Positions 1 through 64,000 of a stretch of DNA of 64,000 bases are shown here, in pieces; positions within the stretch are counted from its first letter, which is position 1; every line of letters begins with the position of its first letter. Under the pieces are notes generated by a model. It did no database searches. It was not told the origin of the DNA and saw only the letters and a program-made list of their open reading frames with translations. Made by a program: the position numbers and the translations under genes. The DNA lies in the NCBI GenBank assembly GCA_029259415.1, contig JAPDIW010000005.1, positions 13,805 to 77,804 of the forward strand, written 5' to 3'. This stretch comes from Archaeoglobi archaeon (GTDB lineage: Archaea; Halobacteriota; Archaeoglobi; Archaeoglobales; Archaeoglobaceae).

Positions 1-589
1 ACCAGAACCTGTCAAAGGGCTCCTTGAACTTCGGCTCATTCACAATCGTGTACTTTCCAGCAAGAATCACGGGGTTGTGCATCTTGTAGATCATGTATCC
101 AGGATGCTTCTCGTTGAAGGGCTCTCTAACAACCTCGGGGTTCTTTTCAGGCGTTCCAAATGTGCGGGTCGCCACATCCTCGGGGTCAATCTTGTAAACC
201 TCTTCAATGTCGAGTGTCGCAAAGGGCTGGCCTTTCAGCATGAGAACTAGCCTGTCTCCCTCCTTGACATCAAGAGCTTTGTAGTCCTCTTCACTGATGT
301 CAAAAAGAATCGGATACGGGAAAATCCACTCACTCAGCAATCTTCTCTCATTGAGGACTCTCTCCAGCTCATTCTGCACCATTGAACCCTCAACGGGGCT
401 GAAAAAGCCGTAACAGACGGACATTATTTCTCTGTAAACGTGGCGAATTGGTGTTCCATCCGGCAGCGTTGTGGGCTTCAGTTCATAAGTTGGGCATCCA
501 GCAATCATTTTTTCGGCAATGTCTCTCTTTTTAACAACTCTCTCCACAAGTTTTCCGCCGTGCGGTGGCGGCATCTTAATTAAAGGCAT
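1..589 (-). CDS. sat: Sulfate adenylyltransferase, N-terminal part (runs off window start)
   Basis: Manual translation from ATG at 589: MPLIKMPPPHGGKLVERVV..., the typical Sat N-terminus (PHGGKLV); RBS GGAGGTGG upstream. Confidence 0.9.
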   Translation of the reverse strand, partial: MPLIKMPPPHGGKLVERVVKKRDIAEKMIAGCPTYELKPTTLPDGTPIRHVYREIMSVCYGFFSPVEGSMVQNELERVLNERRLLSEWIFPYPILFDISEEDYKALDVKEGDRLVLMLKGQPFATLDIEEVYKIDPEDVATRTFGTPEKNPEVVREPFNEKHPGYMIYKMHNPVILAGKYTIVNEPKFKEPFDRFW

Positions 590-756
590 TTATTCCACCT
601 CCTAACCTATGATGTATTTTTTTTCACAGCCTTATATAAAGGTTTCGAAAAATATTTTAATGATTAAAGGTTTTCGAATTTTCAAACTTGGTCAAAACCG
701 CGAAGATTTCAAACCTCTCGAAAACAAATGCCGTAAGAGTTCTAAAATTTTCTCGT

Positions 757-1425
757 TCAGAATTTCGAAATTTTCGAATATCTTTCAATTAAACAGTAAC
801 CCCTCACACCATCCCAAAATTTTTTCATGCCGTCAGTTCTTATTTTGAACTTGTAAAGAGGGGCGTCAAGTACAAGAGTCTCATACTCTCCCCCTTCACC
901 TGCCAGATGCACTCCGTATTTCCTATTTAGCTTTTTCAGGTCTTCAATGCAGTTTTCATCGATTTTTCTACCGAGAAAACTTTCGTCAAGCCCCATTGCC
1001 GAAACGCTGACAATTACCGCTTCAAACTTCTCAGCAATCTCGCGCATTAGCTGTTCAGGATTCATCTTCCACAGTGGTGCAATCAGCTCCTTCCCCGCTT
1101 CTCTGCAAACCCTTTTGAACCTCCTCTTTTGATAATTCGACTCTATCCCTCCAATGCAAAGAGCCTCTGCATCAATTTCTCCGATCTGCTCCGCAAGCTC
1201 ATCCACCTCTTTTTCCTCCTTACCGGAAACGTAGAGCTTTTTCAAGGGCAAGCCAATTGACTCTGCAATAACATCAAGCATGTGGAGGTTCACGGAATGG
1301 AACATGTAAGAATCGGCATTTTTGGGAAATACACCAACCAGTGAAACAATTTCATGCTTCTCTGCCACTTTGTGCAGTGCGAGGATGGAGTCTTTCCCAC
1401 CTGAAATGAGTGCTGCAACTTTCAT
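757..1425 (-). CDS. Diphthine-ammonia ligase (Dph6-type PP-loop ATPase)
   Basis: SGGKDS PP-loop, YMFH, GEGGEYET motifs. Confidence 0.88.
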   Translation of the reverse strand: MKVAALISGGKDSILALHKVAEKHEIVSLVGVFPKNADSYMFHSVNLHMLDVIAESIGLPLKKLYVSGKEEKEVDELAEQIGEIDAEALCIGGIESNYQKRRFKRVCREAGKELIAPLWKMNPEQLMREIAEKFEAVIVSVSAMGLDESFLGRKIDENCIEDLKKLNRKYGVHLAGEGGEYETLVLDAPLYKFKIRTDGMKKFWDGVRGYCLIERYSKISKF

Positions 1426-2390
1426 ACTCTGAAGAACTCTATTTTAGTCCCCAGATTACTCTTAATCGCATTCTCGTAAACGACTTTCGCCACGGCCACA
1501 TCCTGAATCGCCAATCCAGTGGAATCGAAAATCGTTATCTCCTCTTCACTCTCCCTTCCAGCCTTAAGACCTACTATAACCTCTCCTATGGTTGCATGGA
1601 TGTCTTCAACCCCTATAACACCCTCTGATATCGCAACGTTAATCTCTCCACCATGTTTTGCCTGCTCCAAATCGTCAACAACAATTTTAGCCTTCTTCAG
1701 AATTTCAAGGTCGAGTTCCTGCTTTCCTGCAGCATCCGCTCCGATTGCGTTTATATGTGTCCCCTTCTCAACCCACTCGGCCTTAACAACAGGTTTTCTT
1801 GATGGGGTGGTTGTGACAAGGACATCGCATTTACACACCTCTTCGATTGATTTTGCAGAGGCAGCAATTCCTTTTTCTATACAGTGTTCAACAAATCTCC
1901 TGGCGGCCTCTTCTCTTACGTCATACGCTTTAACTTCTTCGATGTTAAAAACTCTCCTCAGAGCTTCAAGCTGGAAATATGCCTGGGTCCCGCAGCCAAC
2001 GAACCCAAAAACTCTGCTATCCTTCCTCGCCAAGTACTTAGCAGCTATTCCACCTGCCGCGCCCGTTCTCAAAGAGGTCGTGTAAGTTGCGTCCATCACC
2101 GCAAGAGGGAATCCTGTCTCGGGACTGTTGAGAATCATGAGCGCCATAACCGTCGGCAAACCTTTCTCGGGGTTGTTAGGATGAGAATTTACCCACTTCA
2201 CCCCCGCATAACCCATTAAATGTGCTGGCATCGCCCTCAAATCTCCACTCTCAAACTCAAGATAAACCTTCGGAGGCATATCAGCCTTGCCGAGAGCGTA
2301 AAGTCTGAAAGCTTCCTCAACTGCATTCATAGCCTCATCCATCGATATCAGAGATTCAACCTCTTCCTGAGTTAAAATCAGGGTCTCCAT
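1422..2390 (-). CDS. ala: Alanine dehydrogenase, ornithine cyclodeaminase/mu-crystallin family
   Basis: MPPKVYL, KWVNSHP, RTGAAG, GCGTQA, FDSTGLAIQD; closely matches the Archaeoglobus enzyme as I recall it. Confidence 0.92.
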   Translation of the reverse strand: METLILTQEEVESLISMDEAMNAVEEAFRLYALGKADMPPKVYLEFESGDLRAMPAHLMGYAGVKWVNSHPNNPEKGLPTVMALMILNSPETGFPLAVMDATYTTSLRTGAAGGIAAKYLARKDSRVFGFVGCGTQAYFQLEALRRVFNIEEVKAYDVREEAARRFVEHCIEKGIAASAKSIEEVCKCDVLVTTTPSRKPVVKAEWVEKGTHINAIGADAAGKQELDLEILKKAKIVVDDLEQAKHGGEINVAISEGVIGVEDIHATIGEVIVGLKAGRESEEEITIFDSTGLAIQDVAVAKVVYENAIKSNLGTKIEFFRV

Positions 2391-2540
2391 GCTATCAGTC
2401 TTAACTAAAATGTATTAAAGTTAGTGTCAAATTTTTCTTACAACGTATCAAGAAAACTTTCTTAATGCAGAAATATTCTTTCAGTAGATGCTTTGGAAGG
2501 GCAGGCAAAACTGTTTTATCCTTCCTATCTACCATAACTG

Positions 2541-4802
2541 ATGAAGCTCAATCGCACTGCCGAAACTGTGCTTAGGAAGAGGTACCTTCTCAAAGATGAT
2601 AAGGGTAACGTAATTGAGACACCTGAAGAAATGTGCTGGAGAGTTGCAAGGGCAATTGCCAAAGCTGAAGAGAATTACGGAAATGATGCTGAAAAGTGGG
2701 CTGAGGAGTTCTTCAAACTTTTGTGGGAGCAGAAGTTCATGCCCAACTCACCAACGTTGATGAATGCCGGAACGGAGCTGAATCAGCTTTCTGCCTGCTT
2801 TGTCATTCCCGTTGAGGACTCCATTGACGGCATATTTAAGGCTTTATGGGACATGGCAAAGGTTCAGAAGAGTGGCGGTGGTACGGGTTTCAGCTTCTCA
2901 AGGCTGAGACCGAAAGGAGACATAGTGAAATCAACGATGGGTGTGGCAAGTGGGCCAGTGAGTTTCATGAAGATATTCGACGCTGCCACGGAGCAAATAA
3001 AGCAGGGAGGACGGAGGAGAGGAGCAAACATGGGAGTTCTGAATGTCCATCACCCCGACATCGAGGAGTTCATAAAGGCAAAGTGGGAAGAGGGTGTATT
3101 AAGAAACTTCAACATCAGCGTTGCAGCTACCGACGCCTTTATGGAGGCTCTGAAGAAGGATGAGGATTACGAACTCATCAACCCCAGAACGGGGGAAGTC
3201 GTGAGGAAGGTTCCTGCAAGGAAGATATTCAACCTCATCGTTGAGGGTGCGTGGAGAAACGGAGAGCCGGGGATGATTTTCATCGACACAATCAACCGCT
3301 ACAACCCCACACCCCACGTGGGGATGATTGAAGGTACTAATCCATGCGGTGAACAACCCCTTCTGCCGTACGAATCCTGTAACCTCGGCAGCATCAACCT
3401 CGCAAAATTCGTTAAAGATGGTGAAATTGACTGGAATGGGCTTAAAGAAGTTGTCTGGACCGCTGTAAGATTTCTTGATGACGTTATTGACGTTAACAGC
3501 TATCCTATCTCTGAAATTGAGCAGATGACGAAAGCGAATCGCAAAATTGGTCTGGGCGTGATGGGCTGGGCAGACACTCTTTTCCTGCTCAGCATTCCTT
3601 ACGACAGCGAGGAGGCGATTCAGCTTGCTGAGAAGGTGATGAAGTTCATTCAGGGGGAGAGCCACAAAGCTTCGCAGCAACTGGCTGAAGAGAGAGGAGT
3701 TTTTCCGAACTGGAAGGGGAGTGTGTGGGAGAAGAAAGGGATGAAGATGAGAAACGCGACAACCACAACTATTGCCCCCACAGGCACGATAAGCATCATA
3801 GCAGGATGTTCGAGCGGGATTGAGCCAATTTTTGCTCTCGCATACAAGAGAACAAACATCCTCGATGGAGAGGAGTTTTTCGAGATAAATGAGATATTTG
3901 AGGAAGTTTTAAGGAAGAGAGGCCTCTACAGCGACGAGCTCATTGAGAAGGTCGCTGAGAGGGGTAGTATTCAGGAGATAGAGGAGATTCCGGAGGATAT
4001 AAGGAGAGTTTTCAAATGTGCTCTCGACATCCCGCCAGAGTGGCACGTCAAAATGCAGGCAGCCTTCCAGAAGTACACGGACAATGCAGTTAGCAAGACA
4101 ATTAACATGCCGAACTCTGCGTCAAGAAAAGACGTAGAGAAGGCATTTTTGCTGGCTTACGAGCTTGGATGCAAGGGAATTACCGTTTACAGGGACGGGA
4201 GCAGGGAGGAGCAGGTTTTGAGGATAAAGAAGGCTGAAGAGGAGAAGAAAGAGAAAGAAGCGAAGCCGAGACCACCGGCAAAGTACATCGAGCCAAGGCC
4301 AAGGCCCAGAATAACAACGGGCAGAACGATTGAAACGAGGACGGGTTGCGGTTCCCTTTATGTTACCATCAATGAGGATGAATATGGAATTGCAGAAGTT
4401 TTCGTCCAGCTCGGAAAGAGTGGAGGTTGTGCCGCTTCCCAGACAGAAGCCATGGGAAGACTTCTGTCTGTCGCACTGAGAAGCTGGATTGATCCGGAGG
4501 TGCTCATAAGGCAGCTGAAGAATATCCGCTGCCCCTCGCCAGGTTTTGATAACGGAGAGGTTATCACGTCCTGTGCGGATGGTGTGGCAAAGGTTCTCGA
4601 AAAGTACCTCAAGGGAGAGTACAAGAAGATAAAGTTCGAGGTTGAAGGAATTAAACCGCTGACAGCATTCACCGGAGAAGAGGAAGAGAAGGAACCAAGG
4701 ACGAAGCAGATTGGCGGTGTTTGCCCTGAATGCGGTAACGTGTTAGAGTACGGGGAGGGCTGCGCAACCTGCAGGTTCTGCGGGTTTACGAGATGTGGTT
4801 GA
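2541..4802 (+). CDS. nrdJ: Class II (B12-dependent) ribonucleotide reductase with C-terminal TSCPD/Zn-ribbon region
   Basis: PNSPTLMNAG, LSACFV, TNPCGEQPL, TTIAPTGTIS, terminal CxxC-CxxC. Confidence 0.95.
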   Translation: MKLNRTAETVLRKRYLLKDDKGNVIETPEEMCWRVARAIAKAEENYGNDAEKWAEEFFKLLWEQKFMPNSPTLMNAGTELNQLSACFVIPVEDSIDGIFKALWDMAKVQKSGGGTGFSFSRLRPKGDIVKSTMGVASGPVSFMKIFDAATEQIKQGGRRRGANMGVLNVHHPDIEEFIKAKWEEGVLRNFNISVAATDAFMEALKKDEDYELINPRTGEVVRKVPARKIFNLIVEGAWRNGEPGMIFIDTINRYNPTPHVGMIEGTNPCGEQPLLPYESCNLGSINLAKFVKDGEIDWNGLKEVVWTAVRFLDDVIDVNSYPISEIEQMTKANRKIGLGVMGWADTLFLLSIPYDSEEAIQLAEKVMKFIQGESHKASQQLAEERGVFPNWKGSVWEKKGMKMRNATTTTIAPTGTISIIAGCSSGIEPIFALAYKRTNILDGEEFFEINEIFEEVLRKRGLYSDELIEKVAERGSIQEIEEIPEDIRRVFKCALDIPPEWHVKMQAAFQKYTDNAVSKTINMPNSASRKDVEKAFLLAYELGCKGITVYRDGSREEQVLRIKKAEEEKKEKEAKPRPPAKYIEPRPRPRITTGRTIETRTGCGSLYVTINEDEYGIAEVFVQLGKSGGCAASQTEAMGRLLSVALRSWIDPEVLIRQLKNIRCPSPGFDNGEVITSCADGVAKVLEKYLKGEYKKIKFEVEGIKPLTAFTGEEEEKEPRTKQIGGVCPECGNVLEYGEGCATCRFCGFTRCG

Positions 4803-4856
4803 ATTATTTTTTAACTTATTTTCAACTTGCCTATCGTCTGGTTACAATCCCACATC

Positions 4857-5921
4857 TCATCCCAGAATCTGAATCAGCACTCCTGCAGCAACCGCTGATC
4901 CGATAACTCCAGCCACGTTCGGCCCCATCGCATGCATGAGAATGTGGTTTGAAGGGTCCTCCTCTACTGCTAGTCTTTGCACAACTCTTGCCGACATTGG
5001 AACAGCAGAGACTCCCGCGGCACCAATCATGGGGTTTATCTTCTCCTTAAGAAACAGGTTCATGAGCTTGGCAAGCAGCACTCCTCCTGCTGTCGCTGCG
5101 GCAAAGGCAACAACTCCAAGAGCTAAGACGAGAAGCGTTTTCTGAGTAAGAAAGCTCTCCGCCCTCATCGTGCTTCCAACGGAGAGGCCAAGAATTATCG
5201 TCATTATATTCATCAGTTCCTCACTCGCTCCCTTCGCCAGTCTGTCGGTGACACCGCTCTCCCTGAACAGGTTGCCCGTCATGAGCATTCCCACAAGGGG
5301 GAGAGCTTTAGGGGCGAGGAAACCGGAAATGATTATGGTTGCAATTGGAAAGATTATTTTCTCCCTTTTTGACACCACTCTGAGCTGCTTCATCTTGATC
5401 TTCCTCTCCCTTCTCGTCGTGAGTGCTTTGATGATTGGCGGCTGGATAATCGGGACGAGGGACATGTAGCTGTAAGCAGCTACAGCTGTAGCTGCGAGCA
5501 GGTGTGGGGCAAGAATTGTTGTTGTGTAAATCGTCGTCGGGCCGTCAGCACCGCCGATTATACCTATTGATGCAGCCTCCTGCGGAGTGAAGCCGAGAAA
5601 AAGTGCAGCAATAAGGGCTGCAAAAATGCCAATCTGGGCTGCAGCGCCCAGCAAGAACGTTTTCGGATTTGCGAGTAAAGGCGAGAAGTCAGTCAATGCC
5701 CCCAATCCGAGAAATATTAATAGGGGAACTATTTCGGTGTGGATGAGGTATTTCAGGAAGAGGTCGAAAATGCTCCCCTCCTCAGCCAGCCCCGCACCGG
5801 GAATGTTGACGAGGATTGCCCCTATCCCGATTGGCACGAGGAGGAGGGGCTCCATTCTCTTGACTATCCCTAAATAAATCAAAACCAATCCAACACCTAT
5901 CATCACAAAGCTTCCGAGCAT
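4857..5921 (-). CDS. Na+-translocating carboxylic acid decarboxylase beta subunit (OadB/MmdB)
   Basis: [38 protein letters not shown]; start placed at MLGSF after RBS GGTGA. Confidence 0.93.
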
Positions 5922-5925
5922 CAGC

Positions 5926-6360
5926 TCACCGCTGAATGATTGCCACAACATCTCCCGCTTCTATCCTCTGCCCCTCCTTCACCGTGATTTCAGCAACAAC
6001 ACCATCAACGGGGCTTACGATTTCATTTTCCATCTTCATCGACTCGATTATCACAACCGGATCTCCGGCTTTTACCCTGTCTCCCGGACTGACAAGAATT
6101 TTAAGCACAACTCCCGGAAGCATCGACGTTACAGCTTCTCCTGTTCCCTTCAGCTCATTCCTGACTTCAGATATCAGAGCAGAAGAGGCAACCGGCTCAA
6201 ATTGTGTTTTTTCCACTGTTCTTTCCACCCTCTCGTAGATGTCCTCAACAACAACCTCAGCCTCCTTTTCGCCAACCTTTACCCTGTAAACTCCCTCTCT
6301 GAGCTTCTCCACACCGACTTTGAAGTCCACTCCGTCCACCCTGATTCTGTAAAACCTCAT
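5926..6360 (-). CDS. Biotin carboxyl carrier subunit of the decarboxylase
   Basis: ESMKMENEI biotinyl-lysine motif; operon context. Confidence 0.9.
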
Positions 6361-6644
6361 TCCACCCACCTCATTGCATACAGTCTGGCAACCTTTTTCC
6401 AGTTCTTTGGAGGTTCAACATCCACAACCTGCATTCCTTCGTGCCTCATCAAAGCTGCAACGATTGCAAAGATTTCCTTATCGCTAAATCCTGCTTCCTT
6501 CAACTTGGAGACTGGTTTTACTTCCTTAACCTCTCCCCTTCCAGCCAGCTTTCCCATAGTCCACATAAATAGCGCCAAAACAGATAAAACGAGAAATACA
6601 ACGCTCATTCCCTCCACTGTGAGCATTAAGGCCAGATCTATCAT
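6357..6644 (-). CDS. Decarboxylase OadG/delta-type subunit
   Basis: GMSVVFLVL TM segment and W-K-x-x-A-R tail; operon context. Confidence 0.8.
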   Translation of the reverse strand: MIDLALMLTVEGMSVVFLVLSVLALFMWTMGKLAGRGEVKEVKPVSKLKEAGFSDKEIFAIVAALMRHEGMQVVDVEPPKNWKKVARLYAMRWVE

Positions 6645-6681
6645 CCATCCTCCCTAAACCTTATGATTAAAAAGTTTTGGT

Positions 6682-7317
6682 TTACTCAGATTTGTAAGCG
6701 TGAACGAATATGTGGTCTTTATGATAGGGCATTAAGCTTCCATGGTTGACGATTTTAAACTTCTCGCCCATTTTTCTCAGAACGGACTCAAAAACCTCTT
6801 CAGGCTCAGCAGTGGAGTCTATGCTCCTCGCCTTGACCATTATGATTACCTCTCCACCCCTTTTGAGGAAGAACTCAGCATTGCTCTCCAGTATTTCAAT
6901 CTGGTTTTTCTGGGCTATGTCCTGATAGATTAGATCGACCTTCTCAACTATTCCGCTGTACTTCCAGGGCTTTGAGGCGTCGAATAGAAGGGGGATTATG
7001 TTGTTCCTTTCTCTGGCAAGCTCTAAAAGCTTTTCAAATGGCTTTGCCGCATACTCAACAGCATAAATTAACCCTTCATCCACGATGTCTGCCAGGTGAC
7101 TTACAGTCGTCCCGCTTGCCGCACCAAGGTAGAAGACTTTCTCATCCCCCCTCAGCTTTAGCCTGTGTCCCTTTAAAATCATCGCTGCAAGCTTGCTTCT
7201 CCACGGAATCCACTCTCTAAAGCCATCAAAGACCTTCTCTCCGTAGTGGGAGCCGTACTTGCTCTTTGTCACCAGCGTTCCATCCTTCAGGTAAACGTTT
7301 CTCATCAGCTCTTTCAT
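6682..7317 (-). CDS. flpA: Fibrillarin, box C/D rRNA 2'-O-methyltransferase
   Basis: WIPWRSKLAA, YLGAASGTTVSH, YQDIAQKNQ. Confidence 0.96.
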   Translation of the reverse strand: MKELMRNVYLKDGTLVTKSKYGSHYGEKVFDGFREWIPWRSKLAAMILKGHRLKLRGDEKVFYLGAASGTTVSHLADIVDEGLIYAVEYAAKPFEKLLELARERNNIIPLLFDASKPWKYSGIVEKVDLIYQDIAQKNQIEILESNAEFFLKRGGEVIIMVKARSIDSTAEPEEVFESVLRKMGEKFKIVNHGSLMPYHKDHIFVHAYKSE

Positions 7318-8099
7318 TTCCTCCTCAACTCCTCGTATCTCTTCCTGATGCTCTCATAAAGGCTTTCGTCAACCTCTCCCCTGAAGTAGTCGATTTTAGC
7401 TGCGATAGCCAGCTTTGCAGCCAAGAACCTCGCCATCTTTCCCCTTTTGGATTTCGGAAGTGTCCTTATGAATGGATGCAGAAATATAATTCCGTGCTTT
7501 GGTATTTTTGCCTTCTTGCCCTTCCTCATTCTCGCAAATGCCTTGTAAAGGCTCTTTTCAGCTCCGATAACCTGAATCTTGCTTGCCGGCAACCTTACCA
7601 GCCTTTCCATACTCCCAGCCCTTTCGAGGAGCTTTGCTGCAATCTTTGCCCCAACAAGCTCCGTCATGTTCGGTGCTATCTTCTCCATAACGTCTTCAAT
7701 TTCCCTCTCAACCTCTCTCCTCAGCTCCCTCAACTCCTTGATTTTACCTTCAAACTTCTCCGTTATATCGGACTCCTTGACGGCCTTTATGTCTTCAAGC
7801 TTCTCGTTGAGCATGTTTATCGCTTCATCGATTTCCTCAAGAGCTTTTACGAGGGCAACAACGTATCTGTCCTCTCTCCTGAGTTCTTTCTCAACCTGCT
7901 TTTCAGACACCTGCAGAGCGGTTTTGCGTAAAATTCGGTAATAATCCTCTCCCAAAACCTGCATTCCCAGCTCAGAAACGTTAAAAGGAAGTGGAGAAGG
8001 GTTTTCGGCCTTTAGAAAAGATTCCTCGAAATTATCACTTAGCATAACCTCCTTTCCGTCGTAAACTCCAAACCAGAGGTTATACTTCAATTTCGACAC
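7314..8099 (-). CDS. nop5: Nop5/Nop56 box C/D RNP protein
   Basis: APNMTELVG, PASKIQVIGAEK, PKHGIIF, GKMARFLAAK. Confidence 0.95.
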   Translation of the reverse strand: MSKLKYNLWFGVYDGKEVMLSDNFEESFLKAENPSPLPFNVSELGMQVLGEDYYRILRKTALQVSEKQVEKELRREDRYVVALVKALEEIDEAINMLNEKLEDIKAVKESDITEKFEGKIKELRELRREVEREIEDVMEKIAPNMTELVGAKIAAKLLERAGSMERLVRLPASKIQVIGAEKSLYKAFARMRKGKKAKIPKHGIIFLHPFIRTLPKSKRGKMARFLAAKLAIAAKIDYFRGEVDESLYESIRKRYEELRRK

Positions 8100-9021
8100 C
8101 TCTGTTTCTCGCCTTGGTTATCAAAGTCCTGCACTCGTATCCATTTTCTGCGAAATAGTCTTTAAAGCTCCTCTCAATCTCCCTAGCATTCGTGTCTGTG
8201 ATGGCGTAAACCGTAGGGCCTGTAGAACTCATTCCCGCGCAGTCTGCAAGGTCGAAGCAACCTTTAATCAGATCACCGTACTGCTCGACTTCCGCCTTCT
8301 TGAAGCCAAGCTCCTGAATTCGTCTTATTGTCGCTGCGAAACTGTCGAGGTCGGCTTCAACAACTGCGGGGAGCATTTTCATGAGTATGAGGTGGCAAAT
8401 CTCCCTGACATCATCAAGCGGGACGGGACAGCTTTTCTGAAACAGGTTGACTTCAGCATCGCCAAAAAAGCCCTTAAGTTCAGGAATTGCAAGAACAACA
8501 TCCCAGTCAGGAAAGTCGAGCCTCGCAATCATAGGGGCAGGTTTCGCCTTGCTCGCTGATGAAGGCAGAAAGCTTTTCTTCTCCTTCGTTGAATGCCCGC
8601 CATCTACAACCAGCCCTCCGTGGTCGAAAACAGCCACTCCAATGCCAGAAGTCCCCCCTCTGCCCATTATTTCTGCAATCTGCCTCGTTGTCAGATTCAG
8701 ACCGTAAAGCTCACTGAACGATTTTCCAACGGCAAGGCTGATCTGCGTACCACTTCCAAGTCCGACATGAGCTTCATAATCGGAGAGAACCTCAATTTCA
8801 GCGCCCTTTCCACAGTATTTGATCATCTTTTCTGCTGAAAGATTAAATCTCTCGCGGTTGATTGGATCTCCTTTGAGAATAAAACCATCGTGTTCTTTAA
8901 CTCTGATTTCGATGTGGGGCTCCTCCAGAGCCAGCCCCACACCGCCATCCACTCTCCCTATCGCACCGTTGAGGTCGATGAGCGTGATGTGTATTCTCGA
9001 AGGTGTCCTCAATTTTAGCAT
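8080..9021 (-). CDS. beta-Ribofuranosylaminobenzene 5'-phosphate synthase (GHMP family)
   Basis: TPSRIHITLIDL, HVGLGSGTQ, GRGGTSGIG, GGLVVDGGH. Confidence 0.9.
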   Translation of the reverse strand: MLKLRTPSRIHITLIDLNGAIGRVDGGVGLALEEPHIEIRVKEHDGFILKGDPINRERFNLSAEKMIKYCGKGAEIEVLSDYEAHVGLGSGTQISLAVGKSFSELYGLNLTTRQIAEIMGRGGTSGIGVAVFDHGGLVVDGGHSTKEKKSFLPSSASKAKPAPMIARLDFPDWDVVLAIPELKGFFGDAEVNLFQKSCPVPLDDVREICHLILMKMLPAVVEADLDSFAATIRRIQELGFKKAEVEQYGDLIKGCFDLADCAGMSSTGPTVYAITDTNAREIERSFKDYFAENGYECRTLITKARNRGVEIEV

Positions 9022-9122
9022 AGCAGGTTATTGATTTAAGGTTTAAAAACGCTTTTCGAATTGAAGTGATGTGCCAGAAGGAAGGTAAATACCGAGGTCT
9101 ACTTACCGAGCATTCGACTAAC

Positions 9123-9559
9123 TTAACACAAACATTGGTTGTAGTACAGCATAAACAGCTTGCAGAAAATATTCCAGTTTCTAAAGGCAGCTAATAGAGC
9201 AAAAGAATCTGCTTCAGCGAGCTAAACACCAGATTCGACCAAACTACCTTCACGAGGCCTATGCTCGTATTCCAAACAAAGATTCTCTAGAATGCCAATC
9301 AGCCAGCTTTATCCACAACAAATTTTCGGCTTGTTCTCAGTATTCGGGCAATTCCCTGAATTTTTCAATAATTCTCCTCGCGCGTAGTAACGTTTTTCAT
9401 TGGCTTTAACAACCGTTTCGTCTTCTTTATCCAGACAGAGGTTTTTGAGACAGGAAGCATCTCGGAAAGAATATGCTAAATACTAATTTTAATTTCGAAG
9501 GGTACTTTGTTTCTTGTGAATACCTTAAGCTCCTTAACGATTTCCCTTACTAATTGCAT
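9123..9559 (-). pseudogene. Degenerate IS6-family transposase
   Basis: Fragments in shifting frames: FTRNKVP, PVSKTSVW, KFVVDKAG, EYEH, VES/VFSSLKQ, FFCSI, CKLFMLYYN; many stops. Confidence 0.65.
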
Positions 9560-9714
9560 AAACTATGTTTCAGAATTATAGGTTTTTAGTAATGTGGACA
9601 TATCCAAAGAAGTCAGAAATGCCAAACTTATCATCCAATTTTTGAAATCTCCTAATAGATAATTGAGGCACTTTTGTTCAATCATTAAGCAATATAATTT
9701 AAAAATAAAAATAT

Positions 9715-10365
9715 TTATTCTCTTCTACCAGCAAATCCTGCAGCAACAGCTACTCCCACGATCCCAACTAGAAACTCGAATCCTGGTATCGATGGCACTT
9801 CGCTCTTAGCGTAAATTCTTGCGTTAAATGCATCTGCTCCCGTCAAATGCCACTCTGCCTAATAACATTCGCGTTTGAGTCAACTATTTTCCCGGGCATC
9901 TCCAAGTAATAATGTAGTGCAAAGGAACTTAGAACGGCTTTCGTAAACTCATCTGTCGGTTGTTGCTCATTTTCAGATGCCCATGTTAGATCTTCGAACA
10001 CTATGTGATTACCCTCTTTCCACACCCCTATTTTCGAATTATCCTTGGGTATGAAGTCTCGCACCTCGATTATTATAGACACTTTGTCACCTTCATCGTA
10101 TGTGATTTTATCCCGTACTTCCTCACCGAGGTCCATCTCCTTAGTGAAGTTGCTTAGGAAAGCTTCACGCAGTGAAGAGTATCCTTTCTTCTTCGCACCC
10201 TCGGTTAAAAGCGCGTACACGTACGAACTTGTGTTTATAATCAGCTTATAGTTCTCAATTGCACCGTCCTTATTCACTTTGGTGTTCACGCTTAACGTTG
10301 CGCAACCGCTGAGTTAGAGCAGCAATCAGTACAAGCAAAGTTAAAACAAGCAATTTCCAATTCAT
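9715..10365 (-). pseudogene. Lipoprotein with PGF-CTERM sorting signal, broken by two frameshifts
   Basis: MNWKLLVLTLLVLIAAL / SGC lipobox; 148-aa middle ORF 9843-10289; tail AEWHLTG...IPGFEFLVGIVGVAVAAGFAGRRE in another frame. Confidence 0.7.
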
Positions 10366-10425
10366 GATATCCTCCTTGATTTACTACCAATATAACTTTT
10401 ACCAAAAAATTTTCTTCGGATCAAA

Positions 10426-11802
10426 CTAATCATCGCTTCTCCCCCTCATAGCCCTCTTTAAAATTTCAAACACAACTTTCAGACGTCCCTTTCTGATTTC
10501 TTTCCATATAAAACTTGGTCTAAGGTAGAAGCGGAGATAGCAATGTTTTAGAAGCTTTGAAATCTCTTCAGGAGTCATGTATATGTTTTTCAAAACAGGC
10601 TTACCGGCGGTGTACTCGTCAAAGTTTTCAGTAAGAATAAGACCTTTTTCTTTCGCCTCTTCATAAATTTCTGTTCCCGGATACGGCGTAAGGATTGAGA
10701 ACTGCGCATAATCTGGGTTGAGCTTAATAGCAAACTTTAGAGTCTCTTTCATATCTTTTTTCGTTTCATGTGGAGCGCCGATGATGAAGGAGCAAACTGT
10801 CTCAATTCCCACCTTTTTCGTGATCTCAATCGCCCTTTTAACAGCATCGAGCTTTATCCTTTTCCTGTAGTATTTGTTCAGAATCTCCTCATTTGCAGAT
10901 TCAACACCGTAGTATATTACCGAGCATCCGGCTTCTCTCATTTTACGGAGCATTTCTTCGTTTATTGTGTCAACTCTTGACGAGCAGCTCCACTCAACAT
11001 CAAGTCCCCTTTTCTTTATCTCGTCACAGATCTCAAAAACCCTTTTTCTGTTGAATGTGAAGGTGTCATCACCAAATCCGATGTGCTTCGCCCCGAAGTC
11101 CTCGGCGAGCCACTCCATTTCATCCACGACGTTTTTTGCACTCCTTGCCCTGAATCTTCTCCCGAGAAAGAGCGAGGAGCTACAGTATCTGCAGGCGAAA
11201 GGGCATCCCCGGGAGGTTATCATGGGAAACTGCTCAAGTTTCTGGCCAAGGAGAGAGTACTTTTCGAGTGGCATCAAGTCAAAAGCGGGAAAAGGGAGGG
11301 AATCGAGGTCTTCAATGAATCCTCTAGGCCCGTTATCTACAATCTTACCTTTATCTCTGTAAATCACCCCTTCAACGCCATCCAGGCTTTTTCCAGCCTC
11401 AACTCTCCCTGCAACTTCGACAATTGTTTCCTCTCCCTCCCCCATGCAGACGGCATCGACAAAGTCATGTCTGAGTGCATCAAAAGGGCGGAAGGTTACG
11501 TGGACTCCCCCCATTATAACGAGAGCACCGAGCTTTTCCTTTATCATTTTGGCATACCTTAAAGCAGAGTTGAACGTGGCTGTTGTTGAAGTTATCCCTA
11601 CAATCTCGGAGTTCTTCAACCTCTCCACAAGCTTCTCGAAACTCAGCTTCTCCACGAGGTCGTCAATGATCTGAACCCCGAACCCCTTCTCCCTCAAAGC
11701 TGCCGCTAGGTAGCCAAGGCCGAGAGGAGGTGTGGAGATCCCCAGCCTCTTCACAACTTCAACGGCAGCGTTCGGGTTTACCAGAGATATAGTGTAGCCC
11801 AT
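10426..11802 (-). CDS. B12-binding radical SAM protein
   Basis: PPLGLGYLAA, GGVHVT, TSRGCPFACRYC. Confidence 0.9.
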   Translation of the reverse strand: MGYTISLVNPNAAVEVVKRLGISTPPLGLGYLAAALREKGFGVQIIDDLVEKLSFEKLVERLKNSEIVGITSTTATFNSALRYAKMIKEKLGALVIMGGVHVTFRPFDALRHDFVDAVCMGEGEETIVEVAGRVEAGKSLDGVEGVIYRDKGKIVDNGPRGFIEDLDSLPFPAFDLMPLEKYSLLGQKLEQFPMITSRGCPFACRYCSSSLFLGRRFRARSAKNVVDEMEWLAEDFGAKHIGFGDDTFTFNRKRVFEICDEIKKRGLDVEWSCSSRVDTINEEMLRKMREAGCSVIYYGVESANEEILNKYYRKRIKLDAVKRAIEITKKVGIETVCSFIIGAPHETKKDMKETLKFAIKLNPDYAQFSILTPYPGTEIYEEAKEKGLILTENFDEYTAGKPVLKNIYMTPEEISKLLKHCYLRFYLRPSFIWKEIRKGRLKVVFEILKRAMRGRSDD

Positions 11803-13192
11803 ACTCCTTCACCTTCTCCCACCACTTCCTGTTGTTGGTACATCCAGGATCAGGCTTCAGGTAGTCGCCGAAGTAGTTGTAGGCTCTCGCTCTACAACCG
11901 CCGCAAACATACCTGTAGCTACAGCTTCCACAGCCTTCAAGCAAGTCTTTATCCCTCAAATCCTCAAAGACGTGGTTGTGCAACCATAACTCCTCCAGAT
12001 CATCCTCTCTCACATTCCCCACTTTAAGCGGGAAAAACACACACGGCTGAATGTCCCCATTCGCCTTTATGGCGAAGTAAAACCTTCCCGCCCCACAACC
12101 GCCAATAAACTCCGCCAACTCCCTCAGCCTCTCTCCGGCATTGACGTTGTAGAAGTGCGTCGGCACAATCTCTCCCTGACACTGGAGCGCAACTCTGGCA
12201 AACTGAGGAGCAGTTGAGAGGAGTGAGATGTTTGAGGAATAATTTTTCTCGTACAGCCACTTCAGCAACTCTTCCCTCTGCTCAGGTGTTATGTCCGACT
12301 CAACTATCTCCCTGCCCCTCCCTGTAGGAATGAAGTTGTAGTGCATGAACCAGTTAACGCCAAGTTTCTCGCATAACTCAACAACTGCCGGGACATCCTG
12401 GTAGTTGAACTTCGTAACCGTCATCGATACGTTGACAAACAGCCCCGCCTTTACCGCATTCTTTATCCCCTCAACGGTTTTGTCAAAACACCCTTTTATC
12501 CCTCTGAAGGCCTCATGCGTTTCCTTTACTCCGTCAAGGCTGATCTGCACGTATCCCACACCACTCTCCTTCAGTTCTCTGGCCTTTTCCTCGGTAATTA
12601 GAGTTCCGTTGGTCGCTATTGCAACGTAGATTCCTTTTTCGGCAGCATAACTCGTAAGCTCGAATATGTCCTTTCTGACCAGAGGCTCACCGCCTGAGAA
12701 TGCAATTATCGTCACGCCCAGTCTGTCGAGCCTATCTATGAGGTCGAGAGCTTCGTCGGTGGTGAGTTCATCATGCAAAGGTTTCCCTGCTGTTGCATAG
12801 CAGTGCTTGCAGCGGAGGTTGCATGCATAGGTCACATCCCACACAACCTGGAATGGTGCACCTGGGACGAAAGGCTTTCTCACGCCAAAATGTGCAATCC
12901 CTTTTATAACACTCGCTAAGCCTTTTCTCCAGTAAGCATCCTTGAACTTCTCTCTTAGCTCGTCCATCGTAACATTGAATGCCTCTGCCCCCCTGTTAAG
13001 AACAGTTCCGACGATCTTGGCTGCAGCTCTGCACTTCCAGCAGGCATCACTCCGATAACCAAGAGCCAATTCCAGAGCAACCTCGAGTCTCGACTTCTTG
13101 CAGGTTGAACAGTATGCAGTTAAGCCCTGAAGGGTTTTTCTCGTTATGGGATTACTCGCAAAATTTATGAAAATGGAAATTTTGTCCAACAT
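11759..13192 (-). CDS. Radical SAM/SPASM protein
   Basis: CNLRCKHC, SGGEPL, GCGAGR, CxxCxxxxxCGGCRARA. Confidence 0.92.
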   Translation of the reverse strand: MLDKISIFINFASNPITRKTLQGLTAYCSTCKKSRLEVALELALGYRSDACWKCRAAAKIVGTVLNRGAEAFNVTMDELREKFKDAYWRKGLASVIKGIAHFGVRKPFVPGAPFQVVWDVTYACNLRCKHCYATAGKPLHDELTTDEALDLIDRLDRLGVTIIAFSGGEPLVRKDIFELTSYAAEKGIYVAIATNGTLITEEKARELKESGVGYVQISLDGVKETHEAFRGIKGCFDKTVEGIKNAVKAGLFVNVSMTVTKFNYQDVPAVVELCEKLGVNWFMHYNFIPTGRGREIVESDITPEQREELLKWLYEKNYSSNISLLSTAPQFARVALQCQGEIVPTHFYNVNAGERLRELAEFIGGCGAGRFYFAIKANGDIQPCVFFPLKVGNVREDDLEELWLHNHVFEDLRDKDLLEGCGSCSYRYVCGGCRARAYNYFGDYLKPDPGCTNNRKWWEKVKEYGLHYISGKPERCR

Positions 13193-13470
13193 AGCAAATC
13201 ACCTTCAAAGATTTTTCCATTTAATGATAGTTTGAATCATACTTAACTTTTTTTGTTTAAAAACTAAACCAAATGTCCAGGAGCATGTTGACGGATATGC
13301 TAATTAATTCGAATTGTAGAGTATTTACTAAAAATTTTCATTTTCGAAGATTATAAATTAAAGTTTTCACAAAAACGTAAAATATAAAACGTTATAAAAG
13401 TTTTTCATGCGAAATATAGTAGAAAAACTTATAAAATATGTTGTTTACTGCCGATGAGGAGTGATGCCTC

Positions 13471-13752
13471 ATGCATAAAGAAGAGATAATTTTGCTGCAC
13501 CTGACCCTCTACAACATTAAAAAGCTTTTCGAAAATGCAGGCATTGCCAACGGGCATTTTAGAGCCTATGATGAACTGGGTGTCCAGCCCGTGCACATCC
13601 ACAAAAGTAAAACCGAACACAAGAAAGCAATTGCACTTCTTTGCAAAGGCATTTCCGAAATTTTCAGGGAGCGCAGCCCGGAAGATTTAATGGAAAGCGA
13701 AAATCTCAAGTTCGTAATCCAGTCTATTGTACCTGAGATGTGCGAGCCATGA
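13471..13752 (+). CDS. UPF0058 family protein
   Basis: MHKEEIILLH...PVHIHKSKTEHKKAI signature. Confidence 0.85.
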   Translation: MHKEEIILLHLTLYNIKKLFENAGIANGHFRAYDELGVQPVHIHKSKTEHKKAIALLCKGISEIFRERSPEDLMESENLKFVIQSIVPEMCEP

Positions 13753-14173
13753 GGTAAGCATCTTCCCCATCGCTGTAGTAACCATGAATTACATCGATGA
13801 TTTCAAATCCAAATTTTTTATACAATCTTTGAGCCGGGATGTTTGAAACCCTCACTTCAAGCAGAATCTTCCTCTTTCCCCTTCCTTCGAGCCTTTTAAT
13901 CGCTTCTGAAAGAAGCATCTTCCCTATCCCCATCCCCCTGAATTCCTTTCTCACAGCGAAGGCCATTATCTTTCCAGTGAACTCATCAACATCCATCGTC
14001 ACTATATATCCAGCTATTTTTGAGCCGGTATCTGCAACAAGCAAATCGGAGCCGTAGGTTATGTAAACATAAACGTCGTAAGCAGGATTGCGCGGAGAGA
14101 AAGCTTCCTTGTCTATCTCAAGAATTTCTCTGAAGTCTTTGTGAGTGTAGTCCCTTATTATCACAGTCTGCAC
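13724..14173 (-). CDS. rimI: RimI-like GNAT N-acetyltransferase
   Basis: RGMGIGKML, LEVRVSN, YYSDGEDA. Confidence 0.9.
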   Translation of the reverse strand: MQTVIIRDYTHKDFREILEIDKEAFSPRNPAYDVYVYITYGSDLLVADTGSKIAGYIVTMDVDEFTGKIMAFAVRKEFRGMGIGKMLLSEAIKRLEGRGKRKILLEVRVSNIPAQRLYKKFGFEIIDVIHGYYSDGEDAYLMARTSQVQ

Positions 14174-14205
14174 AAAACTTAATTGTCCGTCTGAGATAAT
14201 AAAAA

Positions 14206-14598
14206 TTGTTCATGCTGCAGATTGCTGAATACATTGCAAAAAACTACAGCGGTAAAGTGGTGGAAGTAGGGATAGGAAGGTTTACAGCAGTGGCAGAACT
14301 TCTTGCAAAAAGGGGTTTTGAGGTCGTTGTGACCGATATAACCAGAAGGGACGTTCCTGAAGGATGCAAATTTTATCTGGACGATATTACAGACCCCAAA
14401 CTTGAAATTTATGAGGAGGCGTCTCTCATCTACTCGCTTCGACCGCCACCTGAGCTTTTTTCTGCAATACTGAAAGTCTCGCAAAAAGTTGGGGCGGATT
14501 GCATCATAAAACCCCTCTACGGGGACTACATGGAGTGGAAAGTGGTAAACTACAAGGGTGTGCAGTTCTACTTAGTAAGGAGGGAAGAGTATGATTAA
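14206..14598 (+). CDS. UPF0146 family protein
   Basis: KVVEVGIG, DDITDP, IYSLRPPPEL. Confidence 0.88.
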   Translation: MFMLQIAEYIAKNYSGKVVEVGIGRFTAVAELLAKRGFEVVVTDITRRDVPEGCKFYLDDITDPKLEIYEEASLIYSLRPPPELFSAILKVSQKVGADCIIKPLYGDYMEWKVVNYKGVQFYLVRREEYD

Positions 14599-15004
14599 GG
14601 AAATTGAGGTTGAACTGGACGGTTTCGGAGACATGGCTGACATAACAAATGAGGTGGAGAACTTTGTTAAAGAGAGTGGTGTTGAGAGCGGAGCAGTTCT
14701 CGTATTCAGCATCGGGAGTACCGGGGCTGTAACGACCATTGAGTATGAGCCGGGTTTGAAAAAAGACCTTCCCAGAATCATGGAGAAAATCGCACCATAT
14801 GGAGAGCACTACGAGCACCACAAAACATGGGGTGATGACAATGGCTCAGGCCACGTTAAGGCGAGCATAATTGGGCCGTCTGTTGTCATCCCATTCCACA
14901 ACCGCAGGCTGATTCTTGGGACATGGCAGCAGGTTGTTATCATCAACTTCGACACCAGAAGGAGAAAGAGGAGGGTATTGCTTCAGATTTTAAGGTCATG
15001 CTGA
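14591..15004 (+). CDS. YjbQ/UPF0047 family protein
   Basis: GSTGAVTTIEYEPG, HVKASIIG, LGTWQQV. Confidence 0.9.
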   Translation: MIKEIEVELDGFGDMADITNEVENFVKESGVESGAVLVFSIGSTGAVTTIEYEPGLKKDLPRIMEKIAPYGEHYEHHKTWGDDNGSGHVKASIIGPSVVIPFHNRRLILGTWQQVVIINFDTRRRKRRVLLQILRSC

Positions 15005-16005
15005 CCAAGCTTTACCTGAAAAAGAAATTCGAGGAGTATTACTCGAAAAATAATATCAAGCTACCGAGGGAATTCAGGAAGCGGGAATTTGCCTTCGTTC
15101 CGCTTGAGTCCCTTCCAGATTTCGTAATGCACAGGCACATATCCTTCAGCTCTGAAACTGACTTCAGAGCTTACGTTCTTTCCAACATTCCGGCTCATAT
15201 CTACTTTTCCTCAGCATACTATGAGAGGCCTGCGGAAAACAGGATGGAAGATAAGGGCTGGCTGGGAGCGGACTTGATTTTCGACATTGATGCGGATCAC
15301 CTTCCCGTGAAAACTAAATCTTTTGAAAAATCGCTTGAAATGGCTAAGAGAGAGATAAAGAAGCTTACAGCCATCCTCCGGGCCGATTTTGGGATAAGAG
15401 ATATGAAAATCTACTTTTCCGGTGGGAGGGGTTACCATGTTCACGTCCACGATGAGGATTTTCTCTTATTGGGGAGTGCAGAAAGAAGGGAGGTTGTTGA
15501 CTATCTCCGCCTAAATTCGCCGAGGATAGTTGTTGATGGAAGGATTGTGGATTCAAACGCAGCAAGAAGGATTCTGAACTACCTCAGGAGAAAAATTGAG
15601 AGCGATGAAACGCTGGCCAAGAAGCTCAAAATTTCAGCTGCAGACTTGAAAAAAGAAAAACTCCCCAAGAAGGCAATTCGAGCTATAGAGAAATTTGATT
15701 ATTCAGCTCTCAGCGTTTACATCGATGCTCCGGTCACTGCAGACATTAAAAGGCTTATAAGACTTCCGGGGAGTATTCACGGAAAGACGGGGTTGAGGGT
15801 GACGGAAGTTGAGGACATCGACAGCTTCGACCCACTAAAAGATGCTGTTGCCTTTGGTGAGGATGAAGTGAGTGTAAAAGTAGCAAAGAAAGTCAGTCTG
15901 AAGATTGGAAATTTCGAGGGGAGAGTATATCCAGGTAGAGTTAAGCTCCCTGAGTATGCTGCGGTTTTTTTGATATGTAGAGGGGTTGCAAGCTATGAGT
16001 CTTAG
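14998..16005 (+). CDS. priS: DNA primase small (catalytic) subunit
   Basis: [43 protein letters not shown]. Confidence 0.95.
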
Positions 16006-16418
16006 ACTTTTTTGACTGCTGAGATTAACTTTACGTTCATAACGCCTCTAGCAGCCGAGATTTTATCAACAAGTACTTTTATCCTCTCCATTTTTCCCTT
16101 AACGAGTATCATTTCAAGACACTGATCCTCATTGAGATGGATATGTGTGCTTGAAGTGATAATTTCGTGAAAGTCGTGCTGCAGATCGATGAGCAAGTCG
16201 CTGACACCTTTTACGTGGTGGTCATAAAGCACAACCAAAACTCCCACAATCTCCCCTTTTTCGCTCTCAAGCCACCTGTACTCGGTTATATAAGTTCGAA
16301 TTGCATCTCTGATAGCCTCACTTCTTGATGAATAGCCTCTGGTGGAGATTATTCTGTCAAACTCATCCAGAAGGTTTTTCGGCAGGCTAACACCTATTCT
16401 TGTAATTCCTTCTTCCAT
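16002..16418 (-). CDS. nikR: Nickel-responsive regulator
   Basis: [33 protein letters not shown]. Confidence 0.95.
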
Positions 16419-16548
16419 GCATAACTTCTTTCAAGAAATTATAAAAAAGTATTTCTTTCCGAAGATGTTTATTCAGAATAGAAATACACATTATCACACG
16501 GTAAATGCAGAACCTAAACTATATCTAACTTTTTGGAGTAATAATTAC

Positions 16549-17403
16549 ATGACAATCCTCGTAGGTGGAACGAATGGATTGATGGCACTCAAGGTTGCAA
16601 AAATTACCGGCATTCCTCTTTGCTACTCTCATGTAGACAGCTATCCGGATGGAGAGAAGTACTTCCGTTTTGCCTCCAACATTGAAGGGGAAGATGTAGT
16701 AATTTTCAACTCAATGCACCCGAATCCAGACGAAATTCTGTTTGAAACGCTCCTTATTGCCGAAACCGCCTACAGCAACGGAGCAAAATCAGTAACATGC
16801 GTCTTTCCATACTTTGCCTATGCAAGAACTCTAGATAGTATAAAGGGGGAAGCTTTACCAATCAAGACGGTCGTAAAAATGCTGAAAATCGCTGATATCA
16901 AAAAAATCATAACCGTCGACTTTCACCTTCAGGAGAACGTCTTCGGTGTTGAGCATCTTGACCTGACGGGAATGGAGAAGCTTGCAGAGTACTGTCTTGA
17001 AGAGTTCTCTGACAACTTTACAGTTCTCGCTCCTGATGAGAAAGCTGCCTACTGGGCCAAGAAATTCGCTGATAAGGCTGAATGCGAGGTGCTGGCTTTG
17101 AAAAAGATAAGAATTGATGCCGAAAACGTGATAGTTGATGATCTCAGAAAGGAGCTTGAAGGAGACGTTGTAATAGTTGACGACATAGTCTCAACAGGTG
17201 GTACCGTCTGTCAGGCTGCCAGGATAGCGAAAAGGGCTGGAGCTAAGAGAGTCTTTGTCGCATGCACTCATGCAATCCTTGCAAAGGATGCGATCATGAG
17301 AATTCTAGAGTCGGGGATAGAGGATATTGTTTCAACTGACACAATTCTAAGCCCCGTCAGCCATGTAAGCGTTGCAGATGTTGTTGCTTCTGCGATAGAC
17401 TAA
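16549..17403 (+). CDS. prs: Ribose-phosphate pyrophosphokinase
   Basis: YPDGEKY, PYFAYAR, VDDIVSTGGT; start placed at MTILV. Confidence 0.88.
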   Translation: MTILVGGTNGLMALKVAKITGIPLCYSHVDSYPDGEKYFRFASNIEGEDVVIFNSMHPNPDEILFETLLIAETAYSNGAKSVTCVFPYFAYARTLDSIKGEALPIKTVVKMLKIADIKKIITVDFHLQENVFGVEHLDLTGMEKLAEYCLEEFSDNFTVLAPDEKAAYWAKKFADKAECEVLALKKIRIDAENVIVDDLRKELEGDVVIVDDIVSTGGTVCQAARIAKRAGAKRVFVACTHAILAKDAIMRILESGIEDIVSTDTILSPVSHVSVADVVASAID

Positions 17404-17437
17404 GCTTTTAAAAACCCATCACTTTAACAGTAAAGTC

Positions 17438-18358
17438 ATGATGGAGAACGAAAAAGTCAAGGTTTATTTCCCTGACGGTCATCTTGAAAAACCCATCTGG
17501 GATGCACTCGTTACTGCTGGATATCGGCTCGGAAAGACGGAAAGAGGTTATCTGATCGACGTTGATCACCCAAAGCTCGTTTTCAAGCAGGTCAGACCCC
17601 AGATAATGCCCTTCTACATAGAAATGGGGAAGGGAGATGGGGGGATAACTGGAGAGGACATACTCCAGAACTGGATGCTGAAGTCCAACCTTAAAAACGT
17701 TGAAGTGCTGGAAGAGCTACCATTGAGGCCAACAAAGCTCGTCGTGGCAATTTCGGAAGAGATCTATCCTGATGTTTACACAATAGATGACTTCAAAGAG
17801 AAGGTCGGGGATAGGCAGGTATTCATAGCTTCGGAATTTCCAGAAATAGCCAAAATGTATGCTGAGAAACACGGCCTGAATGCGGTAGTCTTTGACCCCA
17901 TAGGAAAGACTGAAGCTTCTCTCCTGCCCCCAATGCCCGAAGCAGATCTTATTATTGAGATCACTGAATTCGGAACGACGCTGAAGGAGAACATGTGCAG
18001 GATTATTGATGTTGTGATGGACAAAGTTCACTCCGTCTTTATAGTTAACAAGGAGTCACTCAAGGACGAGGAGAAAAAGCAAATAATGGAGAACCTCGTA
18101 ACCGACCTCAAAGAAGTCATAGAGTCGAGAAATCTTGTCAGCTTTTACTTCAACGTTCCAGATGAAAATGACCTAAAGAAGATAATCAACTATCTGACTG
18201 AAAACGGCTTCGACCCCACAATTTCCCCACTGGCAAAGGGAGGAGCAGCAGTGCACATAATCGTTGACAAGAGTCGTGTTAAGTTTCTGAAGCCGATAGT
18301 GAGAAGCATGGGAGCGAAAAGGATTGCCACCTCACCTGTAATAACATTCGGGGATTAA
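17438..18358 (+). CDS. hisG: ATP phosphoribosyltransferase, long form
   Basis: RPQIMPFY, GITGED, GKTEA, ADLIIEITEFGTTLKEN, C-terminal ACT-like domain. Confidence 0.85.
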   Translation: MMENEKVKVYFPDGHLEKPIWDALVTAGYRLGKTERGYLIDVDHPKLVFKQVRPQIMPFYIEMGKGDGGITGEDILQNWMLKSNLKNVEVLEELPLRPTKLVVAISEEIYPDVYTIDDFKEKVGDRQVFIASEFPEIAKMYAEKHGLNAVVFDPIGKTEASLLPPMPEADLIIEITEFGTTLKENMCRIIDVVMDKVHSVFIVNKESLKDEEKKQIMENLVTDLKEVIESRNLVSFYFNVPDENDLKKIINYLTENGFDPTISPLAKGGAAVHIIVDKSRVKFLKPIVRSMGAKRIATSPVITFGD

Positions 18359-18362
18359 CTAT

Positions 18363-18770
18363 TTAATCAGCCAGTTCAACAAAAACTCTTTTATCTTCTT
18401 TTAAATATCCTACCGGAACTCCAATTTGCTTTGCTCTCTTTTTCAGCTCCTTATCATTCGTGATTAAAATACAACCATACTTTTGAGCAGCTTCAAGAAG
18501 CGATGGATCCCCTTCACTCTCAGTCTCCACGATTTCAAAATGGTCAAGAAGTTTCAGTGCAAACCTTGCTGCAACTTTTTCCTTTCCCCTCAAGCTCGAC
18601 TCAAGCTTTTCAAGCTCTCTCTTTACGGAAGCTGTAACAAAAAATTTGTTGAAACCGAACTCTCTCAACTGTCCGATGACGTCGGCTTTGTTGAGGTAGA
18701 TGTACATCAAAACATTGGTGTCTACTACAGCACACCTTACTTTATTATTCCTGCTCCTATCAGTCTCCAT
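18363..18770 (-). CDS. PIN-domain protein (Fcf1/Utp24-like)
   Basis: [22 protein letters not shown]; conserved position after aIF2-gamma. Confidence 0.88.
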
Positions 18771-19960
18771 CTGCTTCCTACTCTCCTGCTGATAGCAACT
18801 CTGGAGCCCTTCTCCGCACAAACTGGCCTTCTTAGAGTTACTTCTACAACGTCATCTCTTGCAGAAGTCACCACACCGAGGGTTATTGCAGTGCCTATTG
18901 CGAGCATCAGCGGTTCATTCATCTTTATCTTCTCAACCTCTACCTCCTCATCGAGTCCGACAACCCTCTCAAGAAGGTTAACTTCCATGGTGAAACTCGT
19001 AAGCACATCCGGTAGCTCATTTGGGTGGCCAACAACATTACCTACAAGAGCATCACTTTTAGTTAATGCAGGATCAAGCTTCGTTGCAATTCCAACGAGA
19101 CCTCCGGGAGTGGCTTCGTCAACAAACCTTCCTGAAGCCACAATACTCTGGACTTCCGTAAAAAGCGGATTCCAGTTCCCCCTGTCGTCCTTAACTCCAG
19201 GCCTTATCTCGATCTCGTCCCCGACTTTAATCCTACCTCTTGAGAGGCTTCCTCCTACCACACCCCCAAGGAGCTTTTCTGGCGGAGTACCGGGCTTGTT
19301 GACGTCGAAGCTTCTTGCAACATGCATAAGCGGAGGCGAATCGAGGTCTCTTTCAGGTGTTGGGATCGTTTCTTCGATAGCCTCTATGAGAGCATCCATA
19401 TTCACCTTTTGCTGTGCAGAAATGGGAATTATTGGAGCATTTTCGGCAATTGTCCCCTTAACGAACTCCTTTATTTCCTGGTAGTTCTCCAATACTCTCT
19501 CAGGGGTAACGATGTCTATCTTGTTCTGAGCGATAACTATTCTATTTATGCCAATTATCTGTAAAGCCATCAGGTGTTCTTTCGTCTGAGGGCGAGGACA
19601 CTTTTCATTTGCTGCAATAACGAGTACTGCCCCATCCATTATCGCAGCACCGCTCAGCATGGTTGCCATCAGCATTTCGTGGCCGGGACTGTCAACAAAG
19701 CTAACCGTTCTCAAAATTTCCGTTTCAACACCATGAATCGGGCATTTTTCCTCAACAGTATATGCCTCAGGAGGCTCGCATTCAGGACACTTCCTGAAAG
19801 TTGCATCAGCATATCCGAGCTTAATTGAAATACCTCTTTTCAACTCCTCACTATGTCTATCTGTCCAAACTCCACTCAACGCAGCCACAAGAGTGGTTTT
19901 ACCGTGATCAACATGACCGACAAGTCCAATATTGACTTCAGGAAGCGGAACTTCACTCAT
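18737..19960 (-). CDS. eif2g: Translation initiation factor 2 gamma subunit
   Basis: [28 protein letters not shown]; real start MSEVP at 19960. Confidence 0.97.
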
Positions 19961-20306
19961 GAAATCAATCCCGAGGGGAATGTATTTAAATGTTGAGGGA
20001 TTTGCAGGCAGGTTAGTAGAGGAGCTCATCACGAAGCTGGCTGAAATTTGGGGGATAAACAAGGACAGTAACCCCGGCCGGATTGATGACGCATGACATC
20101 CGTAGCCCTCCAAACCTCAACATGCATCCGGTTTATTAATTCCTTATACATTCCACATAACCCGTTCTCTGCAACTTCTCCAATCTATTCATCTCTTTAG
20201 CCTCAAAATTCACAAACTCCTTGTCATCCGGTCTGATCTGCCATATACACCCCCAACCGTTCCTTGCCTTTCAACTCCTCATGCAGCGTTGCGCAATGGG
20301 GGGGCG

Positions 20307-20903
20307 TTATTCAACGTTCAACCCATGACCCTCAAGGGGGTCAAGGGAGGGGGGTTGTTCACCTATACTTGATTTCAAGATGTGATCCTCCCACATCACC
20401 TCTGAGAGCCACATCACCTTAACTTTATCCCTACCAAATATGTACTTCTGCCTCTTCATGTTGAGCAGTCCGAGGTCGAAGTGAGCAATGTTGTGACCGA
20501 TAAGGTGCTTGGGATTCTCCCTCAGGAACTCAAAAAACTGAACTATCAGATCCTCCTCGGTTGAGTAAAGATGAAATGCAACCTCAATCCCGTAATTCTT
20601 CAGCTCCTCCTTAATCCTCTCCCTTACCTCTTCATCAACAATGCCGTGAACGAAGAAATGAACCTTTTTGGCCGAGATATCATAAAGCTGGATGCTCCTG
20701 ACCTTCGAGTTCAACCTGTAGCTCTCAATATCGAGAACGTAAGCATCCTGAATCGGAAACCATCTTGAAGCATCCAAAAAACGCTTTGTCTCTATTCTTC
20801 TGTTAAAAGGTAAATCATCCAAACTGATGCCCTGACTCTGACTAAGATCAACCTCAACATCAATATCTCCCTGCCTCGCATTTAAATCAGCCAGGGTCAG
20901 CAT
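20307..20903 (-). pseudogene. N-terminal 3'-5' exonuclease region of a family B-like DNA polymerase, truncated
   Basis: ExoI VLDIES and ExoII LIGHNIAHFDLGLL present; no ExoIII or polymerase motifs downstream in any frame I translated. Confidence 0.7.
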
Positions 20904-20998
20904 ACTTCATACTCTGGATCAACACCGTTCAGCCGGTAAACCGACTTCCAGGAACAGCCCTCGTCATCCGGATCCTCAGAAACATTTTTATAAAATAA

Positions 20999-21022
20999 AA
21001 GCCCCTCAATATTGAGGGGCTT
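20999..21022. repeat. Perfect 24-bp palindrome AAGCCCCTCAATATTGAGGGGCTT (terminator- or cruciform-like)
   Basis: Read directly; followed on the minus strand by TTATTTTAT. Confidence 0.9.
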
Positions 21023-21060
21023 GCAGCTTAACGCTGTGAGTTCCTCCAATGCCTTCCACC

Positions 21061-21339
21061 TCAGTACTCCGCATTGATCCACTGAACCCTCTTTTCTCCC
21101 TTTGTGATGTACTTTGCCGGCACCTTCAGAATCACCTTGCCGTTCCTCTTCTCTCCGTGCTTCAGAGCTGACTGAATTGCCTTCTCGCCGAAGAAACCAA
21201 TCGCATCGATTTCCTCTCCATTGTGCCTCCCGTAGACGACCAATATTTTCTGGCCGTCCTTCTCGGTTGTCTGGGCATCCACCACCTCAATTTCTTCCAA
21301 ACCAAACAGATCTCCGAGTTCCAACCCCATTTCTACCAC
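21061..21339 (-). CDS. 92-aa beta-rich protein, possible ssDNA-binding protein
   Basis: Strong RBS GGAGGTGG; located just upstream of the polymerase fragment; function is inference. Confidence 0.6.
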   Translation of the reverse strand: MVEMGLELGDLFGLEEIEVVDAQTTEKDGQKILVVYGRHNGEEIDAIGFFGEKAIQSALKHGEKRNGKVILKVPAKYITKGEKRVQWINAEY

Positions 21340-21342
21340 CTC

Positions 21343-21492
21343 CTAACTTTCGCTTTTGCTCCCCGCCGGACTTGCACCGGCTGAACCGCTATCTCGGTGG
21401 GGAGCATCCAAATTCCTGGCCCTATTCTTGAGCCACCACTCCCTGAATGCCTCAACAGCCTCACAAAACCGGTCAAGAACGTCGTAATCCAT
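21343..21492 (-). CDS. 49-aa hypothetical protein MDYDVLDRFCEAVEAFREWWLK...
   Basis: Manual translation; RBS GGAGGG; coupled to neighbours. Confidence 0.55.
   Translation of the reverse strand: MDYDVLDRFCEAVEAFREWWLKNRARNLDAPHRDSGSAGASPAGSKSES
21357..21405 (-). ncRNA. Minimal tRNA-like structure (acceptor stem, T-arm, one short hairpin)
   Basis: GCTCCCC-ACCG/AGATAG/CGGT-TCA-GCCGG/TGCAAGT/CCGGC-GGGGAGC-A. Confidence 0.5.
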
Positions 21493-21494
21493 CC

Positions 21495-21659
21495 TCAACC
21501 CTCCTCAAAAATAGAAACAAGCTCTTCAGGCGGGATGTTCTCGACCAAATGCTTCACGTTCTTCAGTATCGTCTTCCTAAGGATCACCGGATCCTTGTTA
21601 AGTTCACGCCCAAGAATCCTCGCCATTCTGCCCAGCTCTGGATACACTACTCTCGGCAT
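21495..21659 (-). CDS. 54-aa small helical protein
   Basis: MPRVVYPELGRMAR...; RBS GGAGG. Confidence 0.55.
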   Translation of the reverse strand: MPRVVYPELGRMARILGRELNKDPVILRKTILKNVKHLVENIPPEELVSIFEEG

Positions 21660-21760
21660 GTCAGCCTCCACCCGCACCTGCTGCATCTCCAGCCCTCTTC
21701 AGTTTCCTCGAGTAAACCACCGCAGGGGCAAAGGCCAGAATCAACGAACTGCTGGAGCAT
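21647..21760 (-). CDS. 37-aa zinc-finger protein
   Basis: MLQQFVDSGLCPCGGLLEETEEGWRCSRCGWRLTCRE; RBS GGAGGG. Confidence 0.65.
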   Translation of the reverse strand: MLQQFVDSGLCPCGGLLEETEEGWRCSRCGWRLTCRE

Positions 21761-21762
21761 GC

Positions 21763-21930
21763 TCAACCCTCCAATTTTTTGACCTCTATTTTATTTTCAC
21801 ATATTTTAATAAGAACCTGCTCTCCACTTTTGAATTCAAGAACTTTCACGAGTGATTTTGGCACATAGATTCTCCCTGAACCTTTTTGATCTATGTGATA
21901 CCTACCTACGCCCACACATAAATCGCTCAT
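21763..21930 (-). CDS. AbrB/SpoVT-like regulator, 55 aa (missing from ORF track)
   Basis: MSDLCVGVGRYHIDQKGSGRIYVPKSLVKVLEFKSGEQVLIKICENKIEVKKLEG; RBS AGGTGA; paralogous to 22044-22226. Confidence 0.8.
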   Translation of the reverse strand: MSDLCVGVGRYHIDQKGSGRIYVPKSLVKVLEFKSGEQVLIKICENKIEVKKLEG

Positions 21931-22040
21931 TCTATCACCTCTGATAGAATTCTACAACCAATCCTATTTAACACTTTCGATAACCTTCGATAACTCTCGA
22001 CAAACAAAACTAGGTTTAAGAACCTTACAACAAATGATAA
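21929..22040. promoter_or_regulatory. Divergent promoter/operator region
   Basis: Inverted repeat ATTCTATCA-cctc-TGATAGAAT at 21929-21950; tandem TTCGATAAC x2 plus TCTCGACAAA at 10-bp period (about 21965-21995). Confidence 0.65.
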
Positions 22041-22043
22041 GTT

Positions 22044-22226
22044 ATGGCCGAAGAAGACAAAAGCATTCTTGTATCGGTTGGGAAGATTCACATCGACTCC
22101 AAAGGAGCTGGACGCATTTATCTCAAAAAGAAAGTAATTGATGCTCTTGAAAAGATTGGAATTCAGCACGGTGATGAACTCAGAATTGAAGTTAAAGACG
22201 GAAAACTCATTATCACTAAACTCTAA
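22044..22226 (+). CDS. AbrB/SpoVT-like regulator, 60 aa
   Basis: VGKIHIDSKGAGRIYLKKKV...GDELRIEVKDGKLIITKL. Confidence 0.8.
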   Translation: MAEEDKSILVSVGKIHIDSKGAGRIYLKKKVIDALEKIGIQHGDELRIEVKDGKLIITKL

Positions 22227-22265
22227 ACCGCAATTTATTTCAAGAACAAAATATACACAGAAACT

Positions 22266-22715
22266 ATGATCTATGCATATTCCTTTGCAATCTTCGCAAT
22301 CTTGGTCATTTTCTCGGGAGTGATCGTTATAGTTACTACCCTCATTCTTAAATTTTCCAAAAATGAGCAGCTCAAAGATCGTATTAAGCCTATTGACTTC
22401 TGGCTTACCAAGACTATGAACTTCTCTTTGTTTATGATGCTTGCTTCCCTCACACTTGCTGCTATCTTCAAAGATCCCCCTGAGATGTTCATCCCTCAAA
22501 ACGTCTGGAACCTCGTTCAGCAACATGAAAGCCTTGGAGTTCTCGCTTTTGTTGTATACCTCTGGCTTACCCTCGACAGAAGACTCACAAAAGTCGAGAC
22601 GCAGATTGCACATATTGACGGAGATGTTGAATCCCTTCGAATTGACTTTAAAGAAGAATTCAAGCAACTTCGTGACGATATTAGACATATGTGGAACAAC
22701 ATCTCTAAGAAATAA
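22266..22715 (+). CDS. Membrane protein, about 3 TM segments plus C-terminal coiled coil
   Basis: Hydrophobic segments; LDRRLTKVETQIAHIDGDVESLR heptads. Confidence 0.7.
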   Translation: MIYAYSFAIFAILVIFSGVIVIVTTLILKFSKNEQLKDRIKPIDFWLTKTMNFSLFMMLASLTLAAIFKDPPEMFIPQNVWNLVQQHESLGVLAFVVYLWLTLDRRLTKVETQIAHIDGDVESLRIDFKEEFKQLRDDIRHMWNNISKK

Positions 22716-22850
22716 CATGCCTAACCTCCTCCGTGCACGTAGCCAGGGACGTGAGCACTCCACCTTTACAGGATCAAAATAGCGGCATCTCCTCGGGTTG
22801 TGTAGCCGGCAACGATAAGGGCTGTAAGGATCAAAGTTACTGCACCTCAT
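22716..22850 (-). CDS. Cys-rich small protein (N-terminus of the 307-aa track ORF); true 3' end uncertain
   Basis: MRCSNFDPYSPYRC...CRYFDPVKVEC internal repeat; coupled TGAATG start. Confidence 0.45.
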
Positions 22851-23183
22851 TCAACCCCTCCGAAAATCGCCGGCCAGCTTTCTCTTAAACTGCACATCCT
22901 CAGCCCTGACGAGCTTGGACATCACTCCTCCATCTTCCGTGAAAACCACGAAGAGGTAAGCCCGTTATTTTCCACAAGATGGTCGTGCTGCTCCCTATCC
23001 AGAGTGAACCTGCCCCTGCACCTCCCGACTCCGTTCCTGTGGCACTCCTGACAGGCTTTGATCTCCACCGGCTTACCGTCAATCTGCCCGTCAACGAGCC
23101 CGTTACTGAGAACTTGCAAGCTCCTCAGCCCTCTGACCGTTCAGGTATGCCCTCTCGTTTCTGACGGTTATCAGATCGCTCAT
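22851..23183 (-). pseudogene. Small PD-(D/E)XK nuclease (Holliday-junction-resolvase-like) with two frameshifts
   Basis: MSDLITVRNERAYLNGQRAEELA / DGQIDGKPVEIKAC...GRFTLDREQHDHL / YLFVVFTEDGGVMSKLVRAE in three successive frames. Confidence 0.7.
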
Positions 23184-23329
23184 TTCATCAGCCCCCTGTA
23201 ACAATCACGGCAGAGAGGGCAGCAACCGAGCCAGACCACCTGATCCTCTGACAACCGCTTACCGCAATAGGCACATTCTACAACTGTGATCCGCCTCTCA
23301 ACGTATTCCTTAAGAGTGATGAAAGGCAT
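23180..23329 (-). CDS. 49-aa zinc-finger protein
   Basis: MPFITLKEYVERRITVVECAYCGKRLSEDQVVWLGCCPLCRDCYRGLMK. Confidence 0.7.
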   Translation of the reverse strand: MPFITLKEYVERRITVVECAYCGKRLSEDQVVWLGCCPLCRDCYRGLMK

Positions 23330-23553
23330 CAGGCATCAGCCTCCTCAAAAACAAGATTTATGCAATCGTATGCGTTTGTCAAATGTTTAATCTTCAATCC
23401 GTGCTTTCTCGCCGTTTTCACGATTTTTCCAAAAGTTTCCTTCGCCAGAACTCCGTGAACTTTGAGATGGTAACTGAACTTTTCGCCATTGACAACTTCA
23501 ATCGAAGACGCCTGCGGCAACTCGTCAAGCAACCTCTTAACATCCTCAAACAT
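23329..23553 (-). CDS. 74-aa hypothetical protein
   Basis: MFEDVKRLL...VFEEADA; TGATG coupling at both ends. Confidence 0.7.
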   Translation of the reverse strand: MFEDVKRLLDELPQASSIEVVNGEKFSYHLKVHGVLAKETFGKIVKTARKHGLKIKHLTNAYDCINLVFEEADA

Positions 23554-23672
23554 CAGGCAACCCTCCACTCCCTGCTGACGAGCTCCCTGAGCTCCCTCAA
23601 CCTCTGCTCCCTCGGCATGCCCCTGAGCTTCGCCTTGAGCTCCTCAACCGTCATCTCCCTGTAGCCGGTCAT
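23553..23672 (-). CDS. 39-aa hypothetical protein
   Basis: MTGYREMTVEELKAKLRGMPREQRLRELRELVSREWRVA; coupled. Confidence 0.6.
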   Translation of the reverse strand: MTGYREMTVEELKAKLRGMPREQRLRELRELVSREWRVA

Positions 23673-24019
23673 TAGGCCTCAGCCTCCTTCAGAATAGCAT
23701 CCTCAACCTTACTCTCAAGCCTCTCAAAATTCATCTCAAGTTCCTCAATTCTATCATCGAGCTCTCTAATTTTCTTTTTCAATTCAGCGATTTTGTTGTG
23801 CAATATTCCGATATCTGAATATAGCATTCCGATTGTATCGTTTGCATCAGCCTCCTCATCAAAACTCAAAAAACCCTGCTCCACCATGTTTTTGACACTC
23901 AACACAAGTTCACGCATGCATCTTGGACAAATCGGATATGCACCATCTATATGCCAGAATGTCTTGGCACCGCAGCCTCTGCAGTTTCCTGGAACTCCGA
24001 ATTTATCGTATAGTGGCAT
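23672..24019 (-). CDS. Zn-finger plus coiled-coil protein
   Basis: CRGC...CPRC followed by heptad repeats. Confidence 0.75.
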   Translation of the reverse strand: MPLYDKFGVPGNCRGCGAKTFWHIDGAYPICPRCMRELVLSVKNMVEQGFLSFDEEADANDTIGMLYSDIGILHNKIAELKKKIRELDDRIEELEMNFERLESKVEDAILKEAEA

Positions 24020-24525
24020 CAGGCATCAGCCTCCTCAAAGAAATCGCTTGAAAGAACTTTCTCGAACTCTCCAGCCCTTATCATCTCGGCCATGCGCTCT
24101 TTGTAGGTCTTCAGCGCCTTGAGCCTTGAAAGAGCTGAATCTCTGTTCTTCTTGAATTCCTCAATTCTCTCTTTTGTCTGGGCGATCATCTCATCGATGT
24201 CGAGAAGCTGGCACATCTTGGCCTTGGAGTCCTCTTCTTCGAGAAGCCTCTTCTTGCGATTTTCGAGATCGGCGAGATATCCTGTATCTTCTTCTATCTC
24301 CCTTTCGTATCTTTCGATTTTTTGTTCTGTATCTGCTATGAGCCTCAGATAATCCCTATACAGATTAAGAGCCTCCTCGATCTGCAGGACCTTGAAGAAG
24401 AGCTGGCCGATTACGGCGTCTGCATCCTCATTCTCGTCGATCGCAACTCTTAGACTGATGCGCTCGTTGTTGTAGTTCTTGAGGTTGAAAAGTCTCGAGT
24501 ACTCTACCTCTCTCACCTTCATCAC
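24019..24525 (-). CDS. Coiled-coil protein, 168 aa
   Basis: E/K/R-rich heptads; coupled start and stop. Confidence 0.75.
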   Translation of the reverse strand: MMKVREVEYSRLFNLKNYNNERISLRVAIDENEDADAVIGQLFFKVLQIEEALNLYRDYLRLIADTEQKIERYEREIEEDTGYLADLENRKKRLLEEEDSKAKMCQLLDIDEMIAQTKERIEEFKKNRDSALSRLKALKTYKERMAEMIRAGEFEKVLSSDFFEEADA

Positions 24526-24698
24526 GCATCACCATCCAAAATCTCCACGTCGGCCCTCCTCAGCTTACTCGGCTCGCCCGTGTAGGGGCAGAACCGCCAG
24601 TAAGCCTCGCAGTCGCACCTGTACGCACAGTGCTGGCAGTTTTGCGGGTCTCTAAAATCCACACTCTCGAATTCCGACGCCCGGACAAAACCGAACAT
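24522..24698 (-). CDS. 58-aa Cys-rich protein
   Basis: MFGFVRASEF...CQHCAYRCDC...CPYTG; RBS GGAGGTGG. Confidence 0.65.
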   Translation of the reverse strand: MFGFVRASEFESVDFRDPQNCQHCAYRCDCEAYWRFCPYTGEPSKLRRADVEILDGDA

Positions 24699-24973
24699 CA
24701 CACACCACCTCCAAAAAATCCCCTCAACCTCTCCTCGTCCGCCTCGTCCAGCACCAGGCCGGCGTGATGCCTGAGGTTCTCCAAGACCTCCTCGGCTGTC
24801 AGGCAGTGCCAGGTCCAGATGGTTCTCCAGCCGCCGTTCCAGCGGCGTTCCAAGAAGTCCACCCTGCATCCCTGCTTGCGTTTGTAGCGGCGGATGCGAA
24901 GCAGTTCGAGGCCGTTCCAGGTGCGGCCGAGGTTCAGGGTCAGTTCCTCATTCCGTTTCGGTTTTGGGGTCAT
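24698..24973 (-). CDS. 91-aa hypothetical protein, first gene of the leftward micro-ORF operon
   Basis: TATA about 40 bp upstream; W/R-rich beta segment weakly recalls PC4-like ssDNA binders (inference). Confidence 0.65.
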   Translation of the reverse strand: MTPKPKRNEELTLNLGRTWNGLELLRIRRYKRKQGCRVDFLERRWNGGWRTIWTWHCLTAEEVLENLRHHAGLVLDEADEERLRGFFGGGV

Positions 24974-25062
24974 GGTTTCAGACCTCTCTTATAGTCCCAT
25001 CTATGAAACTAATGGTATATAAAAGTTCCGAATTAGGGTTCTGGTTTCAAAATTGAAACTAA
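24973..25062. promoter_or_regulatory. Divergent promoter with paired half-sites TGGTTTCA / TGAAACTAA
   Basis: TGGTTTCA at 24973 and 25042; TGAAACTAA at 25004 and 25054; GTTTCAA-aa-TTGAAAC at 25044-25059. Confidence 0.6.
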
Positions 25063-26005
25063 AATTAAAATCAAAAAATTTAAAAGAGATACAGTATAAC
25101 TCTTGCCGAGCTGGTGTCATTATGCCCGAGTGGCTGGATAAATTCGTTAAGGCTACCAAAAAAGCGACCGAGCAGGTGATCGATTCTTCAAAGAAAAAAT
25201 TGAATGAGATGAAATTACTTAGGGAGCTGTCGTTGCTGGAGAAATCCCTTAAAAAGCAAGTTCTGGATAGAATGAGTGATAAAAATCTGGAGAGTATTGT
25301 TAAAAACGAGAAAATTAAGAGTAAAAGTTTACTTATCAAGAAATATAAGAAGGGTAAAATCGACCTCTGGGAATACTTTGACAAGGACGAGTTGACTGAT
25401 TTGCTTGCCGACGAGCTCGACCTCGAAACCGTCCTCTTCTACGCAAAAGAGTTCAGGGTAAAGACCACAGACCTGATCCGCCAGTACAAGGAGAGGAGGA
25501 AGATCGTGATAGCCAGGCTGGCGAAGCTTCGAGATGGTGTCAAGGACTACGGGTCGCAGGATTATGAGGAATACTCCTTCACACCCGATTTGCTCGATGA
25601 GGTGTTGAGTGTCATAAAATCAGAATTTGAGCCGGAGCCGCCCATTATCAACGAGATGGACCTCGAAAAGCAGTTGTCCCTGTTCTTAAAGATGAAGGGG
25701 TACCAGTTCAAGAGGCAGTACAGTCCGGACGGTAAATACAAGGTTGACATCGTTTTTAACGGTGAGATGGGTGTCGAACTGAAGATAGCCGATGATCCGA
25801 GAAGATTGCTGAGCTGCCAAGCCAGGTGAAGCTGTACAAAAAGTGGCTGAGGGATTGTGCTGCCGTAATAGCCGTCCCTTACGGTGTCGATGAGAGCAGG
25901 TTGAGAGATTACTTCGAGCTGCTTGATGAGGAGGGGATCAGGTACATCGTAATCCGCATACCTTACCGGGCTTAAAACTTAAAAAAATTAAAATCAAAAA
26001 ATTTA
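25061..26005 (+). repeat. 22-bp direct repeat AAAATTAAAATCAAAAAATTTA flanking the nuclease gene
   Basis: Copies at 25061-25082 and 25984-26005. Confidence 0.85.
25122..25975 (+). pseudogene. Helical N-terminus plus PD-(D/E)XK nuclease, one frameshift near 25802
   Basis: KVDIVFNGEMGVELK, then in a shifted frame IAELPSQVKLYKKW...IRYIVIRIPYRA (QxxxY motif). Confidence 0.75.
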
Positions 26006-26072
26006 TTATTGGCTGCATTTGAGATAACAAGGTAAACCCTAAAAATGGCTTGAGATTAAAAAGTAGGCGTAG

Positions 26073-26795
26073 GTGATAAAGTTGCCAAGGTCGGCTACAC
26101 TGCTACGGATAGATCCTGAGGTAGTTGAGAGCGTTTTAAGTGTGTTTAAGAGCGTTGGAGAAGAAATCCCATATCAAGACGATTTAGCCATATTTATCAA
26201 GTCGTTTGAGGAATTTGATCAGTACTACATGGGACATATTCTGATCGACCTAGTGGACGAAGTAATGGTCAAAAAAAGAGTGGGTGGTGAGATCAGAGCT
26301 GAGCCTCAGAGTGTTCCTAGATGTGAGGAAGTCAAGTTTGCGTACTTTCCGAGGATCTCGGGGAGTGCTGAAATATCACACGTGACCGTCGTACTCGGTC
26401 GTGAAACCGTTGCCAGACTATTGGCGACGGTCATTGAAAGAATAGTTGGGCGTAGAGCTTTTTTGAAAGTGCGCTTCTCCTTCACACCCTCCAACGAGGC
26501 TGCTATCAGGAACAGCTTTGATGACATCGTGAGAATTCGCGGTGAAGATGTGGTTGACGCTGTAATTTCAGGAATATCGATCAAAGGAAGCAGAATCTAT
26601 CAGGCCTCTCCGGAATACCAGAAGGCCCTAAGCGGCGAGATTAAGCAAATCGGAGTGGCGTTGGGAGATGAGTGGTTTATCGTAGCTAGTTCGGGAAGGA
26701 TAACAACCTACAAAAGACTGTCGGATGAAGAGTTTATTGAGAGGGTTCGCCAAATCATTACGCGCTTTTTAAGGGCTGGGGCCGTAATCTTGTAA
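26073..26795 (+). CDS. 240-aa hypothetical protein
   Basis: Intact ORF with its own promoter; family not recognised with certainty. Confidence 0.75.
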   Translation: MIKLPRSATLLRIDPEVVESVLSVFKSVGEEIPYQDDLAIFIKSFEEFDQYYMGHILIDLVDEVMVKKRVGGEIRAEPQSVPRCEEVKFAYFPRISGSAEISHVTVVLGRETVARLLATVIERIVGRRAFLKVRFSFTPSNEAAIRNSFDDIVRIRGEDVVDAVISGISIKGSRIYQASPEYQKALSGEIKQIGVALGDEWFIVASSGRITTYKRLSDEEFIERVRQIITRFLRAGAVIL

Positions 26796-26799
26796 TTTT

Positions 26800-27501
26800 T
26801 TATATTATTCTTTTAATCTTAGACAGGTACCCGCCAAATAGCTCGTTCTCTATAATTTCAAAAGCTGCCGTAGCCTTTGCAATACTTAATATCATCACGT
26901 CAACCATATTGTCCGATTGATACGTCACCTGTCTGACGCCAAACTTATTAAGCCGTTCTTGGGCTTCCTCTTTGAATTTGCTTGCTTTAGATACATCTTC
27001 GAAAACTATTCGCATACCAAAAAAGGTTTTACTAGGATTAATGTACTGTATAAATCCCTCCGCAATGTCTGCAAGTTTCGAAACCGCTTCACTTAGGCAT
27101 TTTTTATCAATCTTTTCTGGAACCGCATAGATTTTCATTCTTTTCACGTATAAAACACCATCATCGAAGTCGGAAACGTTATCTCTCTCTTCCTCATAAT
27201 CTTCTTCCGACTCTGTAGGCAGGTACAGGTAGTCTGGAGCAACATCTTTTATTCTAACGTTCTCGGCAATGTATTCGTTTCCGTCCCTCTTAAAACCGAT
27301 ACTCGTTAGAATATCATCCAATCTAATTTTCCAGTCATCCAATCTAAGCGGTTCTACGAAGTCAACTACAAGAAATAGGCTCAAGCGGACTTTTCCATAG
27401 GAGCTTTTTTCGACTAATTTGAACGTCTTGTCTGCAAGCTTTGCTCCAATATGTGCCAAAAATCCTTTAGCAATGCCGTAACCAACAGTCTCGAGACTCA
27501 T
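26800..27501 (-). CDS. 233-aa hypothetical protein (AT-rich)
   Basis: Intact ORF convergent on the previous gene. Confidence 0.75.
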   Translation of the reverse strand: MSLETVGYGIAKGFLAHIGAKLADKTFKLVEKSSYGKVRLSLFLVVDFVEPLRLDDWKIRLDDILTSIGFKRDGNEYIAENVRIKDVAPDYLYLPTESEEDYEEERDNVSDFDDGVLYVKRMKIYAVPEKIDKKCLSEAVSKLADIAEGFIQYINPSKTFFGMRIVFEDVSKASKFKEEAQERLNKFGVRQVTYQSDNMVDVMILSIAKATAAFEIIENELFGGYLSKIKRII

Positions 27502-27856
27502 ATTACATTAGAGTTTTAGTGGTAGAAGTAAAAGTAATTTTTGGTGTTGGATTATATCCACTTCTCATCTCGCCCAGTATACCTCCTCAGGTTCGGTCAG
27601 CAGAGTAGTGGAACCCCCGGAATACGGTCAACAAGGTGTCGGAGGTAATAGCCCGAAAGGCTGTAAAATCTCGAAAGAAAGGCTGTAATGGGATTTTCTC
27701 TCCTTTAATAGAATATCTTCTTAAAAGAGATCTACTAAGAATAGGGTTCACATAAAATATAGAATAGCCAAAATTTATTTTTTGCCTTGGATCGTAATGG
27801 TTTGTGATAGGTCGATAATATTATCTCAAACTTATGAAAATAGACGATAGAACAGG

Positions 27857-28714
27857 CTAGTTCAGCCCACCCTCTTTATAAAGAACACGGTCAAGAACGG
27901 AGAGGTGGGACCTGAGCATCCTCATCCTCTCGGCAACAATTCCAAAAGCCTCCCTATCACCCAGACTCATCTCCTGCCTGTTCAGACGCTTCGAAAACAG
28001 GTTCCTCAAAAACCTCAAAAGCAGAATGAACCAGTACCTCTTCCTGTCGTCGAAAACCAAGGCAGCCCTCTTGCTCCTGCTGTAGCCCTTCCGCCTGAAA
28101 GCTCCCCTCACGCCGCTCGTGTAGCGGCCTATAAGCACATAGGTCTCGTTAGCGGCCCTCTTCTTGTGCTGCCCCGCCCTGCCCCTCACACCCTTAACCT
28201 GCCTCACGAGCTGGTTGAGGTTCTCCTGGGCCTTCGAGGGCGGGATGTACCACCTCCTCCTTCTCACCGTCAATGCAACCATGTGGACCTCGTGCCTGGT
28301 GATGGGGATGAAGAGCACCAGAGTGTCTGTGCGGCCGTCCCCCTTCTTGCCAGGCGAGAGGTGGATGTAATCTCCTGGTTGCTTGACCCCAGCGGCAGAC
28401 AGCATCTGCAAAAACAGCACCTGCATCTTTGAGGAAACATCTTCAAAATCAAAAGAAAAGGGAGGTAAGAACCTTCCAGAACGCCAGACGGGCTCGAAGA
28501 TCTCCCTGTTCAGGTCGAGAAACTCCGCCGCCTCTTTTGCCGTTCCTTTAAATCCATAATAAGTCAATGCATCAAGGAGAGCCTTTGGGAACCTCACACC
28601 TTGAGACCTGATAAGCCCCACTACCTCGTCGAGCTTACAGGCTAACTCTGAGAGGGATGAGATTAGGTTGTCGAAAGATGGTCCTTGAGTTGTTGAGGCG
28701 TCAGCTGCTGTCAT
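27857..28714 (-). CDS. 285-aa basic hypothetical protein
   Basis: Coupled behind an RHH gene; R/K-rich C-terminal half. Confidence 0.7.
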   Translation of the reverse strand: MTAADASTTQGPSFDNLISSLSELACKLDEVVGLIRSQGVRFPKALLDALTYYGFKGTAKEAAEFLDLNREIFEPVWRSGRFLPPFSFDFEDVSSKMQVLFLQMLSAAGVKQPGDYIHLSPGKKGDGRTDTLVLFIPITRHEVHMVALTVRRRRWYIPPSKAQENLNQLVRQVKGVRGRAGQHKKRAANETYVLIGRYTSGVRGAFRRKGYSRSKRAALVFDDRKRYWFILLLRFLRNLFSKRLNRQEMSLGDREAFGIVAERMRMLRSHLSVLDRVLYKEGGLN

Positions 28715-28886
28715 GTGCTTTCAAAAGTCCCCTATTGGTAAGATCTTCACGAATCAAGGCCCTAATGTACTCACTGATCGACTTTGCCCCCAGTATTGGC
28801 GATTCATTCTCTATTAACTGTTCTATGAGATCCTTCCATTCTGCAGGTACGTCAGACCAAACTCGATCGAAACCTTTACGCACCAT
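28701..28886 (-). CDS. Ribbon-helix-helix (CopG-like) regulator
   Basis: SISEYIRALIREDL signature. Confidence 0.8.
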   Translation of the reverse strand: MVRKGFDRVWSDVPAEWKDLIEQLIENESPILGAKSISEYIRALIREDLTNRGLLKAHDSS

Positions 28887-28989
28887 TGCAACCTTTATTC
28901 AGTAATTACACCTATTTAAGGGTTGTGATTCTGCAACTTTTATTCAATTTTGACAATCAAATCTTTATTATTGGTTTCAGAGATGAAGT

Positions 28990-29310
28990 ATGGTTGAAGA
29001 ATTGGTAAAAGGTTTAGCAAAATCAGGTGCAATTAAAATCCTCAGAGCACTAAAAGATGATGGCAAACGATTGACGGATCTTGTTAGAGAAGTTGATCTT
29101 GATAAATCGACGGTATGGCGTCGTTTAGAGGAGTTTGAGAAAAAGTTATTCTTGGTTTATGTAGAATACAATAGAGAACTAAAAGCTCCAATTTATAAAT
29201 TAACACCATTCGGCCTCAAAATCCTCCAAAAGCTCGAAGAAATAGAGCAGATCTACGAGGAGGAGATGCAGAAGGCTCCTCCGAAGGGGAGGGCTTTTGT
29301 TGAGGAATGA
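28990..29310 (+). CDS. Winged-helix transcriptional regulator
   Basis: IKILRAL, LDKSTVWRRLEE, YKLTPFG. Confidence 0.85.
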   Translation: MVEELVKGLAKSGAIKILRALKDDGKRLTDLVREVDLDKSTVWRRLEEFEKKLFLVYVEYNRELKAPIYKLTPFGLKILQKLEEIEQIYEEEMQKAPPKGRAFVEE

Positions 29311-29324
29311 AGGGGGTGTGAATT

Positions 29325-30409
29325 TTGTCTGAAATAAAAACGCCTACTTGGACCCCTGATCCTCATACCCTAGCAAAACATGAAATTTTAAAGAGATACC
29401 TGAAGGCATGGTTTCCAATATTGGGTAGTAGAAACCGTAGAGTAGTTTATCTTGATGGATTTGCGGGACCAGGGATATATGAGGATGGGAGTAAAGGATC
29501 TCCAGTTATTGCACTGGAGTGTTTAATTGAGCACCAATTAAGGACTAAACTTACCAAGACAGAATTCGTTTTTATTTTTATTGAAAGAGATAGAAAAAGA
29601 AAAGAGATTCTGGAGAGTGTGTTAGAGAAACAATTTCCAGAGTTACCTGACAACATAAAAATCCATGTAATTAATGCAGAGTTTGCACCTACCATGAATG
29701 AGATCTTGGATGATTTGGAGAAATATGGTGCAAAGTTGGCCCCAACTTTTGCATTTTTAGACCCATTTGGGTATGCTGGCCTTCCTTTAGAAACAATAAA
29801 AAGAATGATGAGCTATAGATCTTGCGAAGTTCTAATAAACTTCAACTACAAATCAATCAATCGATTTGTTCAGGTTTCTGATACTCGTGAAAAAGTATTT
29901 GATGAGTTGTTTGGAACAAAAGAATGGAGAAAAGTCCCAAAGAAAGAAGACTGTTCTTAATTGAGTTGTACAAATCTCAGTTAAAACAGTTTTGCGAATA
30001 CATCAGCTCGTTTGAGATGGTCGACAAGTTCAATCAAGTTCTCTATGACCTCGTTTTTGCAACCAAGCACATTAAAGGATTAGAGGTTATGAAAAATGCA
30101 ATGTGGATGGTGGGACCCCCAGGATCATACAGATTCTCTGACACAACTGACGTCCGACAAGTGCGTCTTATTGATTATTTTGGAAATGACTTCTGGGTTT
30201 CGGATGCAGCAGAGATGGTTTTTAAAGAATTTAAGGGGAAAACAGCTACAGTTGATGAGATTTATGAGTTTGTGATAGCCAAAACACCATTTATATTTAA
30301 AAAAGAAATATTAAAGAGACTTGAAATTCAGGGTAAAATCACAGATGTGAAGAACAGAAAGAGAAGACTGACGTACCCTGATGGCTGTGAAATTATTTTT
30401 TCAAAGTAG
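29325..30409 (+). pseudogene. tcmP: Three-Cys-motif partner protein TcmP-like (SAM-binding domain plus wHTH), split by one frameshift near 29937
   Basis: WTPDPHTLAKHEILKRYL, YLDGFAGPG, GSPVIAL, FLDPFG, EVLINF; second ORF with LYDLVFATKHIKGLEVMKNAMW. Confidence 0.8.
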
Positions 30410-31348
30410 GCAATTACACCTGATCCTCCTGTAATCCAGCCCCAAAGCCTCCCACATTCCGACTGTCTCCTTGCACAGCCCATAATCTCTGAACCCCTTC
30501 TCCTCCAACAGGTCGATGACAAACCTGTACATCTCCAGTCTGACATCAAACCTCGGCTTCAGCCCCCAGTTACTTTTCTCATCCAAATACTTAACCCAGC
30601 TCGTATCCCTGGCACACCTTATGGTGGTGCTCAACCCCCTCAGCGTGCCGAGCGTAAATCTGTCGGGCTCAAATCTCCTGAAGATCTCCTCCACCAGCTC
30701 TCTGTAGTGCTCCCTCCAGCCCTCAACAGGGACCATCGGGTCAATCCTGACCCTCACAGGATATCCATGTTCATGGAGCTTGCGAGCTGCCTCAATTCTT
30801 CTCAGAGGATTGGGGGCTCCCTTCTCCCACCGCTCTGCAACCGGGAAGGCGTTGATGCTGAAACTCACTATAACGTTCTCGGGTTCAATCTTCAGAAGGT
30901 TGTCCACCCTGTCAGACTTGGTGACGAGAAGCAGTTTGTAGTTGTCCTGTTCCTGGAACATCCTGGCGAGTTTCACCGAAGCTGGTGGATTCTGGTACTC
31001 CCCAATAAGGGAGTCCGAGAGCTCACCAGCATTTAGCAACTCCTCCCTCGAATTGTGCTGGAAAAGAGCCGTAAGGTGCAGCTCGATCTTCTTCCAGTCC
31101 TTGACAAAAGGCCTCTTACCCCTGTCAAGGAGCCTAAAGGTCCCCTGCAGGTAGCACCAAGCGCAGTTGAAGGGACAGCCGTTAGCCCACTTCAGCTCCA
31201 GAAAATGGGGGCAGACAACGTCAGTGGTCTTCTTGGGCACAGGAGTGCGGTCAAACAGCTTGATGATGGACCCATCTCCGACACGTACCACCCTCTTTTC
31301 CATTTCTCCAGTCAGCGATGTTACATAGTCAACAACGACTTTTGGCAT
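30401..31348 (-). CDS. Spore-photoproduct-lyase-like radical SAM protein
   Basis: GCPFNCAWCYLQ, GELSDSL, LVTKS, SFSINA, RIEAARKL, RVRIDPMV; start placed at MPKVV. Confidence 0.85.
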   Translation of the reverse strand: MPKVVVDYVTSLTGEMEKRVVRVGDGSIIKLFDRTPVPKKTTDVVCPHFLELKWANGCPFNCAWCYLQGTFRLLDRGKRPFVKDWKKIELHLTALFQHNSREELLNAGELSDSLIGEYQNPPASVKLARMFQEQDNYKLLLVTKSDRVDNLLKIEPENVIVSFSINAFPVAERWEKGAPNPLRRIEAARKLHEHGYPVRVRIDPMVPVEGWREHYRELVEEIFRRFEPDRFTLGTLRGLSTTIRCARDTSWVKYLDEKSNWGLKPRFDVRLEMYRFVIDLLEEKGFRDYGLCKETVGMWEALGLDYRRIRCNCLL

Positions 31349-31507
31349 CTCCTCTACTATAAACCCATCCCACAAATTTAACTTTTTTTTGAATTGAACG
31401 CCTGGGAGATATCATCTTCATCATACCTTAATTTTCATCCTATATTAATTTTTCTCAACCCGCTTACAATGTTGATGGCTGTCATGCACGCAAAATAAAT
31501 TTGAGAC

Positions 31508-31777
31508 TCAGAACGACTTCTCATACCACTCCGCCACCGCCTTCTTGACCCTCTCAGGTGTGGCGAACCAGAGCATCCTCTCAAACAGGTCATCCAGCAG
31601 ATCCTGCCCCATCTCTATCCTGCAGCTCTTGAAGTCCACGTAGAACAAGCCGTATAATCGCCCAACGGCCTCCCTCATGGGAATGAGCTTCGCATCAACG
31701 TCCACCTTCTCGTCCTGGCCCTTGACCCTCAAAATGACCCTGAACCTGTAGTCATCCCTCTCGAGCTCCTCAACCAT
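31508..31777 (-). CDS. 89-aa hypothetical protein
   Basis: Coupled to the upstream 65-aa gene. Confidence 0.65.
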   Translation of the reverse strand: MVEELERDDYRFRVILRVKGQDEKVDVDAKLIPMREAVGRLYGLFYVDFKSCRIEMGQDLLDDLFERMLWFATPERVKKAVAEWYEKSF

Positions 31778-31967
31778 CCCTCTCACCCCTCAACCAATCG
31801 TAGAACCTCTCCGCCACCTCAACAACCTTTCCAGCATTTCTGTCCGGGCTGCTGAGCCTCGACTGTTCCGAGACCGTGACCACCTCCACAGCCAGTTTCA
31901 GTGCTGTGTGCCGGGCTATGCGCTCCTTCTCCCTATACATCTTCTCAATCCGCTCCTCCCGGCTCAT
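31770..31967 (-). CDS. 65-aa helical protein
   Basis: MSREER...IARHTALKLAV...VAERFYDWL; TATA CTTTATA 21 bp upstream (leaderless). Confidence 0.7.
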   Translation of the reverse strand: MSREERIEKMYREKERIARHTALKLAVEVVTVSEQSRLSSPDRNAGKVVEVAERFYDWLRGERDG

Positions 31968-32154
31968 GAATATCTCTACCCACGCGGGTATAAAGCTTTG
32001 AACCCCCAGATGCAAGTGAAAACTTATCTACACATAGAGATTTGTTTTAAGCTTGCACTTGTATCAAAAGGTGTTACCCGTCTAAGTTACAGTAAGATTA
32101 ACCATGAAAATAAAAATTCTGAGCGGTTTTCGATTCCAGGAGCTCTGCAGGATC

Positions 32155-32508
32155 TCACTCGAGGCAGTAACACCCAAGAGAGGGTATGTGGACATCACCC
32201 CTCAAATGCCTGACAGCAGCGGTGATCCTCTGCACGGTAGCCACGTCAAGCTCCCTCATCACGTTGTGGAGCGTGGACTTCTTTGGAGGATTTCTGTAGG
32301 TCCACCCGTGCTGTCTCAGCATGTCAAGGTTCTCTTGGCACCACCTCTCCGCCTGCCTCAGGCTCCACCCCTCCTTGAGGGTGAGGTAGATTACCGCCGT
32401 CAGCAGGGTGCGTGGGTAGGGATGTCTTCCCCTCTTCACCTGGTGGTGATCCGACCCACCGAGGACCATCCTGCACGCCTCGAGGATAACCTCGAACTCA
32501 TCCCCGAC
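32155..32508 (-). CDS. Stand-alone transposase-type N-terminal HTH domain (IS4/IS5-like), no DDE domain; start approximate
   Basis: RGRHPYP...LTAVIYLTLKEGWSLRQAE...PPKKSTLHNVMREL. Confidence 0.6.
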   Translation of the reverse strand, partial: VGDEFEVILEACRMVLGGSDHHQVKRGRHPYPRTLLTAVIYLTLKEGWSLRQAERWCQENLDMLRQHGWTYRNPPKKSTLHNVMRELDVATVQRITAAVRHLRGDVHIPSLGCYCLE

Positions 32509-32575
32509 CAAACTACCAGCACCCCTCAGACGCAATCTGACCTGTCCAAAAAATAGAATTTTGATGAACCCTATG

Positions 32576-33166
32576 TCAAACATCCAGCGTCACGGTAGCC
32601 TCCAGGATCTTGTCTCCGTTCCACCTCCAGACCTCGCTGTGTATGGTGTAGGTCCCGTGGCTCCAGCCCCAGATCTCGACGGTGTAGGTCTTAGTCTCGT
32701 TGGGCTCAAGGTTCAGCGGCACGGGGAACGGGGCGTTGAACTCGCTGATCCTGCCATCGGGGCCTATCACCTTCACGAAGCCCGTTACGTAGTCGATAGA
32801 TCTATTGTCTACGTTCTTCAGGGTGACCAACGCCGTTCCCGCATCCAGATCGACCGAGTAGTCCACGATCTCCAGGTCGTTGTCGGTCTCTTCAGCATAC
32901 ATCTCCGCAAACCTTTCGTAGCGCTTTTGAATCTCCATGTACTCCGCCGTCTCGCTCCTCCCCTTCTGCTCCAGCTCCCTCAGCCTGTTCTCGTACTTCT
33001 CCATGATCTTCTTCACGGCCCCATCGTATGCGTCGTCGCTCACTATGCGGAGCATTCTGCCTATCTCCATGACGTGCAGGTAGAGCTGATCTGTAACGTC
33101 CTCCAGGAACATTCCTAGGGGGGCCGCAACGACCAGCGAGAGCATGACCAACGCTGCACTATTCAC
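32576..33166 (-). CDS. Signal-anchored protein with coiled coil and C-terminal Ig/CARDB-like domain
   Basis: GTG start after GGAGGTGG; VTLKN...LEPNETKTYTV. Confidence 0.75.
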   Translation of the reverse strand: MNSAALVMLSLVVAAPLGMFLEDVTDQLYLHVMEIGRMLRIVSDDAYDGAVKKIMEKYENRLRELEQKGRSETAEYMEIQKRYERFAEMYAEETDNDLEIVDYSVDLDAGTALVTLKNVDNRSIDYVTGFVKVIGPDGRISEFNAPFPVPLNLEPNETKTYTVEIWGWSHGTYTIHSEVWRWNGDKILEATVTLDV

Positions 33167-33456
33167 GACTCCACCTCCCACACAAGGCAGGGAACCACAG
33201 CCCCGTTCTCCTGCTTCCTCGCTGACTTCACAGCCACATACCAGCGTCCCTTCCACCACACGGGAAACTCGTCACCGAAATCGGCGGTGGCGAACTTAGG
33301 ATGCCTCTGTGGCTTGGGAAAAATGGTCCTTATGCCGGTCCCCTTCCTCCCGTACACAACGTAGTCCTCATCCTCGAAGCGGGCCTGCTGCTTGAACCTA
33401 ATCGTGGTCCTCTCCCGCTTGGGGCGGGTCGCAACTCGTCTCCGCCTGGGCAACAC
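33163..33456 (-). CDS. 97-aa basic protein
   Basis: RBS AGGAGGTGA; coupled to the next gene. Confidence 0.7.
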   Translation of the reverse strand: MLPRRRRVATRPKRERTTIRFKQQARFEDEDYVVYGRKGTGIRTIFPKPQRHPKFATADFGDEFPVWWKGRWYVAVKSARKQENGAVVPCLVWEVES

Positions 33457-33473
33457 ATCTCACCTCCTCCAAC

Positions 33474-34697
33474 TTATCCGACAGGGCTCAGCTGGATCCT
33501 CACCACGTAGGGATTCATCGGATCCACAGCCGAGCCGTACACACCCATCCCTTTAGGAATGTTGTCCACAACCTTATAAAAAATATCGATAAAACCTTCG
33601 AACTTCACACTTGCCGTCCTTACCAACCTCGTCAGCTTGCTACGCTGGACATAGCCGAGTACGTATATCTCGTCTGCATTCTCCACAACTATCCTCTCAA
33701 GGGCATCTGGTGACTGGGTTTCCAAGAACACCGTCCACCCATACGATCTCGCCAGCACAGTGACCAGCCTTATTATCTCCCTTTTCGCCTCGAACTCGCC
33801 GGTTTCAGGAGCGTAGATGTGGCTCTCGGTTATGCCTATAAAGCACTCTTGCCTCTTGTAGGCCCTCTCGACCATCTTGAGCATCTGCGCAACAACGAAG
33901 CGCTTGATGTCTATATCTCCGAGATCGGACAGATCCACGATGTTAATCTGCTCTGGATGGATGTAGCCGTGCACGGTTTTGGCTTTGTTCACTTCAAGAA
34001 GCTGGTCCATCCTCAGCAGCTCGATGAAGCGCTTAACATGCAGCACCATGGTGTTGAAGTATGGGTCGTCCTGAAACCTGTAAAGCTCGTTCTCCACCGC
34101 ATCAACTAAGTCCTGGATAGTAATGTGGTTATCCCTACTCTGCCAGACCCTCTCCAGCACAAGTCCTGCTACCGTAGAGGACATCCGCTTGCCGAAGTAC
34201 TCTGCAATCGTTGAGTAGTCCAACTCGGCAAGCGGGATTTTGAGTTCAATTTCTTCCCTGCTCTCACTCTCTTTTAGTGGAACGAGATACCTCTGCGGTG
34301 AAGCACAGCCATCGGGTGGAGCGAGCCTGATTCTCTCTATGCCAGCCTCCCTTATCTGGTTTAGCGACGGTGAGCGGTTGAAGTCCAGGTCCCCCCTCTT
34401 CTCCTGGAATGCCACGATGGGGTTCTTGGTGGTCCTGTAATAGGCTTGGATGATGTTGCGCATGAGGTTCGTTTTGCCTATTCCCTTTCCCGCCACCACA
34501 AGGATCACCTTGCCCTTCTCGACTGAGTAGGCTGAGGGGTTAAAGTAGTGGGGCTGCATCCAGGGCGTGCGGTGACCTATTTTGTAGCCTATCTTCACCG
34601 CATTCTCGCACCCTCTGTATACCAGCCTGAGCGGGATGTACCTGTCGTCCCTCCTCTTCGGCAGCTGAAGCCTTGCCGTATTATATTTTAATAGCAT
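33474..34697 (-). CDS. HerA/FtsK/VirB4-like P-loop ATPase (putative packaging/extrusion motor)
   Basis: Walker A AGKGIGKT; Walker B region FIGITESH; LARSYG; FLETQSP. Confidence 0.85.
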   Translation of the reverse strand: MLLKYNTARLQLPKRRDDRYIPLRLVYRGCENAVKIGYKIGHRTPWMQPHYFNPSAYSVEKGKVILVVAGKGIGKTNLMRNIIQAYYRTTKNPIVAFQEKRGDLDFNRSPSLNQIREAGIERIRLAPPDGCASPQRYLVPLKESESREEIELKIPLAELDYSTIAEYFGKRMSSTVAGLVLERVWQSRDNHITIQDLVDAVENELYRFQDDPYFNTMVLHVKRFIELLRMDQLLEVNKAKTVHGYIHPEQINIVDLSDLGDIDIKRFVVAQMLKMVERAYKRQECFIGITESHIYAPETGEFEAKREIIRLVTVLARSYGWTVFLETQSPDALERIVVENADEIYVLGYVQRSKLTRLVRTASVKFEGFIDIFYKVVDNIPKGMGVYGSAVDPMNPYVVRIQLSPVG

Positions 34698-34727
34698 GTC
34701 CGTCGGACCTCCCACCGGACTCAACCA

Positions 34728-35267
34728 TCATCTTTTGAGCACCTGTCCGAGCTCACCCATAGTCATTCCACTATACTTGGAATGGTTGAAGTAGACGACC
34801 TTCCTGTCTGCTATTAGAATTGAACCGATCAGACCCTTTGATTCGAGCTCTTTCTCTATATCCGAGACCGTCTGCTTCTTCAACCCCAACATTCTGACTA
34901 TTTTTGTGGTCGGGGCTACGCCTCCGAGTTCCTTCAGCGTCAACAGGTAATTCTTCAGGTTGTCGCTGCCGTTGAGCGAGTTTAGGGCGCTTGCCAGCCA
35001 GTCCTCGAAATCCTCTTCGACCTCTGCTTCCTCGACCTCCGTTTCCTCTTCGGCCTCCATGCGCTTTACGGCGGAACTCTTCTCCTTCAGCTTGGCTATC
35101 GTGTGGATCGTCTCGTTATCCAGATCATCTATTGCCTCAAGCAGCCTCTCGAACTCCTCCAGCACGATCTCCATGTTGGGAAAGTCCTTGCTGATCTCCC
35201 TCAGCAGCTTCTCCAGGATCCTGTTCCGGTAGAGCATCAGCCTTCCTATGGTTTCGAGTTCGCTCAT
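34728..35267 (-). CDS. Coiled-coil plus C-terminal winged-helix protein
   Basis: Acidic linker; TTKIVRMLGLKKQTVSDIEKELESKGLI. Confidence 0.8.
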   Translation of the reverse strand: MSELETIGRLMLYRNRILEKLLREISKDFPNMEIVLEEFERLLEAIDDLDNETIHTIAKLKEKSSAVKRMEAEEETEVEEAEVEEDFEDWLASALNSLNGSDNLKNYLLTLKELGGVAPTTKIVRMLGLKKQTVSDIEKELESKGLIGSILIADRKVVYFNHSKYSGMTMGELGQVLKR

Positions 35268-36163
35268 ACGTACCTCTCTCCGCCCTCGACCCTTGCGTTG
35301 AGGTTCTGCAGCTTCTCCGTAGCCCTCCTTATCCTCTCCTCCCTGAGCTTCTTCCCCTCCAGGGCGTAGAACTCGTCTATCTCCTCGTCGCTCAGGATGC
35401 CCTGCAGGAGCCTCTGCTGGTAGTAGTACTGCCTGAAGAACGGGTTGGTGAAGACGGAAAGCTTAACTGCTCTGTTCATGTCCTTCAGCAGCTCGGTGTT
35501 TAGCTCGGAAACCCGCTTGTAGGCCCTCCTGAGGAAGCGGTTCTCCTCAATTGCCGGCTCAACCCTCTCCGGAGGCACGACCCTGAAGGTGTTGCCATCT
35601 ATCGTCTGCAGCGTTTTTGCATGAATGATGATCTCCTTGGGCGAAATGCTGAGGATGAGCTCCTCCGGGACCTCGAGCCTCTTCCTTCCCCTGCCGAAGA
35701 TCCTTGTTATCGCTTGGATGCCGTTGAGGAAAATGCTGTTGTGGACGGGGAAGTAGTAGAAGACGTAGTAGCCGTGCAGGCCGTCGAGGCTCAGCCTGTC
35801 GTAGCTGTGCAGCTTTCCTATGACGACGTTACCCTCCCCGAAGGCCGTCTGCTCGTCGTACCATATGGTGATCCTCTGTCCCCTGGCCTTGTGCAGCCCC
35901 CTGGTGGCCTTCTTCAGCCTCTTCTCCGCCTCCTTCTCGGCCTCCTCCCTGATCTGCTGTTCTATCTCCTTCTTTGACTCCTCTTCGATGATCCTCTTTA
36001 TCTCCTCCCTCGGGATCGTTATCCCGACCTGCTCCAGCGTGCTCTCCGCCTCCTCCACCTTCCTCTTCTTTCTTCCTGCCTTAGCGACGAGGTAGAGGAT
36101 GATGGACGAGGCCAGCGCGATTGAGAGCGTGAAGATCAGAACCATCGGATCGCTAGGAAGCAT
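35264..36163 (-). CDS. N-terminal TM plus coiled-coil protein, 299 aa
   Basis: One TM followed by a basic patch and heptads. Confidence 0.8.
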   Translation of the reverse strand: MLPSDPMVLIFTLSIALASSIILYLVAKAGRKKRKVEEAESTLEQVGITIPREEIKRIIEEESKKEIEQQIREEAEKEAEKRLKKATRGLHKARGQRITIWYDEQTAFGEGNVVIGKLHSYDRLSLDGLHGYYVFYYFPVHNSIFLNGIQAITRIFGRGRKRLEVPEELILSISPKEIIIHAKTLQTIDGNTFRVVPPERVEPAIEENRFLRRAYKRVSELNTELLKDMNRAVKLSVFTNPFFRQYYYQQRLLQGILSDEEIDEFYALEGKKLREERIRRATEKLQNLNARVEGGERYV

Positions 36164-36590
36164 CCTCGGCCACCTCCGATTTTACCAGCACTTCCACCCT
36201 CCTCCTCTCCTTGGCGTCGTGCAACTTCAACGCGGAGAGGAGCATCTGCATGACCGAGTATGCAACGAGGGCGTAGCCCACAACGTAGCCGTAGCCGACG
36301 TACTGGGCGTAGTCTGGAGCCACCACGAGGATCCTCTCGATGTACACGTTGGCGACGTCGCTGAGCCTCAGGATGGTCGTTCCCAGACCCAGAAAAACGA
36401 CCGAGTTGAGGAAGAACACCAGAGCTTCAAGAATCTCGGATGGGATCTCCCTTCTCTTCCCGTTTTTCTTCTCTCCGGTCTCGACGTCTTCTTCGTCGAT
36501 ATCTTCTACCTCAAAGTCATCCCAATTCTCTTCAACATCGACGTCCTCCTCATCAACCCGTCTTCGCCTGAACAACCTAATTCCTGTCAT
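36153..36590 (-). CDS. Membrane protein with acidic N-terminus and 2 TM
   Basis: D/E-rich tract followed by two hydrophobic segments. Confidence 0.75.
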   Translation of the reverse strand: MTGIRLFRRRRVDEEDVDVEENWDDFEVEDIDEEDVETGEKKNGKRREIPSEILEALVFFLNSVVFLGLGTTILRLSDVANVYIERILVVAPDYAQYVGYGYVVGYALVAYSVMQMLLSALKLHDAKERRRVEVLVKSEVAEDAS

Positions 36591-37203
36591 ACCACCACCC
36601 CGCTAAAGCCAGGAAGCCCAGGGTTCCGAGAACGGCGTAGACGACCCACATGGGCGGGAAGTAGAGCAGGAACCCCATCAGCTGCTCCCCGACGGTCGGT
36701 TTATCGGCAACTGCCTCGATATCTGTCCTCATCGACTTCAGCTCCTCCTCAAACCGGGACAGCTTGTCGTTGAGCTCGATTAGCTTGAGCCTCATCTCGT
36801 CCGGAGTGACGGGCCTGTAGAGCTCTTCTGGGTACACCTTGGCTTTGAAGGTCTTGGTTGAGTAGCTGAAATCGTTATCTGACAGCTTCACGTACTGAAC
36901 GTTCACAACCTGCTGGGTTACCCTGAGCTTCCAGCCCGTCTGATCCTCCTTCTCAATAACACCACCAGTAACCTTGATCCTGTCCGCTATGGCCCTCGGA
37001 AAGTGACTGTACCCTCCGATGTAGAGCTCCCTCGTGACGTCCCCCTCGTATGTGTAGTAAATGGAGGACTTCAGGCAAGCGGGCTCGCCATCTCCGACCT
37101 CGGATGCCTGCACGATCGCTATCGTAACTATCCCGTACAGGCACAGGGTGAGTAGGACCAGCAGGATCACCACAATCGCTCTTCTAGCGTCCACTCTCTC
37201 CAC
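36577..37203 (-). CDS. Protein with N- and C-terminal TM and an extracellular domain
   Basis: Hydrophobic termini and a short coiled coil. Confidence 0.75.
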   Translation of the reverse strand: MERVDARRAIVVILLVLLTLCLYGIVTIAIVQASEVGDGEPACLKSSIYYTYEGDVTRELYIGGYSHFPRAIADRIKVTGGVIEKEDQTGWKLRVTQQVVNVQYVKLSDNDFSYSTKTFKAKVYPEELYRPVTPDEMRLKLIELNDKLSRFEEELKSMRTDIEAVADKPTVGEQLMGFLLYFPPMWVVYAVLGTLGFLALAGWWYDRN

Positions 37204-37441
37204 CCCCCGTCAGCCTGAGAACCGTATCAAGGGCGTTCAGCTGAGCTTTTAGCTCCTCTAATCTCTCTTGGGCAAACTTGCGTGTTTCTGGGTCGTTAAT
37301 GTTTCTGAGGTCAATTTCCAGCCGTTTTATGTCAAATTCCAGAATTCCTTTCTGTCTTTCGATTTCTTTTCGATCCTGTTCGGAGTATGGCACTTGGACA
37401 TTGAGCTTCTTCGCTCCATTCTTGAATCTGATGTTTATCAT
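37184..37441 (-). CDS. 85-aa coiled-coil protein
   Basis: Overlaps both neighbours. Confidence 0.65.
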   Translation of the reverse strand: MINIRFKNGAKKLNVQVPYSEQDRKEIERQKGILEFDIKRLEIDLRNINDPETRKFAQERLEELKAQLNALDTVLRLTGGGESGR

Positions 37442-37833
37442 ACCCTCACGACCTCCTTAACGAATCTGATACTGTCTAAGACTCTCTCCGCAACATACAC
37501 AACCGCCCAGATTAGCAGAAATGCCCATATCAGCGTAAACCCTGCAAGATGTCTGTGCACATCCTTTGAGACGAGTATAGAGAGCGTTGCCACTGCTGTA
37601 AATGCTATCATGCCTTCAAGAGCATAGTCAATGATTCCTGCAAGCCACCCATAATCTGCAAGCCACTCCAGACCTCTCCACGCTTCCCCTCCAAACAGGT
37701 CTGCGAAAGCCCATACCCTGAAAACGTATCCGTCCGGTAGGCCGAATCCCCTAAAAACAACCCACTCCATAAGGAACAGGGTAATCCAGTAGCCAAGCAT
37801 GCCCAAAATTCCGGTTTTGAGATGTTGGTTCAA
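37438..37833 (-). CDS. 131-aa multi-TM membrane protein
   Basis: Three hydrophobic segments; TTG start. Confidence 0.7.
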   Translation of the reverse strand: MNQHLKTGILGMLGYWITLFLMEWVVFRGFGLPDGYVFRVWAFADLFGGEAWRGLEWLADYGWLAGIIDYALEGMIAFTAVATLSILVSKDVHRHLAGFTLIWAFLLIWAVVYVAERVLDSIRFVKEVVRV

Positions 37834-39228
37834 CTACTCACCTCCCTCCTGCCTCCAGACGACAAACTTCAAAACTCCAGCAAGAACCGCCAAACCCACC
37901 AAAATCTGAGCCCAAGGCTCGTTCAGGTACTCGTACCAGCTTCTCTCCTCCGACAGGTTGAGGTTAAGGGCGTTGTTGATTGCCTTGACAGCGTTGATCT
38001 GCCCGTACTCGACCTTATCATCCGGATCGCTTATCTCGTCCGTGCTCAGCTTGATCAGCGTCTCTGCTTGGCTAGGCGTGATGCCCTTCTCAGCTTCAAC
38101 CAACAAGAGGACACCAGCAATGTGAGGAGCTGCAAAGCTCGTTCCGTCTCCGGAGTACAGGTTTCCGTCCGACGACAGCACCGGAACTTGAACGCCGGGA
38201 GCTGCTACCAAAGCCCCGCCGTTGCTGAATGAAGCGACGCTTCCGTAAATGTCCGTCGCAGCGACAGAGATGACGGTATCGTAGGCCGCAGGGTAGAGCG
38301 ATGTAGCTCCTCCCGAGTTTCCGGAGGCTGCCACAAGGATGACGCTCTTGCCGTACAGCAGATCACAGAGGGTTTCAAGCTCTGGTGGGGCTAAGTCAGC
38401 TCCCAGGCTCATCGACACGACATCTATCCTCTCACCAGCGTTCACTTTATCGAGAACCCACTCCAGGCCTGCTATTACGTCGCTCCAGTTCCCCTCGCCG
38501 TTATCGTTCAGAACCTTGAGGGCATAATAGCCGGCAGAGGGAGCCACGCCCGTATACTTGTCCTCTCCCTCCGCCAGGATTATCGAAGTGCACTCGGTGC
38601 CGTGGCCGTAAACGTCGTCCGGCTCCGCGTCGCCGTAGGCGAAGTCGTAGCCTCCGAGGTAGCCGTCGTCGAGGTCTGGCAGGTTGTGATTGACGCCTGT
38701 ATCCAGAACTGCCACAACTGCACCTTTGCCGGTGAAGTTCGATCTGTGGGCGATATCTGCCTTTATCGCTTCGAGATTCCAGCCCAGATCCTGAACTACG
38801 GGCTTAATCGGGATCTGGGAGAGGGTATCAGCGAAGCCTACCGCCCTGACCCTCTGGTCGTAAAGAACCTTCTGAACCCTCGGGTTTTCGAGCAACTTTT
38901 GGAGTTCCTTATAGTCCCCCTCCACGACGGCCCAGTTCGCATACTTGCCAGCCTTGATGACCTTGAATCCCTGCCTTTCCAGCTCAGTAGCATTAACGCC
39001 GCTCACGAACATTCTAACCGGCTTCTTGGGATTCGTGGCGAACTTCTGCTGCAGAACTGGGTCGAGCTTCTGGTTCTTGACTTCCTCCTGTTCTATCTTT
39101 TCCTCAAGCCACTTCCCGAAATCCGGTACGTGGATGAGCGGCGGGTCTGCGATGTAGGCCGCGTAAACGAATGCCGCAAGTCCGAGGGCTGCGATTGCAA
39201 TTCCGAGGAGCTTGAGATCGTCGCCCAT
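37834..39228 (-). CDS. Subtilisin-like S8 serine protease with N-terminal anchor, prodomain and C-terminal TM
   Basis: Triad motifs VAVLDTG, YGHGTEC, GTSFAAPH; oxyanion AASGN. Confidence 0.95.
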   Translation of the reverse strand: MGDDLKLLGIAIAALGLAAFVYAAYIADPPLIHVPDFGKWLEEKIEQEEVKNQKLDPVLQQKFATNPKKPVRMFVSGVNATELERQGFKVIKAGKYANWAVVEGDYKELQKLLENPRVQKVLYDQRVRAVGFADTLSQIPIKPVVQDLGWNLEAIKADIAHRSNFTGKGAVVAVLDTGVNHNLPDLDDGYLGGYDFAYGDAEPDDVYGHGTECTSIILAEGEDKYTGVAPSAGYYALKVLNDNGEGNWSDVIAGLEWVLDKVNAGERIDVVSMSLGADLAPPELETLCDLLYGKSVILVAASGNSGGATSLYPAAYDTVISVAATDIYGSVASFSNGGALVAAPGVQVPVLSSDGNLYSGDGTSFAAPHIAGVLLLVEAEKGITPSQAETLIKLSTDEISDPDDKVEYGQINAVKAINNALNLNLSEERSWYEYLNEPWAQILVGLAVLAGVLKFVVWRQEGGE

Positions 39229-39229
39229 C

Positions 39230-39478
39230 TCACAACCTCCCGAGAATCAGATTCCAGATCGGGTTGAAGATCAGGTAGCCGGTTAGCCACCAGATGAGCA
39301 TGTAGAAGCAGATATGGGCAGCCACACCCACTATGGTCTCGCTCTCGGACCAAGCGTGCTTGGCTGACTTCCACATGGCCAGCAAGAAGAAGATGAGCGA
39401 GAGTGGGCTCAGGCCGGTGATTATCTGAAGCTGCGTGAAGAGGTTGACGATGCTGCTGAAGAGGTCGGCAACGGTCAC
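39230..39478 (-). CDS. 82-aa membrane protein
   Basis: GTG start overlapping the upstream stop; 2 TM. Confidence 0.65.
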   Translation of the reverse strand: MTVADLFSSIVNLFTQLQIITGLSPLSLIFFLLAMWKSAKHAWSESETIVGVAAHICFYMLIWWLTGYLIFNPIWNLILGRL

Positions 39479-39654
39479 TCTCTCATCCCCCTGATCACAT
39501 CGATGAAGACTCCAGCCCCGGCGGCGAGGGCCGCGTAGTTCAGCGCCTGGTTCATGAACCACTTAGTGAACTCCTCGTAGCCGAACTCCTTGATGTAAAC
39601 GAGGCAGAGGCAGACGAAAAGGCAGAGACCGAGGAACGTGAACGTGGGCTTCAT
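39475..39654 (-). CDS. 59-aa membrane protein
   Basis: MKPTFTFLGLCLF...; RBS GGAGG. Confidence 0.65.
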   Translation of the reverse strand: MKPTFTFLGLCLFVCLCLVYIKEFGYEEFTKWFMNQALNYAALAAGAGVFIDVIRGMRE

Positions 39655-39974
39655 CGCATCGCCCCCAGGCTTACGGTTATGTTCGCGAAGTTCCATGCGA
39701 CGACTGCTGCGAGTATCGCCGTGCAGAGCAGCAGTCCCTTCTTGGCGAGGATTGGGTTCCTGCTCCTTAGCTCGTAGGCGATCATGACGACCAGACTCAG
39801 GCTCACACCCTTCGCGAAGAAGAATGCCTCCGGCGAGTGCTCGTAGATCGGGTTCAGCTCGAAGCCCAAGCCGGCTTCGATGGCGTATATCGTCACCGCC
39901 GCGTCGATGGCAGAGAGTACTATCACGCACGTAAGCAGCAGGCTGAAGCCGACCCAGGTCTTCAAAGCGTACAC
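39651..39974 (-). CDS. DUF5658-like membrane protein
   Basis: AIDAAVTIYAIEAGLGFELNP motif; 3 TM. Confidence 0.7.
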   Translation of the reverse strand: MYALKTWVGFSLLLTCVIVLSAIDAAVTIYAIEAGLGFELNPIYEHSPEAFFFAKGVSLSLVVMIAYELRSRNPILAKKGLLLCTAILAAVVAWNFANITVSLGAMR

Positions 39975-39986
39975 CTCCGAGAAAAA

Positions 39987-40508
39987 TTAGAGGATGACTC
40001 TGATGATCCCCATGCCCACCTTTATTCCGACCGCCACCCCCACAGGGATTATCAGAATCCCCCAGAGGAGCGTATCGACGAGCAGGTTGTTGAACAGCGG
40101 CGGGCAGCTCTGCTTCACGAAGAGGAAGTATCCTGCCACATAGCTCATGTAGCCCTCGTAGCCCGTGACGTTGAGTGTTATGGTGTCCGTTGCGGGGGAG
40201 GTTTCTATCGTGATTGTGCCCGAAGACTTGTCCACGTGGAAATATGCGTTATCCTCTCCCTTGTTGACTCCGTCAACGAGGATTGAGTAGCCTGTGCCAT
40301 CGGCAACCCTCACGAAGATTGTATCGCCGTAGTGGACTTCAACATCTGTGAAGTTGGTCGTGTAGCTCCCTTCCAAGCCAAAAAGCCCTCCGTTGCACAC
40401 TTCGAGGGTTGCGGCTGTGGCGTTGACAATGGCTGCCGTGCTGACTGGAATCCATGCGAGCATTAGAAAAATAAGGAGTTTTAAAGCTCTCATTCCAGCC
40501 CTGTTCAT
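39987..40508 (-). CDS. Secreted protein with C-terminal TM
   Basis: Signal peptide ending STA-A; beta-rich domain; TM. Confidence 0.75.
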   Translation of the reverse strand: MNRAGMRALKLLIFLMLAWIPVSTAAIVNATAATLEVCNGGLFGLEGSYTTNFTDVEVHYGDTIFVRVADGTGYSILVDGVNKGEDNAYFHVDKSSGTITIETSPATDTITLNVTGYEGYMSYVAGYFLFVKQSCPPLFNNLLVDTLLWGILIIPVGVAVGIKVGMGIIRVIL

Positions 40509-43333
40509 AGTACCACCCTTATCAGCGTCAGCACCAGGCTCACTACGATGAGTCCGCCTATGAGCAGTATGAACGCCCACAGAATGCTGTCTATCGCTTG
40601 GTTACCGAGAATCGGATAAGCAGTTGCGAGCTGTCCGAGAAATCCGCCGAACCCCGTGGTGGTGCCGACCTTCACGGTAATCTCGTTCTCAACAGTCTCC
40701 CCGGTGGCCGAGACTGCTGTAACGTTGTACACCCCCGCCTCGTCGAACGTGTAGCGTGCGGGATCCTTGACGAAGGTTGCAGTCTTGTTTCCGTTGATGT
40801 ACAGCTCTCCTCCCTCTGCGACGACTTTCCCGTTCTGCAGGATGGCGAACTCCACCTCGGAGCCAACTGGTAAGGCGACATCGCCGAACTGCCAGCTCTT
40901 GAACCACTCGTCTATGCTGTCCCAAGCCCAGTAGAGCCCGTAGCCCATTCCTGCTCCTATCGCGGCTCCGGGGATTGCTCCGATTCCTCCGCCGAGAATT
41001 GCTCCGATTACTGCTCCTATTCCAGCTCCAAGTCCGGTTGAACCCATCGTGTTCTCGCTGCTCTGCTCTGGCACTTTAACGAGCTTCCAGCTGAGGAGGT
41101 AGCTGTTCGGGTCGACGACCTCTATGTAGGCTATGTCCGTCAAGCCGTTGTACTCCGCCCTGAGCGTGTAGTTGCCCGGGTCAACGAAGTCGTAGTCCAG
41201 CCAGGCCCCGAAGAACCAGCCCCTCGTCTCGCCAATCATCTCCCCGTTAAGATATATCGGCACGTCAGCCAGCTCGGCTCCGTGCTCGTTCACGACGCTG
41301 ATTTTGCGTTTTCCAACCCACACAACCTGCCCGTCTGCATCGCTTCCGTCTATCCTCAGCTCTATCCTTGTTGTTGTGAGGTCTTCACCCCCATCGTCGT
41401 CCAGGTCTCCTGATGGCTTGAGGTAGACCGTAAGCTCGGTGTCAGCAGAGAACTGCCTGTCCTCAATCAGCTTGTTGCTGTAGTCTCCTGATGGGTCGGA
41501 CACATGGATGGTGTAGCTAACTCCCGAATCCACCGTCAGAACTGCTGTACCATCCTCCCTGGTCACCTTCTGCTCCACGACAGAGCCGCCCTTCAGCAGC
41601 GAGACCACCACACCCGGGATGGATTTCTCCGAGTGCTCGTCGAGAACCCTGACCGTGAGGGTGAGGCTCCCGCCGTCCTTGTCAAACTCGTCTACATCGC
41701 TGTAGACGTAAACAGTCCCAGTTCCGGTGCGGAGCACTCCTGAAGAGGTGGTTATCTCCGCATAGACCTCGTGCAACCCCACATTGTTGAAGGGATAAGT
41801 AAGTTCGGGGTCGGCATCCCCTATCCTTTCTCCATCGACAAGTATGACACTCCTCACAGCCTCCTTCTGCACCCCGTTGCAGACCTTGACTGTCTTGAAT
41901 GTGACCTTGCCCCCTACCTTGACGGACTGAGGGGAATAGATGAGCGTGTACTGGCATCCGTCCTCATCCGGCTCGGTTCTCGGGTAGTCACCGTCATCCG
42001 CTCCCCCGTTGACGTCGTAGGTCTCGTTCAGAATCGTAACGTTTGTTGCCCTGGAGAGCTCGTCACCGATTTTGGCGTAGACGTAGTGCTCACCTGCAGA
42101 GTCGACTCTGATTACCGCCTGCGGAACGTCTGGGTTAACGAGGTCGTCAAAGAAGTCGAAGAAACCCCAGTCGTCTGGGTCTTTGGTTTTAACTCCTGTT
42201 GATTGCCCGTCAACGTATATCTCAGCCCCCTCAATCCACTCTGGGTCGAGAGGATTCCACCATGCCTTCTGTGTGTTCTTGACCTTGACGATTATCGGCT
42301 CGTTGACCTTGGCTGTGTACTTGTCCAGAATGCAGATGTACTTGCTGTCGGGGTTGCCGTAATCTCCAGGCTGTTCTGGCTGCTCCTCAGGGATTTCCTC
42401 AACCGTTATCACTCCCACCTGGGTGTCGTTGTAGTAAATCTCCACGTACCTGGGAAACTCTGCTACCTCGGCAGCGAGGGAGTGCTCTGGTTCTGGTGTG
42501 CTGTACAAAACATCTCCGCTCTCGCTCTTAACCACAAACTTGAACTTCTTCCCAGACTCCTGAGACAGATAGACCCAATATGTACCCCCTAAATCTCTGA
42601 CCGAACCGTTGAAGGTCACAGAGTTCATTGAGGTGTAAACCTTGACGCTTGCGTGGTCTGGGATTGCTGGGGAGCTTCCGCTGCTTTGCGAAAGTGATAT
42701 TGATACTAAGCTGAGAGTATCCTTGACTATCGTTTTGTCGTTGTAAATATCGCCTATAAACTCACTGTACCACTGCACGATAGGTGTCCCCCAACTCGTG
42801 TACCCGACAATCCTGTACTCCTTAGCCCTTACAGTTATCGAGTCATCTGCAACTTTACTCCAGTCCACGTCAAAATAAATGTCCATCGTGCACGGTTCAA
42901 ATCCAACGTAAATCGTCGCTGTGCCGATTTGCGTTTTATCCGAACCCGTAACCACCCTTCCGTCCAACACCCAGGGCCCAGTAACATATTCTAAACTCGA
43001 TGTGCCGGCACCCAGTTCTGCCCTATAAACTTTATGTTTGCATGAGCTGGCTGGATAGATTATTTCCAGCTTGCTGATTTTTCTGCCAGCCAATCCACTT
43101 ATCGTAATCGCATTCTTCTCTACTATCCCATAATTCCAGCCTGTAAACTCTATATGCCTCTCAGTCGTTGACGAACTCGTGTTGGCCTCGAAGATTCTCT
43201 CGTAAACGTCCCCAGGGAGGTAAACCGTCTTGCTTATCTCTACAGTCGTTAGAGCGTCAACTTCTTGTGCCGACGCTGGAACTGCCGTCAGTGCAATAGC
43301 CACTATGCAAAAAAAGAGAAGAAAACGCTTCAC
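40505..43333 (-). CDS. 942-aa surface/spike-like protein with signal peptide, repeated Ig/PEGA-like domains, glycine zipper and C-terminal TM
   Basis: PASA signal cleavage; IYVDG, ILVDG, IYLNG, LYING repeats; many NxT/S sequons. Confidence 0.85.
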   Translation of the reverse strand: MKRFLLFFCIVAIALTAVPASAQEVDALTTVEISKTVYLPGDVYERIFEANTSSSTTERHIEFTGWNYGIVEKNAITISGLAGRKISKLEIIYPASSCKHKVYRAELGAGTSSLEYVTGPWVLDGRVVTGSDKTQIGTATIYVGFEPCTMDIYFDVDWSKVADDSITVRAKEYRIVGYTSWGTPIVQWYSEFIGDIYNDKTIVKDTLSLVSISLSQSSGSSPAIPDHASVKVYTSMNSVTFNGSVRDLGGTYWVYLSQESGKKFKFVVKSESGDVLYSTPEPEHSLAAEVAEFPRYVEIYYNDTQVGVITVEEIPEEQPEQPGDYGNPDSKYICILDKYTAKVNEPIIVKVKNTQKAWWNPLDPEWIEGAEIYVDGQSTGVKTKDPDDWGFFDFFDDLVNPDVPQAVIRVDSAGEHYVYAKIGDELSRATNVTILNETYDVNGGADDGDYPRTEPDEDGCQYTLIYSPQSVKVGGKVTFKTVKVCNGVQKEAVRSVILVDGERIGDADPELTYPFNNVGLHEVYAEITTSSGVLRTGTGTVYVYSDVDEFDKDGGSLTLTVRVLDEHSEKSIPGVVVSLLKGGSVVEQKVTREDGTAVLTVDSGVSYTIHVSDPSGDYSNKLIEDRQFSADTELTVYLKPSGDLDDDGGEDLTTTRIELRIDGSDADGQVVWVGKRKISVVNEHGAELADVPIYLNGEMIGETRGWFFGAWLDYDFVDPGNYTLRAEYNGLTDIAYIEVVDPNSYLLSWKLVKVPEQSSENTMGSTGLGAGIGAVIGAILGGGIGAIPGAAIGAGMGYGLYWAWDSIDEWFKSWQFGDVALPVGSEVEFAILQNGKVVAEGGELYINGNKTATFVKDPARYTFDEAGVYNVTAVSATGETVENEITVKVGTTTGFGGFLGQLATAYPILGNQAIDSILWAFILLIGGLIVVSLVLTLIRVVL

Positions 43334-43352
43334 AGCTCCTCGCCTCCCGCTG

Positions 43353-43748
43353 TTAGCTGGCGGACTCGTTGAACAGGAAGGTCAGGGTTGCTATCGTGTC
43401 CTTCGTGATGGTTACGTTCTTTGCGAGGGTGACTGAGTTCCACTCAGCCTGCACCTGATAGTCACCCACATCTACATCGCTGAAGTAGGCCGTGCCGTTT
43501 TCATCAGTTTGCTTGAGCAGCTCGGTCGACAGGATGCTGACGGTCACGTTGGCGAGCGGGACATCGTCGGTCGTATCGGCCGTCTGCATGGCATCGTAGC
43601 ATAGGACTTTGAGGTCGCCCTTGTCGGCGAACCAAGGGATGCGGTCGGCTGTCTGCTCCCACCAGCCGAGGTAATAGCCGACGCCAGCTATGATCAGCAG
43701 AACGCCGAAACCGGCAATCGCAACCTGCTTGAGCTCCATCCCCATCAC
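43353..43748 (-). CDS. TM-anchored carboxypeptidase-regulatory-like beta-sandwich protein
   Basis: PLANVTV...TDENGTAYFSDVDVGDYQV. Confidence 0.8.
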   Translation of the reverse strand: MMGMELKQVAIAGFGVLLIIAGVGYYLGWWEQTADRIPWFADKGDLKVLCYDAMQTADTTDDVPLANVTVSILSTELLKQTDENGTAYFSDVDVGDYQVQAEWNSVTLAKNVTITKDTIATLTFLFNESAS

Positions 43749-43749
43749 C

Positions 43750-44328
43750 TCACCTCAGTCCCTTTGCCCCCAGAACCGCTATACCGACGCCGAGCAGGAA
43801 CAGCAGCACCGGGAAGAACGCCTCCAACTCGTTGTCGTAGCTAATGGTAGCCAGCGGTGCCGCAACGCTCAGAGCAGCGAGGTTCTTGGCTTCGACGCCG
43901 TAAGCCGTTGCGCTGGCAGAAGTGAACGGGTAGACTTCGACACCGCCGATCAGCTCGATCTCCTTCCCCTTGAAGTCCTCGACCACGTAGCCGGGAATTA
44001 CCTCTTTTATCGTCTTGTCGTCGGTTATGTCGTAGATCGTGCACGTCACGCCACTGCCCGTCTTCATCGCATCGCAACCCTTAACCCAGTCCGGACTGAT
44101 CGAGAAGTAGCTCGGCTTGATAACTATCCTCGCCGAGATCGGATAGGACGTCTTCGGGTCCAGCTTGATCGTCACGTAGTTGAGGTCGTTGACCTCTACC
44201 GGGTCGCTCTGCGTTACGGTTACCGAAAGGGCCGTGTTGCTCTGCGTCACCACTCCAGCACTCGCCGGAACCGCAGCCGCAACGACCAGCACAACCAGCA
44301 CTCCCAAAATCCAACCGGTCTTCACCAA
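43750..44328 (-). CDS. Signal peptide plus C-terminal TM protein, candidate major envelope protein
   Basis: VPASA cleavage site; second gene of the operon; strong RBS GAGGTGA. Confidence 0.8.
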   Translation of the reverse strand: MVKTGWILGVLVVLVVAAAVPASAGVVTQSNTALSVTVTQSDPVEVNDLNYVTIKLDPKTSYPISARIVIKPSYFSISPDWVKGCDAMKTGSGVTCTIYDITDDKTIKEVIPGYVVEDFKGKEIELIGGVEVYPFTSASATAYGVEAKNLAALSVAAPLATISYDNELEAFFPVLLFLLGVGIAVLGAKGLR

Positions 44329-44334
44329 ACAACA

Positions 44335-44523
44335 TCACCTCGCCTTCTTTTTCTTCCTACCTCCACTATTCCCCTTCCTACCTCCTCCACTCTTCCCTTT
44401 CCTCTTCCTCCGCTTCCTGAGTTCGCTCATCGGCACCTCAACTACCTGCATGGTGCCTCCGGGCCCCTTCTTGAAGTGGTAGCCCATCCCCTTCTTCTTC
44501 CTAAACTGCGCGACCACTCCCAA
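44335..44523 (-). CDS. 62-aa highly basic protein, candidate nucleoprotein
   Basis: K/R/G-rich; TTG start after GAGGTGA. Confidence 0.7.
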   Translation of the reverse strand: MGVVAQFRKKKGMGYHFKKGPGGTMQVVEVPMSELRKRRKRKGKSGGGRKGNSGGRKKKKAR

Positions 44524-44547
44524 CCGGTCTCACCTCTGCAACTTTTC

Positions 44548-44652
44548 CGGGCCGGGGGATGGTGGCGGCGGGGTAGCTAACCGAAAAAACAAAAAAGTCC
44601 AACCCGTCTCCGCAAGGCAACCAGTCTCGCATGCTATCCCCGGCCCGTTTCA
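44548..44652 (-). ncRNA. Structured 5' leader of the structural operon with an internal U-tract
   Basis: CGGGCCGGGGAT...ATCCCCCGGCCCG closing stem; TTTTTTGTTTTTT inside; TATA at 44675-44682. Confidence 0.55.
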
Positions 44653-44674
44653 GTAAATAATGTGATAAAAGGAG

Positions 44675-44906
44675 TATATAAAATATGTAACTTTGTCCCC
44701 TATTTTTTGATGATGATTAATCCTGCCCTTGTGTCCACATCTATCTCCAAATAGTCTCCTTCACTCCATCCTAAGAGCTTCAAAACCGCGCTCGGTATAG
44801 TTACGCTTAGACTGTTTCCGGTCCGTTTCAACTTTACTTTTAATTTGTTAGCACTCATGTTTTACTTTTGTTCTAACGAGTATAAGAACAGTAAAGCTTT
44901 GTCCCC
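44675..44906 (-). promoter_or_regulatory. Two promoters sharing GGGGACAAAG-N8-TATA
   Basis: Motif at 44691-44700 and 44897-44906, each 8 nt from TTTATATA or TTCTTATA. Confidence 0.7.
44700..44858 (-). CDS. AbrB/MazE/SpoVT-like regulator, 52 aa (missing from ORF track)
   Basis: MSANKLKVKLKRTGNSLSVTIPSAVLKLLGWSEGDYLEIDVDTRAGLIIIKK. Confidence 0.88.
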   Translation of the reverse strand: MSANKLKVKLKRTGNSLSVTIPSAVLKLLGWSEGDYLEIDVDTRAGLIIIKK

Positions 44907-45262
44907 GAAAAATTTAAGCCGTGCACCTAACTCATGACTTTATGCACGGTCCGGGCCCTCTTATTTCGAGTTCTAATCCCTCTCGTAACTTTCAGCACGG
45001 CATCGAATTTTATAAACCCTTCGTTTAGTTTTTTCTGACTGATGTTTGGTTATAGCAAAGCGAGATTGTTTGTGATGTAGAGGCCGTCAGAAGGGAGATT
45101 GAGAGCACTGAAGAGCTACAAAACTTCACCAATTACCAGAAATTGCAGTGGAGAAGGGACCAGTATGAAAAACGAAGATTTTAGAATGAATAAACATGCT
45201 AATTAACTTTTCGATAATTCTTTTTCAGTAAATAATTTAAAATAGAAGCTGCATTATCAAAC

Positions 45263-46414
45263 ATGGAAAATCTCTTAGAGTTCATCCACAGAGTATGCAG
45301 AGAGTGTGGCCCGAGACTGGCTGGTAGCGAGGGAGAGAGGAAGTGTGGGGAGATAATCTACAGCGAGGTGCAGAAATTCTGCGATAAAGTTGAAAAAGAG
45401 CACTTCAGAAGCCATCCGCATGGATTTCTCGACTACATATGGTTTACTGCCGGATTCTACATTGCTGGAGTTGCCCTTTATTTTCTTGGTCATCCAGTTC
45501 TTGCAGGGATTTTAATGCTCTCTGCTTTCCTCCTTTTCCTCTTCCAGCAGTGCCTCCACTATGAAATCATTGACTTTGTCTTTCCAGAAATTGAGGAGTA
45601 CCATGTGATTGGAAAAATTAATCCGAGAGGCAAAGCTGAGAAACTGGCGATAATCTCTGCTCACTACGACTCTCCCTACGAGTTTCCATTGCTTGGAAGG
45701 TTGAAGAAGAAATCGGTTTACATTATCGGCCCGGCAATCGCCATAACTCTTCTCACGATGTTTCTTTCATTCATAGAGGGTGTGACAGATTTTCAAGTTG
45801 CCACCCTTGTGAAACCCCTAATGCTAATCGGGAGCATTTTACTGCTCTTGATAGCCTTCACTCTCCGTTCCAATCATGTAACTCTCGGTGCAAACGATGA
45901 CTTGGCTGGTATCGCAGCGGTACTTGAAGCTGGAAGGCATCTGAGCAGAGAAAGGCCAGAAAAAACGGAGGTTTGGGTTGTTGCCTTTGCCGGAGAGGAG
46001 CATATGAGGGGTTCAAAGAGGTTTGTCCAGAAGCACTACGATGAGCTGAAAAGAAGAGATGCGATAATGCTCGCCCTCGAATGCCCATCAGCCGACTACT
46101 TCCTGATAGCAACTGAAGAGAAGATGTACTTCGCCAAACACTCCCCCCTTGCCGTGGAATATGCCAGAAAAGCTGCGGAAAACCTGGACTTTGAGGTTAG
46201 AGTTGCACCGCTCCTGTTTGCAGGAAGTGATGCAGCAAACTTTTCGAGGAAGGGGTTGCATGCCGTCTCCGTCTTCGGACACTCGGCCAAAGATGATGCT
46301 CCCTACAACTGGCACACGATGAATGATGTTCCAGAAAATCTCATGGAAAAGCCAATAGTGAAGGCCGCAGAGTTACTGAGGAACTTTGTTTATGTTATAG
46401 ACTCTGCAGAATGA
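45263..46414 (+). CDS. M28 family metallopeptidase, membrane-associated
   Basis: SAHYDS, GANDDLAG, AGEE, NWHT. Confidence 0.88.
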   Translation: MENLLEFIHRVCRECGPRLAGSEGERKCGEIIYSEVQKFCDKVEKEHFRSHPHGFLDYIWFTAGFYIAGVALYFLGHPVLAGILMLSAFLLFLFQQCLHYEIIDFVFPEIEEYHVIGKINPRGKAEKLAIISAHYDSPYEFPLLGRLKKKSVYIIGPAIAITLLTMFLSFIEGVTDFQVATLVKPLMLIGSILLLLIAFTLRSNHVTLGANDDLAGIAAVLEAGRHLSRERPEKTEVWVVAFAGEEHMRGSKRFVQKHYDELKRRDAIMLALECPSADYFLIATEEKMYFAKHSPLAVEYARKAAENLDFEVRVAPLLFAGSDAANFSRKGLHAVSVFGHSAKDDAPYNWHTMNDVPENLMEKPIVKAAELLRNFVYVIDSAE

Positions 46415-46454
46415 TTTCATTTAACATTGTTTTAGAGAAACAAAACTACAACCT

Positions 46455-46713
46455 TTAACCCCCCATTCGAGAGATTCTTACCCCTCAATTATTCTTTTGT
46501 AAATCTCCTCTTTACACTCAAACACCGCCTCAGTTTGTGGAATCCCAAAGGATTTTGGCCAACACCTCTTAACTCGCACCCTGACCTCATCTGAACCTTT
46601 CACACCAATCAACCCTCTTCAACCTCTTTAACCTCAAAACCGAGCTTTTCCAAAATCCTGACTATCTCAAACCTAAGTTCTTCAGGCTTCAAACCAAAAA
46701 TATGTTGCTTCAC
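46455..46713 (-). pseudogene. Small hypothetical gene broken by frameshifts
   Basis: MKQHIFGLKPEEL...VEE / LIGVKGSDEVRV... / RISRMGG in successive frames; coupled to the upstream stop. Confidence 0.5.
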
Positions 46714-47339
46714 AGGAACATTTTGGCAATTCTAAGGGATTTGGCAATGTGACTTGCCGCATTTCCCTCAACGATATCTTCGTGTCCAGGATAGAGGTTC
46801 TCGACGTCAAGTCTCGATAGCTTTTCGAGTGATTTTATCAACTCTCTCGCACTCCCGCCAGGCAAATCAACCCTTCCAAAGCTTCCATAGGCGAATACAG
46901 TATCTCCGCTGAACAACCACTTCTTTTCAGGTTCGTAGAGGCATATACTCCCGGGAGAGTGGCCGGGTGTGTGTATTACCTCAAGGGAAAGCTCTCCAAG
47001 CTCGAATACCTCTCCGCCTTCGAGCAGTATGTCCGGCTCAAACTCTTTGAAGGTAACACCAAACATGAAGGATGTGAAACCCTGAGCCTTCAGCAGAGAA
47101 TACTCATCTTTGTGAATCGCAATCTTGGCTATTCCCTTGAAATGGCCTGCAGCGGCAGCGTGGTCGTAGTGAGAGTGTGTAAGAATTATGTAATCGAGTT
47201 CCCTTGGGTCAATATACTTTCTAAGTGCGTTGAGGATGAACTGAATGTCTCCCCCTACATCTATCAGAACTGTCTTCTCATCCAGAAGGAGATAGCAATT
47301 AGCTGCAAGAGGAGGAGCGACGATTCTGATAGGCTTCAT
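46710..47339 (-). CDS. MBL-fold metallo-hydrolase
   Basis: THSHYDH, HTPGHSPGS, SGDTVF, PGH. Confidence 0.92.
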   Translation of the reverse strand: MKPIRIVAPPLAANCYLLLDEKTVLIDVGGDIQFILNALRKYIDPRELDYIILTHSHYDHAAAAGHFKGIAKIAIHKDEYSLLKAQGFTSFMFGVTFKEFEPDILLEGGEVFELGELSLEVIHTPGHSPGSICLYEPEKKWLFSGDTVFAYGSFGRVDLPGGSARELIKSLEKLSRLDVENLYPGHEDIVEGNAASHIAKSLRIAKMFL

Positions 47340-47602
47340 AGAAGCTCCATGTCCTCTATTTCTACACTCTCCACTCCCTCAATCTTCCCGATTTCTTCCA
47401 CGTATCTGTCTCCGATGCCCTCAGCATCCGGCATGACCACCATCAGCACTATCGCCTTCAGACCGAACGCTATAGGCTGAATTGCCGTATCTCTAATCTC
47501 TACACCCTCAAACTGAATGTTCTTAATATTCTCCAGCACCTCTTCGAGGTTCACATTCACGTCACTCGGCATCACTCTTATTTTCATCATTACGTTGCCC
47601 AT
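47336..47602 (-). CDS. ef1b: Elongation factor 1-beta
   Basis: IRVMP, PIAFGLKA, VESVE. Confidence 0.95.
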   Translation of the reverse strand: MGNVMMKIRVMPSDVNVNLEEVLENIKNIQFEGVEIRDTAIQPIAFGLKAIVLMVVMPDAEGIGDRYVEEIGKIEGVESVEIEDMELL

Positions 47603-47613
47603 CTTATCACCTC

Positions 47614-47775
47614 TTAAGGCCCCTCAAACCCGCAGTTTTCGCAAACGTAGGGATTGCTCAGCCTTCTGCATTTCTTACAGCGGTAAATCATCTCTCCGCA
47701 TTCCGGACAGGGGAAAGCCACGTAATTAGCACCCACAAGTACTGCTCCGCAACTCACGCATCTTGTTATATCCAT
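47614..47775 (-). CDS. Zn-ribbon protein (DUF1610 / HVO_2753-like)
   Basis: [10 protein letters not shown]...FPCPECGE...CKKCR...[11 protein letters not shown]; conserved upstream of aEF-1beta. Confidence 0.9.
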
Positions 47776-47781
47776 CATCGC

Positions 47782-48402
47782 TCACCTCCCAATTATTAGC
47801 GTGCCTCTGGCTCTTCCTCTCAATATATAATTTTTTAGCCCTTCTGGGGAGCAAACGAACATATTAATTCCGTATTTTACCAGCAGCTTTGGGGTGTAGC
47901 TATCAACCACATCGGTTTTTAGTTCAGATGCTCTTACAACCTCCTTTAACCCCCCTTTTTCTCCGACTATCCCACCAGCAGCCGTTACCTTCACGACCTC
48001 GCTAAAACCAGCCTTTGCCGCTACCCATACCGCAATGCTATCCGAGGTAACATCCCACGAGTGTGGAAGCTCATCAAACCTTCTCAGCAAATTGTAGGGG
48101 AGTAAAACGGCTTTTTTGTCTGGTAAGTCGAAGTTTTCAGGTTCAACGAGCTCAAATCCAAATTTTCTTGCAGTTTCAGCCATATAGAAACCGTAGGTGT
48201 TCATCGCAGTGATAGCCATCCAGTGGGAGGTTGATGGACTTAGGCTTTTCTCTGAATCGATTTTTCTCACCAAATCGGCAAAAATCCAACCTCCCGGAAT
48301 AATATAGGCTCTCTGCAAGCTTTCAAGGGGCTCAAAGACCATTTCAAGCTTCTCTGCAACGCTCCCTCCGACCTTGAGCAGCACTTTAGTCTGTCGGCTC
48401 AA
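47782..48402 (-). CDS. Amino-acid-kinase-fold protein (MfnE/uridylate-kinase-like)
   Basis: LKVGGS, PGGWIFAD, HSWDVTSDSIA. Confidence 0.85.
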   Translation of the reverse strand: MSRQTKVLLKVGGSVAEKLEMVFEPLESLQRAYIIPGGWIFADLVRKIDSEKSLSPSTSHWMAITAMNTYGFYMAETARKFGFELVEPENFDLPDKKAVLLPYNLLRRFDELPHSWDVTSDSIAVWVAAKAGFSEVVKVTAAGGIVGEKGGLKEVVRASELKTDVVDSYTPKLLVKYGINMFVCSPEGLKNYILRGRARGTLIIGR

Positions 48403-48411
48403 AGGATTAAA

Positions 48412-48711
48412 TTACTTATCCTTCAGCTTCTCTTCAACCGACCTTATCTTCTCAGTCATCCTGCCACCCTTTGCCCTGTTGTCTATTTTGATTACATAGT
48501 AATTTCTCGGAGAACCGACTTCGAAAAGTACTTTGTCGATTTTTTCCAAGATTTTTGCAAGCTCCTCGAAACTCTCAACCTCAAATGAAGTCCCCATTGG
48601 GCTCAGGAAGTACTCGACATTCTCCTTCTTCAGAACCTCAATAACCTTTGCAACAAAACTGCTCAGAGACTCCCCCACACCAATGGGTACTGCGGAGAGT
48701 TCAACAATCAT
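48412..48711 (-). CDS. MTH1187/YkoF thiamine-binding family protein
   Basis: VPIGVGESLSSFVA, PMGTSFE. Confidence 0.88.
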   Translation of the reverse strand: MIVELSAVPIGVGESLSSFVAKVIEVLKKENVEYFLSPMGTSFEVESFEELAKILEKIDKVLFEVGSPRNYYVIKIDNRAKGGRMTEKIRSVEEKLKDK

Positions 48712-48735
48712 ATAAAAAATAGAGGGGATTGTTCT

Positions 48736-49914
48736 TTAAAGCCTGTCGATTATGGGAATAGAGACTTTCTGTTTTTCTTTTTTATACCTAACAGGTTCCG
48801 AAAAATTCGGCTGCTTTCTTACCTTCTCACCATTTTTTCTGCTATCAACTCTGATATCTCTCAGTTTTTGCTTCTGCGGAATGTCCTCATAGCTTAAGGA
48901 TCCAACAAACTCTTTGTCCTTTATCCCTGTCATTATGGACACAACTCTAACAAAGCCCTCAAACTCCTTGTCGATTCTTGCACCCCATATGACGTTTGCG
49001 TAGTCATCAATCTCGAAAGTGAGGTTTCTGATAATCTCCTCAGCCTCCTTAAGCGTCAGATCATGCCCACCTGATATGTGCACAAGTGACCCGGTCGCCC
49101 CTCTGTAATCAACATCAAGGAGCGGATGGGATAGGCAGTCTCTGACAACTGCATTCGCCTTGTCCTGAGCTTTTGCTTCACCCACAAGCATCACAGCAAC
49201 ACCACCATGTCCCATTATAGCCTTAACGTCCGCAAAGTCGATATTTACCAGAGAAGGAATTGTTATCGTGTCAGAAATGCCTTTTATTGTTTCTGCAATT
49301 AGCTGATCCATTACGCTGAAAGCAGCATCTATCGGCAGGTTCGGATAGTAGTCGAGCAGCTTGTTGTTGTCGAGAACAACAACCGTGTCGCAGACTTCTT
49401 TCAATTCCTCCAAACCGTTTAAGGCCTTCTGAATTCTCGCCCTCTCAACCCTGAATGGCATCTGGGCAAAGCCAATTACGATTGCTCCCTGCTTCTTTGC
49501 CACATCTGCCACAACAGGGGCCGAACCTGTTCCCGTACCGCCTCCCATTCCAGCACAGACGAAAACCATGTCGGAATCGGAAAGCAGGTCTTCAAGGACA
49601 TTTCTCGCAAGCTCAGCAGCCTTTCTACCAATTTCGGGATATCCTCCAGCCCCAAGACCCCTCGTAATGCTTCTGCCAATCAAAACCCTCTTGTCGGCTT
49701 TCGTCCTCAAAAGCTGCTGCTTGTCGGTGTTGATTGCAACAGTCATGGCACTCTCCACATTCATATTGGACAGTCTGTGTACTGTATTGTTGCCGCTCCC
49801 TCCACAACCAACCACAACGATTTTCGGCGTCTCGAAGTCCTTTACATCCTCACTAAACCTGCTATTCCTCTCCTGCTCCAAATACTGTTGGGCCTTACTC
49901 ACAATACTTCTCAT
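48736..49914 (-). CDS. ftsZ: Cell division protein FtsZ (FtsZ2 type by context)
   Basis: [28 protein letters not shown]. Confidence 0.97.
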
Positions 49915-49927
49915 ACCAAACAACCTC

Positions 49928-50110
49928 CTAACGATAAGTATCCATTTGGGCGATACTCTCGAGCTGTTCCTTGTATTTTTCCAGAAGAAGCTTTACAGCT
50001 TCTCTGACAGCTTCGCTAACCGAAGTGAACTCCCCGCTCTCAACGAGGAGTTCGAGCTTATTGTAATACTTCTCCGTGAGCCTTATGCTTATTTTTCTCG
50101 TTGGCGGCAT
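49928..50110 (-). CDS. cdrS: RHH regulator upstream of ftsZ (CdrS-like)
   Basis: ISIRL...[14 protein letters not shown]; conserved euryarchaeal cdrS-ftsZ2 arrangement. Confidence 0.75.
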
Positions 50111-50308
50111 ACTTCCACCGGAAACGATGCCCTATATCGGAGGACAGGTGGAGGACTGGTGTCTCCACCTGTCCGACTTTGTCCTTAATCTGGTATCAAT
50201 TGTCCGACATTATAATATTTAAGTTTTTCGGAGTCTATTATGATAAAGTGTTTAAGAAAATATTCAGAGAATGATAACTTGAAAGGGTTGATGTAACTTA
50301 AAATAGAA

Positions 50309-50391
50309 TGCGGGGGGAGGGATTCGAACCCTCGAACCCCTACGGGACAGGACCCTCAATCCTGCGCCTTTGTCCGCTCGGCAACCCCCGC
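50309..50391 (-). tRNA. tRNA-Leu (anticodon GAG)
   Basis: GCGGGGG acceptor, long variable arm, GGTTCGAATCC T-arm, anticodon loop TTGAGGG. Confidence 0.95.
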
Positions 50392-50475
50392 TTGTATGAA
50401 AGATTCTGCAAAGGATTTATGAATATTGTGGTTTATGTGCGATGGTTTCATATAGTTCCGAAATACACAACCTAT

Positions 50476-51195
50476 ATGAAAGCGGTGATGCTCCTGAGTG
50501 GTGGTGTTGATTCCTCCACTTTGCTCTATTATCTGCTGGATGAAGGTTATGAAGTTCATGCTTTAACTTTTTTCTACGGTCAGAAGCATTCCAAGGAGAT
50601 AGAGAGCGCAGAAAAAATTGCAGAAGCGGCTAAGGTTACACACCTCAAGGTTGACATCTCCACAATTCATGAGCTCATTTCTTACGGAGCCTTAACTGGA
50701 GATGAAGAGGTGCCAAAGGCGTTCTACAGTGAGGAAGTACAGAGAAGGACGATAGTCCCGAACAGAAATATGATTCTTCTTTCCATCGCCGCAGGCTACG
50801 CAGTAAAAGTTGGAGCGAAAGAAGTTCACTACGCTGCACACCTAAGCGACTACAGCATTTACCCCGACTGCAGAAAGGAGTTCGTTAAAGCTCTTGACAC
50901 AGCTGTGTATCTCGCAAACATCTGGACTCCCGTTGAAGTTAAAGCACCGTTCGTGGACATGAGTAAGGTGGACATCGTTAAACTGGGATTGAAGCTCGGA
51001 GTTCCGTATGAGCTTACATGGAGCTGCTATGAAGGTAGAGAGAGGCCCTGCCTCAGGTGCGGGACATGTCTTGAGCGGACGGAGGCCTTCCTGATTAACG
51101 GAGCAAAAGACCCTCTTTTGAGCGATGATGAGTGGGATGAAGCTGTAAGGATCTACGAGGAGATGAGGGCGGAGAATGAAGGCAAATCTAATTGA
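50476..51195 (+). CDS. queC: 7-cyano-7-deazaguanine synthase
   Basis: LSGGVDS, YGQKH, VPNRN, YPDCR, TWSCY, CGTCLER. Confidence 0.95.
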   Translation: MKAVMLLSGGVDSSTLLYYLLDEGYEVHALTFFYGQKHSKEIESAEKIAEAAKVTHLKVDISTIHELISYGALTGDEEVPKAFYSEEVQRRTIVPNRNMILLSIAAGYAVKVGAKEVHYAAHLSDYSIYPDCRKEFVKALDTAVYLANIWTPVEVKAPFVDMSKVDIVKLGLKLGVPYELTWSCYEGRERPCLRCGTCLERTEAFLINGAKDPLLSDDEWDEAVRIYEEMRAENEGKSN

Positions 51196-51853
51196 AATCT
51201 TTGAGTCGATTCAGGGAGAGGGCTTTTATGTGGGAGTTAGACAGCTCTTCATAAGGTTCGCAGGCTGCAACCTGAACTGCTACTATTGCGACACACCAAA
51301 AACGGCAAAGAGTTGCTTAGACCAGATTTCAGGCAAAACTCTGGATAATCCAGTTTCAGCCGAATATGTACAGGAGCGAATAGACTCCAGCAAAGTTCAC
51401 TCCATCTGCTTTACTGGCGGGGAGCCAATGCTGCAGGCTGAATTCATCGCTTCTCTTAACAAAACTCGACCATTCTACCTCGAATCTAACATGACCTTGC
51501 CGGAAAAGGCGAAATTGTTGAAGTTCTGCGACTTTGTTGCTGGCGACCTGAAAGTTAGAGAATCAGGAGTTGTAAACTACGACGAGGTGCTTCAAAAAAT
51601 TGTAAAATGCTTTAAAATTTTAAGGAACACCAGAAAGAGAAAGACGTTCTGTAAAATAGTCCTGCCTGAAAGTTTTGATGCAGAGGAAGTTATAAATTCA
51701 GCCTACGAAATTAAAGACTTCGTTCTCGGCTTCGTGCTTCAGCCAGTTTTCGGTAGCAGGGTGGATAAAATTCTTAAGCTGCAAAAGCAAATGATAGATT
51801 TCGCCGACACAAGAGTAATACCGCAGGTTCATAAGTGTCTGGGGGTGAGATGA
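51176..51853 (+). CDS. queE: 7-carboxy-7-deazaguanine synthase
   Basis: SIQGEG, RFAGCNLNCYYCDT, TGGEP, PQVHK. Confidence 0.92.
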   Translation: MKANLIEIFESIQGEGFYVGVRQLFIRFAGCNLNCYYCDTPKTAKSCLDQISGKTLDNPVSAEYVQERIDSSKVHSICFTGGEPMLQAEFIASLNKTRPFYLESNMTLPEKAKLLKFCDFVAGDLKVRESGVVNYDEVLQKIVKCFKILRNTRKRKTFCKIVLPESFDAEEVINSAYEIKDFVLGFVLQPVFGSRVDKILKLQKQMIDFADTRVIPQVHKCLGVR

Positions 51854-52200
51854 TGGAGCACGAGATGATTATAGGGATATCAACCTCGTTTAGCGCTGCT
51901 CACAGCATTCCTGGCCATGCAAAGTGTGGGAAGGTTCACGGCCACAACTTCAAGGTTGAGGTGGAGATATCAGGCAGAGTTGGTCAGAACGGGATGGTAA
52001 TGGATTTCTTCGACCTCAAAAGGATCGTGAACGAGGTGGTGTCAAAGTTTGACCACACCTTGCTGAATGAGCAGATTGAAATTCCCACTTCGGAGAACAT
52101 CTGCCTGAAAATTTTCGAAGAACTTATGGAGAAAGGGCTGAATGTTCGCAGAGTGAGGGTTGCTGAAAACGAAGACAAGTGGGCGGAGATTCGCAGGTGA
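51850..52200 (+). CDS. queD: 6-carboxy-5,6,7,8-tetrahydropterin synthase
   Basis: FSAAH, CGKVHGHN, MVMDF, PTSEN. Confidence 0.93.
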   Translation: MMEHEMIIGISTSFSAAHSIPGHAKCGKVHGHNFKVEVEISGRVGQNGMVMDFFDLKRIVNEVVSKFDHTLLNEQIEIPTSENICLKIFEELMEKGLNVRRVRVAENEDKWAEIRR

Positions 52201-52238
52201 GCACATAATATTTATATATTTTTTGCGTACTTCACATT

Positions 52239-52736
52239 ATGCGAAAAGGTCAGCTAGACGATATAGATATTGCTATCATCGAGAACATTTTGAGAGGAAA
52301 AACTCAGAGTGAGATTGCCGAGATGCTTGGAATAACTCTCAGAACTGTTCAGAACAGAGTTAGAGCTCTTGAAGATAACGGATATCTTATAAAAATCAAG
52401 GAGGGTTACTGGAAGGCAAACTACCAGAAACTTGGACTGAACATGCTCACAGTGACCTTTGTTGACCTCGACATTGAGTCGAAGGCAAGAATAGACGAGG
52501 TAATTGAGCACTTCAACAAGCTCGACTATGTGGAGAATGTCCTTGAACTTGTTGGTTCAGCCTACGACCTCTGCTTCATTGTCAGATACAGAGATATAGA
52601 GGAGTTCAACAGAGAACGCAGAAAGTTTATGGACTGGTTTGTAAAGAAGGGGATAAGAATAAACCATCTTGCGACCTATATCTCATCCAAAACGCACAAA
52701 GACCATCGTAGAACAATGATAAAGAACACAGGCTAA
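52239..52736 (+). CDS. Lrp/AsnC family regulator
   Basis: LDDID N-terminus, HTH, GSAYDL. Confidence 0.85.
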   Translation: MRKGQLDDIDIAIIENILRGKTQSEIAEMLGITLRTVQNRVRALEDNGYLIKIKEGYWKANYQKLGLNMLTVTFVDLDIESKARIDEVIEHFNKLDYVENVLELVGSAYDLCFIVRYRDIEEFNRERRKFMDWFVKKGIRINHLATYISSKTHKDHRRTMIKNTG

Positions 52737-52815
52737 TTCAAACTTTACGCATGAGCAAATCTTAAACATTCATATTTCACGAAAAGATTAAATATTTCAC
52801 AACTACTTATTTTTA

Positions 52816-53979
52816 ATGAGAGTCGGAGTTATCGGAGTTGGCTGTTCAAAGTTTGGCAGAAGAGATGATGTCACCATTCAGGAACTGTCATACGAAGCGG
52901 TCAAAGAGGCGCTGGATGATGCCGGGATAAGCAGGGATGATGTAGATGTCAGCGTTGTTGGAAGCGTTAACTCAAGGGGATACGAGCTGATGCCAGCAGT
53001 GCTGGTAAACGAGTACTGCGGTTTTACAGGAAAGGGGCCGATCAGAGTTGAGGCTGCTTGTGCATCGGGAGCAGCTGCTGTTTACACAGCTTTCACCTCC
53101 ATAGCTTCGGGTGTTGCCGATGTTGCCATAGCCATAGGCGTTGAGAAGATGACTGAAGTCGACACTGCAACTTCACTTGCCATTGGCGGAAGAGCGGGGA
53201 ATTACTTGTGGGAGTTCCACCAGTATGGCACTACTTTTCCTGCTTACTATGCCATCCACGCGTCAGCACACATGGCGAAGTACGGAACAACAGAAGAGCA
53301 GCTCGCGAAGGTTGCAGTTAAGGCTCACAGGAATGCTGCTAAGAACCCGAAGGCACACTTCCAAAAGGAGATTTCAGTCGAGGATGTGCTGAATTCGAGG
53401 TACATAACCTACCCCCTAAAGCTTTACGATTGCTCGCCCATAAGCGATGGCTCTTCTGCGGCAATTCTGGCGAGCGAGGAGAAGATTAAGGAGATGGGGA
53501 TTGATGATGTAGTTTGGATCGAATCCGTTGGCTACGCTTCCGACACATCAAACATGACGAGGAGGGAGAGCTTTGTCGGCCTTAAGGCTACCGTGCTGGC
53601 CAAGGAAATGGCGTACAGGAGGGCTGGTATAGAGGATCCGGTGAAGGAGTTTGACATCGCCACCGTCCACGACTGCTTCACCATTGCCGAAATCATGGCC
53701 TACGAAGACCTCGGATTCTGCAGGAAGGGTGAAGGTGGCAGATTGATTGAGAGCGGCGAGACGGACCTGGGCGGAAAGATTCCGGTTAACACGTTTGGCG
53801 GTTTGAAGGCAAAGGGTCATCCGCTTGCCGCAACCGGAGTTGCGATGGTCTATGAGATCGTGAAGCAGCTTCGCGGTGAGGCGGGAGAACTGCAGGTTGA
53901 TCTGAAGAACTATAAAGGTTTGCTGCACAATGTTGGAGGAACGGGCCATTTCGCCTACGTGATGGTCCTTAGGAGGTGA
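52816..53979 (+). CDS. Thiolase (SCP-x/archaeal type)
   Basis: EAACASG, CSPISDG, HDCFT, KGHPLAATG. Confidence 0.93.
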   Translation: MRVGVIGVGCSKFGRRDDVTIQELSYEAVKEALDDAGISRDDVDVSVVGSVNSRGYELMPAVLVNEYCGFTGKGPIRVEAACASGAAAVYTAFTSIASGVADVAIAIGVEKMTEVDTATSLAIGGRAGNYLWEFHQYGTTFPAYYAIHASAHMAKYGTTEEQLAKVAVKAHRNAAKNPKAHFQKEISVEDVLNSRYITYPLKLYDCSPISDGSSAAILASEEKIKEMGIDDVVWIESVGYASDTSNMTRRESFVGLKATVLAKEMAYRRAGIEDPVKEFDIATVHDCFTIAEIMAYEDLGFCRKGEGGRLIESGETDLGGKIPVNTFGGLKAKGHPLAATGVAMVYEIVKQLRGEAGELQVDLKNYKGLLHNVGGTGHFAYVMVLRR

Positions 53980-53984
53980 TAAGG

Positions 53985-54380
53985 ATGTTTATCGAGAGTC
54001 GCGAGTTGCTGATGAAGCATAAAATTCCTGTCGCTAAAACCGAGAAGTACTGGAAGGGGCTTGAGGAGGGAAAGGTGTACAAAACCGTCTGCAAGAACTG
54101 CGGAGAGGAGTATTACCCGCCGAGAGCGGAGTGTTTATGCGGTGGAGAGGTTGAGTGGGCCGAAATTGATGGCGAGGGAGTTGTTGAAGCTTTCACAACC
54201 GTCCACAGAATCCCTGCAGGTTTTGAATGGCATGAAAATCCGTACACGATAACCATTGCGCGGTTTGGAAATGTCAGAGTCATGGGATGGGCTGAAAACG
54301 TAAAGGTTGGGGACAAAGTAAGGCTGAAAACGGGTAAGGACGAGACGGGTGTCTGGAAGGTCTATTTTGAGGTGGTTTAA
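53985..54380 (+). CDS. DUF35 Zn-ribbon/OB-fold thiolase partner
   Basis: CKNCG..YYPPRAEC; position after the thiolase. Confidence 0.9.
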   Translation: MFIESRELLMKHKIPVAKTEKYWKGLEEGKVYKTVCKNCGEEYYPPRAECLCGGEVEWAEIDGEGVVEAFTTVHRIPAGFEWHENPYTITIARFGNVRVMGWAENVKVGDKVRLKTGKDETGVWKVYFEVV

Positions 54381-55531
54381 TGGTGGATTTCAAGCTGACT
54401 CCGGAGCAGGAGGACATAAGGAGGGCTGCAAGAGAATTTGCCGAGAAGGAGTTCACGCCTGAAATCATGGAGGAGTGCGACAGAGAGGAGAAGTATCCGG
54501 TGGATATAGTGAGGAGAGCGAGAGAGCTTGGCTTTTCCACGGTGAAGATTCCTGAAGAGTATGGCGGAATGGGGCTCAGCCTTTTTGAGGAAGCTTTGGT
54601 TACAGAGGAGTTCTACAGAGTCAGTCCAGGCATCGGCAACGCATGTCTCAGCTCGACCTTCGGCACTGAGTTATTGATTCTCTTCGGCAGTGAGGAGCAA
54701 AAGGAGAAGTATCTCAGGTGGGTGACCGAGAGAAACGGGATTTCGGCAATGGCGACAACTGAACCTGAAGCTGGCAGTGATGTTGCGAACGTCAAAACAA
54801 AGATCGTCAAAGAGGGGGACGAGTGGGTAATTAACGGAACAAAGATGTTCATAACGAATGGCAGCGTTTGTGATTTCGCTCTCGTTCTGGGGAGAACTTA
54901 CGAAGGTGAGAAGAGACATCACGGCCTAACGTTCGCCATAGTTGAGAGCAAGAGCAAGGGGTTCAAGGCAACAAAGATAAAGAACAAGATGGGCCTGAGG
55001 GCGAGCGATACGGCAGAGATCGTGCTGAAAGACGTGAGAGTTGGGGATGAAAACATCCTCGGAGAGCCGGGTAAAGGTTTCTACTACTTAATGGAGTTCT
55101 TCAACCACACGAGGCCGAGGGTAGCTTCTCAGGCAGTGGGAATTGCCCAGGGTGCCTTTGAACTCGCGCTCAACTATGTCAAGCAGAGGAGGCAGTTCGG
55201 TCAGCCTATTGCTGCTTTCCAGAACACCCAGTTCAAGATTGCTGAAATGGCAACCCGCATCCAGGCTGCAAGGCTGCTGGCTTGGCAGGCTGCGTGGCAC
55301 TGCAGCATTGGAGATCCAAGGCCAGAGCTTTCCTCGATGGCCAAGTTGTTTGCAGGCAAGACGGCAGTTTACGTCGCGGACTGGTGTGTGCAGCTTCACG
55401 GAGGTTACGGATACATTGGGGAGTATCCGGCAGAGCGCTACTACAGGGATGCGAAGCTCATGGAGATTTACGAGGGGACAAAGGAGGTTCAGAAGCTCGT
55501 TATAGCGAGAAGACTCGTAGGGAGGGTCTGA
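54380..55531 (+). CDS. Acyl-CoA dehydrogenase
   Basis: TEPEAGSD, NGTKMFITNG, KMGLRAS, GGYGY, IYEGT. Confidence 0.95.
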   Translation: MVDFKLTPEQEDIRRAAREFAEKEFTPEIMEECDREEKYPVDIVRRARELGFSTVKIPEEYGGMGLSLFEEALVTEEFYRVSPGIGNACLSSTFGTELLILFGSEEQKEKYLRWVTERNGISAMATTEPEAGSDVANVKTKIVKEGDEWVINGTKMFITNGSVCDFALVLGRTYEGEKRHHGLTFAIVESKSKGFKATKIKNKMGLRASDTAEIVLKDVRVGDENILGEPGKGFYYLMEFFNHTRPRVASQAVGIAQGAFELALNYVKQRRQFGQPIAAFQNTQFKIAEMATRIQAARLLAWQAAWHCSIGDPRPELSSMAKLFAGKTAVYVADWCVQLHGGYGYIGEYPAERYYRDAKLMEIYEGTKEVQKLVIARRLVGRV

Positions 55532-55532
55532 A

Positions 55533-56303
55533 ATGGGAGAGAGAGTGAAGTTCGAGGTTGATGGTCAGATTGGAATTGCCACACTGAGCAGGCCTGAAAA
55601 GCTGAATGCTCTGGACACGAAAACGAGGATGGAGCTGGCAGAGGTTGTCGAGGAGGCTGAGAAAAGCGTAAGGGTTCTGATTATAACGGGAAGTGGAAAG
55701 GCCTTTGCTGCAGGGGCAGACATCAACGAACTTTTGCAGAGGGATCCTGTAAAGGCTCTCGAAGCAACGAAGCTCGGAACCGAGCTATTTTCAAGGATAG
55801 AGGAGCTCGAAATTCCCGTAATAGCTGCAATCAACGGATTTGCGTTGGGAGGAGGATGTGAGCTTGCAATGGCCTGCGACATGAGAATAGCGAGCGAGAA
55901 GGCAAAGTTCGGTCAGCCAGAAATCAACCTCGCAATCATACCCGGAGCGGGTGGAACGCAGAGATTGCCGAGACTTGTTGGACTTGGGATGGCCAAAAGA
56001 CTTGTCCTCACCGGAGAGATAATTGACGCTCAGACAGCTTTGAGAATCGGGCTTGTTGATGAGGTGGTTGAGCACGATAAGCTGATGGAGAAAAGCAGGG
56101 AAGTTGCCATGAAGATTGTGGAGAAGTCACCTCTCGCAGTTAAAATTGCCAAGAAGGCCTTGAACGCGTCACTCAACATGCCGCTGAGAGAAGGTCTCAA
56201 ATACGAGGCGAGCCTCTTTTCGCTGCTCTTCTCAAGCGAGGATGCGAAAGAGGGTATGAGGGCGTTTTTGGAGAAGAGGAAACCCGAATTTAAAGGTCGT
56301 TGA
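55533..56303 (+). CDS. Enoyl-CoA hydratase/isomerase
   Basis: AFAAGADI, ALGGGCELA, PEINL, PGAGGTQRL. Confidence 0.95.
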   Translation: MGERVKFEVDGQIGIATLSRPEKLNALDTKTRMELAEVVEEAEKSVRVLIITGSGKAFAAGADINELLQRDPVKALEATKLGTELFSRIEELEIPVIAAINGFALGGGCELAMACDMRIASEKAKFGQPEINLAIIPGAGGTQRLPRLVGLGMAKRLVLTGEIIDAQTALRIGLVDEVVEHDKLMEKSREVAMKIVEKSPLAVKIAKKALNASLNMPLREGLKYEASLFSLLFSSEDAKEGMRAFLEKRKPEFKGR

Positions 56304-56312
56304 GGTGGTAGC

Positions 56313-57230
56313 ATGTTCAAGAAGATAGGTGTTGTCGGTTTTGGGTTGATGGGCACGCAGATTACCCAGTTCTTCGCTCAGCAAGGTCTGGAGGTTGTGG
56401 CCATTGATGTCAGCGAAGAATCGCTGAAGAAGGGTATGGAGGCTATCAAGGCCGGCAGATTCGGTCTGCAGAGGCTTGTGGAGAAAGGGAAGATTACGGA
56501 AGATGAAATGAACGCTGTGCTTGACAGAATCACGACTTCTACAGAATATTCTGCTCTGAAGGACTGCGATTTGGTTATCGAGGCTGTGTTTGAGGATGTA
56601 AACCTGAAGCTAAAGGTTCTGAAGGAAATCGACGCTGTGGTGGAGAATGCGGTTATCGGATCCAACACGTCGTCAATCAGCATAACCAAACTCTCTTCGG
56701 CAGTAAGCAACCCTGAGAAATTCCTCGGTATTCACTTCTTCAACCCCGCCCAGATTCAGAAGCTGGTTGAACTCGTAAAGGGTTTGCTGAGCGATGAAAA
56801 ACTAGTGAGCGACATTAAGGAGTGGTTTATCCAGCTTGGGAAGGTGCCGATAGTCGTGAACGACTCTCCGGGCTTTGCAACGTCCCGTCTTGGCCTCGTT
56901 CTGGGCAAGGAAGCCATGCTCATGGTTCAGGAGGGCGTGGCAACCCCGCAAGACATCGACATCGGAATGATGCTCGGCTACGGCTACTCGATGGGGCCTA
57001 TCGAGACAGGAGACTTGGTTGGCCTCGATACGAGGCTGAGAATATACGAGGCGATGTACGAAGCTACGAAAGACCCGAAGTGGGCTCCACCAAAACTGCT
57101 GGTTCAGTTGGTTGATGCTGGCTATCTTGGCGATCCATCTTTGAAGCCGGGAAGCAAGGGAGGAGTTTACGAGTATTTCGGGCAGGAGAGAGCAACGCAG
57201 GTTCTGAAGAGGTTGGGGATTCGTAAGTAA
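56313..57230 (+). CDS. 3-hydroxyacyl-CoA dehydrogenase
   Basis: GFGLMG, EAVFE, SNTSS, HFFNP. Confidence 0.95.
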   Translation: MFKKIGVVGFGLMGTQITQFFAQQGLEVVAIDVSEESLKKGMEAIKAGRFGLQRLVEKGKITEDEMNAVLDRITTSTEYSALKDCDLVIEAVFEDVNLKLKVLKEIDAVVENAVIGSNTSSISITKLSSAVSNPEKFLGIHFFNPAQIQKLVELVKGLLSDEKLVSDIKEWFIQLGKVPIVVNDSPGFATSRLGLVLGKEAMLMVQEGVATPQDIDIGMMLGYGYSMGPIETGDLVGLDTRLRIYEAMYEATKDPKWAPPKLLVQLVDAGYLGDPSLKPGSKGGVYEYFGQERATQVLKRLGIRK

Positions 57231-57384
57231 AGTTTTTATTTTTCACTATAATCCAATTTCTAGTAACACTTAAGCATGATTGACATAACTCTATTGTTAT
57301 TCTCTTTAAACTAGGTAACACTAAATAGTATCATAGTATCAGATACCACAATCTTAATATGTCCTAAAACCCTAAAATGTTAAC

Positions 57385-57720
57385 ATGGGAGCGAATGAAC
57401 TACTAAAAAGGAAGCAGGAGTGGCTCGAAAAGTTAAAGAGAGAGGGAAAGCTCAGGGATCCGACTGAAGACCATAAAATAGGTCTGATCGCTTTACAAAA
57501 TAGAATCAGGAGAGAGATCATTAAATTCCTCGGTATCGGCGGAAAGAAGAGTTTTGATGAAATAAAGGAGAAATTCAATCTCACAGATTCTCAGACGAAG
57601 ATGCATCTGGACTTACTTGAACAGGCTCTGTTCGTTGAAGCTGTTGAAGATGACGGAAGAAAGTACTACGTGCTCACGCCAAGGGGCGAGGCGTACCTTG
57701 AGAACGTTGAGTGGAGGTGA
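57385..57720 (+). CDS. Winged-helix (ArsR-like) protein
   Basis: RREIIKFL, HLDLLE, YVLTPRG. Confidence 0.8.
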   Translation: MGANELLKRKQEWLEKLKREGKLRDPTEDHKIGLIALQNRIRREIIKFLGIGGKKSFDEIKEKFNLTDSQTKMHLDLLEQALFVEAVEDDGRKYYVLTPRGEAYLENVEWR

Positions 57721-57723
57721 ATT

Positions 57724-57855
57724 ATGGATCATGTAAAGCTCGCTTATGAGGAAGGTATAAGCAGAGAAGAGGTTATTGAAGCCATACTCGTAGCATCTCT
57801 TGTCAGATTCGGCTCAGGAGTTCGGCATATTGAGAATTTAGGTGATGGTAGATGA
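57724..57855 (+). pseudogene. 43-aa fragment resembling the C-terminus of a carboxymuconolactone-decarboxylase/AhpD protein
   Basis: HVKLAYEEGISREEVIEAILVA. Confidence 0.5.
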
Positions 57856-58583
57856 AGATACTCGTGTGCGGCAAAGGAGGTTGTGGGAAAAGTGTCGTTT
57901 CCGCTTTAATCGCTAAGGAGCTTGCAAAAAGAGGTAAAAGGGTTCTCGTAGTTGACACGGACGAATCAAACTTCGGCATATACAAAAACTTTGGAGTTGA
58001 GCAGCCAAAGGATTTCATGGAATATCTGGGCGGCAAAGATGCTATAAGAGAAGCGCTCATAAAATCTATCCAGGGTGGAAGTGGCGAGAGAACAAAAATG
58101 TTCAAAGAAATTACGATTGATGGAATTCCAGATGATTACGCTGTAAGCAAGGGCAACATAAAGATTATGGCAATAGGAAAGATCCACGATTTCGGAGAGG
58201 GTTGTGCGTGTCCGATGGGTGCTGTTGCAAGAGAATTTCTCGAAGCTCTGAAACTCGATGAAAATGAATACGTGGTTGTTGACACAGACGCTGGCATAGA
58301 GCATTTTGGTAGAGGTGTTGAGGCGGGATGCGACGTTATCGTAGCTGTTGTAGAACCAAGTTACGAATCCATACAGCTCACGAGCAAAATAGTCGAACTC
58401 GCCAGCAAACTCGGTAAGAAAGCTATCATAGTGGCGAACAAGGTTAACGAGAAAACGTCGGAATTTATCAAGGCTGATGCTTATCTCCCGTTTAAAGAAG
58501 AGATATTTGGTGCCTGCTTGAAAGGAACCGAGATTCCCCATGTTCCCGAGGCCGGGGCGATAGTTGATGCAATTCTCAGTTAA
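57852..58583 (+). CDS. cooC: CooC/AcsF-type nickel-insertion ATPase
   Basis: CGKGGCGKS, GCACP, DTDAGIEHFGRG. Confidence 0.88.
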   Translation: MKILVCGKGGCGKSVVSALIAKELAKRGKRVLVVDTDESNFGIYKNFGVEQPKDFMEYLGGKDAIREALIKSIQGGSGERTKMFKEITIDGIPDDYAVSKGNIKIMAIGKIHDFGEGCACPMGAVAREFLEALKLDENEYVVVDTDAGIEHFGRGVEAGCDVIVAVVEPSYESIQLTSKIVELASKLGKKAIIVANKVNEKTSEFIKADAYLPFKEEIFGACLKGTEIPHVPEAGAIVDAILS

Positions 58584-59664
58584 GCCGATCGGCCTTATTA
58601 GATCCACTTATAGGGAAAAAGATCAAGCGCCACATCAGGGGAGATTTTCAAAGGAAATCGCGGAAATAGAGGTTTTTCCCGAATTTGAAGATGGCCTTAA
58701 AGATATCGAAACCTGCACACACCTCATAGTTCTTTACTGGCTTGACAGGGCAAAGAGAGATGTGCTAATAGCAACTCCCCCTCACGATGCCAGAGTGCAT
58801 GGAGTTTTCGCAACCCGCTCCCCTCACAGACCGAATCCGATCGGATTTGCGGTGGTGGAACTTTTAGAGAGAAAGGGAAGAATCCTTAAGGTCAAGGGGC
58901 TTGATGCCCTAAACGGAACGCCCGTTGTGGATATAAAGCCTTACTCCTCGGCGATAGACTCTGTCAGCGATGCGAGAATCGGATGGTTTGAAGAAGCAAA
59001 TCCGGAATCCAAGCTAAGAAGGTTGCTGCTGAAAGCGAAAGAATTTCACGGGCATATCTGTCCTTTTGTGGCAATTGGAGTCAGAATGTCCGTTCTGGCA
59101 ATGGAAAAGCTCGGGATTGATGGAGATAAGATGGCAAGTATTGGTGAAGACGTACTCGCGATAGTGGAGTGCAACAATTGCCTCACTGACGGGGTTCAGG
59201 TTGCCACGGGATGCACGCTCGGAAACAACTCTCTAATCTACCTCGACGTTGGAAAGAACGCTCTCACGCTCGTAAGAAGGGAAGACTGGAAGGGCGTGAG
59301 GGTTTACGTTGATGCGGAGAGTATGAGAAAACATTTCGGCAAGGAAGCTCTTGAACTTTTTGAGAAAGTAATAGTTAGAAGAGAAGGCAGTGTAAAGGAT
59401 GCGAGAAGATTAAGCGAGATTTGGGAAGAAATAGGATGGAAAATACTTGAAATACCGGAAGAAGAATTTAAGGTTGAGTTTATGCAGGTTGAACCCATTG
59501 AGAGGGCACCGATTTTCAAGAATGTTAGATGTGCGAAGTGTGGAGAGCTTGTGATGGCCACCCGCGTTAAGGATAATCTCTGTTTAAAGTGCGCGGGGAG
59601 CTATTACGCTGTCGTTGGAAGGGGAATTGTTAAGTTTGAGAACGGAATGAAGGAGGTGGTTTGA
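58567..59664 (+). CDS. TsaA/TrmO (YaeB-like) domain fused to an FmdE domain and Zn finger
   Basis: GVFATRSPHRPNPIG, LNGTPVVDIKPY; then EFHGHICP, CLTDGVQ..TGCTLG, CAKCGE. Confidence 0.88.
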   Translation: MQFSVKPIGLIRSTYREKDQAPHQGRFSKEIAEIEVFPEFEDGLKDIETCTHLIVLYWLDRAKRDVLIATPPHDARVHGVFATRSPHRPNPIGFAVVELLERKGRILKVKGLDALNGTPVVDIKPYSSAIDSVSDARIGWFEEANPESKLRRLLLKAKEFHGHICPFVAIGVRMSVLAMEKLGIDGDKMASIGEDVLAIVECNNCLTDGVQVATGCTLGNNSLIYLDVGKNALTLVRREDWKGVRVYVDAESMRKHFGKEALELFEKVIVRREGSVKDARRLSEIWEEIGWKILEIPEEEFKVEFMQVEPIERAPIFKNVRCAKCGELVMATRVKDNLCLKCAGSYYAVVGRGIVKFENGMKEVV

Positions 59665-60761
59665 TGAAGAAGCTTTTTGCTCTCATTCTGGTAGTTTTAG
59701 CCCTCATACTTTCCGGATGTGCCCAAGAAGAGAAGCAGCAAGTGGAGAAGACCGTCGTTACGGACATGCTTGGCAGAACGGTAGAAGTTCCCGAAAAAGT
59801 CGAGAGAGTCGTTGCGGTTGGCCCCGGAGCTTTGAGGTTGATTGTTTACCTGAACACAACAGACATGGTTGTGGGTGTTGAAGATGCCGAAACAGCATGG
59901 AGCCCGATGGGGAGGCCATACAGAATGGCACATCCGGAGCTTGCTGAGAAGCCCATTATAGGCAAGGGCGGTCCAAATCCCTCTCCAAATGCCGAGGCGA
60001 TTGTTGCCGTCAAACCTGACGTGATTTTCGCATGCTACATGGATGCCAGCAAAGCCAACGCTCTCCAGCAGCAGACCGACGTGCCTGTTGTGGTTTTGAG
60101 CTATGGCGAACTCGGAAACTTCAAGGCTCAGGAGATTTACGACTCGCTTAGACTGGCTGGCAAGATTCTCGGTAAGGAGAAGAGGGCTGAGGACATAATC
60201 AACTTCATAGAGTCCGCTTACAATGATGTATCATCAAGAGTTGAAGGGATTCCGGAGGATGCAAAACCAGCTGTTTATGTCGGTGCGTTAGGGTTCAAAG
60301 GTGGACACGGTATAGAGTCGACTCAGTGCAACTTCCCACCATTCATGGCTGTAAAAGCCAAGAACGTTGCATGTGAGGCAAACAAGAGTGGTTCCTTCTT
60401 CATTGACAAGGAGAAGCTTCTGGAGTGGGATCCAGACATAATCTTCCTCGACGAGAACAACCTGCACCTCGTTCTGATTGACTACGAGAAAAATCCGGAG
60501 ATATACAAGTCCCTTAAGGCCTTCAAAAACGGTGAAATTTACGGAATACTTCCATTCAACTACTACACGACCAACATAGAGACAGCAATAGTAGATGCCT
60601 ACTTCGTAGGCAAAGTTCTCTATCCAGACAGATTTTCAGATATCGATCCTGCAGAGAAGGCAGATGAGATATTCAAATTCTTCGTCGGCAAGGAACTCTA
60701 CGGAGAGATGGCCGAACATTATGGTGGGTTCAGGAATATAGCAGACGTCTTCGAGTCATGA
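59664..60761 (+). CDS. ABC transporter substrate-binding lipoprotein (iron/cobalamin type III)
   Basis: LSGC lipobox, VTDMLGRTV, PERVVA, EAIVAVKPDVI. Confidence 0.92.
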   Translation: MKKLFALILVVLALILSGCAQEEKQQVEKTVVTDMLGRTVEVPEKVERVVAVGPGALRLIVYLNTTDMVVGVEDAETAWSPMGRPYRMAHPELAEKPIIGKGGPNPSPNAEAIVAVKPDVIFACYMDASKANALQQQTDVPVVVLSYGELGNFKAQEIYDSLRLAGKILGKEKRAEDIINFIESAYNDVSSRVEGIPEDAKPAVYVGALGFKGGHGIESTQCNFPPFMAVKAKNVACEANKSGSFFIDKEKLLEWDPDIIFLDENNLHLVLIDYEKNPEIYKSLKAFKNGEIYGILPFNYYTTNIETAIVDAYFVGKVLYPDRFSDIDPAEKADEIFKFFVGKELYGEMAEHYGGFRNIADVFES

Positions 60762-61774
60762 TGGAGTACAGCAGAAGAATAAGAACAGCAGAAATTGTGC
60801 TTGTAACCACCCTAATTTTTTCGTTCATAGCGTCCCTTTGCGTAGGATCGTACAGCCTTACTCCTCAGGAGGTTTTAAGTTCTCTTCTCAATGATTCTCC
60901 GATACTATGGAACATCAGGCTGCCGAGAATAGTGACCAGCATACTTGTTGGGGCGAGCCTTGCTGTGAGCGGGGCTGTAATGCAGTGTATCCTGAGAAAC
61001 CCACTCGCATCCCCTTTCACCCTTGGCATTTCACAGGGTGCAGCCTTCGGAGCCGCTTTTGCAATCATTTTCCTCGGGGCAGGCTTGTTGCACAGAACAG
61101 GGGAGAGCATAACGATCCTGAACCCTTACCTTGTCCCGTTTTTTGCATTCTTAGGTTCTCTCATCAGCGTTTCTGTAATTCTCACGCTCTCAAAAATAAG
61201 AGACCTCAGTCCTGAAGCGATGATTCTTGCTGGAGTTGCGATGGCATCCGTCTTTCAGGCCGCAACGATGCTGATGCAGTACTTTGCCGAAGACGTTATG
61301 GTGGCATCGGTTGTTTTCTGGACTTTTGGAGATATGGGGAGAACGAACTGGAGCGAGATTTATATCATCTTCCTGGCATTTGCAGTCTGCATAGCCTACT
61401 TCATCTTCAGGCGCATGGACTACAACGCTCTAACGCTGAGCGACGAGACTGCCATGTCGCTCGGTGTTAATCCTCAGAGAGTCAGACTCGAAGGCTTGCT
61501 GCTTTCGTCATTTCTCACAGCAATCTGCGTTTCCTTTACCGGAATCGTGGGTTTTGTGGGGCTTGTCGCTCCGCACTCCATCAGAATTTCAGTCAGCGGA
61601 GATTACAGGTATCTGATTCCTTTTAGCACTGTTTTTGGAGCAACACTCTTACTTGTTGCCGACACTTTCGGCAGAACTGTCCTCTCACCGGTCTTAATCC
61701 CTGTCGGAATAATAACAGCATTTGTGGGTGCTCCAGTTTTCATATATCTGCTTTTGAGGGGTAGCTGGAGGTGA
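60758..61774 (+). CDS. FecCD-type ABC permease
   Basis: RLPRI, RNPLASP, GFVGLVAPH. Confidence 0.93.
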   Translation: MMEYSRRIRTAEIVLVTTLIFSFIASLCVGSYSLTPQEVLSSLLNDSPILWNIRLPRIVTSILVGASLAVSGAVMQCILRNPLASPFTLGISQGAAFGAAFAIIFLGAGLLHRTGESITILNPYLVPFFAFLGSLISVSVILTLSKIRDLSPEAMILAGVAMASVFQAATMLMQYFAEDVMVASVVFWTFGDMGRTNWSEIYIIFLAFAVCIAYFIFRRMDYNALTLSDETAMSLGVNPQRVRLEGLLLSSFLTAICVSFTGIVGFVGLVAPHSIRISVSGDYRYLIPFSTVFGATLLLVADTFGRTVLSPVLIPVGIITAFVGAPVFIYLLLRGSWR

Positions 61775-61779
61775 TTTGG

Positions 61780-62526
61780 ATGATTGCGGTCGAAAACTTG
61801 AGCTTCTCATACAAAGAACCTGTTTTAAGTGGCGTAAATTTTGAGGCAAAAGAGGGAGAAGTCATCTTTATTCTTGGCCCCAACGGTAGTGGAAAAACGA
61901 CTCTGCTCAGGTGCATTGCGGGAATCCTGAAACCAAAAGGAGCAGTTTTGATTGAAAACCAGACTTTGAACGACCTTTCAAAGAAGGATCTGGCTAAAAA
62001 GCTTGCTTACGTTCCACAAAGAAGTGATACGGGTTTTCTCACAGTTTTTGACGTTATTTTGCTTGGCAGGAAGCCATACATGGGTTTTGGCCCGACGAAT
62101 GAGGACTACCGGATTGTCGAAGAGGTTATATCCCTCCTGAATCTCGAAAAGCTTGCTTTCAGGAGGCTAAATGAGCTGAGCGGTGGAGAATTGCAGAAGG
62201 TTATGATAGCACGAGCCTTAGCTCAGAAGCCAAGAATTCTGCTTTTGGACGAACCTACCAACAACCTCGACGTTAAAAATCAGGTTGAGATACTGAGGCT
62301 AATCAGAAAGATTGCCAAGGAAAGCAACGTTTCTGTAATCTCAACCATGCACGACTTGAACCTCGCCTCTCTTTACGCTGACAGAATTTTGATGATAAAA
62401 AACGGCAAAATTTTCGCTTCTGGCGGGATTGAAGTTCTCAGCAGGGAGAACATAAAGGCAGTCTACGGAGTCGACGTAGAGGTTGTGCGGATGAATGGGA
62501 AAGTCGTTATTTTGCCCGGTGATTGA
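61780..62526 (+). CDS. ABC transporter ATP-binding protein
   Basis: GPNGSGKT, LSGGE, LLDEPT. Confidence 0.95.
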   Translation: MIAVENLSFSYKEPVLSGVNFEAKEGEVIFILGPNGSGKTTLLRCIAGILKPKGAVLIENQTLNDLSKKDLAKKLAYVPQRSDTGFLTVFDVILLGRKPYMGFGPTNEDYRIVEEVISLLNLEKLAFRRLNELSGGELQKVMIARALAQKPRILLLDEPTNNLDVKNQVEILRLIRKIAKESNVSVISTMHDLNLASLYADRILMIKNGKIFASGGIEVLSRENIKAVYGVDVEVVRMNGKVVILPGD

Positions 62527-62527
62527 C

Positions 62528-63541
62528 ATGCTGGAGATTCCAGAGCAGGCATCTGAATTTGAAGGTTTAATTCAGCAATGGAGTGATGGCTACAGAAAAA
62601 TCCTGCTGCTTAAAGCTGCAATCGAGCTCAATTTGTTTGAAACATTGAGAAATCCCAAAACTGCTGGTGAGGTGGCTGCAGAGCTTAATGGAGATAACAG
62701 GATTGTCAAACTAATGCTGGAATGCCTCGTAAATACCGGACTGCTCGTGAAAAAGAACGACAAGTATGCGCTCTCCGAAATTTCAAAAACGTTTCTGTGC
62801 TCGGACTCGCAGTACTCTCAGATTAACTTTTTGAAAAAGCATTTTTCCGACCTTGAATTGTGGCAAAATCTCGAAAAAATAGTAAAGAATGGGCCAGTCA
62901 GGGTAGACAGGGCAAAGTTTTTTTCAGAAACTGTAATCCACTCGATGGCTCAACACTCCTTGCTCGGTGAGCTGCAAAAAACGGTAGAAGTGGTTGCTAA
63001 ATACGAAGAGTTCTGGAGGGCAAGGAGGCTACTTGACCTCGGTGGTGGTCATGGCCTGTATTCGGTAGCGTTCACGAAGTTAAATCCCAAGTTAAAGGCG
63101 GTGGTGTTTGACCTGCCAGAAGTTGTCAGAAGGAGTAAAGAGTATGCGGAGAGTTACGGTGCAGAGAGGGTTGAATTCGTCTCTGGAGATTTCTTCAAAG
63201 ACGATATCGGAAGCGGATACGACGTCATCTTCTCTTCCTACAATCCGGGCGGGAAAAATGTTGGAATGATAGACAAAATAAAAAATGCTCTTAAAACTGG
63301 TGGGATTTACGTGAACAAGCAGTATTTCTGGGACGAAAATAAGGAAATAGATCTGTGCGATTTGGAGTGGAACCTGTGGTGTTTTGGTGAGATTGAAAAA
63401 AGCGAGAAAAGGTATATGTTCAAAAACGACCTCAGTCTTGAGAGATACATTGATGAGCTGGTTAAGAGAGGTTTTGAGATTGTGGATGTGATTGGTTTTG
63501 GAGAAGCAAAGATGATAGTTGCGAAGAAAAAGTCTCAGTAA
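62528..63541 (+). CDS. Class I SAM methyltransferase with dimerisation domain (O-methyltransferase-like)
   Basis: LLDLGGGHG, FDLPEV, GDFF. Confidence 0.88.
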   Translation: MLEIPEQASEFEGLIQQWSDGYRKILLLKAAIELNLFETLRNPKTAGEVAAELNGDNRIVKLMLECLVNTGLLVKKNDKYALSEISKTFLCSDSQYSQINFLKKHFSDLELWQNLEKIVKNGPVRVDRAKFFSETVIHSMAQHSLLGELQKTVEVVAKYEEFWRARRLLDLGGGHGLYSVAFTKLNPKLKAVVFDLPEVVRRSKEYAESYGAERVEFVSGDFFKDDIGSGYDVIFSSYNPGGKNVGMIDKIKNALKTGGIYVNKQYFWDENKEIDLCDLEWNLWCFGEIEKSEKRYMFKNDLSLERYIDELVKRGFEIVDVIGFGEAKMIVAKKKSQ

Positions 63542-63544
63542 ATA

Positions 63545-63901
63545 TAATACCTTCAGATTCATCTCCTCAGCAAATTCATTCAATGCCTTCTCTACCTCTT
63601 TATTCTGCCTCCAAATCAGGCTTGTCAAGGGAGTTCTTTAACCTCAGGAGGATTCCCTTTACTTCCGTTCACGTACTTTTTTCTCGTTTTGAGATTCACG
63701 TTATGCTGCCATAGCTTGTAGTTAACTTTCCTCCAGACGTGAATTAAGTCGATCTACCTCTCTTTGAAGTTCAGTCTTCTGTCAGCATCTCCCAACGCTA
63801 TCAATTCTCTGAGTTCTTCTTCCGTTCTCATCCTTTCTATACCAGCCCTGACAACCACATTCTCCCCCCTCGAAAATCGTTAATTCTATCTTCCATTCCA
63901 T
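63545..63901 (-). pseudogene. Degraded gene, possibly Schlafen/AlbA_2-like N-terminus
   Basis: EELRELIALGDADRRLNFKER followed by stops. Confidence 0.3.
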
Positions 63902-64000
63902 GAGTGGAGCTTTGTTTAAATCTTCAGCGAAGTAAATGCTGGCTTTAAGATCTCTGTCTATCTTCTATCCCAACTCCTGCGTATCGTTTGGTGAGAAGGA

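Follow-up and report, generated by a model that had tools for sequence, protein, structure and literature searches.

Between the genes for eIF2-gamma and an M28 peptidase, the chromosome of an Archaeoglobus fulgidus-like host carries an island of about 25 kb. We read this island, with a probability of roughly 0.55, as an integrated, now immobilised mosaic element that combines a pleomorphic-virus backbone with an unrelated 19-gene module for particle formation or DNA export. Such an element would be temperate and virus- or plasmid-like, with a swapped particle or DNA-export module. The window, i.e., the whole stretch of 64,000 nucleotides that was analysed, includes the host genes on both sides:

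18737-19960, minus strand: eIF2-gamma, left host gene
45263-46414, plus strand: M28 peptidase, right host gene

Similarity to related elements stops between 44916 and 44953 on the right, and on the left the strain in run X3 departs from the window sequence at ~20.1 kb; the span of 20300-44950 given in the preliminary description is therefore right to within a few hundred bases. The GC content is 0.50-0.57 over 31-45 kb versus ~0.45 in the flanks. The ORF tally of ~46 (~26 in 20.3-32.0 kb, 19 in the operon and one AbrB-like gene upstream of it) agrees with the earlier count of ~45 non-housekeeping ORFs, arranged as an early half and a single 12-kb coupled operon.

The operon runs on the minus strand from 44523 to 32155 (12.4 kb) and comprises 19 translationally coupled genes, with junctions mostly of -4 to +19 nt, common ATGA-type overlaps and a Shine-Dalgarno (SD) sequence before every gene. 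All 19 genes are intact, with dN/dS values of 0.03-0.23; this conserved late module is under purifying selection. Predicted transmembrane (TM) or signal segments are found in 13 of its proteins, and the whole content ascribed to it earlier (a basic protein, TM and signal-peptide proteins, a multi-Ig spike, a subtilase and a HerA-like ATPase) was recovered:

44700..44858, minus strand: AbrB/MazE (SpoVT)-type regulator of 52 aa, preceding the operon promoter (Pfam MazE_antitoxin, E 7.4e-12)
44524..44690, minus strand: TATA-like promoter and ~130-nt conserved non-coding leader, kept in relatives L001, L009, L017 and L021
44335..44523, minus strand: gene 1, basic protein, 62 aa, pI 12 (dN/dS 0.06)
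43750..44328, minus strand: 192-aa protein with signal peptide and C-terminal TM anchor (dN/dS 0.19)
43353..43748, minus strand: 131-aa protein with N-terminal anchor and CarboxypepD_reg (prealbumin-like) domain (Pfam E 4e-6, under the curated cut-off)
40505..43333, minus strand: 942-aa spike/adhesin with signal peptide and C-terminal TM anchor
39987..40508, minus strand: 173-aa protein with hydrophobic segments at each terminus (homologues 27-78% identical)
39651..39974, minus strand: 107-aa three-TM protein, family DUF5658 (Pfam E 2.6e-9, above cut-off)
39475..39654, minus strand: 59-aa single-TM protein (dN/dS 0.12-0.15)
39230..39478, minus strand: 82-aa two-TM protein (dN/dS 0.16)
37834..39228, minus strand: S8 subtilase, 464 aa, with N- and C-terminal TM segments (Pfam E 2.5e-41; dN/dS 0.06)
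36153..37833, minus strand: four small proteins with homologues in synteny (dN/dS 0.05-0.17)
35264..36163, minus strand: 299-aa protein with N-terminal TM anchor, charged coiled coil and globular domain (dN/dS 0.03-0.05)
34728..35267, minus strand: 179-aa protein with C-terminal MarR-type winged helix (Pfam MarR E 8.8e-5, below cut-off)
33474..34724, minus strand: HerA-type ATPase, 416 aa (Pfam DUF87)
32155..33456, minus strand: operon tail, with 97-aa basic, 227-aa TM and 142-aa DUF772-like HTH proteins

A 70%-identical homologue of the regulator occupies the same position in L021/L025, adjoining an integrase. In the leader, a closing stem (GGGCCGGGGAT...ATCCCCCGGCCC) is accompanied by an internal hairpin and by U-tracts; the fold energy is no better than that of shuffled sequences. 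The leader also holds decoy-like copies of the SD/start motif AGACNGGTTG. Five copies of this motif are present in the window where 0.49 would be expected, and four of the five lie within 44312-44627. The gene 1 product, a candidate DNA-condensing protein, has a K/R-rich tail and a conserved '...PMSELRK.R' core; in L001, L009, L017 and L021, the operon likewise opens with a small basic homologous ORF. Homologues in synteny were found for the 192-aa protein (43-69% identity) and for the CarboxypepD_reg protein. The spike consists of a variable N-terminal region of ~320 aa, a beta-sandwich chain and a glycine-zipper TM region (760-798), and its homologues align over the C-terminal 61-70% only. 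Its structural model reaches pLDDT 70-85 for residues 324-753 only, half of the model being unreliable; these residues are predicted to form the beta-sandwich chain, with Foldseek matches to titin, DSCAM and C3 (complement) MG domains, and the VP4 fold is absent from the matches. The 173-aa gene overlaps the spike stop codon with its start (ATGA), and RefSeq assigns an SSV1 gene to the same DUF5658 family as the 107-aa protein. Equal-length ORFs correspond to the 59-aa gene (180 nt; L001, L002, L016, L017, L022 and L026) and to the 82-aa gene (249 nt) in relatives. The 82-aa protein, a candidate major membrane or structural protein, showed no similarity to PHROGs, SSV1 VP1/VP3 or His1 VP21.

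The S8 subtilase is found in every syntenic locus, and the context of its predicted catalytic Asp/His/Ser residues (LDTG, HGTE, GTSFAAPH) is intact. The four small proteins that follow comprise a three-TM protein (131 aa), a coiled-coil protein (85 aa), one that pairs a coiled coil with TM segments at each end (208 aa) and one with an acidic N-terminus and two TM (145 aa). Among the non-ATPase genes, conservation is highest for the 299-aa protein (82-93% identity in close relatives, 35-62% in distant ones); its globular domain is predicted to be cytoplasmic, and it is a candidate membrane tether for the ATPase. The 179-aa winged-helix gene is syntenic in relatives. The ATPase combines an N-terminal beta-barrel with a RecA-like core and has no TM segment. 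Judged by its model (pLDDT 81; top PDB matches HerA of T. kodakarensis and S. solfataricus, E 1e-15 to 1e-13, TM 0.6), it is a protein of full HerA fold, and just two full-length 50%-identity clusters represent it among 1.84 billion representatives. The 97-aa basic gene lies 3' of the ATPase even in the distant loci L005, L012 and L024, and the 142-aa HTH protein is homologous to AvPV1 gp15 (E 1e-13).

A search of other Archaeoglobi, as proposed in the preliminary description, revealed the module in synteny at no fewer than 10 distinct loci in Archaeoglobi MAGs and in vent metagenomes. In these relatives, a tyrosine integrase gene adjoins tRNA-Phe, -Met, -Asn or -Arg, and Orc1/Cdc6 is present in L001, L026 and L040; the family is therefore mobile. 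The integrases are 32% identical to those of GacPV1 and ThalV2 (E 3e-65). No relative of the module was detected in PHROGs or INPHARED, and three pattern-based scans of IMG/VR gave none either. The operon makes up the conserved core of a family of Archaeoglobi integrative elements that is apparently undescribed.

The left half contains the following features:

30401..32015, minus strand: 92-aa protein, 81-aa ORF and 324-aa radical-SAM protein
28701..30409, both strands: divergent regulatory junction
29325-30409, plus strand: PDC-M30A, candidate defence gene, frameshifted
28990-29310, plus strand: wHTH protein, 106 aa, GacPV1 gp15-like
28701-28886, minus strand: 61-aa gp16-like gene
23330..28700: variable cassettes, without homologues in relatives
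20307..23329, minus strand: small co-directional ORFs collinear with GacPV1 gp18-gp21 (tblastn 50-67% identity, E 1e-7 to 5e-20)

The 92-aa protein at 30401..32015 is homologous to GacPV1 gp09, GahPV1 gp23 and ThalV2 gp09 (phmmer E 2.8e-17), and the radical-SAM protein resembles spore-photoproduct lyase (Pfam SPL E 7e-18). At the regulatory junction, other strains differ by a deletion that joins 29310 to 30403 and by an insertion of 16 nt at 29934. The cassettes include three coiled-coil ORFs linked by a 25-nt repeat and a nuclease-like 258-aa ORF; ORFs of 240, 233 and 285 aa had no family match, and metagenome contigs show alternative joints and excess depth. The gp18-gp21-like ORFs (49 aa, the N-terminus of a 307-aa ORF, 39, 63 and 51 aa) are followed by 92-aa and 61-aa ORFs and then by a 198-aa DEDD exonuclease (PolB-exo-like; 20307-20903; Pfam DNA_pol_B_exo1 E 1.1e-6) at the position where Geoglobus viruses have Rep. 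What had been called a PolB-like gene is thus a 3'-5' exonuclease domain only, not a polymerase. The segment 20.3-23.0 kb is missing in the strain of run X3.

Eight of the island's genes run collinear with the non-structural genes of Thalassapleoviridae (GacPV1, GahPV1, ThalV2, AvPV1), with GacPV1 gp09, gp15, gp16 and gp18-gp21 matched in order and orientation, which bears out the division into the early and late halves of a mobile element. The 12.4-kb operon fills the slot that VP3/VP4/NTPase occupy in these viruses. The shared non-structural genes and integrase family, together with the same host class and habitat (PMC10919331), could suggest a divergent member of Thalassapleoviridae/Pleolipoviridae whose VP3, VP4 and NTPase are too diverged to be recognised. 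We consider this very improbable, as sequence, profile, gene count, ATPase and spike folds all differ: blastp and phmmer gave no match between operon and Thalassapleoviridae core proteins, and hhalign probabilities for 18 operon families, compared with VP3, VP4, the ORF6-like protein, the small protein and the NTPase, reached at most 12%, in the Walker A region only. This profile and structure comparison, another check proposed earlier, thus yielded no homology. Furthermore, the island module has 19 genes versus 5-6 in the thalassapleovirus morphogenetic module, its ATPase is modelled as a full HerA rather than a 300-366-aa NTPase, and the confidently predicted part of the spike is a string of beta-sandwich beads and lacks the V shape of the VP4 fold.

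Terminase, portal, HK97, jelly-roll and fusellovirus capsid families had no match in Pfam or PHROGs, in line with the earlier view that capsid and packaging genes are not recognisable, and no capsid or fusogen homologue was identified in the island. The 59-aa (one TM) and 82-aa (two TM) ORFs resemble spindle-virus capsid proteins in size and topology, with undetectable similarity, so a fusellovirus-type capsid gene is unrecognised rather than excluded. The closest functional analogues are the pT26-2 core region and the pR1SE plasmid vesicles. The former, for which a role in cell-to-cell transfer has been proposed, is strikingly similar in layout: a TM and coiled-coil protein lies directly upstream of a HerA/VirB4-like ATPase, accompanied by a CarboxypepD_reg protein and nine TM proteins (PMC2926602, PMC6972569). 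Elements of the pR1SE type combine an S8 protease, a HerA/VirB4-like ATPase that is core to the group and many membrane proteins, and their vesicles contain the element-encoded protease (PMC10818511); the pairing of protease and ATPase has a precedent there.

These parallels also bear on the idea that the module is a conjugation-like or secretion apparatus of an integrated plasmid, serving cell-to-cell transfer of DNA or protein without forming particles. The spike and surface proteins would then mediate mating-pair contact and HerA would pump DNA via a membrane channel, which the many polytopic membrane proteins could make. A HerA/FtsK-type ATPase with a membrane-tethered partner directly upstream, like t26-13p/t26-14p (PMC2926602), the missing capsid gene, the plasmid-like Orc1/Cdc6 of relatives and the empty IMG/VR scans are all consistent with this, but we regard it as unlikely. 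No match to VirB4, VirD4, relaxase, VirB6 or pilin families was obtained, leaving no T4SS hallmark beyond the HerA-type ATPase, and the top matches of the ATPase model are to HerA, not VirB4 or TrwB. The module also sits in the virion-module slot of a virus-like backbone, and particles account better for the small basic protein encoded first, the variability of the spike tip and the dedicated protease.

The window copy is probably immobilised, since its sequence contains no integrase or integrase remnant, att repeats or tRNA target, and neither the Orc1/Cdc6 of relatives nor another recognisable replication initiator; contig depth is the same over the operon as over the host flanks, indicating chromosomal copy number. 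Metagenome contigs showed no episome or excision junction, and none was circular. No relative has thalassapleovirus-like early genes within 10 kb of its late module, so the chimera could be two decayed elements side by side. The island would then be a recombination or integration hotspot with defence cassettes and debris of at least two elements, a HerA-module element without Orc1/Cdc6 and integrase and a thalassapleovirus stripped of its structural, integrase and Rep genes; the host may have recruited the operon that survived, e.g. for surface adhesion or vesicle production. This account, which we find doubtful, draws on the absent integration features, the unequal GC content of the halves and the closest relative, L040, which has Orc1/Cdc6 and an integrase where the left half of the window's island starts. 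It is also consistent with the strong polymorphism of the left half between strains (the segment absent in X3, the cassette joints, the frameshifted PDC-M30A), and integrated pT26-2 elements without replication genes still retain core genes (PMC6972569). However, the operon genes are intact, and on either side of the junction the shared genes (AvPV1 gp15-like and GacPV1 gp09-, gp15- and gp16-like among them) reproduce in order and orientation one virus genome map, which is not expected of two random fragments.

We favour the mosaic element, a reading in which the functions given to single proteins are inferred and both halves would once have operated together as one replicon. The preliminary description had proposed an undescribed lineage of enveloped viruses; of this, a mobile element whose late module has no relative detected in PHROGs, INPHARED or IMG/VR stands, and virus status and particles are retained as putative. 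The backbone would be that of a temperate Archaeoglobi pleomorphic virus, with a regulatory switch and small early genes as in GacPV1, GahPV1, ThalV2 and AvPV1. The operon would be transcribed from one promoter through the long conserved leader, its membrane proteins and beta-sandwich spike would enter the cytoplasmic membrane, and the membrane-anchored S8 protease may mature them on the outer face. The 299-aa coiled-coil tether and the winged-helix protein could bring element DNA and the soluble, HerA-type hexameric translocase to this membrane patch, where small basic proteins would condense the DNA and the ATPase would pump it into a budding membrane-bound particle. The 19-gene module thus probably exports DNA in membrane-bound particles, which may be pleomorphic virions or 'plasmid vesicles', with the variable spike tip determining the choice of recipient; it would be the feature that defines a so far undescribed family of integrative elements in Archaeoglobi.

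Host genes in the window are those of a close A. fulgidus relative within Archaeoglobus: eIF2-gamma and an MBL hydrolase share 90%-identity clusters with A. fulgidus DSM 4304 proteins. The island (approximately 20300-44950) comprises about 46 ORFs within a block free of housekeeping genes, which is bordered by two host genes:

18737-19960, minus strand: eIF2-gamma, left host gene
45263-46414: M28 peptidase, right host gene

GC content is 0.50-0.57 between 31 and 45 kb of the window, compared with about 0.45 in the flanks. In A. fulgidus DSM 4304, the homologues of two flanking host genes (window 18737-19960 and 46710-47339) are GenBank AAB90649 and AAB90665, which lie 16 apart; that genome may thus also carry about 15 genes there, pointing to a recurrent island site.

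The late module proved to be the 12-kb coupled operon of the preliminary description, with 19 minus-strand genes running from 44523 to 32155, junctions mostly of -4 to +19 nt and frequent ATGA overlaps; a Shine-Dalgarno sequence precedes each of the 19. A search for RNA evidence gave no run that contains the stretch. Pfam searches and sequence features also bear out the contents ascribed to it, namely a basic protein, TM/signal proteins, a large spike, a subtilase and a HerA ATPase. One product of 62 aa has a pI of 12, TM or signal segments are predicted in 13 proteins, and the membrane-anchored S8 subtilase (Pfam E 2.5e-41) has an intact catalytic triad context. Between the candidate tether (35264..36163, minus), a 299-aa coiled-coil protein whose bulk is predicted by the positive-inside rule to be cytoplasmic, and the 416-aa ATPase of the DUF87/HerA family (33474..34724, minus), the operon also encodes a MarR-type wHTH protein. 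The reported lack of a recognisable capsid gene stands: neither Pfam nor PHROGs gave a terminase, portal, HK97, jelly-roll or fusellovirus capsid match, the sole terminase signal being a sub-threshold match to the ATPase P-loop (E 0.0017), and the hallmarks of tailed (HK97) or double jelly-roll viruses, i.e., terminase, portal, HK97 or DJR capsid and A32-type ATPase, were not encountered. For the operon proteins, PHROGs returned only a protease family and sub-threshold noise. The gene described as PolB-like, in turn, is a 198-aa exonuclease domain only, and a casposon or PolB replicon was rejected because the gene holds nothing beyond that domain.

Structure modeling placed the ATPase (pLDDT 81) with HerA of T. 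kodakarensis and S. solfataricus across barrel and core (E 1e-15 to 1e-13, TM about 0.6), with A32-type and other viral ATPases ranking far below. The spike (942 aa; 40505..43333, minus) carries a signal peptide and is anchored at its C-terminus, with a glycine-zipper TM region besides. Its model is poor overall (pLDDT 50); the usable part, residues 324-753, is a row of beta-sandwich domains whose matches are titin, DSCAM and complement MG domains, with no VP4 entry. Conservation among spike homologues is confined to the C-terminal two-thirds, the pattern one would expect if a receptor-binding tip sat on a conserved stalk. The spike-family profile matched no PDB chain, and hence not t26-6p of the pT26-2 family, the structure of which has been solved according to the literature.

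The Thalassapleoviridae (AvPV1, ApPV1, GacPV1, GahPV1 and ThalV2), which are related to Pleolipoviridae, are the sole virus lineage described for the class Archaeoglobi (PMC10919331), and the left half of the island (about 20.3-32.0 kb) has eight or nine genes in common with them, identified by blastp/phmmer and tblastn, in the order and orientation of the map of the family member GacPV1. Read along the minus strand of the window from 32583 to 21343, the series is as follows (gp numbers without a virus name refer to the GacPV1 map):

142-aa protein, first in order: AvPV1 gp15 match, E 1e-13
92-aa protein, second in order: GacPV1 gp09 match, E 3e-17
wHTH, opposite strand, after the 92-aa gene: GacPV1 gp15 match, E 1.5e-14
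61-aa protein, after the wHTH: gp16 match
unrelated cassettes: 5.4 kb between the gp16-like and gp18-like genes
49-aa protein, after the cassettes: gp18 match
307-aa ORF, first 39 residues: match to the stretch between gp18 and gp19
39-aa protein: gp19 match
63-aa protein: gp20 match, 67% identity, E 5e-20
51-aa protein, last of the series: gp21 match

On the GacPV1 map, gp09 comes after the VP3/VP4/NTPase block and Rep after gp23. Given this shared order and orientation, the island reads as a thalassapleovirus-type backbone with the HerA operon in the morphogenetic slot. The exonuclease-domain gene occupies the place expected for Rep, and the island is without Rep. Further likenesses are the host class, the habitat, the equal position of the late module on the genome map and a temperate lifestyle with a tyrosine integrase of one family (32% identity; the integrase is that of L040, the closest related locus, and none is present in the window).

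The morphogenetic module itself differs. A VP4-like fusogen (V-shaped), a VP3-like small membrane protein, an HRPV1-ORF6-like protein and the NTPase of about 300-366 aa are all missing from the island, and the late module measures 12.4 kb with 19 genes, versus about 5 kb with 5-6 genes in Thalassapleoviridae. The operon proteins gave no blastp or phmmer match to thalassapleovirus core proteins, including VP4 of AvPV1, ApPV1 and GacPV1. Comparison by hhalign reached a probability of at most 1.5% against VP4; across 18 operon families set against VP3, VP4, the ORF6-like protein, the small protein, the NTPase and the second spike of AvPV1, the maximum was 12%, in the Walker A region only. The VP4 fold (6QGL) was outside the top 50 PDB matches of the spike model, which leaves out the N-terminal 323 residues. 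By these sequence, profile and spike-model comparisons, the operon shows no homology to the morphogenetic module of Thalassapleoviridae or Pleolipoviridae, and membership in Thalassapleoviridae is effectively excluded.

The left half is highly polymorphic, with cassettes skipped in some metagenome contigs. In the strain of metagenome run X3, the host flanks and the remaining island occur at normal depth and 20.3-23.0 kb is missing, with the junction at 23327 inside the 25-nt repeat GGCATCAGGCATCAGCCTCCTCAAA. Three coiled-coil ORFs in a row (79, 115 and 168 aa; window 23325-24039) meet at further copies of this repeat, and recombination between copies is suggested by joints 23345->24017 and 23350->24508 in the contigs. 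A perfect 22-nt repeat, AAAATTAAAATCAAAAAATTTA, is located at 25061-25082, at the start of a nuclease-like gene (25053-25829), and downstream of that gene at 25984-26005; ahead of the plus-strand genes that follow stands a related AT-rich motif (28959-28979). AAAATTAAAATCAAAAAATTTA marks either a shared promoter or cassette ends. The N- and C-terminal halves of PDC-M30A, a PADLOC candidate defence gene (29325-30409, plus), are matched by two overlapping ORFs, indicating that the gene is frameshifted in the window; among other metagenome strains, one has a 16-nt insertion at 29934 and another a clean joint 29310->30403 that deletes the gene. The left half as a defence island throughout was rejected, as this frameshifted gene is the single PADLOC candidate. 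Between 27500 and 33500, several short segments in the metagenome runs X1, X3 and X4 exceed the operon and the host flanks in depth by a factor of 1.5 to 3; they include a radical-SAM gene (30403-31812) and the operon tail (32224-33473), and contig ends there run into unrelated sequence. Within these communities, the over-deep segments circulate in other elements as well.

The search for copies in other Archaeoglobi was successful: the gene order from the 192-aa protein to the post-ATPase genes recurs in the retrieved DNA, on contigs of Archaeoglobus sp. UBA230 and further Archaeoglobaceae MAGs, and in several metagenomes from hydrothermal vents or sediment. These loci also have the 59-aa and 82-aa ORFs and the small basic first gene, at equal lengths. 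For every operon gene, dN/dS against three relatives is 0.03-0.23, with dS near saturation, which indicates that the genes are real and under selection. The family is small. Just 18 ATPase relatives were found among 5.8 billion clustered proteins, the named ones all from Archaeoglobi MAGs, and an exhaustive profile search of 1.84 billion representatives gave two full-length clusters, a next match at E 9e-11 and no close relative outside Archaeoglobi. IMG/VR yielded nothing for three different core genes, tblastn against INPHARED, a collection that does include archaeal viruses, returned nothing relevant, and the matches in PLSDB were limited to three bacterial plasmids at E about 1. The lineage is apparently undescribed, and its layout is provirus-like.

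In the relatives, the module ends beside an intact tyrosine integrase (Phage_integrase) of about 400 aa abutting tRNA-Phe, -Met, -Asn or -Arg; in one lineage (L021/L025) the integrase instead lies directly upstream of an AbrB-like gene. Three loci, including L040 and L026, also carry an Orc1/Cdc6 gene (the third is L001), and L026 additionally has a serine recombinase and an AAA ATPase. In L040 the ATPase is 97% identical to that of the window, and 3.9 kb align at 88% nucleotide identity; the similarity ends at about 32548, past which L040 has Orc1/Cdc6 and the integrase. Integrases of the HerA-module family (L040 14196-15386; L029 160-1248; L032 124-1248) share 32% identity (E 3e-65) with those of GacPV1 and of ThalV2, another thalassapleovirus; the two groups have an integration module in common. 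Directly after the module, L021/L025 has two BREX genes, brxL and a 727-aa ORF (15113-17588); this element may carry, or have landed next to, a defence system.

The module family is mobile; the window copy probably is not. Searches of the window by tblastn gave no remnant of an integrase (queries from four relatives) or of Orc1/Cdc6 or M48 peptidase (one relative query each). At the island borders there was no tRNA, no Rfam match and no tblastx match, and no direct or inverted repeat of at least 9 nt links the two; a 15-nt repeat at 20167 and 44534 was rejected as an att pair, being located within the conserved leader and off the border. In the three vent metagenomes that contain the sequence, contigs are as deep over the operon as over the host flanks (35-40 vs 42 in X1; 28.5 vs 30.5 in X3). 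A search for an episome found neither circular contigs nor terminal repeats among the retrieved contigs, no sign of extra copies in the depth, and no match of loose contig ends to the window or related loci. The element is probably immobilised in this copy.

A very similar layout has been described for plasmids of vent hyperthermophiles. The pT26-2 family (pT26-2, TKV2, TKV3, TGV1, pMEFER01) comprises integrative elements of 17-38 kb in Thermococcales and Methanococcales, split into a conserved and a variable region (PMC2926602, PMC6972569). About 12 genes, nine of them with TM helices, make up the conserved region as a single co-directional block, in which a large CarboxypepD_reg protein with hydrophobic ends and small membrane proteins are accompanied by a TM and coiled-coil protein directly upstream of a HerA/VirB4-like ATPase of about 430 aa, followed by a protein of about 230 aa; the seven core genes of the family (t26-5p, 6p, 7p, 11p, 13p, 14p, 15p) persist in integrated copies without replication genes, and no homologues beyond the family or its two host orders were reported (PMC2926602, PMC6972569). 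Compared by published descriptions alone, the window operon has this same layout, i.e., a co-directional TM-rich block, a coiled-coil protein before the ATPase and CarboxypepD_reg. It differs in its Archaeoglobi host, in the ordinary integrases of its family, which stay intact on integration whereas those of pT26-2 elements are mostly SSV-type, suicidal and split, and in the addition of the S8 protease, the wHTH gene and small basic proteins. The pR1SE-type elements (apHPVs) are haloarchaeal plasmids that spread in self-encoded plasmid vesicles; their core comprises an S8 subtilisin-like protease present in the vesicles, a HerA/VirB4/packaging-type ATPase and large secreted Ig or S-layer-like proteins (PMC10818511), together with several membrane proteins and no capsid gene (Table 1 of PMC10818511). 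The preliminary description had held the gene combination to be without precedent, a view that must be given up, since the pR1SE-type core already pairs an S8 protease with a HerA/VirB4-like ATPase (PMC10818511). By description, the capsid-less combination of these two with membrane and secreted proteins is a functional resemblance, and pR1SE-type elements are the best functional analogue of the window genes; they differ in having haloarchaeal hosts, a larger size and genes in two clusters.

Spindle-shaped viruses (SSV1 of Fuselloviridae, His1 of Halspiviridae) also have small hydrophobic proteins with one or two TM segments, a large terminal or adhesion protein, an AbrB/CopG-type regulator and a small basic protein that binds DNA, as SSV1 VP2 does. 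In contrast, the island is without a DnaA-like ATPase or an SSV-type integrase, and those viruses are without a HerA ATPase or an S8 protease. The 82-aa two-TM and 59-aa ORFs have VP1/VP21-type size and topology; they gave no PHROG match and at most 4.5% in hhalign against SSV1 VP1/VP3 and His1 VP21, a comparison that is hard for short TM proteins. The 107-aa three-TM operon protein (39651-39974, minus) belongs to Pfam DUF5658, the family to which RefSeq assigns an SSV1 gene (7122-7430), and His1 gp13 (4383-4682; three TM, 'E.NP' motif) aligns weakly with it (hhalign 31%). Judged by family assignment, it is a small membrane protein common to the island and spindle-shaped viruses. On a Thermococci MAG contig (L033, 1-13582), a distant ATPase homologue was detected, which is the nearest outgroup (hhalign 96.8% over 302 columns); it lies in a TM-rich operon whose largest protein scores 89.5% against the spike family; both matches suggest a wider assemblage of such modules among vent Euryarchaeota. 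That operon is tightly coupled; its products include eight small polytopic membrane proteins and two large proteins with anchors (1146 and 788 aa), and type IV CRISPR-Cas genes (Csf1, RAMP protein, Csf3) follow immediately. This is probably one more plasmid-like element that has yet to be classified and has an analogous module.

A conserved non-coding leader of about 130 nt (window 44524-44690, minus) separates the first operon gene from a TATA-like box, with copies in four related loci:

L001: 150-320
L009: 320-480
L017: 120-285
L021: 780-920

Its closing stem appears to covary among the five sequences, a number too small to establish covariation; an internal hairpin with U-tracts after it resembles an archaeal terminator. 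A structured RNA was rejected, with fold energies equal to or worse than those of shuffles. The leader carries two extra copies of AGACNGGTTG, a motif otherwise found at the SD/start region of several operon genes (5 copies vs 0.49 expected), and may serve in attenuation or as an operator in the control of translation.

We propose that a single promoter and the long conserved leader would drive the operon, whose membrane proteins and spike would populate a membrane patch and be processed by the outward-facing S8 protease. Element DNA and the soluble HerA translocase, a hexamer, would be brought in by the tether together with the wHTH protein; condensation of the DNA would fall to the small basic proteins, and a particle would form as the patch buds off. 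We put the probability that this is a particle-forming or vesicle-forming element at roughly 0.55. The position of the module in the virion-module slot of a known pleomorphic virus backbone is comparative evidence for a particle or DNA-export machine. Alternatively, the module may be a contact-dependent transfer or secretion apparatus. The authors of the pT26-2 studies propose a DNA-transfer function for their elements and note the likeness to pR1SE (PMC2926602, PMC6972569); in the window, the operon proteins include no VirB4, VirD4, relaxase or VirB6/VirB8-like Pfam family such as a conjugative T4SS would have, and the best structural matches of the ATPase are HerA, not VirB4 or TrwB. We consider such an apparatus unlikely. 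Another possibility is that the island is what two decayed elements have left behind and that the host has co-opted the operon. The left half has nothing in common with the relatives' loci and the window copy is probably immobilised; the shared genes of the left half keep the GacPV1 order, and the operon genes are intact. This origin seems improbable to us.

Within the reading as a particle-forming or vesicle-forming element, we tentatively entertain a more specific proposal, which is possible but less than even: the 19-gene module would define, among Archaeoglobi, a new family of viruses or 'infectious vesicle' elements, whose particles are built from about 12 element-encoded membrane proteins, matured by their own membrane-anchored subtilase and loaded with DNA by a membrane-tethered HerA-type translocase, the module being interchangeable with the pleolipovirus-type VP3/VP4/NTPase set on one backbone. 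The spike, S8 protease, membrane tether, wHTH and HerA form a defined, testable gene set, and Archaeoglobus is culturable, so tests are practical. Vesicle transfer of the pR1SE type has been described in haloarchaea only (PMC10818511), and the function of the pT26-2 core region has been a standing question since 2010, one on which the Archaeoglobi family bears. This family brings a pT26-2/pR1SE-like membrane-plus-HerA module into a third lineage, and the module's placement, in the window, on the backbone of a known pleomorphic virus is comparative evidence that hyperthermophile viruses and 'plasmids' swap such modules. If the proposal of a new family is true, the pT26-2 and pR1SE 'plasmids' would be linked mechanistically to pleomorphic viruses.

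Follow-up and report, generated by a model that had tools for sequence, protein, structure and literature searches.

Why one locus should hold a fully intact operon beside a run of broken genes is the question raised by a hydrothermal-vent Archaeoglobus chromosome, of which 64,000 nucleotides (the window) were analysed. The insertion extends from about 20136 to about 44960, so that the span of 20307-44523 given in an earlier note was nearly right, the actual one being slightly wider. That note had read the locus as one provirus with an intact structural half and a decayed replication half, of which the host might have domesticated the former. It is argued here, with a probability of about 0.62, that the locus consists of two unrelated integrated elements lying end to end, their integrase-proximal ends abutting and their recombinases lost.

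The left side of the insertion, called element A, carries the following features:

20136..20903, minus strand: remnant of a family-B DNA polymerase (originally about 1358 aa), by homology to Asulf_00969
20897..21930, minus strand: small genes (61, 89, 49, 63 and 55 aa) preceding the polymerase remnant, with a colinear array as their counterpart in ArcSul-E1
22044..22715, plus strand: low-GC cassette in which a membrane/coiled-coil gene of 149 aa accompanies an AbrB/MazE-like gene of 60 aa, from coding scores and a MazE_antitoxin match
23183..24973, minus strand: small Zn-ribbon and coiled-coil genes with a repeated gene-junction sequence between them
25053..25940, plus strand: nuclease-family gene (phrog_28707, profile match), frameshifted near 25800
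26073..28886, both strands: called genes annotated without function, of 240 aa (plus) and 233, 285 and 61 aa (minus)
28990..29310, plus strand: 106-aa winged-helix regulator (HVO_A0261_N/HTH_45), divergent from the 61-aa gene
29325..30409, plus strand: candidate defence gene PDC-M30A in a low-GC cassette, split into 211 and 161 aa

This side corresponds to ArcSul-E1 of Archaeoglobus sulfaticallidus PM70-1, an integrated element of 21.2 kb for which Makarova, Krupovic and Koonin (2014, PMC4104785) reported att sites and a tyrosine recombinase. It is colinear with that element over the polymerase remnant, the 89-aa and 61-aa genes, the Zn-ribbon gene, the other 61-aa gene and the winged-helix regulator; in both, the diverged family-B polymerase (about 1350 aa) is terminal, and the small-gene array and the divergent regulator have the same order and orientation. 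Identity to the ArcSul-E1 counterparts amounts to 83% for the 89-aa protein (21061-21339) and 52% for 20897-21082, the 61-aa gene of 26073..28886 corresponds by homology to the gene that opens the small-gene operon of ArcSul-E1, and the regulator is homologous to the HxlR-like regulators of that element (36% identity to the one at 8164-8469 of L028). Unlike ArcSul-E1, which is self-contained and has no room for the operon, element A retains only a deletion remnant of the polymerase, yielded no recombinase or att site, has had its far end replaced by the operon element and contains about 5 kb of extra inserted cassettes. No similarity to the end sequence of ArcSul-E1 was found at the locus.

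What is left of the polymerase is 71-78% identical to its closest homolog, Asulf_00969 of A. sulfaticallidus; the damage, with about 1100 aa lost, is more severe than the truncation noticed earlier implied. The 198-aa ORF at 20307-20903 joins residues 1-152 in frame to residues 1250-1294, and the C-terminal tail at 20136-20300, which still covers the last ~60 residues, contains a nonsense codon and local frameshifts. An identical deletion junction was seen in two contigs, L015 and L016, and among the unitigs of runs X1 and X4, and several polymerase lesions are common to all strains sampled. A casposon reading of this gene was set aside, as the intact homolog has no Cas1 nearer than 10 kb and the publication on ArcSul-E1 describes a recombinase element.

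Among the frameshifts that the earlier note placed in this half, the one near 29937 is genuine: comparison with a MAG contig of 99% identity shows that the window allele of PDC-M30A is split by the loss of 16 nt after 29934. The intact allele in L004 (366 aa) is a full-length match, covering positions 8-380 of 381 with an E value of 2.2e-66. This deletion is polymorphic, being present in run X1 and not in X3 or X4, and one X3 variant has no PDC-M30A at all. The frameshift at about 25802 is likewise supported, since reading through it lengthens the nuclease profile match from 28-167 to 28-220 of 244 positions, and the same lesion is present in the relative L004. The double frameshift proposed at 22851-23183, leading into a 307-aa ORF, did not survive scrutiny. 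This minus-strand ORF (21927-22850) overlaps the low-GC cassette (GC 0.38; MazE_antitoxin match E 4e-4) and is probably not a gene: its composition is odd and its coding score is -0.043, against 0.235 and 0.048 for the cassette genes on the opposite strand. The gene caller for L015 chose those AbrB/MazE-like and membrane-protein genes over it, and no intact homolog of the supposedly frameshifted gene was found. Further along, the gene-junction repeat GGCATCAGGCATCAGCCTCC occurs at 23325, 23668 and 24015, and in the sister strain L015 different genes begin exactly at the 23668 copy. Assembly error does not account for the lesions, none of which is private to the window; the identical sequence is found in independent metagenome contigs.

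The right side, called element B, is organised quite differently:

33474..34697, minus strand: HerA/FtsK-superfamily ATPase of 407 aa (DUF87, E 8e-8; Walker A GKGIGKT)
34728..37800, minus strand: six coupled genes of 179, 299, 145, 205, 85 and 120 aa, from gene overlaps and membrane predictions
37834..39228, minus strand: membrane-anchored subtilisin-like S8 protease of 464 aa (PF00082, E 2.5e-41)
39230..40508, minus strand: four small predicted membrane proteins of 82, 59, 104 (DUF5658) and 173 aa
40505..43303, minus strand: secreted beta-rich protein of 932 aa, from signal peptide, domain and membrane predictions
43353..44325, minus strand: first two operon genes, of 191 and 128 aa, from signal/membrane and domain predictions
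44521..44858, minus strand: control region with three CAACCNGTCTC repeats (44521, 44600 and 44618) and a regulator gene
44944..44965, plus strand: right insertion end, a degenerate copy of a tRNA 3' end (...GCCCTCTTA), from comparison with the X2 contig

As the earlier note had observed, this side is uninterrupted: 16 minus-strand genes run from 44325 to 33474 (~33.5-44.3 kb), and two more conserved genes follow at 33259-32576 and 32583-32155. Translational coupling is borne out by overlaps of 4-14 nt at 9 of the 15 junctions of the operon, and the ORF lengths of 942, 464 and 407 aa were correctly read, the first being called as 932 aa in an independent contig. Exact sequence look-ups of the 942-aa and 142-aa ORFs returned no match, probably owing to a different choice of start codon. 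All of the uninterrupted genes for which related loci offer a counterpart have their full length, and 13 of the 16 operon products are membrane or secreted proteins. Upstream, the regulator gene of the control region (44700-44858) encodes a 52-aa protein of the AbrB/MazE type.

The two proteins encoded first comprise one of 191 aa with a signal peptide and a C-terminal anchor, and one of 128 aa with a transmembrane segment and a carboxypeptidase-regulatory-like domain. The latter domain recurs in the 932-aa protein, which also has a signal peptide, an anchor at the C terminus and a hydrophobic segment of the glycine-zipper kind; its single-sequence AlphaFold model is unreliable (pLDDT 38) and served for secondary structure only, and no PDB chain matched it. 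In the S8 protease the Asp, His and Ser motifs can be read in the translation as VLDTG, HGTE and GTSFAAP. Membrane segments are found in four of the six proteins of 34728..37800; the 299-aa member combines an N-terminal transmembrane segment with a coiled coil, and the 179-aa member a coiled coil with a MarR-like winged helix. The invariant core closes with the ATPase gene, directly 3' of whose stop codon lies the module boundary, and the Walker A motif GKGxGKT of the enzyme is invariant among relatives. An AF2 model (pLDDT 83), whose best Foldseek matches are HerA of T. kodakarensis and S. solfataricus (E 2e-16 to 2e-14), predicts that this protein has a HerA-like fold with a P-loop core.

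Two functional readings of these genes were abandoned. The gene sizes had suggested a tailed-phage tail or tailocin; this was rejected because no phage-tail PHROG matched and because the 464-aa and 407-aa products are the S8 protease and the HerA ATPase. A defence-system reading of the ATPase was dropped on context, as its gene is the last of 16 in a mobile-element operon for membrane proteins.

Relatives of the operon were recognised in L007, L009-L012 and L032 by synteny and by protein identities of 27-84%. In L007 and L009 a tyrosine integrase adjoins a tRNA, and L009 additionally carries Cdc6/Orc1; the window has neither the integrase nor the Cdc6/Orc1 gene of these relatives. The absence of an integrase noted earlier was thus confirmed, since tblastn over the whole 64 kb with the tyrosine recombinases of L007 and L009 gave no match and no integrase domain was present in any scanned ORF of the window. 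Instead of an integrase-plus-tRNA end, only a tRNA remnant at the far end is kept. It was revealed by a metagenome loose end alone: in the X2 contig, the T-arm and acceptor end of a tRNA (GTCGCGGGTTCAAATCCCGCCCGT) lie immediately left of 44954. Within the window itself neither att repeats nor tRNA fragments were found, no direct repeats flank the region, and tRNA-Leu at 50309 is the sole tRNA present. L032 is a second copy without integrase; its core is intact between the DUF5658 and ATPase genes, these two included, and the three 5' operon genes, including that for the large surface protein, are missing.

The distribution of this family is narrow. A profile search with the ATPase against 5.8 billion proteins retrieved 18 relatives, all source-named ones being from Archaeoglobi; the profile, built from 16 sequences, reached no further than the single-sequence search. 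No relatives of the ATPase were present in IMG/VR or in the phage/virus and plasmid collections, and no homolog was attributable to A. sulfaticallidus. Judged by sequence comparison, element B is an undescribed family, seen only in Archaeoglobi.

Between the two sides lies a region whose assignment is less clear:

30401..31375, minus strand: radical-SAM, spore-photoproduct-lyase-like gene, by homology
31508..32015, minus strand: two-gene cassette (81 and 92 aa) with homologs in L011 and ArcSul-E1
32155..33259, minus strand: 227-aa gene with one transmembrane segment and 142-aa HTH-like gene, located 3' of the ATPase gene in most relatives

The boundary between the elements is somewhere between 30.4 and 32.15 kb, and it is not fixed more closely because high GC begins at 30.4 kb and not at 32.1 kb. 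Modules nearly identical to those at 30.4-33.5 kb were found in other contexts. Segment 30403-31812 has 2-3 times the depth of its flanks and an alternative left neighbour in the same metagenomes, and segment 32338-33473 has 2-3.7 times the flanking depth and an alternative right neighbour. As this region contains repeated segments and is spanned by no contig besides the window, A and B might have been brought next to each other by the assembly. Homologs of the 92-aa gene in both element types indicate that modules have been exchanged, which makes a true hybrid element conceivable; in the operon-type element L011, the 81/92-aa cassette is inverted relative to the operon.

Composition and population data bear on the age of the insertion. 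The GC content of the operon is 0.52-0.58 against 0.43-0.47 for the host, that is, 8-10% higher, and its sequencing depth equals that of the host. The earlier note had named relatives lacking the element as a finding that would tell against domestication, and such relatives exist: in L017 and L019, which are related at the species level, ordinary host genes lie beside the M28 peptidase gene and the element is missing. In an empty-site test, these M28-peptidase relatives shared no gene order with the locus towards the element and so did not reveal its original left neighbour. In the main strain of run X4, the S8 protease carries a +1 frameshift at about codon 48. Lesions are spread over both halves, in different populations, and structural variants of the A and B parts arise independently among strains. 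Between copies, dN/dS of operon genes is 0.05-0.23; within populations, 8 nonsynonymous and 6 synonymous changes were counted, a proportion below the neutral expectation of ~3:1 and similar to that of a neighbouring host gene. Contrary to the two-element reading, the second integrase-less copy in L032 and these dN/dS values would also be expected under selection for retention.

Since element A matches ArcSul-E1 and the relatives of element B carry their own integrase, the asymmetry of the locus is best read as two elements of different age. Element A (20.1 to ~30.4-32 kb) would be an old remnant of the ArcSul-E1 type, whose terminal polymerase gene lost 3.3 kb and gathered further lesions, and whose body appears to have been invaded by low-GC cassettes, namely the AbrB-like pair, the frameshifted nuclease and the candidate PDC-M30A. 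Element B (~32 to 44.96 kb) would be younger. Behind a control region with an AbrB-type regulator and operator-like repeats, its operon encodes large adhesin-like beta-sandwich proteins and the S8 protease, and ends with the winged-helix/coiled-coil protein and a putative HerA-type hexameric translocase. We infer that the product may be a membrane-embedded, surface-exposed machine exporting the DNA of the element through vesicle-like or virion-like particles or through cell contact, with the ATPase acting as DNA pump and the protease maturing its surface proteins. A tyrosine integrase targeting a tRNA 3' end accompanies the operon module in complete relatives, and in one of them Cdc6/Orc1 is present as well. 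At this locus the integrase end seems to be gone, with the distal att remnant alone surviving, and its loss would have locked the element in the chromosome. We infer that A and B were probably fused by a single deletion, and the operon would be intact most likely because immobilisation is recent and not because the host needs it.

Domestication as proposed earlier, with the membrane/ATPase operon serving the host in surface functions, secretion, DNA transfer or vesicle formation and being retained for that benefit as the genes for replication and mobility degenerate, is unlikely. It would explain an intact operon next to a broken polymerase, nuclease and PDC-M30A, the core conserved in L032 without integrase, the low dN/dS between copies and the lack of a strong nonsynonymous skew among recent SNPs, and the same pattern and hypothesis have been published for pT26-2 elements (PMC6972569). 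However, the broken genes belong to the other element, so that the contrast between intact and broken does not arise within one genome, and, as L032 is without the three 5' genes, the two copies retain different sets. The element is also absent beside M28 in the related species, its GC is not ameliorated, the protease is frameshifted in the main X4 strain, lesions occur in both halves, and most of the divergence between copies may predate the loss of mobility; the headline of domestication is therefore unsupported. Recent inactivation, which the earlier note held as its fallback, fits the data better, although the premise of a single provirus is probably wrong. A slightly poorer prospect is one hybrid element from 20.1 to 44.96 kb, uniting the operon with an ArcSul-E1-type polymerase module and decaying from the replication end. 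The blocks are contiguous, the polymerase-linked small-gene array and the operon are on the same strand, the 81/92-aa cassette is common to both element types and oriented here as in ArcSul-E1, and swapping of replication modules is known in pT26-2 elements (PMC6972569). Against this, no polymerase was seen in the stretches examined of five related operon loci, two of which have their own integrase and one also Cdc6/Orc1; ArcSul-E1 is without the operon, and A. sulfaticallidus without an attributable ATPase homolog; the compositional break is strong, and the structural variants of the parts are independent among strains.

Compatible with the two-element reading, and a good deal more plausible than the preceding alternatives while still doubtful, is that element B is the provirus of an enveloped, spindle-shaped or pleomorphic archaeal virus. 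With the same reserve, the small hydrophobic proteins might then be capsid or envelope components, the 932-aa protein a spike, the S8 protease a maturation enzyme and the HerA-like ATPase the packaging motor. FtsK/HerA-type ATPases package genomes in membrane-containing viruses, and the fold matches of the ATPase include a viral PH1 ATPase and A32-like ATPases, with low TM-scores; small two-helix membrane proteins are encoded directly upstream of the protease, and the surface-anchored beta-sandwich proteins are spike-like. The top structural matches of the ATPase are, however, cellular and defence HerA and not viral packaging enzymes, and no relative occurs in IMG/VR or phage/virus records. 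PHROG, Pfam and IMG/VR comparisons detected no capsid or other virion hallmark, which small hydrophobic capsid proteins would escape, and the protease is the only PHROG match in the 17 genes from 44523 to 32155. The particle module like a gene transfer agent that the earlier note envisaged finds no footing in these genes. Gene transfer agents known so far are of tailed-phage origin and have a capsid, a portal and a terminase, for none of which a gene was identified in element B by PHROG or Pfam; its likeness to RcGTA-type agents or the Methanococcus voltae VTA is confined to the idea of a particle module retained by the host.

Closer parallels exist among plasmids. The pT26-2 family (pT26-2, TKV2, TKV3, TGV1 and PHV1) comprises integrative plasmids of Thermococcales and Methanococcales (Soler 2010, PMC2926602; Badel 2019, PMC6972569) and is said to have no homologs outside these two orders; its hosts have been hypothesised to retain the core, and deletion of TKV2/TKV3 was reported to impair growth (PMC6972569). 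Compared with the published gene table by gene order, sizes and membrane segments, the core module of element B has the same order, a match of organisation only (PMC2926602). Both have a co-directional conserved module rich in membrane proteins, in which a carboxypeptidase-regulatory-domain protein adjoins a very large protein with hydrophobic ends, followed by several membrane proteins of 8-30 kDa, a coiled-coil membrane protein, a HerA/VirB4-like ATPase of 400-430 aa and proteins of ~230 and ~105 aa. The products of t26-14p, 15p and 16p measure 433, 231 and 104 aa against 407, 227 and 111-142 aa in element B. An AbrB-type regulator, integration at tRNA genes, a variable replication module and copies that hold the core without replication genes are further likenesses. 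In contrast to pT26-2, element B has an S8 protease and a winged-helix gene, the integrases of its relatives are unsplit tyrosine recombinases, and its host order is Archaeoglobales, its source-named homologs and host genes being of Archaeoglobaceae/Archaeoglobus. Membership of the pT26-2 family is judged by the core genes t26-5p, 6p, 7p, 11p, 13p, 14p and 15p being recognisable by sequence, and the indirect tests of such similarity (PDB for the 932-aa protein and the ATPase profile) gave none; a structure of t26-6p is deposited in the PDB. That element B is the first Archaeoglobi branch of pT26-2-like elements with an ancient membrane/HerA-ATPase export machine, whose immobilised copies (this one and L032) are kept by hosts for vesicle- or contact-mediated transfer of DNA or protein, is a speculative idea of low probability.

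An analogy with pR1SE of Halorubrum lacusprofundi, a plasmid-vesicle system, has already been used for pT26-2 by Badel et al. (PMC6972569). Like pR1SE, element B is plasmid-like and rich in membrane proteins, from which it could build a transfer vehicle of its own. With Sir2-HerA, DUF4297-HerA and HerA-NurA, which are its best structural matches, the ATPase shares the fold, but it has no Sir2, DUF4297 or NurA partner.

With element B, the cryptic integrated elements known from hyperthermophilic archaea gain an undescribed family of very narrow distribution, and ArcSul-E1, hitherto a singleton type, is extended to a second Archaeoglobus lineage. The locus also illustrates how such elements degenerate as cassettes invade them and modules are exchanged at repeated gene junctions, with lesions accumulating in both halves according to the population data, and it cautions that an intact half beside a broken one can come from two elements of different age. 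Whether the pT26-2 core serves virion formation, conjugation or vesicle export is a long-standing question, and the layout of element B mirrors that core; an independent lineage with this layout plus a protease would help to define which components are essential.

The earlier note had read the DNA from 20307 to 44523 as a single provirus with a decayed replication half and an intact structural operon that the host might have domesticated. Its observations mostly stood, although the single-provirus premise and the inference of domestication were not supported: the replication half appears to be a remnant of ArcSul-E1 type (element A, ~20.1 to ~30.4-32 kb), lying beside a second, operon-bearing element (element B, ~32 to 44.96 kb). 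The window is archaeal, with host genes including eIF2-gamma, EF-1-beta, FtsZ and ribosomal protein aS21, and the source-named relatives of host and element genes are all labelled Archaeoglobus or Archaeoglobaceae. The runs that hold the locus carry mostly hydrothermal-vent metagenome labels. Host DNA has a GC content of 0.43-0.47, the block from 30.4 to 44.7 kb one of 0.50-0.58, and the stretch from 20 to 30.4 kb is a mosaic (0.35-0.57).

The 198-aa "polymerase" ORF aligned, in a search of 1.84 billion representatives, to the first ~150 residues of proteins of 1300-1600 aa. Its best homolog is Asulf_00969 of A. sulfaticallidus; residues 1-154 correspond to residues 1-152 of the homolog (71%) and residues 154-198 to residues 1250-1294 (78%). 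The gene is thus truncated, as had been noted, by an in-frame internal deletion of ~1100 codons. Down to 20136 the rest of the C-terminus can still be read, although a CAA-to-TAA change and local shifts of frame interrupt it. The listed 458-aa eIF2-gamma ORF (18737-20113) begins too far upstream, at a TTG; in another assembly the protein has 407 aa and starts near 19961, which places the end of the polymerase remnant ~175 nt from the host gene. In ArcSul-E1, Asulf_00969 is the terminal gene. This integrated element spans 21.2 kb, has a tyrosine recombinase and was described as founding a new group (PMC4104785). Its polymerase-proximal part and the window are colinear and share:

28990-29310, divergent wHTH regulator
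28701-28886, first small gene
23183-23330, Zn-ribbon gene
Further genes of 63, 89 (83% identical) and 61 aa

The operon would not fit into ArcSul-E1, and none of the 18 relatives of the operon's ATPase was attributable to the A. sulfaticallidus genome. This absence, together with the colinearity on the polymerase side, argues that the replication half belongs to an element type other than the operon's. In two other loci (L030 and L031, 4398-4904) an ArcSul-E1-type polymerase gene is intact and stops ~430 nt short of a tRNA-Gln, which points its 3' end toward the gene; elements of this type therefore also use tRNA genes, with the polymerase tRNA-proximal. In the metagenome run X3, depth falls to 0-6 over 20.0-23.0 kb against 25-30 on both sides, so that the dominant X3 strain either lacks the polymerase-remnant end or carries a version more than 10% diverged.

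Two of the three frameshifts proposed for 20-30.4 kb were borne out. The 211- and 161-aa ORFs (29325-30409) correspond to a single gene of 366 aa in L004, a MAG contig that is 98.8% identical; by comparison, 16 nt are missing from the window after 29934. The intact protein matches the candidate defence gene PDC-M30A over its full length (E 2e-66) and is not a replication gene. Run X1 carries the deletion, whereas X3 and X4 lack it. The gene lies in a cassette of GC 0.35-0.40; in an X3 variant it is missing, the end of the wHTH gene being joined straight to a radical-SAM gene (29310-30403). The lesion near 25802 lies in the gene 25053-25829, whose match to a phage nuclease family stops at profile position 167 and extends to position 220 of 244 when read through into the next frame; the MAG contig shares this split state. 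The double frameshift at 22851-23183 was not confirmed; the 307-aa ORF behind it scores non-coding and the opposite strand encodes AbrB-like and membrane-protein genes.

The surrounding region is variable. Contig L015, which belongs to a sister strain and shares both metagenome and coverage with the operon contig, matches the window to 23675 and then carries a different set of small genes, the switch point falling inside a repeated gene-junction sequence. This repeat consists of a ribosome-binding site and an overlapping stop/start between paralogous small coiled-coil genes, and its copies are:

23325-23349, gene-junction repeat
23668-23692, gene-junction repeat (middle copy, exactly inside which L015 diverges)
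24015-24039, gene-junction repeat

Such an arrangement points to recombination at these repeats as a means of exchanging cassettes.

The structural half is intact, as described:

44325 to 33474, minus strand, coupled operon of 16 uninterrupted genes
Sizes in order (aa): 191, 128, 932, 173, 104, 59, 82, 464, 120, 85, 205, 145, 299, 179, 407
After the operon, a conserved pair of 227- and 142-aa genes
Carboxypeptidase-regulatory-like beta-sandwiches in the 128-aa and 932-aa proteins
Other operon domains: DUF5658, S8 subtilase with catalytic motifs, MarR-like winged helix, DUF87 ATPase

Genes overlap by 4-14 nt at 9 of the 15 junctions, signal peptides or membrane segments occur in 13/16 products, and few domains are recognised. 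Between 44523 and 32155 the protease was the one gene with a PHROG match. The ATPase, modelled with a pLDDT of 83 from a 16-sequence alignment, resembles archaeal HerA most closely (E 2e-16), with VirB4 further down the list. No relatives of it were found in IMG/VR or in phage and plasmid collections; a collection of 5.8 billion proteins held 18, all the source-named ones from Archaeoglobi. Three copies of CAACCNGTCTC lie at 44521-44628, between an AbrB-like gene and the first operon gene (0/100 shuffles reach three), and the motif recurs in a 68%-identical relative, L007, upstream of the operon (250-458) and just past the ATPase (11270-11280); the copies are probably operator sites. Between regulator and operon, a 62-aa ORF (44335-44523) is extremely basic and K/R/G-rich. 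Its coding score is positive, but in the independent contig L001 it went uncalled. It may encode a small DNA-binding protein or be spurious.

Complete relatives of element B retain an end that the window lacks. In the related locus L009 the genes after the operon encode an M48 peptidase, a Cdc6/Orc1-type ATPase and a tyrosine recombinase, the last abutting tRNA-Phe; in L007 a recombinase gene after the operon adjoins tRNA-Arg. With the proteins of these two as tblastn queries, the window's operon was matched in every gene as far as the 142-aa one, and no recombinase, Cdc6 or M48 peptidase was found in the window, in agreement with the reported lack of an integrase. The sole tRNA in the window lies 5 kb outside the region. 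At the other end, in a contig of run X2, a tRNA T-arm and acceptor end (GTCGCGGGTTCAAATCCCGCCCGT) stands directly left of 44954, where the window (44944-44965) holds a degenerate copy of the last tRNA bases only. The tRNA end at this junction and the missing recombinase indicate that element B probably entered at a tRNA 3' end and later lost its integrase-proximal end. Across runs the host flank at 44944-44965 is joined to several different sequences, including the tRNA 3' end GTCGCGGGTTCAAATCCCGCCCGT, which gives the site the appearance of an integration hot spot. A further integrase-less relative, L032, keeps the DUF5658 gene through the ATPase (82% nucleotide identity to the window in the 3' half), lacks the three 5' operon genes and carries toxin-antitoxin and AAA_15 genes directly after the ATPase stop. 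Its similarity to the window ends within a base or two of that stop codon, where the window's repeated segment begins, and past the ATPase the gene content shifts in L007, L009, L032 and the window alike.

In the runs examined, depth over 30403-31812 and over 32338-33473 is 2-3.7 times that of the flanks, and on the outer side of each segment alternative neighbours occur, with loose ends at 30403 and 33473. Every independent contig ends at the borders of these two segments, so the physical link between elements A and B rests on the window's own assembly.

The proposal that the operon is kept for the benefit of the host is not supported. It would fit the dN/dS of 0.05-0.28 between the window and L032 or L009, where dS is unsaturated, and the absence of indels in 8.7 kb of operon in the X3 strain, 0.13% diverged; the 14 recent operon substitutions (8 nonsynonymous, 6 synonymous) are no worse than those of the adjacent host gene. 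However, the closest species found, with flanking M28 peptidases 82% and 74% identical, have ordinary host genes on that side and no element, and the operon's composition is still foreign. Its depth equals host depth, and there is therefore no replication or excision. The main X4 strain, moreover, has a one-base insertion at ~codon 48 of the S8 protease gene (window 39085), outside any homopolymer run and absent from X1, X2 and X3. Both halves thus show lesions, in differing populations, which is what a recently immobilised element on a drift toward decay would be expected to show.

The layout of element B closely parallels the core module of pT26-2 in the sizes of the ATPase and the two following genes, the carboxypeptidase-regulatory domain adjoining a giant protein, and the AbrB regulator. 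Integrated pT26-2 copies without replication genes were noted to keep this core, which was proposed to benefit the host or to act in secretion or like a gene-transfer agent (Badel et al., PMC6972569). No sequence link between element B and pT26-2 could be shown, and the pT26-2 family is reported from two other orders only, whereas element B belongs to Archaeoglobi. By analogy of layout, the operon would therefore work like the pT26-2 core module and is not filed as a member of that family. The operon is part of an undescribed family of Archaeoglobi elements, which is worth modest follow-up.

Follow-up and report, generated by a model that had tools for sequence, protein, structure and literature searches.

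A conserved mimic of the tRNA top half at the border of early and replication genes in proviruses of Archaeoglobi

RNase P, RNase Z and the CCA-adding enzyme measure determinants that lie in the acceptor stem and T-arm of tRNA. The T-loop of tRNA follows the consensus U54-U55-C56-R57-A58, in which U55 is universal. The archaeal RNase P of Pyrococcus cuts model hairpins made of the acceptor and T-stem-loop alone, and does so at position +1 (PMC3035440). Acceptor and T-arm structures are also cut within longer transcripts, where they are referred to as t-elements. In plant mitochondria, t-elements define mRNA ends (PMC1920247), and the tRNA-like t-elements of Haloferax are cleaved in vivo by RNase P and tRNase Z (PMC4326828).

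The element described here has a similar architecture and sits in a provirus of a heat-loving archaeon. The window, which is the whole stretch of DNA analysed, comprises 64,000 nt of the forward strand of an Archaeoglobi archaeon (GCA_029259415.1, JAPDIW010000005.1, positions 13,805-77,804). An earlier note on this DNA had described a 7-bp acceptor-like stem on a T-arm-like hairpin with 5 bp and a 7-nt loop, followed by an unpaired A, and the sequence of the minus strand from 21405 to 21357 reads exactly so. The parts are as follows.

21357-21405, minus strand: tRNA top-half mimic (minihelix) of 49 nt, with G1 at 21405 and A73 at 21357
21406, minus strand: U-1, the base immediately 5′ of the mimic, the same in 19 of 19 variants
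21405-21399, minus strand: 5′ strand of the acceptor stem, GCUCCCC, forming 7 bp with the 3′ strand
21385-21398, minus strand: small hairpin ACCG-AGAUAG-CGGU between the acceptor 5′ strand and the T-stem, the variable part
21384-21382, minus strand: linker UCA
21381-21365, minus strand: T-stem, loop and stem, GCCGG-UGCAAGU-CCGGC, with 5 bp and the 7-nt loop UGCAAGU
21364-21358, minus strand: 3′ strand of the acceptor stem, GGGGAGC, stacked on the T-stem without a linker on the 3′ side
21357, minus strand: A73, an unpaired discriminator-like base

The folding energy of the 49-mer is -28 kcal/mol, with a z score of -4.3 relative to shuffled sequences. For the single sequence, the minimum free energy (MFE) structure has another inner fold (-28.0 kcal/mol), with the tRNA-like fold 0.3 kcal/mol worse at -27.7. 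The tRNA-like fold is the MFE structure when DNA parameters are used, and it is also returned by RNAalifold on 12 homologues. The rival inner fold is rejected, as several of its pairs are broken in up to half of the homologues, and divergent variants each fold to the minihelix individually. A scan for the geometry (7 bp, N8-30, then 5 bp/7 nt/5 bp abutting the 3′ strand, with pairing restricted to Watson-Crick) detects the mimic and no other site in the window. Shuffled windows contain a mean of 0.34 such sites, with at least one site in 30% of them. The geometry in one sequence alone is thus not significant; it is conservation and covariation that establish the element.

The homologous loci were sampled independently of the mimic, using a 63-aa ORF of the neighbouring early operon. 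As MAFFT misaligned the indel-bearing copies, they were aligned with a covariance model, and an ungapped alignment of the core, leaving out the variable middle, was also used. The fold is kept in 18 distinct variants and one run-contig variant, which derive from Archaeoglobus and Geoglobus proviruses and from vent or sediment metagenomes. The covariance model (R1) scores the window element at 75.5 bits. Scans of IMG/VR with the DNA pattern, a profile of the gp05-like protein introduced below and a profile of the 63-aa ORF returned no relatives, and blastn of plasmids returned no match. Five bacterial matches to the DNA pattern, all in high-GC genomes (L009, L011, L013, L015, L017), are regarded as chance: their loops lack the U..A positions and their context is unrelated.

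The dimensions of 7 bp, 5 bp and 7 nt are constant in the 19 variants and all pairs are standard, although the final variant scan demanded perfect pairing and the loop U and A, so that a figure of “100% paired” holds partly by construction. Every copy that the covariance model detects with filters off also passed the perfect-pairing scan, the intact-length copies among them have no mismatch in the core, and the compensatory changes are independent of that selection. Compensatory double changes affect five of the 12 core pairs, three of them in the acceptor stem (3:70, 6:67 and 7:66) and two in the T-stem. Pair 7:66 runs through C-G, U.G, U-A and G-C. The covariation score is exceeded by none of 500 shuffles and by no slid control. 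Covariation in homologous loci had been proposed in the earlier note as a check on the tRNA-like reading; such changes are present, the acceptor/T-arm geometry is strictly kept, and the reading withstands the check. Most stem positions are invariant across the variants. The G.U wobbles are confined to the sense strand, with three apparently independent cases and no A.C.

The small hairpin shows compensatory changes at two of its four pairs. In relatives it is cut to 3 bp, or a 4-7 nt linker takes its place (L034, L049, L047). The middle part is either a hairpin of 3-4 bp with a 4-6 nt loop or just 4-7 nt, with an inserted length of 4-18 nt and a total element length of 36-50 nt. The claim that a single 4-bp hairpin replaces the D and anticodon arms stands for the window, where the hairpin is present at that place, but in relatives the hairpin is dispensable.

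Within the T-loop, U54 and A58 do not vary, a purine occupies position 57 throughout, and position 56 is C in most variants and A in two, giving a consensus of U-[G/U]-[C/A]-[A/G]-A-N-N. Loop position 2, equivalent to position 55, carries G in 18 of the 19 variants. It is U only in L041, whose loop is the canonical UUCGAAU. At N73, A has changed to U in two lineages while U-1 remains U, and N73 is for this reason considered a discriminator-like unpaired base. An eighth pair, U-1:A73, is rejected, being broken without compensation in these lineages. U-1 itself is invariant even though it occupies a synonymous codon position (GAU, AAU or UAU) or falls in another frame.

Compared with a tRNA gene, the element has the acceptor stem, the T-stem and loop and the discriminator, and lacks a cloverleaf with a D arm and a 7-nt anticodon loop. 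ARAGORN calls a tRNA-Leu as the sole tRNA of the window and does not call the element. The Rfam tRNA clan gives no match at E <= 10 over 20800-22000, nor at E <= 1 in six relatives. The best Rfam match over the element is Twister-sister (E = 2.7), whose 16.3 bits fall short of the gathering score of 34, and the relatives give nothing relevant. The element belongs to no tRNA gene class or Rfam family. In architecture and placement it does resemble a t-element, as an acceptor and T-arm mimic that lies inside a longer transcript, on the coding strand, in every locus.

The genes around the mimic are arranged as follows.

21343-28886, minus strand: early operon of small ORFs, homologous to the early operons of GahPV1 (in Geoglobus ahangari 234), GacPV1 (in G. 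acetivorans SBH6) and ThalV2, with the mimic at its 3′ end
28990-29310, plus strand: wHTH regulator gene (wHTH domains), divergent from the early operon
21495-21686, minus strand: the 63-aa early-operon ORF, with 49-90% identity in all related proviruses
21343-21492, minus strand: 49-aa ORF whose last 21 codons traverse the mimic and whose stop UAG (21345-21343) overlaps the Shine-Dalgarno sequence of the next gene
21336-21343, minus strand: Shine-Dalgarno sequence GGAGGUGG of the downstream gene, 14 nt past A73
21061-21330, minus strand: 89-aa ORF directly downstream, not homologous to the gp05-like gene
20307-20903, minus strand: 198-aa ORF that has the exonuclease domain of a family-B DNA polymerase but lacks the polymerase domain

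The overlap of the mimic with a 49-aa ORF, as previously described, is borne out by the ORF at 21343-21492. The N-terminal part of this ORF is homologous in L001, L007 and L014. In other relatives, an unrelated upstream ORF likewise reads through the mimic, and three frame arrangements are found in all. Four-fold sites are invariant at 5/5 positions within the element, compared with 1/8 in the neighbouring conserved ORF. With three frames in use across the element among the loci, these comparisons indicate that constraint acts at the nucleotide level and not at the protein level. Several other roles for a stem-loop at this place were considered and rejected. No T run follows the element in any variant, as an intrinsic terminator or attenuator would need; AAAAGCGAAAG or AGGAAAGGAGG follows instead. 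A slippery A_AAA_AAG, as for a frameshift stimulator, lies upstream of the element in L001 only. An anti-Shine-Dalgarno switch, pairing the acceptor CUCC with GGAG, is not kept in the GCCCCCU variants.

In every locus examined, the mimic lies in sense orientation at the border between early genes and replication genes. The relatives carry a GGAGGUG-type motif after it at a similar distance (8-20 nt). In 17 of 18 variants it is followed directly by a gp05-like gene, which codes for a PUR/Whirly-like nucleic-acid binder, and by a rolling-circle Rep, which in these loci is of the pGT5-type HUH class. The structure model of the gp05-like protein resembles Pur-alpha, MRP1/2 and PC4, all of which are single-stranded nucleic acid binders. 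The window has an intact mimic, but neither Rep nor gp05 is present there, and another, PolB-like replication gene lies downstream. The opposite is seen in L024, which retains gp05 and Rep while the element is destroyed by an inserted gene; the element is hence not indispensable. Toxin genes of the PIN, RelE and HicA types are common in these proviruses. The output of AvPV1 rises after cold shock.

The 89-aa ORF that follows the mimic in the window had been labelled “SSB-like”, a label for which there is no support at the sequence level. It has no match in Pfam, PHROGs or PDB sequence searches and is 17-21% identical to the gp05-like proteins. Its single-sequence AF2 model is beta-rich (pLDDT 79), and the Foldseek matches, to OB folds and to the N-terminal domains of PolB, are weak (E 0.1-0.3), so that an OB-like or PolB-N-terminal-like fold is weakly suggested. 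The spacing of about 17 nt given for this gene is true to the GTG of the longest ORF at 21339, while the ATG that follows the Shine-Dalgarno sequence is at 21330, 26 nt past A73. The exonuclease domain of the 198-aa ORF is supported by Pfam PF03104 (E 1.1e-6) and by the PHROGs DNA polymerase (E 6e-8). A homologue search of 5.8 billion proteins returned essentially only the ORF itself. It ends ~190 nt before the host aIF2-gamma gene and, for that reason, is probably a replication gene cut short where the edge of the provirus has decayed. Searches with the flanking small proteins in Pfam, PHROGs and PDB gave nothing beyond this PolB exonuclease domain and AbrB/MazE-like matches.

The reading that we tentatively prefer, with slightly less than even confidence, is that of a t-element-like RNase P/RNase Z processing signal on the polycistronic mRNA. 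Since it is these conserved features that RNase P, RNase Z and the CCA-adding enzyme measure, the fold is probably recognised by the host tRNA-end machinery. The mimic would act on the sense-strand transcript of the early operon. RNase P is predicted to cut before G1, between 21406 and 21405, and RNase Z after N73, between 21357 and 21356. These cuts would split the early-gene mRNA from the replication-gene mRNA, placing the 5′ end of the downstream message 14-20 nt ahead of its Shine-Dalgarno sequence. Stability and translation rate would thereby come to differ between the early and the replication half of the operon, and a tRNA-like RNA of ~49 nt might be set free. Ribosomes that translate the upstream ORF run through the element and would unfold it, so that cutting could, more speculatively, be coupled inversely to translation.

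Support for a processing signal comes from the constant geometry, the covariation of core pairs, the canonical loop of L041, the unpaired N73 and the wobbles restricted to the sense strand. The frame-independent constraint, the constant position at the border and the persistence of the element in a window without Rep point the same way. There are also points against it. The predicted cuts would leave the upstream ORF without a stop codon, and the G at loop position 2 in place of U55 has no D-loop partner. The mostly invariant stems could also mean sequence-specific recognition by a viral protein, and the co-travel with the gp05-like and Rep genes fits a DNA replication signal equally well. As the sense strand is probably also the strand displaced in rolling-circle replication, the G.U asymmetry cannot separate RNA from single-stranded DNA. 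Low-coverage metatranscriptome Logan contigs (X6, X8) have ends at 21362, 21366 and 21402, near but off the predicted cuts; co-occurring variants make the de Bruijn graph branch, which accounts for the break at 21402.

The main rival is a single-stranded DNA signal of rolling-circle replication, in which the fold, formed in the sense strand when displaced or packaged, would be a complementary-strand priming site (single-strand origin) or a landing site for Rep or gp05. The comparative data fit this rival as well, and we consider it possible, if on balance doubtful. The immediate succession of the mimic, a presumptive single-strand binder and a pGT5-type HUH Rep would be expected of such a signal, as would the MFE status of the tRNA-like fold under DNA parameters. 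The sense-only wobbles, read as G.T, suit a displaced strand as well as RNA, and L034, with the most divergent Rep (44% identical), also shows the largest changes in the stems. Conserved origin hairpins are described in the pleolipovirus SNJ2 (PMC13107129). Against this rival, the element lies inside an ORF, whereas the single-strand origins known so far have greater length and do not code for protein. An origin would also have no need of tRNA dimensions, the U and A loop positions, the UUCGAAU variant or an unpaired N73. The fold is absent from plasmids with a related Rep (pGT5, pTP1, pTN1 and the T. eurythermalis plasmid), and its fate is at odds with that of the replication genes both in the window and in L024. 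The loop bases are too variable for a Rep nick site, for which an invariant, unstructured island of 15-20 nt inside rep (GCCCCACGGGTTTAT...) is a better candidate. A double-strand origin or nick site is rejected on the same variable loop and on the absence from pGT5, pTP1 and pTN1. A pC194-type CTTGATA nick motif, found ~700 nt upstream, is set aside because just a subset of the loci shares it and because it falls within a conserved ORF.

The remaining explanations are all less probable. In one, a viral protein such as the PUR-like gp05 binds the mRNA fold and autoregulates the translation or stability of the replication genes, the likeness to tRNA being incidental. The short distance to the gp05 Shine-Dalgarno sequence (8-20 nt), the co-occurrence with gp05, a fold class that binds single-stranded RNA or DNA and the invariance of most stem positions, which suggests base-specific contacts, would agree with such an operator. 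It is rendered improbable by the window, which retains the element without gp05, by compensatory stem changes in lineages with a highly conserved gp05 core, and by the exact tRNA dimensions and canonical T-loop variant that it leaves unexplained. A trans-acting small RNA, with the excised minihelix, possibly CCA-tailed, serving as a primer or drawing off, as decoy or competitor, a tRNA-binding enzyme of the host or a defence nuclease directed at tRNA, shares the structural evidence for the processing signal. Acceptor/T-arm minihelices are textbook substrates of the CCA-adding enzyme, and the toxin genes of these proviruses would offer a context for a decoy. The element is, however, present in one copy per genome, has no promoter of its own and lacks an anticodon arm, the usual target of tRNA-cleaving toxins, so that this role seems quite improbable. 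Stated more broadly, a free top-half RNA of ~49 nt or a single-stranded viral DNA fold might hijack a host tRNA-recognising enzyme for a role other than cutting mRNA, which we hold to be unlikely; CCA-tailing, a primer or landing pad for complementary-strand synthesis, and a decoy against tRNA-directed defence may serve as examples. Least credible by far is that a tRNA gene or att site left the element behind, or that a palindrome arose by chance and is retained solely as coding sequence, even though related proviruses do integrate into tRNA genes and the geometry alone is expected 0.34 times per window. The mimic is internal, at the same operon position in proviruses that are integrated in different tRNA genes (Trp, Gln, Gly), and the window holds no second copy within 3 mismatches and no flanking direct repeats. 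It contains both acceptor strands, has in every variant except L041 a G at T-loop position 2 that is foreign to tRNA, and is unlike the published att sites (tRNA-Gly, tRNA-Trp and tRNA-Gln sequences). The earlier note had likewise held that it is not an att copy and does not resemble the tRNA-Leu(GAG) at 50309-50391, and both statements are upheld. In runs X1 and X3, the only contigs over the element are continuous with proviral flanks. The compensatory changes and frame-independent conservation exclude drift and coding constraint.

Cleavage of the mimic by RNase P and RNase Z, if it takes place, would make it the first natural tRNA-like punctuation signal in an archaeal virus, and viruses of hyperthermophiles would use the host tRNA-end machinery to separate the early and replication messages of one operon. 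With 36-50 nt and clear covariation, it would then also offer a natural substrate, both compact and minimal, for work on archaeal RNase P, RNase Z and the CCA-adding enzyme; the CCA enzyme of Archaeoglobus fulgidus is a classical model in this field. Should folded single-stranded DNA be the active form, the mimic would be the first candidate single-strand origin of an archaeal rolling-circle virus. A hijacked tRNA-recognising enzyme would make it the first tRNA-mimic replication or counter-defence element in archaeal viruses. Under either the RNA or the DNA reading, the mimic marks the exact recombination joint for replication-module exchange among recently described marine pleomorphic viruses.

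Among known systems, the mascRNA/MALAT1 and MEN-beta elements likewise present a tRNA-like fold in a long transcript. There, RNase P (and RNase Z) cuts give a mature long RNA and a small tRNA-like RNA. These elements are eukaryotic and nuclear and form a full cloverleaf of ~60 nt, in contrast to the mimic with its lack of an Rfam match. The t-elements of plant mitochondria (PMC1920247) and of Haloferax volcanii, found upstream of 5S rRNA and also used, in engineered form, as a tool (PMC4326828), resemble the mimic in having an acceptor and T-arm within longer transcripts. They have no functional anticodon, recognition by RNase P and/or RNase Z makes RNA ends, and one example is archaeal. The mimic differs in being viral, in lying within a protein-coding ORF at an operon module border, in its smaller size (36-50 nt, a bare minihelix in some lineages), and in having mostly G at loop position 2, and its cleavage is a prediction. 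Model minihelices such as pATSer (PMC3035440) share the 12-bp coaxial stack, the 7-nt T-loop, the single-stranded 5′ leader and the discriminator. They are, however, laboratory constructs with a continuous hairpin, whereas the mimic has a bulge or hairpin of 4-18 nt at the 5′-side junction and no 3′ CCA.

On the DNA side, comparison was made with the hairpin and inverted repeat downstream of rep in the pleolipovirus SNJ2 (PMC13107129) and with the single-strand origins of bacterial rolling-circle plasmids. Origin hairpins and the mimic are alike as conserved, strand-specific stem-loops by the rep of pleomorphic archaeal viruses, with structure conserved over sequence. The mimic is set apart from SNJ2 by its association with an HUH pGT5-type Rep rather than Rep-Arvir and by its position upstream of rep and inside an ORF. 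It is also set apart from origin hairpins in general by a loop that is not conserved as a nick site would be, by its tRNA-specific dimensions and by its presence in a window without Rep. Viral mimicry of tRNA that exploits host tRNA enzymes is also seen in the 3′ tRNA-like structures of plant RNA viruses. These lie at the 3′ ends of RNA genomes, where they undergo aminoacylation, bear CCA and often contain a pseudoknot, whereas the mimic, with no anticodon-like domain, is an internal element of an archaeal DNA virus.

On the minus strand, from 21405 to 21357, the tRNA mimic of the window reads GCUCCCC ACCGAGAUAGCGGU UCA GCCGG UGCAAGU CCGGC GGGGAGC A. Its parts are as follows.

Outer (acceptor-like) stem: 7 bp, with its 3′ strand abutting the inner stem
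Inner (T-arm-like) stem, minus strand: 5 bp, with a 7-nt loop
Insert on the 5′ side, minus strand: a 4-bp hairpin and a 3-nt linker
3′ end, minus strand: an unpaired A after the outer stem

The 49-mer is stable (−28 kcal/mol, z = −4.3 versus shuffles). The minimum free energy structure (MFE) of the single sequence has another inner pairing, 0.3 kcal/mol better than the acceptor/T-arm fold; with DNA parameters, the acceptor/T-arm fold is itself the MFE. A geometric scan of the 64 kb returned the mimic as the only site, but as shuffled windows yield a mean of 0.34 sites of this geometry, the shape alone proves nothing. The case for the mimic is instead carried by its homologues.

These were sampled with a DNA pattern over GTDB genomes, with the conserved 63-aa upstream ORF (21495–21686, minus strand) over JGI metagenomes, a search blind to the mimic, and with the gp05-like protein, a probable PUR/Whirly-like nucleic-acid binder found 3′ of the mimic in relatives. 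Together with one metatranscriptome contig, this gave 19 distinct versions, whose sources are genomes and MAGs of Geoglobus and Archaeoglobus and metagenomes of vents and sediments. All 19, in a final list from a scan demanding full pairing that every covariance-model copy (filters off) passed, have an outer stem of 7 bp, an inner stem of 5 bp directly adjoining the outer-stem 3′ strand, and a 7-nt loop. The loop follows U-[G/U]-[C/A]-[A/G]-A-N-N in 19/19, and the base just 5′ of the mimic (U-1) is likewise always U; the unpaired base after the acceptor stem (N73) is A in 17 variants and U in two. The insert hairpin varies (ACCG/CGGU, AUCG/CGGU, UCCC/GGGA, UCCU/AGGA, CCCC/GGGG and 3-bp versions) and is replaced in three loci by UAUC (L034), AGCC (L049) or UCACAUC (L047). 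Since this middle part is free to vary, the conserved unit is the bare acceptor/T-arm minihelix of 36–50 nt. In one locus, L041, the T-loop is the textbook UUCGAAU, and the T-stem that bears it is compensated (GCUGG/CCAGC). The window copy differs from that of L007/L042 by one loop base.

In a structure-guided alignment of 12 copies, 189/189 cells pair, with double changes at three pairs, and RNAalifold independently gives the acceptor/T-arm fold. In the homologues, several pairs of the rival inner fold cannot form. When 14 distinct rows are aligned ungapped over the core, compensatory double changes appear at 5/12 core pairs: 3:70 (U-A/C-G), 6:67 (C-G/U-A), 7:66 (C-G/U.G/U-A/G-C) and two T-stem pairs. 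Covariation scores 0.333, against 0.110 ± 0.021 for shuffled alignments; 0/500 of these reach that value, and every slid control lies below it. The fold described in the earlier note is conserved and covarying, and the compensatory changes for which that note had called are present. Its observation is confirmed and strengthened: the tRNA top-half mimic is real and under selection. Only a putative additional pair, U-1:N73, is ever broken (U/U in two lineages, uncompensated). N73 therefore behaves as an unpaired, discriminator-like base, and the conservation of U-1 is independent of pairing.

An upstream ORF reads through the mimic in every lineage, in differing frames. Most variants are read GCU CCC... 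and ...GCC GGU GCA; in L001 and L021 the 5′ part is one base out of frame and a 1-nt insertion restores the frame, and yet another frame is used over the T-arm of L019-type copies. The upstream ORFs fused to the mimic include two unrelated families. Four-fold degenerate sites are invariant at 5/5 positions in its 3′ half, versus 1/8 in the adjacent, well-conserved 63-aa ORF. The constraint therefore acts at the nucleic acid level.

The surrounding chromosome is Archaeoglobaceae-like, with the following features in the window.

18737–20113: aIF2-gamma
~20.2 kb to ~44.6 kb: mobile element
48736–49923: FtsZ
50309–50391: tRNA-Leu (GAG)

When 20200–24200 was compared with phage records by blastn, matches were confined to 21354–21694 and fell in three "thalassapleovirus" proviruses, GahPV1, GacPV1 and ThalV2. 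These have been described in PMC10919331, where the mimic is unmentioned. They share with the window an early operon of small ORFs, divergent from a wHTH regulator gene; their morphogenetic and replication genes are not shared. The mimic forms the very end of the common part, with homology ceasing at its 3′ edge, and its edges are branch points in the Logan assemblies of several runs. A higher-GC block (0.53–0.57) at 32000–44600 codes for a HerA/DUF87-like ATPase, a subtilisin-like S8 protease and a 942-aa protein with CarboxypepD_reg and Gly-zipper motifs. As tblastn of the 942-aa protein and the ATPase against a phage collection that includes the thalassapleoviruses gave no match, the mobile element is a mosaic that has only the early operon in common with these viruses.

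Other features of the early operon were noted. Divergent AbrB/MazE-like small genes (21763–21930, minus; 22044–22226, plus) flank an insertion and adjoin a 307-aa ORF (21927–22850), whose N-terminal part is homologous to a small Zn-finger-like early gene of relatives. The direct repeat GGCATCAGGCATCAGCCTCCTCAAA, 25 nt long, is found at 23325 and 24015 (region 23325–24039), with a 76% copy at 23668; its copies mark successive gene junctions ~345 nt apart.

In relatives, a highly conserved gp05-like protein of ~100 aa lies directly 3′ of the mimic in 17/18 variants (L001 2876–3172 and homologues P0003–P0022; unannotated in the published genomes). Its AF2 model (pLDDT 80) has four strands and a long helix and is closest to Pur-alpha, MRP1/MRP2 and PC4/Sub1. 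Pur-alpha, MRP1/2 and PC4 bind single-stranded nucleic acids, and on this model the protein probably binds single-stranded DNA or RNA. A rolling-circle Rep of pGT5 type follows; the Reps are mutually only 44–68% identical. Within rep, ~420 nt into the ORF and where the protein is otherwise variable and of low complexity, is a second invariant island, GCCCCACGGGTTTAT(C/G)T(C/T)(G/C)ACC, with synonymous sites fixed despite this divergence. It is a candidate rolling-circle nick site, is absent from the window, and was located in four relatives.

L001 3626–3650
L002 4034–4058
L018 4184–4208
L034 3867–3890

In L018 (5600–5838) and L041 (4608–4638), the 3′ end of the Rep ORF enters a tRNA gene, the integration site, so that the reading frame appears to end within att/tRNA sequence. 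In the window, the mimic is followed instead by three successive minus-strand ORFs of 89, 61 and 198 aa (20307–21330). They resemble fragments of a family-B DNA polymerase that has been truncated: an N-terminal-like fold is succeeded by an exonuclease domain carrying DIE and NxxxFD motifs, and the polymerase domain is missing. As the run stops ~190 nt short of the aIF2-gamma gene of the host, the edge of the mobile element seems to have decayed here; the window mimic may therefore be a recent relic.

The mimic is tentatively read as a t-element-like RNA processing signal, the explanation favoured here. The 7 + 5 bp stack, the U1/R4/A5 positions of the 7-nt loop, the unpaired N73 with no CCA after it, G1-C72, U-1 and the canonical T-loop of the L041 lineage are tRNA-specific features, for which an explanation is at hand only if the fold is read by tRNA-end enzymes. 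Wobble pairs occur on the sense strand only, in three seemingly independent cases (chance ~1 in 8 under strand neutrality), although this is presumably also the strand displaced by Rep. Metatranscriptome contigs (coverage 3–16x) stop at 21362 and 21366 and begin at 21402, near the cuts predicted for RNase P and RNase Z but not at them; position 21402 coincides with a de Bruijn branch where two co-occurring variants diverge. A single-stranded-DNA replication signal is less probable. The gp05-like gene, with its single-stranded-binder-like model, and the Rep gene behind it favour such a role, but the loop varies more than a nick site should, the island inside rep is the better origin candidate, and plasmids with a related Rep have no mimic. 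Moreover, the window mimic is intact without Rep or gp05, ahead of the apparent decayed polymerase gene, and L024 retains both genes after losing its mimic. L024, a metagenomic relative, holds the only defective copy, which arose by gene insertion and not by point mutations: a 141-aa gene (760–1250), related to window ORF 22922–23119, sits exactly in the mimic and took the T-loop, 3′ T-stem and 3′ acceptor strand, with gp05-like and Rep genes still downstream.

An RNA operator for a viral protein is improbable, and a trans-acting tRNA-like small RNA slightly more so. Least credible is a tRNA or att remnant or a chance palindrome. ARAGORN and Rfam do not recognise the mimic in the window, and it is neither a tRNA, a terminator, a known ribozyme nor a member of any Rfam family. 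It is internal to the proviruses and has no second copy in the window, and the proviruses occupy different tRNA genes with different att cores; it is not an att remnant, in line with the earlier note, which had excluded an att copy of the window tRNA-Leu. Separately, at the end of the ApPV1 record is the 3′ piece of a tRNA, GTAGGGGTTCGAGGGTTCAAATCCCTCCCCCCGCA (14661–14694), almost identical to the 3′ end of the window tRNA-Leu (GAG), whereas the ApPV1 att given in PMC10919331 is different and 11 nt long.

The mimic is absent from AvPV1 and ApPV1 and from Thermococcales plasmids with a related Rep, and no description of the family was found in the literature searched. It defines a small new family in the rolling-circle pleomorphic proviruses of Archaeoglobi.
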